46,496 nucleotides of DNA from Malassezia furfur (taxonomy: Eukaryota): the NCBI GenBank assembly GCA_052055015.1, contig JBQJIT010000035.1. One strand, given 5' to 3'. The notes below the pieces were generated by a model. It searched no databases and was not told where the DNA came from. It was given only the letters and a program-made list of their open reading frames with translations. Positions 1-46,496 of the stretch are shown one piece after another (positions within the stretch are counted from its first letter, which is position 1; each line of letters opens with the position of its first letter). The translations under genes were made by a program, and so were the position numbers.

Positions 1-1257
1 CCGCCTGCGAGCAGTACATGTGCGAGATCTGCTCGATGCCCGTGTCGTTGGTCAGCGCGGCGCCGAGAGCCGCACACCGCTCCAAGAGGCGCTCGACGGC
101 AGACACCGCCTCGCTGCCGATGCTCACCTTGTCGGCGCCCGCGCGGAAATAGGCGTGCGCGACGTCGAGCGCGGGGTGGAAGGTCCCGTCGGGGTCCGTA
201 AAGTCGCGGATCCCACCGCCGATCGTGAGCGGCACAAAGATGGTCGCCGCCGCGACGCGGAGCAGCGCAAGCATCGGCTGGTCGCCCAGCGCCCAGTTGC
301 GGAACGAGGTGATGTTGAGGAACGCCACCTCGTCGGCGCCCTCGGCGTAGTAGCGCTGGGCAAGCTCCACGGGCTTGCCCATGTTGCGCACTTCACCGCC
401 CGTGTCGCCGCTGCGCTCGCGCACGTCGTAACTCTCGCCCTTGGTCACGACCAGGTCGCCCTGGTCGTTGGAGCGCACATCCAGGCACGCCACGATGCGC
501 CGCGTCGGCAGCGCATACGCACTGTGCGGCACGAACGTGCGCGGCACACTCGCCAGCGGCTCCGTCTGCCGCAGCCATCCGTCGAGCACGGCCAGGCCGG
601 CCGCGCCGCTCTTTTCGGGGTGGAATTGCGTCGCAAACACGTTGTTGTGCTGCACCACGGACACATACGACTCGTCGCCGTACTGTGTCGTGCCCAGCGT
701 CCAGGGCGCCAGCTCGGGCGTGTAGGCGACGCGGTACGAATGCACAAAGTAGTACCACTCGTCCTTCTTCAGACCAAACGCCCGCGCCGCCGCGTCCTCG
801 CCCTCGGGCGCCTGCACCAGGCTCCAGCCGATGTGCGGCACGGCCTTTTTGTGCGTGTGCGTCGCGTCGTACTGCGCAAAGCGCTCGACGCGCGCCGGCA
901 CAATGCCGAGACCCGCGACGCCGGGCGACTCGTCCGAGCCCTCGAACAGCGCCTGCATCCCGACGCAGATGCCCATGTACGGCCGCCCGCTCGCGATGTA
1001 GGCGCGCAGCGGCTCGAGGTAGCCTTCTTGCGCAAGCGCGTTCATCGCCGTGCCAAACGCGCCGACGCCTGGAAAGAGCAGCTTCTGCAGGGTCAGTGCC
1101 TGTGCGCCGCACGTACATCGGCCTTGTCGATATCGGACGGGTCGCGCACCCACTGAAAGTGGTGACCGAGCCTCTCTAGGCTGTTCGCCAGGCTCTGGAT
1201 GTCTGTGTGAGCGGCGTGCGACCTACTTCCAGCGCCATAGTCGAGCAGGTACAGCAT
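1..1257 (-). CDS. HIS7: Imidazole glycerol phosphate synthase HisH-HisF fusion, 5' part; runs off the left edge. Introns 1203-1226 (24 nt) and 1085-1116 (32 nt)
   Basis: Spliced translation MLYLLDYGAGNIQSLANSLERLG...KLLFPGVGAFG, glutaminase motifs GICVG, HIGW and ATQFHPEKSG, then HisF start RIVACLDVRSNDQGDLVVTKG. Both GT-AG introns restore the frame. Confidence 0.95.
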
Positions 1258-1259
1258 GG

Positions 1260-1266
1260 TGAGTCA
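1260..1266. promoter_or_regulatory. Gcn4/CpcA-type site TGAGTCA immediately upstream of the HIS7 ATG
   Basis: Exact TGA(C/G)TCA heptamer. Histidine biosynthesis genes are classical Gcn4 targets. Confidence 0.5.
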
Positions 1267-1286
1267 GCTCGAAAACGAGCACGCGC

Positions 1287-1292
1287 CACGTG
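1287..1292. promoter_or_regulatory. CACGTG E-box in the 74-bp HIS7/PhoD bidirectional promoter
   Basis: Palindrome roughly midway between the divergent ATGs at 1257 and 1332. The same motif recurs in the other divergent promoters. Confidence 0.55.
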
Positions 1293-1331
1293 CGTCGGCG
1301 GTTTTCCCGACGACCCACGGACCACGCTGCG

Positions 1332-3578
1332 ATGGGCGCCAAACACAAGGGCCGCACGTACGCCGACGCGGCAAAGAAACGCGCGGACAACCAGCATGAC
1401 AAGGCAGAGACGCCGAAAAAGCACGGACACACTAAGCCTGCTGCAGCAGACGCGCCGGCCGACGGCGACTCGTTGCAGACGCCCGCCGACCTCAAGCGCG
1501 ATCTGCCGCACGACGCCGCGCACCTCTTGCGCGAGCCGCGGCTCGGCCAGGTCGCACTCACACTCCAGGTGATCAGCAGCATCCTGTTCCGTGCGCTCGT
1601 GTTTGTGTTCCTGCGTATCATCCCGGGCCGCGCGGGCTTCTATGCCCTGCACCTGTACGCCGCCTACCTCGTCAGCTGGGCGCTGTACGAACTCAGCCTG
1701 CGCGCGCGGCACCACGAAGCGCCGCGCCCGGGCGCCAAAACGCTCGTCACCTCGCTGCTTCTCGGGCGCTCGACGCGCAACCGCCGCGTGAATGTCGCCC
1801 AGCTCGCGATCCACACCCTCTTGCTGGTGCTGTTCCTGGACAGTTACTTCTCGCCGTACATGTTCCCCTCGTACCGCGATGCGCACCTGCGCTTTGCGCG
1901 TATGGGTGCACTGAGCCCGACGACCGCTAAGCTGCACGTCCGCTACCCCCACCCTCTGCCTGCGCTCAACGGGCTGTGGGAGAGTGACATCGAGTCGGGT
2001 GTGCTGCAGGACGCGGCGCAGCTCGAGGCGCCCGTGCGCGTCGTTTGGCGCGCTGCACCCGAGGCGGAATCGAGCCCGGCCGAGGCACTGCGTACAAGCG
2101 CCGCGCTGCGCAACGCGCGCCGCTGGGAGCGTGGGCCGCTACTGCACCTCTCGGCGGACACCGACTGGACGGCGACGGCGACGCTCGAGGACCTGTGGCC
2201 CGCGACGCGCTACGAGTGGCGCCTCGCGTTTGTGCACAACAACACGTTTGCGCCGCTGCCGGAGCGGCCCGTGTCGTTCGTCACATGGCCGGACCCGCGG
2301 CTGTCTGCATACCTCAAAACCAAGCCGACCGAGCGCACAGCGCAGGTGCCGCTGGACAATCCGAACCACTTCCGGTTCGCGACGACGTCGTGCATCAAGC
2401 CCGACTTCCCGTACAACCCGGCGCAGTTTTGGGGCTGGAACTGGCTCCTGAAGCTGCTCGGCATCGGCAACGAAGTCGGCGGCATCGCACAACGGAACCG
2501 CATCCGCGGCTTCGACCTGATGGCCGACCGCCTTATCCAGAATGGCCGTGCGAGCATCCGCTTCTTGCTGGAGCTCGGTGACCTGATCTATGCGGACGTG
2601 CCACGGTACGAGGGGCCGTCGATCCGCGCGTACCGCAAGCTCTACCGCAACCTGTTCGCATCCAAGTCGTTCCAGCGCGTCTTCTCGCGGATCCCCATCA
2701 TTGGCATCTACGACGACCACGAGATCGTGAACAACTGGAGCGGCGGAGGGTACGGTGCCGAGGACGCGTCGCCCGACAAGGACGTCGTGCGCGACTATGA
2801 GCAACACCCGTCGCCTCCGCCGGGCCTCCCCGCGGGGCTGCAGGCCTGGTCGGAGTACATGGGGAACGCGAACCCCTCGGCGGTGCACCAGGGCGAACAC
2901 TACTTCACCTTCAACTACGGCGACACCGCCTTCTTTGTGATGGACACGCGCAAGCACCGCGTGCATCCGAGCTATCCGGGCGAGGAGCGCACCACGCTCG
3001 GCGTCCAGCAGCGTGCGGCGCTGCTTTCGTGGCTCAGCGAGGTGAACCACACGGCCACATTCAAGTTCCTTGTGTCCTCAGTGCCTTTCACCTCTCTGTG
3101 GGGCGGCCCGCTCGACTTTGACGGGCGCAAGGATGGCTGGTCGGCGTACCCTGAGGAGCGCCATGCGCTTCTCGACGTCCTCCAGTACGTGCCGAACGTG
3201 ATCATCCTGAGCGGTGACCGCCACGAGTTTGCCTCGGTGAGTTTCCGCGATTCGGTGGTCGAGTTCAGCACGAGCCCCTTGTCTATGTTCTACATTCCCA
3301 TCCGCACGCTCGCCCAGGAGCACTCGATCGATCCGCCGGGCCAGGAGCTGCTGCTGAAATACCTCCCGGACGGCAATCACAAGTGGACCGAGTTTGAGGT
3401 GGACACGCGCAGTCCTTCGGAACCGGCCGTGTATGCCACGGTCATGGTCGACGGAAAGGAGGCATGGCGCCTGACGGTCATGGGCCGCCCCATTCGGCGG
3501 TCGCAGGGCGCGCTGGGCTCGCTGGCCAAGAGCCTCATGGAGCTGCTGGGTTTCCGGAATCTGCGTTGGTTTGATTAA
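1332..3578 (+). CDS. PhoD-like alkaline phosphatase/phosphodiesterase with N-terminal transmembrane segments
   Basis: Motifs GDLIYAD, DDHEIVNNW, MDTR, DGW and LSGDRH typical of the PhoD metallophosphoesterase family. Hydrophobic helices near the N-terminus. First ATG at 1332. Confidence 0.85.
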   Translation: MGAKHKGRTYADAAKKRADNQHDKAETPKKHGHTKPAAADAPADGDSLQTPADLKRDLPHDAAHLLREPRLGQVALTLQVISSILFRALVFVFLRIIPGRAGFYALHLYAAYLVSWALYELSLRARHHEAPRPGAKTLVTSLLLGRSTRNRRVNVAQLAIHTLLLVLFLDSYFSPYMFPSYRDAHLRFARMGALSPTTAKLHVRYPHPLPALNGLWESDIESGVLQDAAQLEAPVRVVWRAAPEAESSPAEALRTSAALRNARRWERGPLLHLSADTDWTATATLEDLWPATRYEWRLAFVHNNTFAPLPERPVSFVTWPDPRLSAYLKTKPTERTAQVPLDNPNHFRFATTSCIKPDFPYNPAQFWGWNWLLKLLGIGNEVGGIAQRNRIRGFDLMADRLIQNGRASIRFLLELGDLIYADVPRYEGPSIRAYRKLYRNLFASKSFQRVFSRIPIIGIYDDHEIVNNWSGGGYGAEDASPDKDVVRDYEQHPSPPPGLPAGLQAWSEYMGNANPSAVHQGEHYFTFNYGDTAFFVMDTRKHRVHPSYPGEERTTLGVQQRAALLSWLSEVNHTATFKFLVSSVPFTSLWGGPLDFDGRKDGWSAYPEERHALLDVLQYVPNVIILSGDRHEFASVSFRDSVVEFSTSPLSMFYIPIRTLAQEHSIDPPGQELLLKYLPDGNHKWTEFEVDTRSPSEPAVYATVMVDGKEAWRLTVMGRPIRRSQGALGSLAKSLMELLGFRNLRWFD

Positions 3579-3737
3579 TGTAGACGCATCGGTAACACCA
3601 CCTAATTGCTTTTCGCTCGCGACGCTACGAGCCCTTTGGCATACGACAACACGTACACAGTCACACCGTGGTCGCCTGGCACCGTGCGAAGAGGTCTGGT
3701 TCATATAGGATCTGACAGGAGGCTCTGTCAGAACAAA

Positions 3738-3837
3738 TCCCGGCTAGCTCAGTCGGTAGAGCGTCAGACTCTTAAAAGAGTCTCTTCGGTTACGAAGAGT
3801 TATCTGAATGTCGTGGGTTCGAGCCCCACGTTGGGAG
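3738..3837 (+). tRNA. tRNA-Lys(CTT) with a 27-nt intron (3775-3801)
   Basis: Acceptor stem TCCCGGC/GTTGGGA, A-box TAGCTCAGTCGG, anticodon stem TCAGA/TCTGA with CTT at 3771-3773, T-loop GGTTCGAGCC. Mature length 73 nt. Confidence 0.93.
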
Positions 3838-3844
3838 TTTTTTT
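3838..3844 (+). terminator. RNA polymerase III oligo-T terminator
   Basis: T7 run directly after the tRNA discriminator base. Confidence 0.8.
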
Positions 3845-3955
3845 GGAATCCTCCATATTTCGGTCAGCGCCACTCGCGCATGCATTCGTACCCACAGGTA
3901 TCATGATTGTGGTCTCTACTATCACCTGAAATAGTATTTTGCGTGTTCTCGCATC

Positions 3956-4660
3956 CTAAATACGAACACTGGCGTTGGCACGGTTCACCGTGCCGATCTT
4001 GTGCGCCTCGTCCTTGCGAGAAAGCACAGAGCTGTTGCCTTCCAGTACAGCAAGCATCTCCACAGCCAGACGGTGGCTAATCGAACGGTCCGCCCTCCGA
4101 CGACTTGCTTCGATGATCCACATGATCGCACGGCGCGTGCTCTGTCGCGCATTCAACGGAATGGGAACCTGCATCGTTTTCCCGCCCTGTTTGCGCGACT
4201 GCATGCGCAAAATGGGCTTGGCAAGCTCCACAGCTTCATAGACGAGCGGAAGTGGGTCCGAGTTGGTCAGTTTGGCCATGTCTGCAAGCATCCCAGCAAC
4301 AAAGCGCTCGGCAGTCGCCTTTTTTCCATCCCGCATCAGCAGGTTGACCATGAACTGAAGCAGTGGATCTTGCCGCGGAGGCAACGTGTCCAATGTATAT
4401 GTAAACGATGTCTTCGAGACCGTCTGAGTCGATGGCGAGCTATTGTTGAAGGAAATAGACTTGCCCGCATTCAGCCCCGTCTTGGGTGCGCCCTCCTGCG
4501 TACTGGCCTCCGCTGCCAGTCGCGCAACACTGTTTGTGGAAAACGAAGCGACGCGACCAACAGCGGCAACGTGCGACACACACGTCACTTGTGCCACAGG
4601 GGAAACAGCCTTCCACATGGCTGGAATGCGACGGCTTTGCGCAGCGACGCCCGTCAGCAT
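3956..4660 (-). CDS. RSM7: Mitochondrial ribosomal protein uS7m
   Basis: Arg/Ser/Ala-rich presequence followed by the S7 core (FMVNLLMRDGKKATAER, AIMWII, HKIGTVNRANA). Confidence 0.9.
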   Translation of the reverse strand: MLTGVAAQSRRIPAMWKAVSPVAQVTCVSHVAAVGRVASFSTNSVARLAAEASTQEGAPKTGLNAGKSISFNNSSPSTQTVSKTSFTYTLDTLPPRQDPLLQFMVNLLMRDGKKATAERFVAGMLADMAKLTNSDPLPLVYEAVELAKPILRMQSRKQGGKTMQVPIPLNARQSTRRAIMWIIEASRRRADRSISHRLAVEMLAVLEGNSSVLSRKDEAHKIGTVNRANASVRI

Positions 4661-4698
4661 TGTGCGAAAAGGCGTATGGCGGTGGCAGCAGAGTCGGT

Positions 4699-4704
4699 CA
4701 CGTG
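4699..4704. promoter_or_regulatory. GTCACGTG E-box in the 84-bp RSM7/hypothetical bidirectional promoter
   Basis: 38 and 40 bp from the two divergent ATGs. Matches the Cbf1-type RTCACGTG. Confidence 0.55.
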
Positions 4705-4744
4705 GCAACACCTCCACCGCTTCTTCCCTTCATTGCGTTTGAGA

Positions 4745-5335
4745 ATGGCCCCCGACGAGGTTCCTGGACGGCCACGCCCCGGCCCACCGCCGCCTAGACC
4801 TCCATTTAGTGCTCCCACGGATGCGAGGTACGATGGACCACCCCCGTGGTCGGGTGCAGGCCAAGAGCCACGGAGCGCTCCTGTCCGTCCTCCACCTCCC
4901 TACGGTCCCCCGCGCCCTAGGAACAGCCGCTGGGATGCTCCGCCGCCCCGAGTATCCAGTGGTCCACCGCCCGGAAGTGTGGATGCTCCGCCTCGTCCAC
5001 CTTCTCTGATACCCCGTGCGCCTCCTCGTACACAAATTGCCCCTGAGCTCATGACAGAGGTACGATTACCGGTGCTGACGCAGATTGCGGATATTCGGTC
5101 TCAGCGTATGCAGACAATCCGGTCACACTATCTTGTGACGAGCAAGTCGGCGTCTGGAAGCGCTACGATTCCTCCGCATTTCTCTCTTCAAAGCTCACTG
5201 ATGGAGTTGAGTGATGCCGAGCTCGAGTCAAGCGCGATGCATGCACGAACCGAATTCCTTGAAGCGTCCCTTGTCCGCACTCAGGAAGATGCCTTTGCGT
5301 ACTCGGCAGTGACCAGTGCGACGCAGCATGCCTAA
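4745..5335 (+). CDS. Hypothetical protein, Pro/Arg-rich N-terminus and helical C-terminus (196 aa)
   Basis: ATG at 4745 (MAPDEVPGRPRPG...) divergent from RSM7. The upstream part of the track ORF 4001-5335 is antisense shadow of RSM7. No family recognised. Confidence 0.65.
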   Translation: MAPDEVPGRPRPGPPPPRPPFSAPTDARYDGPPPWSGAGQEPRSAPVRPPPPYGPPRPRNSRWDAPPPRVSSGPPPGSVDAPPRPPSLIPRAPPRTQIAPELMTEVRLPVLTQIADIRSQRMQTIRSHYLVTSKSASGSATIPPHFSLQSSLMELSDAELESSAMHARTEFLEASLVRTQEDAFAYSAVTSATQHA

Positions 5336-6264
5336 GGAAGGCGCCTGTTTTTTGATACCATCTTCATTGTGTCTAGTTTCATTGCAACATGTATACTATA
5401 GGTTTGATCTCTGTGCAGTGTACAGGGCTAACTGGAACTGGATGCGCGGCTCTTGCATGCCCACTTATTTCGAGCTTAGACGTTCTTGTACCCTTGCACA
5501 CAAAACCTAATTTGATCGACCGGTCCCGCCTGGTGTCGCCGGCGCTGTCATCTGTAACGGCGCCTATTTTTATTCCTTGTGCCTATCGTACATAGTTAAC
5601 ATATACTCTAAGAATGAAGGTGATACAAAACCCTTAGCATATCTTAACTGCGCCGCCTTTGCTGTGTTACCCTGCTACAGATGGGGTAATTTCCTATTTC
5701 GACACCATTCCTATTTCCACTCGGTGTCAGGTAGAGTTATCGAGGGACATGCCCCCCCGATCATGCTTTTTTGAAAAAAAAAAAATAAGCACAGACCGCC
5801 CTGATCGCCGCATGCACGGCTCGGCCTCTTTCGGGTGGGTCCGCCGGCGCCGTGCGGAGGTAAGTCGATCTACCTAGGCGCATTTATCACGCCCATCCCC
5901 AAAACTAGTTCTGTGGAGACGCTGACCGATCGCGTATATTTGACAGGCGCGGTATTGGAAATGACATCACACTGCATTCGGCGCTATATTTAAGCTACCA
6001 ATTTCCGGAGCGATTCCTACATAGCCAATCATAGCGTGACCCCCTGCAAGAGATTTGCACGCCTCGATGAATCCAAGGTGTTGCTTGGTAAGCAAATTGC
6101 AGTGGGGTCGTACTGGGGCAACGCGACCCGCGCACGCACTGTGCGAGCAGGAAGCATCGTAACATTCTGGTGATCAACTTTACGTTTTACGGCAATTCGA
6201 GGAGCTAGTGCTTTAAGCTGGAGCTAGTTCTGTGTCGCATAACCAGAGATTAGTCCTGTCCAGG

Positions 6265-7426
6265 ATGTCATTTGTCTTCCCGGATCTGCCAGCGTGGTTC
6301 CTGGACGAAACGCCCACGTATCAATATGTACGTGTCACCCGACCTCGGGGACTCTACTAACACACCTTTGCAGTCAGCGCATACGCGATCTACCGTTTTA
6401 GACCCGCTCCAAGCAACGAATACATATGAGGCAACATCTGCATACGATTCCGAAAGCTTAAAGGCTTTGACGAGCTTGGATCGCTTGACCGCACCTGCGA
6501 CCAACTCGGCTCTGTTTCCGTATGGCACGGACGCGAATCTATGGCAAGATCGCACCATGCCAGGCATGGCATGGACGCCTATGGGCATGGGGGGAACCGC
6601 CCCCTATGCAGTCACTGGCGATGGCCCGATGGCGCCGCATTTGTCCGTGTCTCCGCTGCTTACCAATGGAGGTATGGCTTACGGAGTGCCGGTGATGCCA
6701 ACGGCGCCAATGGCTATGCGCCAGCCGTATACAATGGGTTATCCGATGCCCGTTGCGCCGGTGCCTGTGCGTGTGCCTGGCGTGCCGGATGAAGAGGGTT
6801 CTTTTCCAGTATTGAACACCTTTGTCGACTCGGCCTCGAACCCGACTTCGGACGCGTCGCGTGCGTCGCTGCTGCAAGACTCTCCCTTCCAGCCCGATGA
6901 CACTGAGACTGTCACGCAGTCCACTTATTCGACGCCACAGGCGCTGTATGAGACAAGTGCGGCCTATCCTGGCGCCGTCGGTCTACGAGGGACGACTGTA
7001 CCGAGCCGATCGCGCTCGCCGTCTCCCAGGTGGGCGACGTCATCATCACGATGGGACGAGCATGGCAATACTTCCCTCATGGATTTTTCCAAGCGTGGCG
7101 ACACTTCTGCCACATCCAAATCGCGACCGTTTGTGTGTTCCTACTGTTCGCGAGCGTTTGCTCGCAAGCATGACCTGGAGCGCCATGCGCGCGTTCACGT
7201 ACGTATGGTTACGTGTGCTGACCACAGTCGGGCGATCGTCCGTACGTTTGTTCCGAGTGCAAAAAAGGCTTTCCGCGGAGCGATGCGCTGCGGCGCCACA
7301 TGTACGTACTGGATGCGCGGTCTGTGTGCTAACGCCAGGCGTGTAGAGCATGGAACCTCGAGCCCCGGTGGACGCGGGACGTCTCCCGGCGAGCCGGGAT
7401 CTACGCGGCACGATGAAGAGGGTTGA
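6265..7426 (+). CDS. Two-finger C2H2 zinc-finger transcription factor. Introns 6328-6373, 7199-7227, 7302-7338
   Basis: Spliced fingers FVCSYCSRAFARKHDLERHARVH-SGDRPY-VCSECKKGFPRSDALRRHMRVEH. All three introns have GTACGT donors, CTRAC branch points and CAG acceptors. Confidence 0.88.
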
Positions 7427-7501
7427 AGGCGAGACGTCGTTAATACCTCACCTCTCTTCTGGCATGCTGCATTGTACTATAATGATGCCCTTCCCTATGA
7501 T

Positions 7502-8737
7502 TCATTTCCCCTCCAGGCGCGACAGGTCCAGGCGCGAGTCTTTTGCTAGGATTTCCGGCGTGAGCACCGAGTCACGGACTTTGAGTAGCTCCTTAAAGGA
7601 GTGCTTGATGGTGACATCCGATACATGCTTGATGGTGACATCCGATACACCCGCTGCAATGGAAATGCGCCTGGCTGTCCGCTGCTCACTGACTAGCATT
7701 GTAACAAGGTAGATAGAGGCCGCCGCGATGGTGATTGGGGAGCGGCCGGCCAAGTAACCGAGATCATGGATCCGATTGGTGATGGCCTCCGTCACCCGCA
7801 CAATCGACATGTCCAGGCCCAGGTGGTTGCAGTAGCGCGCCACCAGGTCCGTCGCACCCACTGCGAGCCCGAGCGGCGTGCCGCTGCCCGACGTGCCCGG
7901 CCCAGGCCCAGCGTCGGCGTGCGCGTCTTCGGCGCCCTCCACCGAGCCCATGCCCGTCGCGTTCAGACCGAACGCGTCGCGCATCTCGCGGAAGCACCGC
8001 GCAACTTGAGCTTTCTTCGCCGAGGTCAGCGCACACACCTCGGGGAAGGTGCGCGGCACGCGGTTGACTCGGCACGCGACATAGATGGCTGCGGCAATGA
8101 TAGCGTCGGTGTGCTTCCCACGCAGCAGCTTCTCCTGGTCCACGCGGCGGTACGCCTGCTTCGCCGTGTCGCACACGGTGCGCGGCAGATGGATGCTGTC
8201 GCACTTGTTTTGGATCGAGTCGAAGGCGTCTAGCAGCGAGCGGTCGCGTGTGGCATAGGTGCGCGACATGGTGCGCATCAGGTCGCGCGACGTCCCTGTG
8301 CCGCCATCACGCGTCCCTATGCGGCTCTCCAGTTGCTCGGTGATACCATCGAGGATGGGGTTCGATGCGCTGCCCACACGCGATGGATCGTCGCCGTCCT
8401 CGTTGGCAAACGTACGCCACTCGCTGCGCGTATCGACAATGCGGTCGCCCAGCACGAGCCCACAGTCTGCACACACCAAATCACCACTCGCAAACTCCTC
8501 TGTGATGTTCGGCGGGACCGTCTGGCACTCGGGGCACATGAGACGCACGTTGAGGTCCGGCAGGAACTGCTTTGGCGCCTTGCGCTGCTGGTTGCGCGCA
8601 GCGAGCGCCTCGGCCTCGACCAGCCCATGGTGTGCCGCACGTTCTGCACGCTCCGCAGCAAACCGCGGAGTGATCGCGAAAGCGTCCGAGAGCGACGGCG
8701 GCGCGGCGGGCGCCCGCGACTCCGACTCGGACGCCAT
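7502..8737 (-). CDS. SUA7: General transcription factor TFIIB
   Basis: Zn ribbon CPEC...CADCG, B-reader SEWRTF...DPSRVG, two cyclin repeats (AAAIYVACR...PRTFPEV; GRSPITIAAASIY). Confidence 0.96.
   Translation of the reverse strand: MASESESRAPAAPPSLSDAFAITPRFAAERAERAAHHGLVEAEALAARNQQRKAPKQFLPDLNVRLMCPECQTVPPNITEEFASGDLVCADCGLVLGDRIVDTRSEWRTFANEDGDDPSRVGSASNPILDGITEQLESRIGTRDGGTGTSRDLMRTMSRTYATRDRSLLDAFDSIQNKCDSIHLPRTVCDTAKQAYRRVDQEKLLRGKHTDAIIAAAIYVACRVNRVPRTFPEVCALTSAKKAQVARCFREMRDAFGLNATGMGSVEGAEDAHADAGPGPGTSGSGTPLGLAVGATDLVARYCNHLGLDMSIVRVTEAITNRIHDLGYLAGRSPITIAAASIYLVTMLVSEQRTARRISIAAGVSDVTIKHVSDVTIKHSFKELLKVRDSVLTPEILAKDSRLDLSRLEGK
7602..7649. repeat. Exact 24-bp tandem duplication inside TFIIB (VSDVTIKH x2)
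   Basis: tgcttgatggtgacatccgataca at 7602-7625 and again at 7626-7649. Confidence 0.95.
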
Positions 8738-8774
8738 GGTCGGGGATCGAAGGTGGAGGCGTGTCCGATCCCCC

Positions 8775-8780
8775 CACGTG
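8775..8780. promoter_or_regulatory. CACGTG E-box in the 74-bp SUA7/NUP84 bidirectional promoter
   Basis: 37 and 31 bp from the divergent ATGs at 8737 and 8812. Confidence 0.55.
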
Positions 8781-8811
8781 GCCCATCGGCGCAGGGTGGG
8801 TTGCACCCGCG

Positions 8812-11145
8812 ATGGCCGAGGAGTCGGTGTCGAGCTTCGCGGCGTTCGCGGACGCGTACCGCGCGGCGAAGTCGCTCGACGTGGCGCAGCAGCTCGATCC
8901 GCAGTCGGGCACAGCTCTCGTCTTTGCTGATATTTGCGCAGACCGCGCGCGGCTCGCCCAGGATGGCGCGCCGCCTGCCGCATCGCTCGACGACCTGCAT
9001 GCCGAAGAATGGGACACGGAGCAGCATACTTGGCGGCTGATCCAGCTGCTCTTTTCGTATGTCTTCCTCACTTACCCAGTGAACGCCTCGAGTCGCGCCC
9101 CGAGCGCAGCGAGCCTGAGCACGCGTACGAGACGCCGCTCGCGACTGTGCAGCGGATTCTTGCCTCCGACACGGAGCTGGCCGAGCTCAAGATCGTCCGC
9201 GAGTGGCTCCAGGATCTACTGCCCGTCGTGCACACCGTAGAGGTGCGCAAGGGGTACCTTTCTTTCACGAAAAACGCGCTGCGTGCCAACCGTACGCAGC
9301 TACCGTCCGGTGGCCGCCGGGGGAATGAGCGGCTCGTGGACCAACTCGATCCCGACGCGGCGGTGCGCGGGCCAGGTGTTCTTGATGTCGAGGACGTGAA
9401 CTACGAAAAGGCGCTGCTGCGCACGCTGTTTGAGTACGTGCGCGCCGGTGAGCTCGACAAGGCGCTGCACCTCTGCACGCAGAGCAGCCAGCCCTGGCGC
9501 GCGGCATCGCTGCGCGGCGCGCTATTCTACCATGACCCGGGCCTATCGGACGTGGGTGGCGCCGAGGCGATGGGCGACCGCTTGCGCAGCGTTTGGCGCC
9601 GTGTCGCCGAGAAGGCCGCGAGCAGTGTACGTGCGACTTCCACTGACGCAGCTGGCGATCGATCCGTACGAACGTGCGCTGTATGGCGCACTCTGTGGCC
9701 ATCTGTCCTCGGTACTTGCCGTGAGCGAGACGTGGGAGGAGCAGCTCTGGGGGTATATCAACGCGCGCTTTGAGCAGCGCCTGCAGCACGAGCTCGATGC
9801 AGCGTCGCCCAGTGACGGTACGCGAGCGCCGACGAGCGGCTCCGCCGAAGCGTTTGAGGACCTCGGGTCGATCTTTGAACAGCTCGTGCAGTCCAAGACG
9901 CCGGGCGTTGAGCATGCTGCGATGGATCCGTACCACATCACGCAGCGTGCTGTGATCACCAACCAGCTGCCCGATCTGATTGCGCGGGTGAATGCGCGCC
10001 TGCCCGAGCTCGAGGCGCTGCGCCCCGAGGTATATGCGCGGTTCGTGCGCTTCTTTGCGCACCTCGTGCTGTACTGCCACCTAATCCACATCCCGCTGCC
10101 GATCGCGCTGCGCGCGCCGATCCTGAATGCGTACGTGGGTGTGTTGCAGCGTGCGAACCAGAGTAGCGAGCTGGTTGCGCTGTATGCCAGCAGCCTGGAC
10201 ACGGCCGACGCGCACGTCGTGTTTGCCGAGTTCTTGTGCAGCCTGCCGACCGATGCGCCGCTCGAGGAGCGGCGGCGCGCGCTGCTGCAGTCGCAGCCGC
10301 ACAACCTCGACCCGGCGATCGTCGCGCGGTGTACGGTGGACATGGTATTTGGTGCACTGCTCCCCGAGCTGGCCGAGAGCGGTCCGACAAGCGACTGGGA
10401 CGCGTCGCTCACCGACACGGAGCGCCGCCTGATCTATGCCGTGGATTGGCTCACCTTCTTTGAGGCGACGTATGCGGACGCTGTCGTACAGACCAACCGG
10501 CTGATGCGCGTTTTCATGGTGACGGGCCGACTGCATGCGGCACACAGCCTGCTGCGCCGCCTACCGCCCGAGCTGTTTGCGCAGCTCGACCAGGTCGAGG
10601 TGCCTGCCGACCAGGTGCTCGAGGTGGACCACTGGCGCAGCTACTTTGACGTCCTTGACAAGAACGTGGCGGTGCGCGGGCTGTGGAGCGACTACTGCCA
10701 TGCCGACTCACGTACCGAGCAGCACGAGGGGCTGCAGGCGCTCACGAGCGCCGTCGAGACGGCGCGCCTCGCGAACCTCGAGCTGCTCGAGCTCGGCTGG
10801 CTGCGCCTCGACGTGGAGCCGGCATCCGACGAGGAGGCGCAGCGGCTGCACGAGCTCGTGGTGATCCGCCGGCGGTACATCCCCGAGATCGTGCTGAGCC
10901 TGCACCTGATGCTCGTCGACACGAGCCAGGCGATCCCCGCGAACCTCTCGCACGCGCTGCAGCTGCCCAACCTGATCGCCGACGAGCGTCTGCGGCTCTA
11001 CGCCGAGTTTGCGACGCCCGAGCCGACCGCCGACGGCTCGCACAATCTGCTGCGTGCCTACCTTGAGCACGTACGCAGCGCCGCGCTCCTGGCCATGGAC
11101 CGGCACGAGGATGTGCTGGGGTGCAACGAGGGCGTCGTCGTATAG
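8812..11145 (+). CDS. NUP84: Nucleoporin Nup84/Nup107. Introns 9057-9079 (23 nt) and 9627-9651 (25 nt)
   Basis: Motifs LVDQLDPDA, LFEYVRAG, QPWRAASLRG, YERALYGALCG, TWEEQLW and IRRRYIPEIVL. The introns join three track ORFs in frame. Confidence 0.9.
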
Positions 11146-11152
11146 TCTAGTC

Positions 11153-12494
11153 CTACAGATAAAAGTTGCGGCGCGACGCGCTCATCTTGGGCTTCCACTT
11201 GAACTCCACACCGTCGTCCGGCGCGGCGTGCTCCGTGTCGTCCTCGGGCTGCGCAGGCGCCTCGTCGGTCTCGAGGTCGTCCACAAACCGGCCGTTCCAT
11301 GCACCGGCGCCTTTCGGCAGACCCCGCGCCATCGACACGAGCTTCAGCGTGAAGCGCGGCCCAATCTCTTGCAGCGCCGCCTTGTCCGTCGACCGGAACT
11401 CGTAGCGGTGCCGCCGGAAAAAGACATAGTCACGCTGGTTGTGCGCCGTGACCACCTGGCGGCCCTCGAGCTCCGGCACCTTGGGGAACAGGTGCTGCAG
11501 CATTCGCCCGACGCGGTGACCCAGCGCCGTGGTAAAGTTGTTCAGGATCAGCTCGGGAGAGTGGCCCGTGGACCGCGCGTGGCCGTAAATCTCCTTGCCG
11601 TACGACACCGACGTCAGCCGGAACAGCGCCGTGGGCCCCAAAGGCAGCTGCACGAGCGTCAGTGTGCATGGCTTCTTGTTCGACTCGCCGATCACGATCA
11701 CCGCATCATAGCGACGCGCGCGCGCCCACGAGCAGATCTTGCCGAGGCCCGCGCCTTTGGCCTTGGCCCGCGGGCGGTACTCGGCGCCGGAAAAGACGCT
11801 GAGCAGCTCTTTGACAAAGTTCCGCGTCTCTTCCGCAGGGTGGCTGCGCGCATTTGCCGAGGCAAGGTGCGGCGACGTCGAGTTGGACGGCAGCGAGGTT
11901 GTAATGAGGATCGCGGGCGGCGCGGTAGGGTCGGCGTCCACGTCGTACTTGGCCTGTTGCGGATCGACGAGGTCAGGCAGAGGCTCGGCGTCCGCGTCCA
12001 TCGGCGGCACCTCTGACGGCTCACTGCCGTCCTCGTCCTCGTCGTCCTCGTCGTCCTCGTCCCCGTCCTCATCCTCACTCTCCTCGCTGCTGCCCGAGTC
12101 GCTACCGCTCGCGTCGCTGCTCGGCGCCTCGGCGTGCGTCTGCGCGGCGGGCTTTTCGGCCTGCTCCGCCATCCACGCGGGCACCTCGTGCGTATTGGGT
12201 GCATTCAGCACCGTCGGATTGTACGTGCGTGAGTTCTCGATCGTGCGCGACTTGTTCTTCGCGAGACGTTCCTGGGTAAGTGCGTCGACGTACTTTACGA
12301 CGGAGCTTGCCCTCGGTGGACGTGCGCTCCTCTTTCGCGGTTTTCAGGCGGCGCTGCAGCTTGAGCCGCGCCTTTTCTTTGCGATACTTTTGGTACATAT
12401 CCTGCCGCTTGTGCTTGTTCCCGATGTGCGACACATTGCCGGTGCGGCGCAGCGGCGCATCGTCCCCCTCCCCCGACGCCTGAGCGCCGCGCAT
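11153..12494 (-). CDS. RPF1: Brix-domain ribosome production factor. Intron 12272-12293 (22 nt)
   Basis: N-terminal IGNKHKRQ...KARLKLQRR and RTIEN. Brix core PELILNNFTTALG, HNQRDYVFFRRHRY, LQEIGPRFTLKL and C-terminal RRNFYL. Confidence 0.9.
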
Positions 12495-12514
12495 GCTGGT
12501 CCAAAAAAAAGAGC

Positions 12515-12520
12515 CACGTG
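12515..12520. promoter_or_regulatory. CACGTG E-box in the 91-bp RPF1/COX8 bidirectional promoter
   Basis: Lies between the ATGs at 12494 and 12586, next to an A8 tract. Confidence 0.5.
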
Positions 12521-12585
12521 GGTTTCGGGGCTGCCCGGCCGAGCCACCCCGGGGCCGAGGCGGCTCCGTTTGTCCATTACCAACC

Positions 12586-12875
12586 ATGTCTGTTTTCCTG
12601 ACTGCCTCGCGTGCCTCGCTGCGTGCTACCCGCGCTCCGGCCATGCAGCTGGCACGCCGCAATGCGCACTTTGAGAACACTGCGGAGACCGTACGTTGTG
12701 ACTAGGCTGACCACAGTCGCTCCCCTTCCCGCAGGGCCGCAAGCACTCCAAGGGCCTCGCCCTGGGCGTTTTCGGCTTCTTCGCCACGGGTCTCAGTGTT
12801 CCTTTTCTGATCACCTACTACCAGCTGTACGTACGCACCACGATGATCATACTCACACCCAGCCACAAGCCGTGA
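12586..12875 (+). CDS. COX8: Cytochrome c oxidase subunit VIIc (yeast Cox8). Introns 12691-12716 and 12827-12862
   Basis: Spliced 75-aa product MSVFLTASRASLRATRAPAMQLARRNAHFENTAET-SLPFPQGRKHSKGLALGVFGFFATGLSVPFLITYYQL-HKP: presequence, H..LPF motif, one TM helix with PF...YQL. Confidence 0.85.
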
Positions 12876-12917
12876 TTTAGCTCATTAGCACACCAATCTT
12901 GGAACTTATCTCACCGA

Positions 12918-15316
12918 TTACATCAGAAGCACTACAAAGTTGCTCGGGAACGTGTTGGCGCCTGGAACACGCCGTGCCTCGTCGAGCAGCTCGCCCTGCC
13001 ACCAGCCGTCAGGTTCTGTGTGCGTCACGGCGATAATGTCGCCGGCCGTGAAGCTGAACTCTTCGGGCATCGACGCAGCGTAGTCGTACAGTGCCTTGAC
13101 ATAGAACAGGATCGGCTCGCCTGCCTCGCTGTACTGCCCAGTGGGCGGGCGTGGTCCTGGCGCGGCGGGCGGCGCATTCGACCCGGCGGCGGGCGCATAG
13201 TTCTCCGCCATCTGGTCTTGCGTCACGATGCCTTGCGCATTCAGCGCAATGCCGCCCGGCGTGCCACTCCGGGCTGGGCCTGCGCTGGGCGCCGCCTCGT
13301 TTACGTGCGACGACAGCCGCCGCTCCGAGGGGAAGGACTGACCGTACTTGGTCAGCACCTGCTCCACGGGGATCGGCGACGAGCCGCGCGCAGGGGGGTG
13401 CATGAATGCTGCGGCGGGCGACAGCGGCCGCTGCTGCAGGCGCGGGTCGACGCTGCGCGTTTCGGTGGGCGGCGGAGCGGCCGCGAGCTGCGCGGTAGGC
13501 TGGCTCATTGGCGCCTGCACCGGGGCGCCGGGCATGGCGCCAGGCATCGTTGCGTGTACCACAGCAGGCGCCGCTTGAGCAGGTGCTGCTTGGGCGGGCG
13601 TCGCACTCGGCTGCACCATGCTCGTCGGCCGGCTGTTGGGCGCAGGCGACTTGCGGGACTGGTGCATGCGCAGGTTCGCGAGCGCCTTGGCAATAGGGTC
13701 CGACTCGTCGATATCGGCCGCTGCGGTGCTGGGCCCGGCGCCGGCCGTTGGCCCCGTGCTGCTTGCGTAGCTCGTGCGCGAGAGCGTATCGGCGGCGTGC
13801 GTAGCCTGACTGGGCGCAGGCTGGCTCGGTGCCTGGTACGTTGGCTGGCTCGGTGCCTGGTACGTTGGCTGGCTCGGTGCTTGATACGTCGGCTGGCTCG
13901 GTGCCTGGTACGTCGGCTGGCCGGGCGCTTGATACGTCGTCTGGCTCGGGGCCGGCTGGCTCGGTGCCGGCTCCGGACGCGACTGGCTGCCCATGCGCGC
14001 GATTGGGGGTGCGCCCGGCGAAAACATGCTGTTGCGGTTCGATGTCGAGGGCGGCGGCGTGCGTGCAACGGGCTCGAGCGATTGCGGCGGCGGCGTGCGC
14101 GCCACGGGGCCGCGGCTGCCACTGCGCCCGAGGTCCATATTGGGGTTGGGCGTGAGCATCGTGTTGGGCGTGAACCCGACGTTGGGCGTGACGTTTGCGG
14201 CCGTCGACGGCGTCGCGACCGACGGCGGGATGGGCGTGCCCGTGCTCAGCGGCGGCATAATGTCGGATGCGCGCGTCGACAGGCGATGGAACTGGGCGGC
14301 CGACTGGTTCGGGTCGGCGGGCGGTGCCTGACCCTGGGCGTAGTTGATGTACTCGGGCGCGGCCGGGATGTTGGCGCCTGTGCCAAACTCGCGCACAAAC
14401 ATCTCGACATCGCGTGTGGCATCACACTGCTCGAGCGACACACGCACGCGCTCGCACGCTTCGTCGTCCGTCACACACACGCTCGAGATGGCGTTCTCAA
14501 AGCTCCACAAGTTGGTCTTGAGGAACTCTTGGCGCTCCTCCTCCACGTCCTGGCACACGTCCAAGAAGCTCTTCCACTCCGAGTTCCACTTGTACGTGGT
14601 GTCCTGCAGCGCACGCACGTAGCTCTGGTAGTCCTTGTCTGTGTGAGCGGTAGCAGCGACGCACCGTTCGTCCCGACGGTCGCCTGGACACGTTCGAGCT
14701 TGCTCATGAGCTTGTCGAGCTCCTTGCCCTGCACCAAGTTACTCTGCGCAGTGTATGCGTTGATCTTGGTGCAGTCCTGCTCGTATTTTTCGCGCGCGCG
14801 CTGCACATACTGCATCTGCATCTGCTTGTGCTTGTACAGCTTTGTCGTGGCCACCTGCGGGGGGCGGCGCACGTTCTCGGTGCGCGCCATCAAATCCGAC
14901 AGCGGGTTCTCAATCTCCTTGCGGATGGAGTGCACTAGCTGCGCGTGCGACCGCGCGATGGCCTCCGTCTCGCCGCGCACCTTTTCGAGCGCTTGGCGCA
15001 TCGGTCTGCGTCAGCAGGATGTGCGTCACCTACCCCGTCTCGTGCCGACCGAGTGCCGTCTTGGACAGCTTGCTCAGCCGTTTGGAATACTCCTGCTCAA
15101 TGTCCGCGCTGCGTGAGTCAAGCGCGCACGTACCGCTCCTGGTAAAACGAGCGCAGATCTTCGAGGGTGCGCGTCGTATTTTTGATGAAGCTCTGCATGA
15201 CATGGTAGCCGGCATCGTTCTCGCCCTACGATTAGCACACCACGTACCCAAAAGGCATTGCAGAACGCAAACGGGTCCGCGTCAGCGTCCCCGTAGCCCG
15301 TGTTGCTCTGCATCAT
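12918..15316 (-). CDS. F-BAR + SH3 cytokinesis protein (Cdc15/Hof1/Imp2 family). Introns 15226-15247, 15109-15133, 15006-15033, 14639-14664
   Basis: Spliced N-terminus FCNAFWGENDAGY...FYQERADIEQEYSKRL (FCH domain). C-terminal SH3 VKALYDY...GWWQGEL...FPSNFV. Confidence 0.9.
13819..13938 (-). repeat. Coding minisatellite, 5 x 24 bp (P/TTYQAPSQ-type octapeptide)
   Basis: Near-identical units ggctggctcggtgcYtRRtacgtY in the disordered linker of the F-BAR protein. Confidence 0.9.
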
Positions 15317-15369
15317 GGCGTGGAGCGAAGCGCGCGTGCGGGTGTTGATATTGATGCTCGGCCGAACCA

Positions 15370-15375
15370 CACGTG
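15370..15375. promoter_or_regulatory. CACGTG E-box in the 101-bp F-BAR/CorA bidirectional promoter
   Basis: 53 and 42 bp from the divergent ATGs at 15316 and 15418. Confidence 0.55.
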
Positions 15376-15417
15376 CGCCCCCTGCGCATCGACCCTGCTC
15401 GCAGTGGTGGCCGCGAG

Positions 15418-18132
15418 ATGAGCCGCACCGGCGCTCACTCGATGGCGCACACTTCGCCGGGCGACAAGCTCGAGGTGCTGCTGGAGAAGCATCCGGAGCC
15501 GCGCGCGTCATTTTCGCAGCGAATGCGCCGCATTTTCCGGCGTAATTCGCCGGAACCGCGCGCAAAGCTGCAAGAGGAAGAGGAGGCGCAGCTCGCCAGG
15601 GAACCGCCGCTCATCGAGAAGGCGGAGACTATGCACACTCCCAAGGCTGTGCGCAAACTGCAGTTTGCCAATATTGACGCGGCGCGCATTCACCCAGAGG
15701 ATCTGCCCGAGGGCTACGATCCCGACGAGAACTACCGCGGACTCGACGCCTACGTCAACGCACGCCGCGCAGAACGTCGGCGAGTGCGCCGTGCCGAGCG
15801 CCGCACGATGCTGGCTAATCTGCACCGTCGGCATGCGTCCGACGACGAGTTTGATTCGGACGACGCCAGCTCCGACTCATCGAGCTCTAGCAGCGAGGGG
15901 CCGCTGGGCATTGCGCGCTTGCGCGCGCTGTTTGGGCACGACTCGGATTCGTCCAGCTCCAGCTCCAGCTCTAGCTCCGATGACAGCGACTCGGACACGG
16001 ACGACACGGCGTCGGTCGTGTCCCACACGAGCCGCTCCGTTGCCGCCGATACCGACGCAGCAAGCATCTTGAGCCGACGCTCGCGGCATGCGCGACGCGA
16101 CGACAGCTCGGTGACCGATTCCCCTGCACTGTCTGCTGCGCTGTCCGTCTTCACCCCACGCCTCGGTGGCGCGCGTCAGGCACGCAATCGGCGGCGCGTC
16201 CGGCGGCAGCGTAAGCGCGAGCGCAAATATATGCAGAAGGCCAGCCGCAAGGCGCGCCGAAACGCGCGCCGCCTGCGCGAGATTGCAGGCGGCATCACTG
16301 AATATGCACTGTATACCCCCATGGCGCCCGGCCAAGACGCTTGGCTGGTCACCGAGTCGTGGAACGCGGTGGTACACCGCTGGCACGACTACTTCTTATA
16401 CCACCAGCAGCTCGATGGTCACGCTGGCGATCTCGGTGCGCCGCATGAGACAGATATGGACAGCTTCGTGCTGCCTCCCCCTGCGCTCGAGACCCACGAG
16501 GAAGACAACGAGTTCCGACCGACCAACGACGACGAGTCGTGGTACGACCAGGAACGCAACACCGGCCGGCACATGTCGGATGTGCCGCTGACGCCCTTTC
16601 TCACGGACCACCCCCCCTCGACGCCGTTCACGCCGCGCACGGTCCGTACGATTGGCCAAGCCAACGCACGCACCGTGGATACCATCGCGGAGGAGGACCT
16701 GGGCGACCTGGGCGAGCCGCTGCTGGGCGACCCTATGCTGGCGCTGCCGTCGCAGACGCCACGCTCGACCGCAGCGCCGCCGCCGATCTCGGAGCTGCTT
16801 CCGCCCTTGCTGTCACCGCCACCGCAGGTCCAGTCCAACCCCTGGTGGCTGGACATTCGGTGCCCGACGTACAAAGACATGCGGGAGCTCAGCACCTTTT
16901 TCCCGCTGCATCCGCTCACTGTCGAGGACATTTTGAAGCAGGAGCCGCGCGAAAAGGTCGAGACGTTTGACCGGCTCGGCTACTACTTTGTGGTGATCCG
17001 CGCGCTTGATGAGAACTACTTCAAGTTTACGCGCGCCGACCGCAACGAGGGAGAAGTGTCCCTCAAGCAGATCGAGCAAGAACTCGGGCGCAATCAGCTT
17101 TATGGCAGCGCGCGCTCCGACGCCGAGGCGGCACAGCACGATGGCCCCACATGGGAGATCACCAAAGACGCGCAAAACAGCAAAGAGGGTCTCGAGGGTC
17201 TTAATGCCGGCTCGGTGAGCTTATACCTGGTCGTGTTTGCTCACGGCGTCCTTTCGTTTCATTTTGAAGATGTACAGAAACACCTTGACAACGTGCGTTC
17301 CCGACTCGAGAACCACGTCATCCCCGCCGACTACAACGCGGACTGGATCGTGCATGGAATCTACGACTCAGTGGTTGACGCATTCCTTCCCTACGTGTCG
17401 TTCTTACAGGTGCAAGAGGGGATCATTGAGGCGCTCGGCAACGACCTGTCGGTCTCGAACGAGAACGATCGAACTGCGACGCGCACCAATGATCAGCACG
17501 CGGATTTGTATCGCGGCATGCTCAAATACCTCCTGCCCTCCAGCAAGAAGAAGAAAAAAAAGAAGAGCAACTTCACCACGGCCGAAGCGTTGCGGCAGAG
17601 CCGCTTCATCTTGCGCCTCTCAGAGACACGTGAGGTGGTCACGGGCCTGTTTCGGCTGCTCACGCCCAAGGTTGATGTATTGCGCGGGATGGAGAAGCGT
17701 TTGTATGATTATCGTGGCGCGGCCACCGACGAAAACATGATTCTGATGTATATGGACGACATTGTGGACCACCTGTCGTTGATGGTTTCGCAGCTCCAGG
17801 AACGCGACCACGCACTTGCCCACGTGCACTCAGTTTTCCTGGTCAGTTCGCGCACAACCAACAAGGAGGTGCAGCTACGGATGATCCGGTACCTGTTGAT
17901 CGCGTCCTCGGTCGCGACCGGCACGCTGCTGTGCCAGCTGAGCACCAGCACGTTTTCCATGAATGTCAAAGTTCCCGCGGATGCACAGGACGACTACACC
18001 TACAATCATTACTATCCCTTTGGCCTCGTTGTTACCTTCATTGGGCTCGTTCCGCTGATCATGTATAGTTATTACCGCGCCGTGGACAAGAGCGCGCGGC
18101 ACAAGTACGAGCGCGAAAACGCCCGCAGGTAG
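15418..18132 (+). CDS. CorA-family divalent cation transporter (Alr1/Mnr2-like) with SMN in place of GMN
   Basis: WWLDIRCPT, LHPLTVEDI...REKVETF..YYFV, WIVHGIYDSVVDAF, and two C-terminal TM helices flanking FSMNVKVP. Confidence 0.85.
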   Translation: MSRTGAHSMAHTSPGDKLEVLLEKHPEPRASFSQRMRRIFRRNSPEPRAKLQEEEEAQLAREPPLIEKAETMHTPKAVRKLQFANIDAARIHPEDLPEGYDPDENYRGLDAYVNARRAERRRVRRAERRTMLANLHRRHASDDEFDSDDASSDSSSSSSEGPLGIARLRALFGHDSDSSSSSSSSSSDDSDSDTDDTASVVSHTSRSVAADTDAASILSRRSRHARRDDSSVTDSPALSAALSVFTPRLGGARQARNRRRVRRQRKRERKYMQKASRKARRNARRLREIAGGITEYALYTPMAPGQDAWLVTESWNAVVHRWHDYFLYHQQLDGHAGDLGAPHETDMDSFVLPPPALETHEEDNEFRPTNDDESWYDQERNTGRHMSDVPLTPFLTDHPPSTPFTPRTVRTIGQANARTVDTIAEEDLGDLGEPLLGDPMLALPSQTPRSTAAPPPISELLPPLLSPPPQVQSNPWWLDIRCPTYKDMRELSTFFPLHPLTVEDILKQEPREKVETFDRLGYYFVVIRALDENYFKFTRADRNEGEVSLKQIEQELGRNQLYGSARSDAEAAQHDGPTWEITKDAQNSKEGLEGLNAGSVSLYLVVFAHGVLSFHFEDVQKHLDNVRSRLENHVIPADYNADWIVHGIYDSVVDAFLPYVSFLQVQEGIIEALGNDLSVSNENDRTATRTNDQHADLYRGMLKYLLPSSKKKKKKKSNFTTAEALRQSRFILRLSETREVVTGLFRLLTPKVDVLRGMEKRLYDYRGAATDENMILMYMDDIVDHLSLMVSQLQERDHALAHVHSVFLVSSRTTNKEVQLRMIRYLLIASSVATGTLLCQLSTSTFSMNVKVPADAQDDYTYNHYYPFGLVVTFIGLVPLIMYSYYRAVDKSARHKYERENARR

Positions 18133-18174
18133 TCCCATAGCAACCCCCCGCGTCGCATGACTAAGCACGGCCGA

Positions 18175-18204
18175 ACGCGCTGCTTTCCGCGCGACGCGAC
18201 GCGT
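18175..18204. promoter_or_regulatory. Cluster of MCB-like elements (ACGCG/ACGCGT) upstream of PCNA
   Basis: aacgcg at 18174, acgcga at 18194 and ACGCGT at 18199-18204, 29-60 bp before the ATG. POL30 is a canonical MBF target in yeasts. Confidence 0.55.
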
Positions 18205-18232
18205 CGGGGCTTCCTTGTGCATTTCCCTCACA

Positions 18233-19244
18233 ATGCTCGAAGCGAAGATTGAACAAGCCGTGGTGGTGCGTAGACCTTATGACTGACCCAGTTCAAACGT
18301 GTCCTGGATGGTATGCACTGCTGTGCACAACGAGACTAACGCAGCCATCAAGGATCTCGTCGAGCATGCCAACTTTGACTGCAACGAAGAAGGTCTTGTA
18401 CGTCGTGACTACTCACACAGCACCTGCAAGCCATGGACAGCTCGCACGTCGCCCTTTCTGCCGTGCAGCTGCGTGCTGATGGATTTGAGGAATACCGATG
18501 CGATCGCCCCATGAGCATCGGCGTGGCCATCACGAGCCTGACCAAAGTCATGCGCAGCGCGCAGAACAACGATATCCTCAACATGCGCAAGGGCGACAAT
18601 GCCGACAGCCTGCACCTTGTGTTCGAAGGAACCAGTATGTCTGTACACTGACCCAGGTTCGGACCGTATCGGCGAATTTGACCTCAAGCTCATGGACATC
18701 GACACCGAGCACCTCGGTATTCCCGACACGGAATACGACGCTGTGGTCAAACTCTCTTCCAACGAGTTTGCGCGCATCTGTCGCGACCTGTCGAACGTCG
18801 GTGAGAGCGTCAAGATCACTATCACTAAGGAGGGCGTCACTTTCTCGACTGAGGGCGAGATCGGCGATGCACGGATGACGCTTAAGCAGGGCTCGGGTTC
18901 GGCCGCGCGTCTCGACGACGACGACGATGCTGGGCTTGATGATGACGACGCAGACAAGCCCACCAAAAAGAGGAGGACCGATGCGGGTTCCAGTAGCTCG
19001 ACCGGTGGTGTCGTCCCGGTTGAGATCCAACTGGAAAAGGCCGTGGCGCTCACGTTCAGCGTGCAATACCTGGTCAACTTCACCAAGGCTGCGCCTCTGT
19101 CGTCGGCCGTGACGCTTCACATGGCTGACAAGGTGCCGCTCCTGGTTGAGTTCGCTTTCGAGAACGGCCACGTGCGGTACTACTTGGCGCCCAAGCTTGC
19201 CGAGGTACGTGACATGCGCGCTAACCCAGACCGACGACGATTAA
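18233..19244 (+). CDS. POL30: Proliferating cell nuclear antigen. Introns 18266-18291, 18311-18344, 18398-18420, 18635-18656, 19205-19229
   Basis: MLEAK..., LQAMDSSHVAL, YRCDR, KLMDIDTEHLGIPD, EFARICRDL, YYLAPK. Confidence 0.97.
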
Positions 19245-19404
19245 TCTTGGCCCATCACGTAGGATTCTTAGCGTCAAGGCAAATGCTTCCGTCACGATCA
19301 CTTCCAAGCATGCCACCGCTCCGTACATGGCAGCCCATTTGCCTAGTGATACACAGGCATGCTCAAGGTCCAGGTTCGATCCATCATATCTTTATTGTCA
19401 TTAC

Positions 19405-19640
19405 ATCCACAATGGGTCGGGACATATGGGTTAATGTGTCCCTGAATGCGTCTGTGTTATTTGAATTACATACAGAGCATAAACTGCCAGTTCTGCGAGT
19501 GCGCTGATGAGGAAACCACCATCCATCATTGCTGGTAGCATAAGAGCTGTACAAAATGGGCCACAGATGTCAAACCGAAAGGCCATAACCCGAACGAGGG
19601 CCACAGAAAAACCAAGAATATATACATACGTGGGAGATCG
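19405..19640 (-). pseudogene. Decayed 5' fragment of a tandem RTA1-like paralog
   Basis: Reads FGLTSVAHFVQLLCYQQ*WMVV /frameshift/ ISALAELAVYAL-[22-nt intron 19452-19473]-RIQGHINPYV. The intact neighbour reads FGLTSAVHFVQLLYYRQWWMLVMLVGTLAELGGYAV-[22-nt intron]-RIQGHHDPFV. Confidence 0.85.
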
Positions 19641-20079
19641 ACACCTTCCTATATCAGGCTAAATCTGGTCTGAGCTCTTGCATCAGATACTGATGTTGTG
19701 TGCCCACAAACTCAATAATTACTCGAGCTTCGCTTTGGCGTAATTTCGCCAAGAATTAATTCACTAATTGAACCACTAAAATGTGTATATCTTGAAGTCC
19801 CTTGGCTATACCCACAGTTACATATGGCATGTCTTGGTGCTCCTACTGGAACGGGAACAATTTGTATTAAAAGTCATTACTGAGTACATTAAACCACCTA
19901 GCTATATCAAGCAACCCACGCCGATTGAGGTCGCCGAGATGAGACCTTAGCAAGAAAAGCGTGGGATTAGAAGAATTACCAAACGTAGCACCAACGTGGG
20001 TATCAAATTAAGTGCGTGTGCGTTGGCTGCGAAGAAGGCACCCCAGAGCCTTGTGCAATGTTCCCCATGTTTGCGACCC

Positions 20080-21528
20080 TCACTGTCGATCCAGGTTCGA
20101 TGTCCCTGGAACAAGGACAGTAACAGGGGAGCTAATGGGTCCCAATGCGCCTAGGACGCCTGGCAAAGTGTCAGACTGAACAGGAATGGGACCAGCCGCC
20201 ATTGACACTCCGCTTGCAGCCCCAGCCGAGGGGGAGATGTGCTCCGTGGCGGGCTGGTGCGCAGCGCCCGGAGCCGAGCTGTCGTCCACGACTTCCGTGT
20301 ACGCCTCGGCGGTAGAAGTATGCGAGCTGAACGGTTGAGCTTCCACAGGGCCCGGGAAAGGTGCAGCTGCGGTCGATGGTCCATTTGACATGTTCGATTG
20401 TGCAGGTGCGCCATTCATGTTCGTCGGGGTATATGCAACGGAGTCCGACCCGCCAGTCTCGTTTATACCGTCCTGCTGAGGACCAAAAGCCCCAAATGTG
20501 TTTCCTGCATCTTCCAAGTCCGTTCGGGACGCATCTACCCTGTCCTTCTCCTGCGAGCCGCTGTCGGAGGCATGCCTGTCTCCGGGGATGGCGGACTCCA
20601 TGTCCGCAGGACCATCGCGTTCCGGATTGAATTTCCAAGAGAAGCGCTTCGGGAGATATTGCATCGGGTTGTACACATTCAGGATCACCACAGCGATCAA
20701 CACAAACACACCATCGAAAACGTACACGGCCCATTCTGTGGTGTTAATTACACCTTCCCAGCCGTCCGCCATCTCAATCACACGGTAGATGGATCGGAGT
20801 ACGATGAAGAAGCTCGATAAGAACACGGCCGCCATGAAGGGACGAAGCTTAAGGTACAGCGGCGGCCTGTCCTTTCGCACGCGGTACCAGAACGACAGGA
20901 ACGCCATATTGAATAGCACGTAGCCGGCCAGTTGGACGGCAACGCCACCAACAACAACCATGGAGCCATTGTGAGAGTCCTGTGTGAGACATGCACCCCA
21001 CGTACATGTTCGTTATCGGCTGTCGCAGCCGATGCGGCACCGACGCCCTGCACGACTAGTGATGCAACATCGATCGTGACAAAGATCGGTACGAGCAGAA
21101 TAGGCCGAACAGCAGAGTATTTGCGCGGGAACAGTGTTGCGATGCGCCCAATCGATGTGAAATGAACCTGCATGAGCAAGCGACGTACCGCAGCGAACAA
21201 ACACGGCGTGATGATGAGCAAACACTCCATCGCGACGTAGGGGTCACGGACGAAGGGGTCATGGTGTCCCTGGATGCGACTGTCTTAGTTTATTCACATA
21301 CACCGCATATCCACCGAGCTCGGCCAAGGTCCCTACAAGCATCACCAGCATCCACCATTGCCGATAGTAGAGGAGCTGGACAAAATGCACCGCGGATGTC
21401 AGTCCAAACATAACCACAAATACGACAGCTGCGGCGACATTTGGATAATACCCGTAGAGTGGATAAGTCGAGCGCTCCTCAAGGAGCATTTGTGGCTTCC
21501 ACCATCCCCCCTCGGTTGCGTTGAACAT
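20080..21528 (-). CDS. RTA1-like (lipid-translocating exporter family) multi-pass membrane protein. Introns 21280-21301, 21168-21188, 20980-21005; start uncertain
   Basis: YGYYPN, ELGGYAVR, ITPCLFAA, FVTIDVASLVVQGVG, GVAVQL, LRSIYRVIEMADGW, YVFDG. Confidence 0.88.
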
Positions 21529-21704
21529 CGTGTCACGGACGTGGTCAATTGGCCATTGCGTACAACGCCCGGCACATTCGCTCGCATAAACAGATTAGTC
21601 ATCAGCGCGTGAAAACGAGCAACACCGGCGAATGCATTGGTCGAGGTCATGAGGGGCTTGATCACTATGGAAGAGGGGACATTTATAAGCCATGAGTGTG
21701 CGCA

Positions 21705-22974
21705 TTACGCGGAAGAGGGGCGTCGTACAAAGGCCGCGCGTGTGTGGCGGTTTCGGTCCGACTGCAGTATGCCAGTGTCAAACGGCAGCGTCTGGCCTAT
21801 CACATTCTCCGAGATTGCGCGGTGGAGGCGTGGATCAGATGCAGGTTTCCGCACCTCGGCGGAGGGGGTGCCAGCAGCGGCGGCGACCGCCGCCACCGCA
21901 GGAGGATGTGTCGGTTTCGCGCGGACCCAGTTGGATGAGAGCTCTTGGGTCCAGCGGGACCACTGAGCAGCATCCACGACTAGGTCGTACTGGATCGTGC
22001 GCAAAAAGATGCGCTCAAGCTGCTCAATCTCGCGCGGCGCGAGGCCGGAGATCTTGCTCCAGGTCCGGTTCGAGTAGGTCTGGTCTTGGAGGAACTTCGA
22101 CGCAACGACGATCGCCGCCAAGAACATGCGACGACCACACAGAAGCGGTGACATAGACTGCGCACCACTTGGCGCGCTGCCCAGACATCCCAGCTCGGCT
22201 GCCGCAGACGGCGCCGAAGCGGCGAGCGACGGGAAGCATGGTTCCGGCTCCTGGGATGTCCGAGACGGTGGAAGCGCATCGGCGGTATCCGCCATCTTGT
22301 CGACACTCGCCTCCACCGCGCGCTTGCAACGGATGCAGTAGAGCAGCGCTGCTTGCAGCGTCGAGCAGTTCGTTCGACTCCGACGCAGAATCTCACGCAC
22401 AAACAAGTCCAGGGGAAGCGTATTGTTCGACGATGCACGGTCGCACGACGAGTGCTGCCGACTCTCGCGGGAGAAGCGCCCCCAGATCGAGGCGATCGTC
22501 GTGACCGCGGCATCTGCACAGGTGTTAGACGGCCCAGAGGCACTTGGGATACGCACCGACCAGATTTTCCACAAACAGCGCACGGTTCATCCGCAGCGCA
22601 CCACAGCCGAGGCCCGGCTTACTTGCCAGGCTGTTGCTGGGCGGCGCAGAGGATCCTGGCACTTCCGGCGCGGTCAGTTTGCACTTCTTCGACGCCGGCG
22701 CAAGGGGTGGCTCATGTATGTCGTCCTCCGCAGTCAGCAGTTCGCTGCAGCGCCGCGATTTGCCCGAGGATTGGGACAGACTGGGAGACGTGCTCTGGCT
22801 CGACAGGCTCGTCAGTGGGGAGTCGTCATTCTGTGCTGAGAACACAGACGATGCGCCCGACTGGGACGAGGCGGACGAGACAGAGGGCGCACCCGAGCCT
22901 GGGGCATCGAGCGGCGGCTTGGGCTCCGCCGCCGACTCCCAGCGACTCGGGGGTTTCTCGGGTTCCATTTGCAT
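21705..22974 (-). CDS. Pho85-type cyclin (Pcl5/Pas1-like). Intron 22514-22556
   Basis: LFVENLV-DAAVTTIASIW, FVREILRRSRTNCSTLQAALLY, CGRRMFLAAIVVASKFLQDQTYSNRTWSKISGL. Confidence 0.85.
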
Positions 22975-23041
22975 TCTGGGCGTGATGTTCAACGGTAATC
23001 AAATAGGCGGATAGGCAGGCAGGGATCGCACAAGGCTGCGA

Positions 23042-23197
23042 TCAGATCAAGAATGGGTCACTTGGCCGAAGAGGGCGGACAAACGGCTTCGTCAGGACAA
23101 GTGTTAATTCCATTCACAACGCGGGGTAGTCACGAGCAAGCTTAGCATGCGCGCGTGTCCAGCGAGGACACCACCGCAGAGATCATCTTAGTTTATA
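23042..23197 (-). promoter_or_regulatory. TATAAA (23192-23197) followed by two overlapping uORFs (23104-23148, 14 aa; 23042-23113, 23 aa) in the cyclin leader
   Basis: Read directly on the minus strand. An in-frame stop blocks extension of the main ORF. TSS unknown. Confidence 0.45.
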
Positions 23198-23492
23198 GGT
23201 TTGTCTTTTGGTTGAGGTTTAAAGGTAGGTTGTCGAGTGTAGAGCAGGCACAATGGTCCCGCACAGAGCGGTGGTGATCAATATGCCGCGTATGGCAAAC
23301 AAAAGGCGCAGATAACGTCTCTGTGTGGAAACGGAGACGCAAACAATCGTTGTATTTGTGGGCTGATGGGGCAGACACAATGTACCCAACTGACACCGAG
23401 TAGTCTGAGCCGACGTTGGGTCAAAGGAATCGGCCGTGGACCCAGCGTCCACCACTCGTGCGGACCCTTTGCCACACGACGGAATGCGCCCA

Positions 23493-23557
23493 CACGTGAC
23501 TCACAGCGGTGAAAGGGTTTTTGCGCCACACGCCTGCACATGATTCGCCGCCACGTG
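23493..23557. promoter_or_regulatory. Overlapping CACGTG + TGACTCA (23493-23503) and a second CACGTG (23552-23557) between the cyclin and SET genes
   Basis: Sequences cacacgtgactcac and ccacgtgt. Confidence 0.45.
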
Positions 23558-23622
23558 TAAAACCAACAGGGTTAACAGGGTCCTGCCCCGCGCTTTGCAG
23601 GGTGTGGAGGCGATCTTTGCGC

Positions 23623-26154
23623 ATGGAAGAGCTGGTGCGGTCGCTCCGCAATTTGGGCCTTGCCGCGCCGAGGGGCGAGCAAATTGTGTCGCTGGTCGAT
23701 GCAGACCCACGCACAGAAAAACAACTTGCGCAAGAGCTCGCCGTGCCTGCCCGCATTGATGCACAGGACGATGAGGACAGCGCAGCGGCTATGGTCGACG
23801 CCGCGCTCCTGAGCGGTGCGACGGAGGCCATGCTCGCTAACTACAACCGCGTGCTGCAACAAAACGTAGATGCACTGCGACAGGAGCGCGCAGCATGCAG
23901 TGCACCCAAGCCCGTAAAGCGCGTGCCGCTCAAGGCGCTGCTCGCGCAGCAAAATGCCGCCATCCGACGCCGCGAAGCCGAGCGCGAGGCAGGGACGCAG
24001 GGTGACAGCGTGTACACCCCGCGCCAGATCCTTGATACCGAGCACACGTTCCACTCGACTCGGCCTGTGAGTGCGCTTACGCATCTCGAATTTGATGAGC
24101 TGGTCGCACCGAAGCGGTTTGAGGGGCGCTATGTGGTTGTCCGCGTCGCCTCGCCCCTCAGCCTGTACGTCTCGTGCTCGTTCGTGGGCGAGTTTGCCTC
24201 CGGCGCCGCCATACCGATCAGCATTGCCTACTTTACGCCCAACTTGAAACTGCACGGTGACGAGTTGGACGCCATGTTGCCCGAGGGTACCCTGCTGCTG
24301 ATCCGCGAGCCGTACGTAAGCACGCACTACCTCGGCGTGGGCGGCCCCATCACGGGCGGCAAGGGTGTTACCGGCATCCGCGTTGATACGCCGTCGGATG
24401 TGATGGTGCTTGACGCGGACGACCCGCTTGTGATGGGGCTGAGCTGGCCCACGCCCCTGACTCCCGCGGCACCAGCGCTCTGGCGCCAAGAGGGCCCACT
24501 GGCGCGTGCCATGCAGCGGCAGCTCGCACAGCCCGATGCGCCACCCGCCCTCGTGGTACCTGACGTGTCGCGCGAGGCCGTGCGCGCGACCATCCGCCGG
24601 TTCCTCGCGCAGGACCGTCCAGGTGCGGCCTGGCGCGAGTGGCTCGCTGCCGAGCGCATCGGAGTGTGGTCGGCGAGCGGTGCGACAGGCGCCGACGATG
24701 CGCTGTTGCACGCCGACGTGCTGCTGGCACTGCGGTCGTATGCGGACGCCGAGGCCGTGCTGAACGCCGTGCCGCTCGAGGAGCGCGATGATGCATGGAC
24801 GCAGCGCATGGCGGACGCAACCGCCGCGCTCGACTTTGGTCTGCATGGCCCAACCGGTGCGACGCTCGAGCGCATGTTTGCCGCGACGCTGGACGACACG
24901 ACGCCGCGGTTCTCCTATGCTGAGTTCCATGGCCCGATCGAGGTGGCCAACATTCCTGGCGCCGGCCGCGGGCTGGTGCTGACACGCGACGTCGAGCCGG
25001 GCGAGCTGCTGCTGTGCTGCCGTGCGCTCGGGAGTAGCTATAGTGCCGACGCTGCGTGCGACGGCGTGCCGCTGCTGCGCGTCAACATCGACAATGGCGT
25101 GACGAGCACCACGACGCAGGTGCTTGCCGCGACACGGTGCATCCACGCAGTGCTGGACCGCCCCGAGTGGGCGACGGCGTTCTTCGGGCTTACCGCGGGG
25201 CCCGACGTGCCCTACTCGCCGTTCGTCAGCGAGCCGTACCCCCTGCGGACGCGGCCCCTCGCGGGCGACGCGGCGATCGCGAGCGGGTCCCAGGCGCCGG
25301 ACGTGAGTGCGGCGTACGTCAACGGCGTCCTGCGCTTTAACGCGTTTGGCCCCGCGGCGACGCCCGCGGCCGCGAGCGGCAACGACCCCATGTCGCGCTC
25401 GACGATGCCGCATCTGCTCCCCGCGATCCTTAACCATGCGTGTTTGCCGAACGTCTCGTCGGTGTTCTTTGGCGACATGGTCACGACGCGCGCGCTGCAT
25501 CCCCTGCCGCGCGGCACACAGATCATGCACCAGTACGTGCAGGGCGAGCTGCCATACGACACGAGGCAGTCGCTCCTGGCCAAACACGGCTTCCGGTGCA
25601 CGTGTGAGCTGTGTGTACTGGACGAGCGCGACGGGCCCGAGGCGCTGCGCAAGCGCCAGGAGCTGCTGGCCACGACGCTGCCGCCACTCGTCGACCGGAG
25701 CCGCGCGCTGCTGAACAATGCGGCACTCGCGTCCGACGATGCGCACCGCGAGGTGGTCGAGGCGCTCGAGGCGCTCGCAGACGCGCTGCACGCCACGTAC
25801 GATGCGACGCGCGGCGCGCTGCGTCCCGACGTGGTCGACGTGCTGCACCGCGCCGCGCAGCATGCGGCCGCGTACGACGTCGCGCACGCGACGTCGCTCG
25901 CGCGTGCGGGCGCCGAGGCGACTGGTGCACAGCTCTCGGCGCGCGGCATCGCGCGGCTCCCGAGCGTGCACCTGGACGGCGCGATCCAGTGCCTGCTGAC
26001 GCTCGCGCGCCTGCACGCCGACGACGCCGACGCGTGCCGCGCGTGGGTCGATGCGGCGGTCGCGACGCATGACTCGATGATCGGTGGGGGAGCGCCGCTG
26101 TTTGTGCAGCGCTACGACCCGGGCGAGTACGAGGTGTTGCAGGGGCTTGCATAG
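23623..26154 (+). CDS. SET-domain protein lysine methyltransferase with TPR-like helical region
   Basis: GAGRGLVLTRDV..GELL, ILNHACLPN, and post-SET GFRCTCELC. Confidence 0.85.
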   Translation: MEELVRSLRNLGLAAPRGEQIVSLVDADPRTEKQLAQELAVPARIDAQDDEDSAAAMVDAALLSGATEAMLANYNRVLQQNVDALRQERAACSAPKPVKRVPLKALLAQQNAAIRRREAEREAGTQGDSVYTPRQILDTEHTFHSTRPVSALTHLEFDELVAPKRFEGRYVVVRVASPLSLYVSCSFVGEFASGAAIPISIAYFTPNLKLHGDELDAMLPEGTLLLIREPYVSTHYLGVGGPITGGKGVTGIRVDTPSDVMVLDADDPLVMGLSWPTPLTPAAPALWRQEGPLARAMQRQLAQPDAPPALVVPDVSREAVRATIRRFLAQDRPGAAWREWLAAERIGVWSASGATGADDALLHADVLLALRSYADAEAVLNAVPLEERDDAWTQRMADATAALDFGLHGPTGATLERMFAATLDDTTPRFSYAEFHGPIEVANIPGAGRGLVLTRDVEPGELLLCCRALGSSYSADAACDGVPLLRVNIDNGVTSTTTQVLAATRCIHAVLDRPEWATAFFGLTAGPDVPYSPFVSEPYPLRTRPLAGDAAIASGSQAPDVSAAYVNGVLRFNAFGPAATPAAASGNDPMSRSTMPHLLPAILNHACLPNVSSVFFGDMVTTRALHPLPRGTQIMHQYVQGELPYDTRQSLLAKHGFRCTCELCVLDERDGPEALRKRQELLATTLPPLVDRSRALLNNAALASDDAHREVVEALEALADALHATYDATRGALRPDVVDVLHRAAQHAAAYDVAHATSLARAGAEATGAQLSARGIARLPSVHLDGAIQCLLTLARLHADDADACRAWVDAAVATHDSMIGGGAPLFVQRYDPGEYEVLQGLA

Positions 26155-26164
26155 GACTATATAC

Positions 26165-29100
26165 CTAGAACGGCGCCGGTGTCGCGGGGTGCGCGAGCCA
26201 GTCCCAGCGCTGGTGGTGGTGGTGCCACACGTCCCACTCGAGCTTGGCCAGGAGCTCGAGCTCGAGCGCGCGCGCCTTGGCGAGCGCGTCGCGTGTCTCG
26301 CGCGTGCCGCGCCCCAGCTCCTCGCGCTGCTTGCGCACAAGCTGCAGCGCGGCGCCATAGCGCTTGTGGCGCATGTGCCATGCGATCACGAGGTTGGTAT
26401 GCGTGGCCTGCGCCTTGGACGCGCCGCCCGTGTCGCTCAGGAAGCGGCGTGCACGTAGGAGCGCGTCGTCAAAGGCCGCGTCGTCGAGCGTGTGCAGCGC
26501 CTCGGCCTTGCGCACGAGCGCCAGCTCAAACGCACGCAGCTCGGCGTCGCGGCGCTTGTGCAGCGCCTTGTCGTCGGCACTCTGCTCGCGCGCGGGCGGG
26601 TGCTTGGTGCCGCGGTAGAGCAACAGGGCGTCCTCGTCGAGCTTGCCAAGGATCGCGTCGGCGGCCTGCAGCGCGCGCGGCGCATCGTCGCGCGACGTGG
26701 CGTCGCTCGCATCGAGCTGCGCAACGAGCACGTCGAGGTCGTCGGGGTGCTCGGCGAGCAGCTTGGCGAGGAACGCGCGCTGCTCGTCGCCCTCGAGCTT
26801 GGGCACGAGCGCAGCCAGGAGCGCGGGCAGCTTGGGGCCGTCGTCCTTGGCCGGTGCGCCCTCGGCGTCCTTCTTGGGCGCAGGTGCGGGCGGGACAACC
26901 ACGCGCAGCGGGTGCGTGTCGTGCGTGCCGACCGTGAGCGTGCCGAGGAGCACGTCGCCGGGCTTGGCGGCGGCGGGCAGGCGGTCGCCCTCGAGGTGCG
27001 CGTCGATGCACAGCACACGGCGCTCGCCGGGGAAGAGCTTCACGGCATCGAGCTTGGCGGGCGGTGCGTCCGGCGTCGGCGTGCCGTACGCCGCGACGTG
27101 GTCCGCGTACACGTCCAGCGCAATCTCCTTGGGCTTGCTGAGCTTCTCGTCGACGGCGAGCGGCAGGTCACGCAGCGACTCGAGCACTGCGTCGTCGTCG
27201 TGCAACACCTGCGCGTACAGCGTGTACTCGCCGCGCGGCACATTCACCTCCTTGGGGTACACGTCGCCGAATGCGACCGTCGCCTTGTGCTGGTCGACGA
27301 GCTGCGTGAGGAGCGTCACGCTGTTGTCGTACACGTAGCCGGACACGGGCAGCTGGTAGGTGAGCGCGGCGCTCGGCTCGGTGACCGCGACGGGGTACTC
27401 GAGCACGAGCTCGCTGAGCTGCCGGCCGCTCGGCACGCGGTCGCGCGGCGCGAGCAGCGGACGCACCGTGCTCTTGGTTGGGCGCACAAACGCACGACGC
27501 GTGTCGAGCGTGGCGCTTGGCTTGCACTCCTCAATGCGCAGGCGCGACGTCGCGTTGACGCGCTGCAGCCCCTCGCCCGCGACGAGCGAGATGGGCTCCG
27601 CAAGCGATGCGCCGACGTCCAGGCCGTGGAACTCGATGCTCAGCTCCAGGTCAAAGCCCGCGCGGCTCGCCCAGAACTGCGCCGCACACACCTCCATCGT
27701 ACGCAGCCCCTCCACCGCGACGCGCTTCACCACCGGCTCGTCCTGGTTCAGCGCAAAGACAAACGCGTGCTCGATCTTGGAGCGGCGCGCCTGCGGCACA
27801 AGCTGCAGCATGTGCAGCCAGAAGCGCACACTCGTGTTCGGCACATCGTGCTTCCGGCTGCACACGCGCACCTCGGCCCACGTCGCGCCGCTCGGCACCT
27901 GCACAAACTCGCGCTGGATCGCGCCGGCCTCGAGATGCACCGCGGGGTAGCGGTACGTCGGCGCGGGGAGCACGTGCGGCTTGGTCACCACGACGGGAAC
28001 CTCGAACAGCTTGGTCTGCGCGCCCGCCGTGTCATACGCACGCACCCAACCGACGTGCAGGCCCGCCGGCAGCGTCTGCGCCGCGACGCGCACCTCGAAC
28101 GTGCGCCCGTTTGCACCGAGCACAAGGAAGTCGGGCGTCTCGATCCACGGCGCACTCGCCTCGAGGCGCGCACGCACCTCGAGCGCAAACGCGCGCTCCG
28201 TCTCGGCGCGCTTGAAGCGCGGCTGCACCGTCACGTTCAACTGGTTCAGGCGCGCCGTCTCGGGCGCCTCGCGCAGATACACGCCGCGCATGTCCGTCTC
28301 CTTGCCGAGCGGCTTGCCTGCGGGCGCGACACGCACCGAAAAGTCGGCGTCCGCGTACGCATCGTCCGCGTGTGCCTCGAGGTAGTCGTACGCCTTGTTC
28401 ACGTTGAGGAAGCGCACGCCGAGGGCGTCGCCCACCTCCTCACCCGTCTCGCGCAGCGCAGCAAAGATGCGTGCGGGCGACACGCGGCGGCCCTGCGCCT
28501 TGAGCGCGCTCACGAGCAGCGCGACGGCGCCCGCCGCGTTCGGCGAGCTCATCGACGTGCCGTTCATGAGCTGCTTCGACTGCAGCGCGTACCGGCAGAT
28601 GGACGTGATCGCCGCGCCGGGCGCGTAGATCGACACGCCGCGCTCGCCGTCCGCCGTCGGGCCACGGCTGCACCACGTCGTCACACTCGACTTCACTTCG
28701 GGCTCCACCAGCGCATACTCGGCCTGCTGCATGTCGCCCTCGGTGACGTAGGCGCCCACACTCAACACGCCCGACGTCGTCCCGCCTGGCTGTCCGACGG
28801 TAGACAGTGCAGGGCCGTCGTTGCCGGCGCTGCTCACGAAGCACACGTCGTGCTCCTCGATCGCCGTGCGGAGCGCCGCCGCAAACGCGCCGCGGTTCTC
28901 CACGCCGAGCGCGCCATCCTCGCCAAAGGACATGTTGGCAACGTCGCAGCGCGTGTCGATCATGGCCTGCGCAGCACGCAGCAGTGCCTGGCCCTGCTCC
29001 ATGCTCGCGAGACGCGAGTCGCCGATACGCAGACTCACAATCTCGGCACCGGGCGCCACGCCGTTCGTCGCCGCCTCGTCGGTGCGCGCGGCAATGATGC

Positions 29101-30061
29101 CCGCAACGTGCGTGCCGTGCGTGCCGCTGAGCGTCACGAGCGAAAGCAGGTTGCCGTCGTCGAGGATGTTCACCGTGTAGGTAAGCAGGTCCATCTGCCC
29201 AAAGTAGGACCATTCGCGCTCCTCACGGAAGTCAGTCAGGAGCTTGGCACCGCGCAGGTCGACTTCAGGCGCACGCACCCCCGCAGGCTCACCCAGCGCG
29301 GGGTCAGACGCCTCGCCCTCGCCGCCGCCGACCGCCGCGCGCCAGTGCGTGCCATCATGGAAGACGACCGTCTCGATGATCGGACCCGCGTCCTTCCACG
29401 ACTTGTGCAGCGCACGCAGCAGGTCGATGCGCGTCTGCAGCTCGTCCTTGCGCTGCGCATCTTCCTCCTTGACCTCGGCGAGCTCGCGCTGGACACGCTG
29501 CAGCAGCGCCGCATGGCTCACGTCAAACGCGGCACGCCGCTGCTGCGTACGCCGCTTGACCAGCTCCGTGGGCCACAAGTCGTAGGCGCGCTTCGCACCC
29601 ACCTTCCACACGCCCGTTGGGTTCTTCCACTCAGGCGAAATGCGAAGCGTGCGCTTCGTCGTGGGCGATTCGATCGCCAGCGCCGCGCCGTCCTCGGTGG
29701 GCTTCGCCTCGGCGACGGTCAGCGGAATGTCGCCGGCGCCGCTGCAGTCGATCACGTCCACGACCTTGTTCGGGCCGTCCAGACCCAGCGCTGCAGGATC
29801 CACACCCGTGTCGAGCACCGCGACGCGCACGTTGCGCCCATCGTACTCGGGGAATCGCTTTAGGAATGCATCGGCGCCCGTCGCCTGCTTCGGCAGCAGG
29901 CCGTGCACGGGAAACGGCCGCTCCGACGCGGGTCGCGCTTGCTCACTGCTCATCGCGCTCATTGCTACGCCTCTCGTACACGCACGCAGCCAATGTGCCC
30001 TGCTCAGTCCACGCGTCGCAAGAAGCTGCACGTCAGCGGCCCATCCACGCACCGTGCGCAT
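26165..30061 (-). CDS. TPP2: Tripeptidyl-peptidase II (S8). Start at 30061 (with presequence-like extension) or 29962/29953
   Basis: Catalytic motifs VAVLDTGVDP, HGTHVAGII and MNGTSMSSPN. TPP II-specific VVDVIDCSGAGD and TTWCSRGPTADG. Confidence 0.93.
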   Translation of the reverse strand: MRTVRGWAADVQLLATRGLSRAHWLRACTRGVAMSAMSSEQARPASERPFPVHGLLPKQATGADAFLKRFPEYDGRNVRVAVLDTGVDPAALGLDGPNKVVDVIDCSGAGDIPLTVAEAKPTEDGAALAIESPTTKRTLRISPEWKNPTGVWKVGAKRAYDLWPTELVKRRTQQRRAAFDVSHAALLQRVQRELAEVKEEDAQRKDELQTRIDLLRALHKSWKDAGPIIETVVFHDGTHWRAAVGGGEGEASDPALGEPAGVRAPEVDLRGAKLLTDFREEREWSYFGQMDLLTYTVNILDDGNLLSLVTLSGTHGTHVAGIIAARTDEAATNGVAPGAEIVSLRIGDSRLASMEQGQALLRAAQAMIDTRCDVANMSFGEDGALGVENRGAFAAALRTAIEEHDVCFVSSAGNDGPALSTVGQPGGTTSGVLSVGAYVTEGDMQQAEYALVEPEVKSSVTTWCSRGPTADGERGVSIYAPGAAITSICRYALQSKQLMNGTSMSSPNAAGAVALLVSALKAQGRRVSPARIFAALRETGEEVGDALGVRFLNVNKAYDYLEAHADDAYADADFSVRVAPAGKPLGKETDMRGVYLREAPETARLNQLNVTVQPRFKRAETERAFALEVRARLEASAPWIETPDFLVLGANGRTFEVRVAAQTLPAGLHVGWVRAYDTAGAQTKLFEVPVVVTKPHVLPAPTYRYPAVHLEAGAIQREFVQVPSGATWAEVRVCSRKHDVPNTSVRFWLHMLQLVPQARRSKIEHAFVFALNQDEPVVKRVAVEGLRTMEVCAAQFWASRAGFDLELSIEFHGLDVGASLAEPISLVAGEGLQRVNATSRLRIEECKPSATLDTRRAFVRPTKSTVRPLLAPRDRVPSGRQLSELVLEYPVAVTEPSAALTYQLPVSGYVYDNSVTLLTQLVDQHKATVAFGDVYPKEVNVPRGEYTLYAQVLHDDDAVLESLRDLPLAVDEKLSKPKEIALDVYADHVAAYGTPTPDAPPAKLDAVKLFPGERRVLCIDAHLEGDRLPAAAKPGDVLLGTLTVGTHDTHPLRVVVPPAPAPKKDAEGAPAKDDGPKLPALLAALVPKLEGDEQRAFLAKLLAEHPDDLDVLVAQLDASDATSRDDAPRALQAADAILGKLDEDALLLYRGTKHPPAREQSADDKALHKRRDAELRAFELALVRKAEALHTLDDAAFDDALLRARRFLSDTGGASKAQATHTNLVIAWHMRHKRYGAALQLVRKQREELGRGTRETRDALAKARALELELLAKLEWDVWHHHHQRWDWLAHPATPAPF

Positions 30062-30089
30062 GCAGTACGAAGCCACGTCGCGCACGCGT

Positions 30090-30095
30090 CACGTG
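30090..30095. promoter_or_regulatory. GTCACGTG E-box between TPP2 and the Rab escort protein gene
   Basis: In the divergent interval, but only 5 bp from the ATG at 30101. Confidence 0.4.
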
Positions 30096-30100
30096 CACTC

Positions 30101-31783
30101 ATGGACGCCCACGACGTGCTCCTCCTGGGCACGGGCGTGCCGGAGGCCGTGCTAAGCGCCGCCCTGAGCCGTGCAGGCAAGCGCGTCGTGCATGTAGACG
30201 CCAACGAATACTACGGGTCTGACTGGGCGAGTCTCACGCTCAAGGAACTGCTCGCCTGGGCACACGCCCACGGCGCCCACGTCGCATTCCCCCGACACGG
30301 CGAACTCACTGACGCGCTCGCGCGCCTCGACCGGCACTATTCGCTATCGGTGCGCCCTGCTCTGCTCCCTGCGCACGGTCCAATGATCGAGGCGCTCGTT
30401 CGCTCCAATGTCGCGGCTTATGCGACCTTCCGCCTGCTCGACCGCACAGGTGTCTACGACCGTGCGTCACACCGAGTCGAACGCGTGCCGAGCAGCAAGA
30501 GCGAGATCTTTCGGCACAAGGGCATCTCACTTGCGGACAAACGCCGGCTCATGCGCTTCCTTCAGCTCGCCATGGGCACCGACGCCAACGACTCGGCCTT
30601 GGCATCCCGCAAACACGAGGCACTCTCCACGGTGCTCGCGTCGCTCCAGCTGGATGCACGCCTCACAAAGGCCGTGCAGTACGGCGTGTGTCTTGCATGG
30701 GATGACAGCGAGCGCGCCGACACGGCACTCGCCCGCACGCACCAGGCACTCGCAGGGCTCGGCCGCTACGGCGACGCTGCCTACCTCGTGGGGCAGTACG
30801 GCGGCGCCGGCGAGCTTGCGCAGGGCTTCTGCCGTGCATCAGCAGTCAAGGGCGCCACATTTGTCCTAGGCCATGCGATCAAGTCGCTGGAGCACGACGG
30901 CAAGCAATGGTTGCTCCGCTTGGACGGCATCGACGAGGTGTTTAGCGCGACGCAGCTCGCGTGTGCACCGGAGGCGTATGCCGCCGCGACTGGCGAGGCT
31001 ACTGCGGCACCCGCCCCGTCTCTTTACGAGCATATGGCGATTGTGGTGGTCGATGCACCGATCGATTGGGAGCGCATGGGCGACGACCCATCGACCCCAG
31101 AAACCGCACTGTTAGTCCTTCCACCAGGCTCGGTCGAGGGGGCGGAGAATGCCGTGATGGTGCTCATGCAGGGCGAGGGCACCTTTTCGTGTCCCAAGGG
31201 GCAATACGTGTACTACCTCGTGACGTATGCAAAGGACGACAAGGCTTCTACACTTCAACCTGCGATCGACATGCTCATGTCGCTTCTTCAGTCGCCTACG
31301 TCCGACACAGACACACAGGCTGCCCAAGAAACAGCGGGCGATGCACCAACCGATTCGACTGCATCAACGTCAGCCTCGGCGCCCACATCGTCTCTGCCGA
31401 CGCCGCTCCTGACGCTCACCTATGCGCGCCTGATTCCGGATCGAGACCATGCCGCCCCGTCGCGACCGTTTGTGGATACTCGGATGCTTCCTGTGCCGAC
31501 GCAGCCCTTTTCGCTGTTTGCTGAACCACGTGGACCGTTCCAAGCGGTGCCCAACCTAACCGAGACACTCGATCTCGCTGTCGAACAGGCCGAGGAGGCC
31601 TTCTGGCAGCTATATACCCCGGAGGCCCGCGAGGCGGCCCTGTCCGTCGCTGCTGCGCGTCGTCAATTCCACGACCCAGCTGACTACCAGGGTCGTGGCG
31701 GCGCCGAACCCGACATTACAAAAGCGCCACCGCGCACGGACGTTGAATTTTTCGCGCCACGCGAAGACGACGACGAGAGCTGA
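30101..31783 (+). CDS. MRS6: Rab escort protein (REP/GDI superfamily, Rab geranylgeranyltransferase component A)
   Basis: HDVLLLGTG..EAVLSAALSRAGKRVVHVDANEYYG, DKRRLMRFL, YGGAGELAQGFCRASAVKGA, CPKGQ. Confidence 0.88.
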   Translation: MDAHDVLLLGTGVPEAVLSAALSRAGKRVVHVDANEYYGSDWASLTLKELLAWAHAHGAHVAFPRHGELTDALARLDRHYSLSVRPALLPAHGPMIEALVRSNVAAYATFRLLDRTGVYDRASHRVERVPSSKSEIFRHKGISLADKRRLMRFLQLAMGTDANDSALASRKHEALSTVLASLQLDARLTKAVQYGVCLAWDDSERADTALARTHQALAGLGRYGDAAYLVGQYGGAGELAQGFCRASAVKGATFVLGHAIKSLEHDGKQWLLRLDGIDEVFSATQLACAPEAYAAATGEATAAPAPSLYEHMAIVVVDAPIDWERMGDDPSTPETALLVLPPGSVEGAENAVMVLMQGEGTFSCPKGQYVYYLVTYAKDDKASTLQPAIDMLMSLLQSPTSDTDTQAAQETAGDAPTDSTASTSASAPTSSLPTPLLTLTYARLIPDRDHAAPSRPFVDTRMLPVPTQPFSLFAEPRGPFQAVPNLTETLDLAVEQAEEAFWQLYTPEAREAALSVAAARRQFHDPADYQGRGGAEPDITKAPPRTDVEFFAPREDDDES

Positions 31784-31787
31784 GTAG

Positions 31788-34179
31788 CTACAGATACTGT
31801 GTACGGAACGGGTACTCTGCCTGGATGCGACCTGTCGCCTGAGCATCGGGCAAGCGTTGGCCTAGCTCTTCGACCAGCTCCGTGAGAGTTGCTGGCGTCG
31901 CGTGGGTGTGCCAGAATGCCAGAAGCGGCTGTACGGCAAGCAACGCCAAGCGCGACGCGAGATTCGGTTCGGTTCGCGTGTCATACTGCTGCAGGCGTTG
32001 CCAGAAGGGCCGATCGGCGGGGAAGCGCACGAGACGCAGGTCTGCCGACAATGCAGTGTCCTCTCCGGTGCCTACACGCCCACATCCGGGGCGAAGAAGC
32101 GCGGTGGCAGCCTCCTCCGAGATCCCGAGCTTCTGCTGGAGTTCCTTGATCTCGGCTTGCAGCGTAAGGGCGGTGGCGTACATCGATGCATCCCAGAGTC
32201 CCCCGATCGCATCAATCAGGCCACGGCCATAGTCCAGCTTGAGATCCGCCGCAAGTGCTGCTTTTTGCGTGTCCTCCAACTCGACATCCGGTGCGTCGAT
32301 TTCGGTGTCTCTGATAATGCGCACCACATCAATGCCCGACTCGTTCGCAGAGGTCTCGGTAGACCAAGACGTAAGGGGCATGGGTGGTGCACCCGCCTTA
32401 AACGGTGCAAGCAGCTTGTCCACTTGGGCGTTCGGCCCATCGCACTCGGTCCATGCGGCCAGTCCTGTCCACACACGGCCGCCTGCGAGCTGGCGCAGCG
32501 CCGCATCGGAAATGCCGCGACCTTCGCGAACCTTTCCAAGGAAGTCGGCATATGTCTCATCAATATGGCGTGCCATGCGCTGCTTTTGGGCCTCGTCCAG
32601 CACCTGCAGCGAGCTCTGAGCCGTAGACCCAGTGAAGATCGTCTGCACGTGCATCTGGAGACGGTCCAGCAGCGTCTGTGTCACGGTCGGCCGCAATGCA
32701 GCGACGCCAATGCTGCCCGTGATGGTGCTTTCGTTGGCGAAGATGGCATCGGCCGCACTGGCGACGTAGTAGGCACCGCTGGCTGCCGCATTGCCAAAGG
32801 ACGCCACGATCGGCTTTTTGTGCTCTTGCCGCATCCGACGCACAGCGTCCCACAGTGTCTCGCTCGCGACCACATCGCCTCCTCCCGAGTCGATGCGCAA
32901 CACGACCGCCTTGATCTCAGGATCGGCAGCTGCCTCTTTCAGACCTTGAAGGGCGGCACTCACCGAGTTGGGACCGGACATCTGGCTTATGCCTCCCAAC
33001 AGGTACACGACGCCGATCTTCACCACCTGGTCCTTGCTAAGCGTCTTTTGCAAGGTGCGTTCACTCAACTGTACATAATGCGCCAGTGTCTTCCACCGCT
33101 TTGTGCTCTCCACCTCGTCCTCGTCGTCGGAGGGTTTCGGCACAAGCTCTTGCACAATTTCGCGTTTGAAACGCGTGCCATCGATGAGACCAGCCTGTTC
33201 TGCTTCACGCGCCGAGAATGGCCCTCGGCACGCGAGCTCCGCAACGTGCTCTGCAGCGGTCTGTGCGTCGAGTTTGGGGAACCGATTGGCACCCACGGAA
33301 TGTGCATACCCATGGTTCAAGTCGCCGAGAAGGTCTGCTTGGTTCGCGAGCTGCTCGGGCGTGAGTGAATCGGTCTCCGTGAAGGGGGACACCATTGACT
33401 TGTACTGTTCGCGTGCCTCGGAATGCACCTTGATGCCCGCCCAGTTGAGCAGCCGCTTGAAGAAGGGCATTTGTGAAGCCAAACCCACCAAAGGCACCTG
33501 CCCTGTCGGCTGCATGTAGACACGCTCAAAGCCGCTCGCAAGCAGATAGTGTCCTTGACTGGAGAACGTGTCCGTCCATGCAACTGTGGATGTCGTATCC
33601 GTACCAAATTGCTCGTGCTTCGCCTCGCGGAATTCATGCTGGGATTAGAGAGAGACCTACCAAGGCCTGGAGAAGCTCCTCAATCTGCGCCAGTCCGAGC
33701 CGCTTGGGCGTCACCGAGGTTGGGACGTGAAGCGAACTAAAGTCCGCAAACAGTCCCCGCACGCGTGGGTCGCGCTGGGCGTACTTAAGTGCACGGAGCA
33801 CCTCGTACAACTCGAGCACCCTGGGCGGATCGTCGCCCGGTGAGGTCGGCGCCAGGAGCTGTCCGAGTGAAGGAGCATTGCGTGATTCCACGATGGCGCC
33901 GTCGTGAACCTTCCATACAAGGTACGTTTCAGGATAGACATAGTCGCGCAGGTACACCTCTCGTCGCGCGGCTACGTACTGTACGCCAAAGCTGGTCAAT
34001 ACAAGTGCCACCACAAGGGGCCGGCGGTACATCCAAGCGCCACGCGCAACGGATCCGAGCTGCGACTGCGCCCATTTTTCTCCGCGAGCATACGCGCGAG
34101 GGAAGCGGCGTTGCACGAATTTTGCCAGTGGCCCGGGCTCACTTGCGCCGGGTGCACGACTCTCCGAGGGTGTGGTCAT
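31788..34179 (-). CDS. SppA-like (protease IV, S49) peptidase with two S49 modules and an N-terminal TM segment. Intron 33639-33660 (22 nt)
   Basis: DPRVRGL, YLLASGFERVYMQPTG, YKS, AVVLRIDSGGGDVVASE, SFGNAAASGAYY, TITGSIGV, GGRVWTG, GLIDAIGG. Confidence 0.88.
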
Positions 34180-35103
34180 GAGCAACCTCCACCTAGAAAT
34201 TCAGGTCCGAGACTGGTGCAAGATCTGTCAAACTTCGTTGAGCAACGAACAGACACACTCTCAAACGAGTAGCATTCACGGCAAGGTAGACATGTCGTAC
34301 TTCTGGCACAATTTAACAACAATACTTCACTTTTAGCCCATGCCAAGCCATGGGAGGGTCTTGGCCCATAGATCGATTGGCCGAAGCGCGCTAACAACGT
34401 GTCTTGGCAGCCGCACGTTGTGTATCATGACCAAATCTGCAGTCATTCATAGAGGAAAGTCCAAACTATTTAAAGAGAAGTATGGTGCGTGACTAGTTCT
34501 TCTGCTCTAGCTTCTTAGCCGCCACCCGCCAACGCCGCACAATACATGTGGGTGTCGCATTGGGAAGGCTTAGACCAGGAACATATTCACCGCGACGTAG
34601 CCTCATCGATCGTAGTCACCGCCACATGCATGAAGACTGCAGCTTGTCGTATTCGTCCAGATTGACCCGTAGGCGTAGTTTGTAACCAGCCTGTAGGGTA
34701 CAGTGCACTGCCACAGCGGCGTAATCCAATCGTGCGAGCAAATCCAAGATCCAAAATCGCGAAGCTTTTTGAGCTAATAGATTGCGCGCATTGCCTAGGC
34801 TAGACTTCCAGTCCCGAACATAAATCGCCGCATACCACGTCGATCCCAAGTAGCACCGCCATGACAATCCTTGGAATCCAATTTTTTGTGCGAGATCGCA
34901 ATACAGCGCTCACCGCCCACTCTTGGCATCATAGCACTTCGACTCCCAGCACCCCCCTGTTTGGTGTGCGCAGTTCCTTTTCATCGCCGCGGGGAGCTCT
35001 GCCTCTTCATCGCCTGCTGGAGTGCATAGCCAACGTATGTAGCCTTGGGATCATAAAAGGCGGCCCATCGGCTTTCCTAAACCGCATTCCACACAATCAG
35101 AAC

Positions 35104-36082
35104 ATGTTGTACTCGCGCAAAGCTGCTCTGGCACTCGGCACTGCTCTTCTGGCCTCCTCTCTGGTTTCTGCTGGTCCCATCTCGGACCAGCGGGGGCCCG
35201 CACAGGTCACAGACCTGCATGGACCCGACCACAGGGCCGACCCCGTGAAGCGCAGCGATTCGCACCCTAGCGGAAAGCCTCCAGGGAAGCCGCTGGGACC
35301 GATGCAGGGTCATGAAGATCATGACTCGATCCCGGGCAAGGGCAAACGCTCTGAGGTGCACTGGATGCCCCATGGTCAAGGCGAAAAGCCGTCCGGCAAG
35401 CCGCCTGCTCCTAAGCCGGGCCACAACAAGCGCTCGAACGACAATGACGAGCACATGCCATCGGGCTCGCCGCCATCGGGCTCGCCGCCTTCGGGCTCGC
35501 CGCCGTCAGGACCTCGCCCGTCCGGAAAGCCTCCTGGTGCGAAGCCCAGTAACGTGAAGCGTTCGGATGACGAGGAACACCAGCCTCCCAAGCCGTCTGG
35601 CAAGCCCAAGGGTCCTCCGCCTTCTGGCAAGCCNNNNNNNNNNNNNNNNNNNNNNNNNNNNNNNNNNNNNNNNNNNNNNNNNNNNNNNNNNNNNNNNNNN
35701 NNNNNNNNNNNNNNNNNNNNNNNNNNNNNNNNNNNNNNNNNNNAAGCCCAGTAACGTGAAGCGTTCGGATGACGAGGAACACCAGCCTCCCAAGCCGTCT
35801 GGCAAGCCCAAGGGTCCTCCGCCTTCTGGCAAGCCTCCTGGTGCGAAGCCCAGCAACGTGAAGCGTTCGGACGATGAGGAGCACCAACCTCCCAAGCCGT
35901 CTGGCAAGCCATCGGGCAAGCCTCCGTCTGGTCCTCCTCCGTCAGGCAAGCCCCAGGATGGCAAGCCTGGCCACTCGAAGCGTGCCGAGGAGAATCACGA
36001 GCCCTCGGGCAAACCGCGTGGTTCTCCCGCCAAGCCTTCGGGTAAGCCCCGTGGCCCAAACCGCGGAGACAACAGCTCGTGA
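35104..36082 (+). CDS. Secreted Kex2-processed repeat protein (KEP-like), precursor of Pro/Lys/Gly/Ser-rich peptides; spans an assembly gap
   Basis: Signal-peptide-like MLYSRKAALALGTALLASSLVSA. Seven visible KR sites, each followed by an acidic His-containing head and PSGKP motifs. Confidence 0.8.
35542..35930 (+). repeat. 102-bp coding tandem repeat (KPSNVKRSDDEEHQPPKPSGKPKGPPPSGKPPGA)
   Basis: Copies start at 35542, 35744 and 35846. Copy number is unresolved because of the gap. Confidence 0.9.
35634..35743. other. Assembly gap (110 N)
   Basis: Run of N inside the 102-bp repeat array. Confidence 0.99.
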
Positions 36083-36841
36083 ATGTCTTCTCATGAACAT
36101 CTCAAGTCTCAGCGTTTCAGCCTCGGCCCACCCGTATAGAAATTGCTTGTACAGACCTTTGCTTTTTTCTTCGTAGTTGAATAGACCATTGCTTTTTTGT
36201 TTTTCTTTTATCTCATGATTAGGTCTGCGTCTTCCCAGCCTGATGGAACTTTCTTGATGATTTCATCTCAAGTACAAATTAGGTCTTGTATGTTCGGTGA
36301 TGCGGGGTTGCCAACCCACTGGTGTGGAGGTGCTTGTACAAAAGATATAGCTACGGCCGGATCTTGAATCGCGTCAGCTTGGTTCACGCTGTATTGTCAT
36401 CGCCACATGCCAGTAACGAGGGGAATGGCAGTGTGCATGGACCACCCCAGAAGCTCTGACATCTGATTCGAGCGCTCGGGCGGGATCTGGACATTGACAC
36501 TCAGTATAGGCTAGATCAGGTTAAAGGGTACTGCCGCGACACCCAGTTTGCATTGGGCGTTTACCAAATGAGGTGCTTACGATGCCGTCTAGTTCCCAGC
36601 AAGGAAATAGCGTACAGCACGGACCACTTTAGCGTCAAACCTCCGCGCCAAAATGCACGCCTCTTGGCGTCCACAGCCTCATTGCCACGTGCTCAGCTGC
36701 AGGGGTGAATCGGGGCAGAACCCCCCTCGCAGAGGCTCGCACTGCCCAGGTGCGGGGAAGCGGGAGCAGAGACTACACATAAAAGTCGGGCCTTAGGCAC
36801 GGAGGGAGCCTCACGCTGGCCGTCTAGCCGATTCCATCACA

Positions 36842-37564
36842 ATGTCCTCCTTCCGCAAAGTCGCTCTGCTCTTTATCGCTGCCATACTCGCTACCTCGGT
36901 TGCAACTGCTTCGGCATCTGCCTCGCACGCGCATGGATCACTCCAGGGCATGCGCATCCACCGCCGCGCTGATGCTGGTCGTCAGCTGCGTGCGCGCGAG
37001 GCCGAGAACAATGTTCAGCTGCGCGAGATGTACAGCGAGTTTGTCTCCAAGGCGTTGCGCGAGAAGCGCGAGCCCGTGTCGTTTGAAGAGTTCCTGAAGC
37101 ACCCCAAGGTTGCCAAGCGCGGCTTTTGGGATCCTTTCGGCGATGATGACGGCAATTCGTCGTCGAGCTCGAGTTCTACCATGAGTTCGAGCGCTAGCTC
37201 GAGTGCCAGCTCGACTGCGAGCAGCGGAGGCGGCTCGGACGATGACTCGTACACGGGCCAGGCTACCTACTACACGCCCGGCATGGGCGCCTGCGGGAAG
37301 TCGAGCAGCTCGTCGGACATGATTGTCGCGGTTTCGCACACGCTCTTCGACAAGTACTCCAAGAGTGGAAACCCCAACGATAACGAGCTTTGCGGCAAGA
37401 AGATCAAAGCTACCTACGGAGGCAAGTCGACGACAGTTACTGTTGTCGACCGGTGCACTGGATGCAAGGAGACGGACCTCGACTTTTCGCCCAGTGCGTT
37501 CACAAAGCTTGCGTCCAAGTCCAAGGGCCGCTTGCACGATATGAAGTGGTCTTTTGTTGAATAA
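36842..37564 (+). CDS. Secreted RlpA-like double-psi beta-barrel (expansin/loosenin/Asp f 7-like) protein
   Basis: Signal peptide, pro-region ending in KR, Ser-rich linker, then GQATYY..GMGACG, IVAVS, CGKKI, VTVVDRCTGC...DLDFSPSAF. Confidence 0.88.
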   Translation: MSSFRKVALLFIAAILATSVATASASASHAHGSLQGMRIHRRADAGRQLRAREAENNVQLREMYSEFVSKALREKREPVSFEEFLKHPKVAKRGFWDPFGDDDGNSSSSSSSTMSSSASSSASSTASSGGGSDDDSYTGQATYYTPGMGACGKSSSSSDMIVAVSHTLFDKYSKSGNPNDNELCGKKIKATYGGKSTTVTVVDRCTGCKETDLDFSPSAFTKLASKSKGRLHDMKWSFVE

Positions 37565-37707
37565 AGGGCAGCATGCTGGCATGCCGACCCTATGTCTATT
37601 TCTGTTTTGTTTCTTTGCTTGTATCATTTCTTCCCCTTACGACTATATGTAGACTGCGTGTTGACCGCTGGACGGCTTGCAGAAATTGATTTGATTTACG
37701 TCAAGTA

Positions 37708-39088
37708 TTAATCGGAATCGTCGTCGCTCCGCGAGTCGATGGCACCCGCGTTAGTCAAGACGCGGTAGGCCACTTTGAGAATCATACCGAACCAAATCAA
37801 CAAGATGCTTTGCAGGACTCCGAGCAGTGTGATGAACATGACATAGAGGGCTGGTGTGAAGGCATAACCGGCCTGCAGGTCCACTGGAGAGCGGTAGGGG
37901 ATCAGGCGGGGCGCATCGTAGATGCACGTCACCATGACGAACATGTAGCAAACGTGTCGCGTAATGGTCCACGAAATCATAAAGGCGCCAAACATAGCAT
38001 CACAGATGGTCTGCCAGCCCATGTATTTCAGCATTTTAGCAAGCTTGGTAAGCCCGGGAGATACATACAGCCAAAAGAATGTCACTCGGATCCATCAACA
38101 GGAGGATCACCAAGCCGATTCGCCAGAAACAGCATACATATGAACCGCCGATCAACATCATTGTGACGATGTGGTGTACCGTCATTTGAACGTAGTCAGA
38201 GCGGCGAGCTTCAATGTTGATAACAAAGAGCTGGTGAATGTAGTTGGACGCCTCCCACAGGTATACAGCCTTGGTCAGTCCGTCCATGGTCGTGTGGGGA
38301 TATCCAGCCCAGAGTTGCTCAGGGTTCCAAAGCCAGAATGGCTGTCGTCGTGACACCGTCTTGGTTAGCAAAAAGACACATACCACCACAAGCATGAGCG
38401 ACGTAGCATACAAGAGAAAGATCCAGAATTGCTCGGCAAACCGATCAATGCTGCGATAATACTTGCGCTGGTGGCCTGCTTGCACCCATTTCTCTGGCGG
38501 AGGCCGCTTGACCAGACGGCGCGCAGTAGGAAGAAGCAGAACAGACATCAGGACCCCACGAAGGGCTAGCAACGCAACACCCCATGTCACAGCGAACAGT
38601 GCGTCGCGCGGATCACGCTTATACAGCAGTGACGGAGCGTAGGTCATGTCAGACACCTTACTTTTGCCAAAAACATGAGCAACCTGATTCCAGGTACTGG
38701 CGAAGCCGTTGTGTGCTTTGCCTGTTACGTTTTCGGTGCCACCAGAAAGGAAGAGACATGCATGCGTCGCACTATGCACACGCGAGCAGACATGCGTCAT
38801 CGTCGCCTCGGTCGGGCGTTGTGCAATCCCGTACTTGCTCAAGAACGTCCATACAGGTTCATAGCGCGACAACGTATGGCAGTTCTCGGGCTTTGTTGAC
38901 CAGTAGAGACCGGCGAGCACCGCAATGATCAGCAGAGACACAATCGTACCCCACCGACTAGCTGCTGCGCGGAGCTGGTCGGGCGATACGGCCTTTACGA
39001 CACTTCCTGGCTTTTCGTGATGCTTAGTGGATGCCGCTGTGCGCTTGGCGACATTTTTTTTACCTGATTTCTTGTTCTTCTTGGGCAT
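37708..39088 (-). CDS. LAG1: Ceramide synthase (Lag1/Lac1, TLC domain). Introns 38360-38383 and 38044-38068, both with AAG acceptors
   Basis: RFAEQFW and the Lag1 motif EARRSDYVQMTVHHIVT...MDPSDILLA-LAKMLKY. C-terminal DSRSDDD. Confidence 0.9.
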
Positions 39089-39534
39089 CGACGTAGTAGA
39101 CACGTACGCTCGAGCCAGTTAGTCTTCGCGCTGCACGCCTGTGCTATGCGTCAATCACGCCAATTGGTACCGATCTTATATGCGGCCACGTGCGCCGACG
39201 CGCGCACAGAATATTCTCACCGCCCCAAAGGCAATTGAATCGGGTCAAGCTGTCAGCCAGCCGAACCCGCCAGCCGAATCTATTGGAGATGCACAAATGG
39301 GCGGCCAGATAGTAGAGAGAATTGATGGCTTCGCAGCAAAATCCTACGATGGCTAGGATCACGTAGACTAGCGCCAGCAAACGAGGCCAAATCTTAAGCG
39401 AGCTCATCCATCTTTACCAGATTGCTGCGCGTTCTAGGCATTTACCTCGATTTCACTGCCTGTAAAACATATAGTCGCAAGCACTGAGTGCCTTTCCTTA
39501 CGTTCTTTCTCACTGACCGCTACAACACCTGCAG

Positions 39535-39542
39535 TGAGTCAT
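39535..39542. promoter_or_regulatory. Gcn4/CpcA-type site TGAGTCAT upstream of PRO2
   Basis: ATGACTCA on the minus strand, 52 bp before the ATG of an amino-acid biosynthesis gene. Confidence 0.55.
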
Positions 39543-39593
39543 CCGCTAGAGACGTGCAGCGCTCGACACCTCGGCCGAACCTCTTGGAAGACG

Positions 39594-41030
39594 ATGGCCA
39601 CCCAGATTGCTTGCCAAGCGCGGCAGGCGTTTGATGACGCACAAAAACTGCTCTCTGGGCGTGGATCGGAAGCCGCCGATGCCGCCCGTGTGAAGGCACT
39701 TGAAGAAATCCGCGCCGAGCTCGAGGCGTCGCAAGACGAAATTCGCACCGCGAACGAGCGCGACGTTGCGGAGGCCAATGCGCTCGTCGAGCAGGGCAAG
39801 CTGTCCAAGCAACTCGTCTCGCGATTGGACTTGTTCGCGAAGAAAGGAAAGTGGGAGTCGATGCTGCAGGGCGTGTCTGACGTTGCCAAGCTGCCCTCGC
39901 CTCTGGATGTCTGCACGTCCGCCAACCGGCTGGCTGCCCCGCACGGTTCTTCGGGCGCGCTCGACCTGTACCGTGTGACGTGCCCCATCGGCGTGTTGCT
40001 GTGTATCTTCGAGGCGCGCCCCGAAGTGATTGTAAATATTGCGAGCCTGGCAATCAAGTCTGGCAACGCTGCCATTCTGAAAGGTGGCAAGGAGTCGAAG
40101 CACTCTGCGGCGGTCCTGGCGCGCTGCATCGCCCGGGCGCTTGCGCGGAGCGAGCTTCCGGAGCATATTGTACAGACTGTGGAAACGCGCGACGAAATCC
40201 AGACGCTCTTGCACGAGGAGCGCTACATTGACCTCGTTATCCCCCGGGGGTCCAATGCGCTCGTCAAGAACATTCAGCGCGAGGCGCGCATGCCGGTCAT
40301 GGGCCACGCCGACGGCCTGTGTGCTACGTACATTCATGACGATGCTGAGCCCACGCTTACGATTGAGACCGTGCTGGACAGCAAGCTGGACTACCCCTCG
40401 GCGTGCAATGCTCTCGAGACGCTCCTGGTGAACCGCAAGCAACTGTCCTCGGGCCTGTGGCTTGCACTTGCCGAGGCGCTTTTGCGCGCTAATGTGCGCC
40501 TGCACTGCGACCCGGCGTCGCTCGAGGCGCTTGAACCCTTGCGTCAAAATGCCGAATGGGCTAAGCTCATCGTGCCAGCCCAGCCGGAAGACTTTGACAC
40601 CGAGTTCCTCGACTTGGACCTGGCCGTGCGCGTGGTGGATGGCGTGGAAGAGGCCGTGGATCACATCAATGCGCACGGGTCCGGGCACACGGACGTGATC
40701 CTCACCGCGCCGCTGCCCGAAAAGAGCACCAACCCACCCGGCCAGACGGCCGCCGACATCTTTACGCGCTCGCTGTCGTCGTCGAGTGTGTTTGTGAATG
40801 CATCATCGCGCTTCGCCGACGGCTTCCGCTACGGATTTGGCACCGAGGTCGGGATCAGCACCGGGCGTACGCATGCGCGCGGACCGGTCGGTCTCGAGGG
40901 CCTGGTGACGTACAAGTATGTCCTGCGCGGCACCGGCAGCGGCGCGCAGACGGCTGGTGCCTTTTCGCAGGGTGCAGCGCCACGCGCGTGGGCGCACCAA
41001 CCGATTGAGCAGGTATACCCGGGTTTGTAG
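39594..41030 (+). CDS. PRO2: Gamma-glutamyl phosphate reductase
   Basis: CPIGVLLCIFEARP, KSGNAAILKGGKES, DLVIPRG, PVMGHADGLC, YPSACNALETLL, SRFADGFRYGFGTEVGIST, HARGPVGLEGL. Confidence 0.96.
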   Translation: MATQIACQARQAFDDAQKLLSGRGSEAADAARVKALEEIRAELEASQDEIRTANERDVAEANALVEQGKLSKQLVSRLDLFAKKGKWESMLQGVSDVAKLPSPLDVCTSANRLAAPHGSSGALDLYRVTCPIGVLLCIFEARPEVIVNIASLAIKSGNAAILKGGKESKHSAAVLARCIARALARSELPEHIVQTVETRDEIQTLLHEERYIDLVIPRGSNALVKNIQREARMPVMGHADGLCATYIHDDAEPTLTIETVLDSKLDYPSACNALETLLVNRKQLSSGLWLALAEALLRANVRLHCDPASLEALEPLRQNAEWAKLIVPAQPEDFDTEFLDLDLAVRVVDGVEEAVDHINAHGSGHTDVILTAPLPEKSTNPPGQTAADIFTRSLSSSSVFVNASSRFADGFRYGFGTEVGISTGRTHARGPVGLEGLVTYKYVLRGTGSGAQTAGAFSQGAAPRAWAHQPIEQVYPGL

Positions 41031-43745
41031 CTACGAAGTCGAATTGCTCGCAAGCAGCTCGTAGATCTCATCCGTTTCGCTTGGTGAGAGGACAAGGTCG
41101 ATGAGGTCGCCGGCCAGCATGGCGGCGTTCTCGAGCTGCGACCGCATCCGGCTGCGCTCCGGGACGGGCTCTGCATCGCCGTCGTCGGCGAGCCAGCTGG
41201 GCGCCTGCGCAAATGCAATGCGTCCCATTGACACCACGAAGGCGTGCCGGATCCCATTCAGGATGGCCTGGGCCTGGGTGGAAAGCAGTTTCTCGGCCAA
41301 GCCCCGGCCCAGGCTCGTCTCGGGCGCATACAGCTGGTGCAACAGGCGCGTGGTCATGCACACACGTGCGAGGGCACTGCGTTAGTCGTCGACGTACTGT
41401 TCGGTTCGGTCGCCCGCCATTGCCCCGCCCCAGACCTCTTCGGTGTCCCACGAAAGGCATTGGATCAGCGCAGGCAGCAGCGGCACCGACTCGCTCAAGA
41501 TCACCGCCGTGTCGCCGTACCGTGCGGCACTCGACATGAACAGCAGCGTGGCCGTGTGCAGCTTCTGCACGTATGCCGCGGACGTATCACCGCGCCGGTC
41601 GACCAGATGCTTGGCCAGAATGTCTACCACGGAGAAGCGCACCTGGAGCAAGCGCGCCGGCACGCGCGGTTGCAGCGCATGGTCGTACGGACTCGCGAGG
41701 GCCATGTGCAGCGTCATTACATCCGGGATGAGCGACGAGAGCAGGTCGACGGACTGATACAAGACATCATGAGAACTGGTCTGTACATCGAGCAGGGTAA
41801 GCAGCACGCCGGGCTGTTGGAAGAACGGCTGCAGCTCCACCAGCCCGGTTTGGCCCACCGTCCAAGCAAGCACGCGCGCACACCGCACAATGGCACCCAG
41901 CAAGCTCATCCGCGCTTCCGGGCCCATGTCCCACACTGGCTCGCCCTGGGCATCGGCTTCCGGCTGGGCATCGGGCGACGACACGCTTAACGGCACGGCG
42001 TGACATTTGCGCACGCACTCAATCCACATCTTGACGAGGCTGGTAGGTGTTGCGGGCGCCGACGTATCCGGCTTGCTTGGCTCCTGGCTCTCTTGCGACG
42101 ATGGCAAAAGCTCCTTATCGTCCTGGTTGCTGGGCACCATGCTGTGCTCGGGCACTTGGGGGGTATCTGGCTCGGCCCAGTCGAGGTACTGCACCTTCTT
42201 CAGTAGAAATGGCACGAATCCCGGCTGCGATATGCCCAGTGCCGCCATCCAATCCAGCATGGCTGCGACGTAGTGGGTCTGAGTTAGTCGTAGGCACGTA
42301 CCAAGTTGAGCCGCAGAAACACACCCGTGAGCACGCGCAGGGCTGCGGCGACAGTGCCAAAGAGCGCCCCCGTCTGCAGCTCCCACACGCGCTCGACGAC
42401 CGCATCAATCGATGCAGGGGTATAGGCGCTGTGCTCGCGCAGCGCATCGTCCACCACGTGCCCACACTCCGCAAGGAATACGTTGTATGAGCTGCTTTTT
42501 GTCACCGAGTCCCACAGTACCTCGGCCGCGTGCGAAAATCGCCGTCGCAGGCGCTCGGGCACAGCATGGGGCAGCTGCATGGATAAGAGGTGCAGCAGCA
42601 TAGGTATCGATGGCGCATCTTCAGGCTTGCTTTCCTTCTCTGCATCCGGGTCTAGCGCGGCGCACCAGGTGTGCAGGCCGGGCCCCAGCGGGAAGTACTG
42701 TGTGCCAGGGACTGACGCGGGCGGAGGCAGGGCCAGGAATGGCTGGCACATAACTTGGGTCGCCCAGCGCGTGCGGTAGCAGAAGAGCGTCGTGAGCACG
42801 AGCATCGATGCGTCGGGCGCATCCATCTGCTCACACGTACGCACGGGGCCCAGATCCGGCGATGGTGTGACCGGCGAGCTGCTGCGCTCGGCATCCGGCG
42901 GGGTATGGGGTGGCGATTTGGCCGCTCGCGACGCGGCGGGCGTCGCCAGACTCGATGAAAGCCCAGGCTGTAGGAATGAATTGACAAAGCGGGGAAATTC
43001 TGGATAAGGATTCAGCACGTACCCTTTTTTGTAGACGTTATGGGCGTCTTGGTGCTCCGCGTGCGCGATGGACTCGTAGGTTCGTCGGGCAACGAGCGCT
43101 TTCGCCGCGTGAGCGACAAGGGCGAAATTGGCGTAGGCGATGCACCGGGCGAATGAACATGGTGCACGATCCGGTTATGGGTCGGCGTGGTAAGTGTGGT
43201 GAACCCCGGCGTGCGCTTGGTGGCGCCTGTGTCGGTGATCATCACCGGCGCACGACGGCGCAACGATGAGGGCCATGCCGTGCGATTCGTGTCCTGTTCA
43301 ATGCGCTGCGATGAGATGGGATACGTACGCGGAATGCTGCCGCTGTCTCCAGCTTCTCGATCTGCCGCCGGTTCTCTTGCTGGATGCGCTCAAACCGCTC
43401 GCGGTACTCGGACTCGAGCTGAGTTTGCTTCTGCTGCAGGCCCGAGTTTTGCTCCTGGGCGCGTTTCCAGTTGGCACGGACGACGGCAATTTCGCCTTTT
43501 TGCTGCTGCGTCTGCCGCGTGAGGGTATCAATGAGCTCCTGCTGCTTGGCTTGGAGCGCGCGTAATTCTTGCAACTGCGCCTGCAGCGACGCAGGTTCGG
43601 ACGGTGCGGTCGACGCCGGGGTATTGACGTTCCCCGACGCCTGCGCCTGGATCTCGAGCGCCTGAAGCTGGGTATCGGTGACTGGATCGATCGCCAACGA
43701 GTCCCACCAGTCGTCATCGAAGCTCTCGTCCCCATCAGCGTCCAT
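41031..43745 (-). CDS. Probable ATRIP/Rad26/Lcd1-like checkpoint protein. Introns 43306-43328, 43000-43022, 42279-42301, 41377-41397
   Basis: Acidic N-terminus ([12 protein letters not shown]), coiled coil with KGEIAVVR, helical C-terminus. Four introns join five track ORFs. The family call rests on architecture only. Confidence 0.6.
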
Positions 43746-43777
43746 TCTGCCGACGTGGTCGACGTCCTCCACTTCCC

Positions 43778-43813
43778 CACGTGGATCCGCGACGCGCTCG
43801 TGTCCAGACGCGT
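43778..43813. promoter_or_regulatory. 72-bp bidirectional promoter with CACGTG (43778-43783) plus MCB-like ACGCG (43792) and ACGCGT (43808-43813)
   Basis: Lies between the ATGs at 43745 and 43818 of a checkpoint-like gene and FEN1. Confidence 0.55.
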
Positions 43814-43817
43814 CGAG

Positions 43818-45185
43818 ATGGGAATCAAAGGTGCGTGGAGCGTTCTTACGCAGGCCTCACCTCACTGCTCAGCGATGAAGTACCGGCATGTATCAAGCAG
43901 TTTGACATCAAGACACTCTTTGGACGCAAGGTGGCTATCGACGCGTCGATGAGCCTGTACCAATTCCTCATTGCTGTGCGCCAGTCTGATGGCCAGCAAA
44001 TGATGTCGGATACTGGCGAGGTGACGAGCCATCTGCTCGGTTTCTTTTACCGCACGCTGCGTATGGTTGACTACGGAATCAAGCCGGTATATGTGTTTGA
44101 CGGAAAGCCACCAGATCTCAAGAAGGAAGTGGTACGTGTCGACGCACTGATCTAGCTCGTCAAGCGCTTTGGCAAGCGCGAGGAAGCGCGCGAGCAGGAG
44201 GAAGAGAAGAAGGACATTGGTTCGTTGCACATACTTATGCAGCCGACAACCAGCTGCTCGACCAGCTAGCGCGTCGTCAAGTGCGACCCACGCGCGAGCA
44301 CAATGCCGAGGTGCAGCGCTTGCTGACCCTCATGGGCATCCCATGGGTCGTGGCCCCGTCCGAGGCCGAAGCGCAATGCGCTGAACTTGCGCGTGCAGGC
44401 AAAGTATTTGCCGCTGGCTCGGAGGACATGGACACGCTCACCTTCGGCACACCTATCTTGCTCAAGAACCTCACGGCAAGCGAGCAGAAGAAGCTGCCGG
44501 TGACTGAAATCAACCTTGAAAAAGCGCTCGAAGGGCTCAATATGCCTATGGAGCAGTTTGTGGACTTGTGTCTCTTGCTGGGTTGCGACTATCTTGACCC
44601 GGTGCGGGGTGTGGGCCCGAAAAAGGCACTCAAGCTCATCCAAGAGTTCGAGTCCCTCGACCGCGTCCTGGAGCACCTCCACCAAGTTGAGCAAGAGAAG
44701 GAGCAAAAGAAGAAGGCGACAGAGCCCAAGGAGGAGCCGGCCAAGGCGGAGGGCGCGTCCGACGAGAGTGACAAGGAAGCCGAGCCGGCGCCCAAGAAGC
44801 GTGCGGGTGGCATCCACGTCCCCGAGTTTTGGCCCTACGAAGAAGCCCGGCAGCTCTTCCTTCACCCGCAGGTGAACGACGGGAAAAGCGTGGAGCTCAA
44901 ATGGGAGCAGCCCAAGACCGAGGAGCTCGTCCAATTTCTATGCGGCGACAAAGGGTTCAGGTACGTATGGCGACTATGCTTATCCAGCGAGGACCGCGTC
45001 CGCCGCGGGTGTGAGAAACTGGCCAAGGCCGTTGGGCAGAAGCAGCAAGGGCGACTGGATGGCTTTTTCACGTACGTGCGGCCCACTCACCTTGCAGCGT
45101 GCAGCCGCGTACCGACGACGCACAGGCCAAACGGAAGCCCGATCGATCGGGCAAGGGGGCGACCAAGAAATCGCGGCGTACGTAA
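43818..45185 (+). CDS. FEN1: Flap endonuclease 1. Introns 43831-43853, 44132-44155, 44220-44242, 44961-44987, 45072-45097
   Basis: [57 protein letters not shown] box QGRLDGFF, basic tail. Confidence 0.97.
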
Positions 45186-45400
45186 TGCTGTGTAGATGAG
45201 TCAGCAAGGCTGCCGGTTCCGCGTCGTGGCCGTGAGAGCCAATGAGGGGCGCCGTGCCGCAGCCCTGCGCAGGCGCGCCCTTACTGGAGTGCGGCGCGCA
45301 CGGCGAGCGTGCAGGGGCGCACCGTCGCGTGGAGTCGGCGCGCATTGGAGTGCGCGGCGCGGCTCACTCTCACTTTTTCCATCGATCCGAGTGCGCGACG

Positions 45401-46496
45401 ATGAGCAACATTGCGCCTCCCGTTGGCAACAACGAGGGCCCCGCGCCACCCATCATGATCAACCCGGATGGGGAGTTGGCGCAACAGACTCCCACACAGG
45501 TCCATTCGAGCAAGACGGCGCCCTTCTCTCCGCGGATGAGCGGTGACGGCTCGTTCATGGACAACTACGCAGAGGACTCGAGCCAGTACCAGAACGCGTC
45601 GTTCGCGCGCAACGACGTGCCCAGTGGCAATGTTCCGCAGGAGCAGCAGCCGCTCTTTGCGTCGCAGACGAGCAAGTTCCAGCCGAGCCAGTCGATGGGT
45701 GGGATGACGACCTACTCGGAGGAGCCGGCGCAGGACATGCAAGGCACATACAGTTCGCATTCGCTGAACGACCGGCGCTACGATGTCCAGAGCGACAGCT
45801 CGCACCAGCCACCGCCGCCACAGAACCCCTACCCTTGGATGACGATGAACGATGTCAAAGAGCCCGACGATGATCTCCACGACCCGAACAAGATGACGCA
45901 TACGCACGGCGCGCCGCAGCGTGCGCTTCTTAATGTCGGCACGCTAATCCTGCTGACGCTTGCGCTCCTGATGCTCTTTGCCGGATACCCCATTCTGCAT
46001 CATTACACCGAGGGGCAGGAGCAGGAGGACCGCCTCGCGAAGCTGTCCAACCTCAAGAACAACCGCCTGCCGATCATGCCCTCGAACGCGCCCGTGGACC
46101 GCCTGACGGCCAACCGTCCGGCCGGGTTCGACCCGAAGTATGCCATGTTTGTCGACCCCGACACGCCGTTTGATGCGTACACGATGCAGAGCACCTACAC
46201 GCCCAACATTGACGAGGATGGCAACGGAAAAGAATTCAAGCTGGTGTTCTCGGACGAGTTCAACTCGAACGGGCGCACGTTCTACCCCGGCGAGGACCCC
46301 TTCTGGGAGGCGGTCGACCTGCACTACTGGGCGACGAACAACTTTGAGTGGTACGACCCTGCGGCGGTCTATACGCAGGACGGTGCGCTGCGCGTGCGTC
46401 TTGAGCAGCACCCCGAGCACAACCTGCACTTCCGCGGCGGCATGCTTCAGTCGTGGAACAAGTTTTGCTTCCGCGGCGGCATTTTGATTGCGAGTG
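45401..46496 (+). CDS. Beta-1,6-glucan synthesis-associated GH16 protein (Kre6/Skn1 family), 5' part; runs off the right edge
   Basis: EPDDDLHDP, TM ending LFAGYP, LVFSDEFN..GRTFYPGEDPFWEAVDLHYWATNNFEWYDP, GMLQSWNKFCF. Confidence 0.92.
   Translation, partial: MSNIAPPVGNNEGPAPPIMINPDGELAQQTPTQVHSSKTAPFSPRMSGDGSFMDNYAEDSSQYQNASFARNDVPSGNVPQEQQPLFASQTSKFQPSQSMGGMTTYSEEPAQDMQGTYSSHSLNDRRYDVQSDSSHQPPPPQNPYPWMTMNDVKEPDDDLHDPNKMTHTHGAPQRALLNVGTLILLTLALLMLFAGYPILHHYTEGQEQEDRLAKLSNLKNNRLPIMPSNAPVDRLTANRPAGFDPKYAMFVDPDTPFDAYTMQSTYTPNIDEDGNGKEFKLVFSDEFNSNGRTFYPGEDPFWEAVDLHYWATNNFEWYDPAAVYTQDGALRVRLEQHPEHNLHFRGGMLQSWNKFCFRGGILIAS

Follow-up and report, generated by a model that had tools for sequence, protein, structure and literature searches.

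The palindromic hexamer CACGTG is present exactly once in each of the seven head-to-head gaps of 39–101 bp in the window, the whole stretch of 46,496 bp that was analysed, and its placement is non-random, specific, central and restricted to promoters, with conservation in one orthologous promoter. It is the sole hexamer found in all seven of these gaps. The sample consists of this one 46-kb window and about 16 kb of related DNA, and the gap ends were set at start codons taken from Pfam matches together with inspection of the N-termini. The seven sites in the short gaps and the four in longer upstream regions are given below; all eleven are present at the positions listed by the sequence-only reading, and its gap lengths agree with the ATG-to-ATG distances of 74, 84, 74, 91, 101, 39 and 72 bp.

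1287..1292: CACGTG in the 74-bp gap 1258–1331 between HIS7 (minus strand) and PhoD (plus strand); centre-to-ATG distances of 32.5 and 42.5 nt.
4699..4704: CACGTG in the 84-bp gap 4661–4744 between RSM7 (minus strand) and an unverified proline-rich ORF (plus strand); centre-to-ATG distances of 41.5 and 43.5 nt.
8775..8780: CACGTG in the 74-bp gap 8738–8811 between SUA7/TFIIB (minus strand) and NUP84 (plus strand); centre-to-ATG distances of 40.5 and 34.5 nt.
12515..12520: CACGTG in the 91-bp gap 12495–12585 between RPF1 (minus strand) and a COX8-like gene (plus strand); adjoins an A8 tract; centre-to-ATG distances of 23.5 and 68.5 nt.
15370..15375: CACGTG in the 101-bp gap 15317–15417 between an F-BAR/SH3 gene (minus strand) and a CorA-like gene (plus strand); centre-to-ATG distances of 56.5 and 45.5 nt.
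30090..30095: CACGTG in the 39-bp gap 30062–30100 between TPP2 (minus strand) and the Rab-escort GDI gene REP (plus strand); off-centre, 5 nt from the REP ATG.
43778..43783: CACGTG in the 72-bp gap 43746–43817 between an ATRIP-like gene (minus strand) and FEN1 (plus strand); kept as CCACGTG in the related contigs L004/L003 and L011.
23493..23557: two CACGTG sites (starts 23493 and 23552) in the 648-bp gap between a cyclin gene (minus strand) and a SET gene (plus strand); 127.5 and 68.5 nt upstream of the SET ATG.
36686..36691: CACGTG in a tandem gap, the sole tandem-gap site; 153.5 nt upstream of the ATG of a DPBB-domain gene.
39187..39192: CACGTG in the 505-bp gap between a TLC/LAG1-like gene (minus strand) and an aldehyde dehydrogenase gene (plus strand); 101.5 nt upstream of the TLC ATG.

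The TPP2/REP gap becomes 138 bp if TPP2 starts at a downstream Met. The proline-rich ORF at 4745, the partner of RSM7, gave neither a Pfam match nor a usable Atlas match, and an in-frame ATG for it is present at 4676, upstream of the 4699 site. Two further short sequences were seen beside the listed sites, namely ACGCGT at 43808 within the ATRIP-like/FEN1 gap and TATAAG after the 39187 site, on its TLC side.

The window as a whole contains no excess of CACGTG (20 occurrences against a shuffle mean of 25.7), and by region there are ten occurrences in 2,369 bp of divergent, one in 2,484 bp of tandem, none in 1,228 bp of convergent and nine in 40,415 bp of genic DNA. Counted by gap, the hexamer is found in 9/10 divergent, 1/6 tandem and 0/9 convergent gaps (divergent versus tandem, Fisher p=0.008); the divergent gaps are all shorter than 1 kb (seven of 39–101 bp and three of 505–681 bp), and the convergent gaps go down to 3–10 bp, an extreme packing of genes. 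The sequence-only reading had expected the hexamer about once per 3 kb, which was too rare, the frequency found being about once per 1.8–2.3 kb, but its judgement that seven of seven gaps is far above chance stands, as the probability of at least one CACGTG in each of the seven is 1.7e-11 when the window frequency is used and 1.6e-9 when each gap is shuffled with its dinucleotides kept. An upstream site lies within 160 nt of the ATG in 17 of the 26 genes, and these genes are unrelated in function, as the sequence-only reading had said of the partners, with products that include FEN1, TPP2, a nucleoporin, a Mg transporter, an F-BAR protein, a Rab escort protein and an enzyme of histidine synthesis. 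Since the long divergent gap at 34180–34860 in the window and a 111-bp divergent gap (LSMT-like/steroid dehydrogenase) in L004 are without CACGTG, the site is common and not obligatory. An attempt to approximate non-coding DNA by masking every ORF of 100 codons or more, whatever its frame, was abandoned, as the mask fails at this GC content and leaves only 2/20 window sites outside ORFs.

Within the short gaps, the relative positions of the sites are 0.43, 0.49, 0.54, 0.26, 0.55, 0.79 and 0.49, so that five of the seven lie at 0.4–0.6, as the earlier phrase 'near-central in five' had it (p=0.007; mean offset, p=0.004). The site-to-ATG distance has a median of about 40 nt and a range of 8.5–68.5 nt in the short gaps, and is 101.5–153.5 nt in the longer promoters (68.5 nt for the 23552 site). 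Three independent gaps have near-identical minimal lengths of 72, 74 and 74 bp, and TATAWA occurs in none of the seven, which bears out their earlier description as TATA-less. No sense ATG lies between site and start codon in 493 nt (14 half-promoters), compared with six in an equal length of DNA on the far side of the site (p=0.03); this asymmetry is partly circular because the starts were chosen as first ATGs, a choice which touches only in-frame ATGs, one of the six.

In a screen of hexamers seen at least three times in divergent gaps (divergent versus genic), CACGTG ranks first with a Fisher p of 1.3e-8 (uncorrected for the roughly 2,080 hexamers), and the runner-up, ACGTGG, overlaps it. 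The perfect hexamer is about tenfold enriched in 5' regions (p=1.4e-6), and all 11 promoter sites have the perfect CACGTG core, as Cbf1-type sites do; none of the nine classes of one-mismatch variants is enriched in 5' regions (the best, CACATG, is 2.5-fold, p=0.1), and palindromes equally rich in GC and CpG show no enrichment. Enrichment of the perfect site only is as expected for the site of a bHLH homodimer. A second shared motif was considered and set aside, CTCCAC being present in 4/7 gaps and CCTCCAC in 3/7, neither of them prominent in the hexamer enrichment screen. A depletion of CACGTG in genes was likewise considered: nine occurrences were observed against 21–23 expected under Markov models of order 1–4, with depletion ranks of 1/1,471, 4/1,503 and 32/1,511 depending on model order. 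Most of this depletion disappeared under a codon-preserving shuffle of 30,171 exonic bp (8 observed versus 12.0 +/- 2.7), and because p was 0.11 we make no claim of selection against stray genic sites.

The ATRIP-like/FEN1 pair is kept in two related metagenome contigs, L004/L003 and L011, with FEN1 65% and 52% identical, respectively, and CCACGTG is the sole invariant intergenic block across the three gaps, its surroundings having diverged. In L004, three of the four CACGTG sites are intergenic though intergenic DNA makes up 9.3% of the locus (p=0.003), and the site-to-ATG distances are 62.5–79.5 nt. Against general use of the site, 18/21 further FEN1 loci from metagenomes whose start could be recognised lack CACGTG in the 150 bp upstream. 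A search for orthologous loci with NUP84 as bait, which bore on five of the seven gaps, gave 59 pattern matches and no relatives, and a search of prokaryote genome contigs for contaminating fungal DNA with FEN1 as bait gave 181 pattern matches and no relatives.

CACGTG is a classical bHLH site. On the sequence evidence we consider it probable, with moderate confidence, that the hexamers are bound by a group-B bHLH dimer (probably of the bHLH-zipper type) which is active constitutively and serves as a general promoter-organising factor. From their placement we infer protein binding, nucleosome exclusion, the positions of transcription starts, bidirectional activity and use of the site throughout the genome. 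In such an arrangement, one dimer bound near the middle would keep a GC-rich, TATA-less head-to-head gap of about 70–100 bp free of nucleosomes and would form a fixed boundary, with both genes starting just outside the site and having leaders of about 20–65 nt. The palindrome would work equally for both directions, and gene-specific elements, such as the ACGCGT before FEN1, may be added on top. A Pfam scan of the 44 window ORFs found no HLH domain.

The sites might instead belong to a condition-specific bHLH regulon (Pho4/NUC-1 for phosphate, Cbf1–Met4 for sulfur, or Myc/Max-like for growth), with the window happening to be rich in its targets. The base 5' to the promoter half-sites is C in 11/22 and T in 3/22, CACGTGGC occurs in 7/11 promoter sites, and the preferred flanked forms are GCCACGTG and CCACGTG. 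Saccharomyces cerevisiae Cbf1 is described as preferring a 5' T, as in TCACGTG and the CDEI-like RTCACRTG, and Pho4-type factors as preferring A, C or G before CACGTG (PMC8256859, accessible text). The earlier interpretation stands as to a specific, central element tied to divergent gaps and conserved in one orthologous promoter; Cbf1 as the binder, the driving of both directions by one site and genome-wide use stay at the level of proposals. The T-flank consensus, seen in 3/22 half-sites, is that of S. cerevisiae, and an orthologue in the present lineage may have another. The non-T flanks (19/22) match the Pho4-type preference (PMC8256859) and the GCACGTG of Neurospora NUC-1 (PMC12506109) in the accessible parts of these sources. 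The genes beside the sites include a PhoD-like phosphatase and a Pho80-type cyclin, together with the growth-related RPF1, mitoribosomal S7, TFIIB and COX8-like genes. We nevertheless regard such a regulon as unlikely, since the genes with a site close to the ATG have unrelated functions, and the phosphatase and the cyclin are the only phosphate-related genes among the 19 adjacent to sites, with no enrichment of Pho4-type targets. Furthermore, the hexamer follows gap geometry (divergent versus tandem) rather than function, and a central position is unexpected for an ordinary upstream activating site.

It is a little less likely again that CACGTG belongs to the core promoter itself, as a palindromic sequence with an initiator or positioning role that is read by the basal machinery or by a dedicated initiation factor and would fix the starts on both sides at a set distance. 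The narrow site-to-ATG range in the short gaps, the three nearly equal minimal gaps, the lack of TATAWA and the occurrence of sense ATGs beyond the site with none between site and start codon are all in keeping with it. However, the spacing is not fixed, as the sites are 101–153 nt from the ATGs in the longer promoters and shift as well in L004; basal factors are also not known to read CACGTG.

We think it very unlikely that the bound site serves mainly as a roadblock or insulator against polymerases or nucleosome arrays invading the neighbouring gene in a spacer-poor genome. The extreme gene spacing would suit this role, and bound general regulatory factors are known as yeast roadblocks (PMC5052057, accessible text), with Cbf1 reported as a barrier in nucleosome positioning (PMC3061068, accessible text); yet the need for a roadblock would be greatest downstream of genes, where the site is found in no convergent and only one tandem gap, and transcription from divergent gaps runs away from the site. 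Finally, an accident of local composition, or a post hoc choice of gaps and start codons, is highly improbable: the window total is not above that of shuffles, one partner gene is unverified and the motif was spotted by eye after the fact, but the per-gap shuffles, the unbiased hexamer screen (uncorrected), the lack of signal from matched palindromes and one-mismatch variants, and the retention of the site in two other contigs amid diverged surroundings all argue against it.

A general promoter-organising bHLH dimer has its closest known parallel in budding-yeast Cbf1, which leaves its own site exposed in a linker and determines where the nucleosomes on either side lie (PMC3061068, accessible text); in most pre-duplication yeasts CACGTG is depleted of nucleosomes, and an ancestral role as a major general regulatory factor has been deduced for Cbf1 (PMC2897762, accessible text). 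The present sites resemble those of Cbf1 in that perfect CACGTG stands in the promoters of functionally unrelated genes and the palindrome is able to serve both sides. They differ in the flank, which here gives GCCACGTG or CCACGTG rather than TCACGTG (PMC8256859), in their far greater density (17/26 genes here, whereas 80 peak motifs and 112–128 ChIP sites are given genome-wide for S. cerevisiae in the accessible text of PMC3061068), in the single central position within gaps of 39–101 bp and in the host, which appears to be a GC-rich compact fungus outside the Saccharomycotina. In Neurospora, the NUC-1 motif is GCACGTG and that of NUC-3 is GGCACGTGA; in vitro, NUC-3 binds 1,391 sites that lie upstream of 1,793 genes, some of the sites being common to divergent genes (PMC12506109, accessible text). 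The CACGTG core with a non-T 5' flank is shared with Pho4, NUC-1 and NUC-3 sites, but NUC-1 and NUC-3 are condition-specific, with direct regulons of 27 genes each (PMC12506109), whereas the sites described here are linked to geometry and not to function.

The short gaps also resemble the shared bidirectional promoters of yeast and human in being head-to-head within less than 1 kb, TATA-less and GC-rich, with, as predicted here, a symmetric factor site and one nucleosome-free region; human bidirectional promoters are also enriched in motifs of the E-box/Myc type. They differ from these in being an order of magnitude shorter (72–101 bp from ATG to ATG) and in apparently having one dominant motif instead of a mixture. 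A literature search found no earlier description of CACGTG as a promoter motif in Malassezia or any other basidiomycete yeast, and the accessible text of the M. sympodialis annotation paper contains no promoter analysis.

We propose tentatively, as a possibility somewhat short of an even chance, that in this lineage minimal bidirectional promoters owe their architecture mainly, and almost wholly, to a lone GCCACGTG-type E-box bound by one abundant bHLH dimer. This E-box would set the smallest workable spacing at about 35–45 nt from site to start codon, hence the 72–74-bp gaps, separate the two transcription units and, genome-wide, replace the TATA boxes and poly(dA:dT) tracts of other genomes. 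If this single-site reading is true, such gaps would be natural two-way promoters of about 75 bp built on one transcription-factor site. If CACGTG is used in this way across the genome, a single six-base site and a single protein could account for the majority of promoters in a very compact fungal genome, a promoter grammar much simpler than that of model yeasts, with a single factor whose depletion should disturb most of the transcriptome. It would also provide a defined natural two-way promoter of 70–100 bp for genetic tools and a clean system for studying how two pre-initiation complexes fit into less than 100 bp, and would carry beyond the budding yeasts the view of bHLH proteins that bind CACGTG as ancient general organisers of promoters.

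The 46,496-bp window contains 20 copies of CACGTG, including those at all eleven positions listed in the sequence-only reading. This total is not above chance, with a mean of 25.7 in dinucleotide shuffles and 87 of 100 shuffles reaching 20, so that what stands out is the placement of the sites and not their number. Based on the 26 mapped genes, the sites are distributed as follows.

CACGTG by region of the window
Divergent gaps: 2,369 bp, 10 sites
Tandem gaps: 2,484 bp, 1 site
Convergent gaps: 1,228 bp, 0 sites
Genic: 40,415 bp, 9 sites

At least one site is present in nine of the ten divergent gaps of the window, with 34180-34860 as the sole exception, whereas only one of six tandem gaps contains one (Fisher p = 0.008). 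The start codons of 17 of the 26 genes have CACGTG within 160 nt upstream.

The gene map was obtained from a Pfam scan of 44 long ORFs of the window and inspection of the sequence and in-frame context at each proposed start codon. The gene names assigned earlier proved essentially correct, and include an HIS7-type imidazole glycerol phosphate synthase, a PhoD-like phosphatase, mitoribosomal S7 (RSM7), TFIIB (SUA7), Nup84/107, a Brix protein (RPF1), an F-BAR/SH3 protein, a CorA-like transporter, tripeptidyl peptidase II (TPP2), a GDI/Rab-escort protein (REP) and FEN1. The starts of HIS7 (N-terminus MLYLLDYGAG), FEN1 (MGIKG), REP (the same point as the beginning of the GDI domain) and TFIIB (necessarily upstream of the zinc ribbon) are well anchored. 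There are two weak points: TPP2 may begin at a downstream Met, which would lengthen the TPP2/REP gap to 138 bp, and the partner of RSM7, a candidate gene for a proline-rich protein of 196 aa (4745-5335) with no match in Pfam and Atlas searches, has an alternative in-frame ATG at 4676, upstream of the E-box. The stop codons of convergent neighbours are separated by 7 bp in NUP84/RPF1 (11146-11152), 10 bp in SET/TPP2 (26155-26164), 4 bp in REP/S49 peptidase (31784-31787) and 3 bp in aldehyde dehydrogenase/ATRIP-like (41031-41033), and at spacings of 3-10 bp each gene must have its 3' UTR and terminator running into its neighbour. In tandem orientation, 46 bp without CACGTG (45196-45241) separate the FEN1 stop from the first KRE6/SKN1-like ATG.

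The seven short head-to-head gaps (ATG-to-ATG distance, E-box position, relative position of the E-box)
HIS7/PhoD: 74 bp, 1287, 0.43
RSM7/proline-rich ORF: 84 bp, 4699, 0.49
SUA7/NUP84: 74 bp, 8775, 0.54
RPF1/COX8-like: 91 bp, 12515, 0.26
F-BAR/CorA-like: 101 bp, 15370, 0.55
TPP2/REP: 39 bp, 30090, 0.79
ATRIP-like/FEN1: 72 bp, 43778, 0.49

Three independent gaps share a near-identical minimal length (72, 74 and 74 bp). The near-central placement described previously for five gaps holds, with five of seven E-boxes at 0.4-0.6 of the gap (p = 0.007) and a mean offset from the centre that is likewise smaller than expected (p = 0.004); the E-box centre lies 8.5-68.5 nt from the ATG (median near 40). 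The reported lack of a TATA box was also borne out, as TATAWA is found in none of the seven gaps, the GC content of which is 57-73%, and a run of A/T longer than 5 is found in only one, the A8 tract at 12503-12510 beside the E-box of RPF1/COX8-like. In the 14 half-promoters of these gaps, the 493 nt between E-box and start codon contain no sense-strand ATG, whereas the 493 nt beyond the E-box contain six (p = 0.03), five of which are out of frame according to the coordinates. This asymmetry hints at transcript starts at or just past the site and suggests that the mRNAs of short-gap genes may begin there, although the argument from ATGs is an indirect one and in part circular. TATAAG lies about 8 nt past the E-box on the TLC side of the longer TLC promoter (39195-39205), and a TATA-like element, absent from the short gaps, may accompany the E-box in longer promoters.

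The probability of finding CACGTG in all seven short gaps by chance is 1.7e-11 at the window-wide frequency and 1.6e-9 from 5,000 dinucleotide shuffles per gap, in line with the earlier claim of an occurrence far above expectation. In an unbiased hexamer screen only CACGTG was present in seven of seven, and it ranked first for enrichment in divergent gaps versus genes (Fisher p = 1.3e-8), followed by the overlapping ACGTGG, with no other hexamer below 1e-4. The perfect motif is enriched about ten-fold in 5' regions, where the nine classes of one-mismatch variants show no enrichment, and other GC- and CpG-rich palindromes occur as composition predicts. Within genes, Markov models predicted 21-23 sites against the nine observed, a sign of strong avoidance, but this signal was not upheld by a shuffle preserving amino-acid sequence and codon usage over 30,171 exonic bp (8 observed, 12.0 +/- 2.7 expected, p = 0.11), and no avoidance is claimed.

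Conservation in an orthologous promoter was found for ATRIP-like/FEN1. In metagenome scans, NUP84 as bait brought up no relative and FEN1 brought up 80 loci, three of which belong to close relatives with the head-to-head arrangement preserved: L003 and L004, with FEN1 65% identical to that of the window and an exact match to each other over the roughly 300 bases compared, and L011, with FEN1 52% identical. Their gaps (141 bp in L003 and L004, 96 bp in L011) each contain a single site.

CACGTG in the ATRIP-like/FEN1 gap of relatives
L004: 861
L003: 2812
L011: 557

In a three-way alignment of the window, L004/L003 and L011, in which the coding starts are conserved at both ends, CCACGTG is the only invariant intergenic block. 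Between the E-box and the FEN1 ATG all three carry ACGCGT (window 43808, L004 891, L011 580), which we take to be an MCB-type (MluI cell-cycle-box-like) element and which is likely to be specific to this gene, in keeping with a cell-cycle element added to the common E-box. In L004 (12,249 bp, genes mapped), three of four CACGTG are intergenic, where intergenic DNA makes up 9.3% of the locus (p = 0.003); its 111-bp divergent gap between LSMT-like and steroid dehydrogenase genes is without the motif, which counts against generality. FEN1 is followed by KRE6 in L004 as in the window, and KRE6 is tandemly duplicated. When the 21 FEN1 loci whose start can be recognised and that extend 150 bp or more upstream are compared, CACGTG lies within 150 bp upstream in just the three loci from close relatives. 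Judged from these sequences, the E-box is therefore not an ancient part of FEN1 promoters but belongs to this compact lineage. More distant FEN1 loci contain CACGTG pairs 12 or 18 bp apart.

Paired CACGTG in distant FEN1 loci
L006: 6743 and 6755
L008: 3702 and 3714
L063: 11000 and 11018; 18985 and 19003
L066: 11000 and 11018

From the sequence evidence together with known biology, we infer with moderate confidence that a constitutive group-B bHLH dimer occupies these sites and acts as a general promoter organiser. The dimer would keep the short, GC-rich, TATA-less common gap in a presumably open chromatin state and would set the border at which transcription of the two genes is predicted to start in both directions. 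In S. cerevisiae, Cbf1 holds its CACGTG in accessible linker and forms a barrier to flanking nucleosomes (PMC3061068), and in most pre-duplication yeasts the motif is nucleosome-depleted, with Cbf1 as the inferred ancestral major general regulatory factor (PMC2897762). Over the 22 half-sites of the eleven promoter sites, C is the favoured 5' neighbour (11), ahead of G (5), T (3) and A (3), and the extended form CACGTGGC is found at seven of these eleven sites versus one of nine genic sites (one-sided p of 0.025, post hoc). TCACGTG is the preference of S. cerevisiae Cbf1 and A, C or G before the core that of Pho4 (PMC8256859), while Neurospora NUC-1 binds GCACGTG and NUC-3 binds GGCACGTGA (PMC12506109). 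Cbf1 was named earlier. The flanks in the window, GCCACGTG, differ from the yeast optimum TCACGTG, and the sites are therefore classed as probably working like those of a Cbf1-type general regulatory factor rather than assigned to Cbf1 itself. None of the 44 ORFs scanned in the window has an HLH domain.

A true core-promoter positioning element is less likely than such an organiser, since L004 and the longer promoters show variable spacing. A condition-specific regulon is unlikely, as the functions of the site-bearing genes are unrelated and the sites are linked to gap geometry, and a roadblock or insulator role is unlikely given their absence from convergent gaps and presence in only one of six tandem gaps. 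Chance is in practice excluded.

E-boxes are already known as promoter-organising sites, and the kind of element is not new; what is new is the density (17 of 26 genes, nine of ten divergent gaps), the single central site within roughly 75-bp gaps, and the lineage. Searches of open-access text directed at Malassezia found no report of such promoter CACGTG, and the available part of the M. sympodialis annotation paper (PMC5389616) contains neither 'promoter' nor 'bidirectional'. From these 46.5 kb and about 16 kb of related DNA, we put forward the hypothesis that the E-box is used genome-wide in compact divergent promoters.
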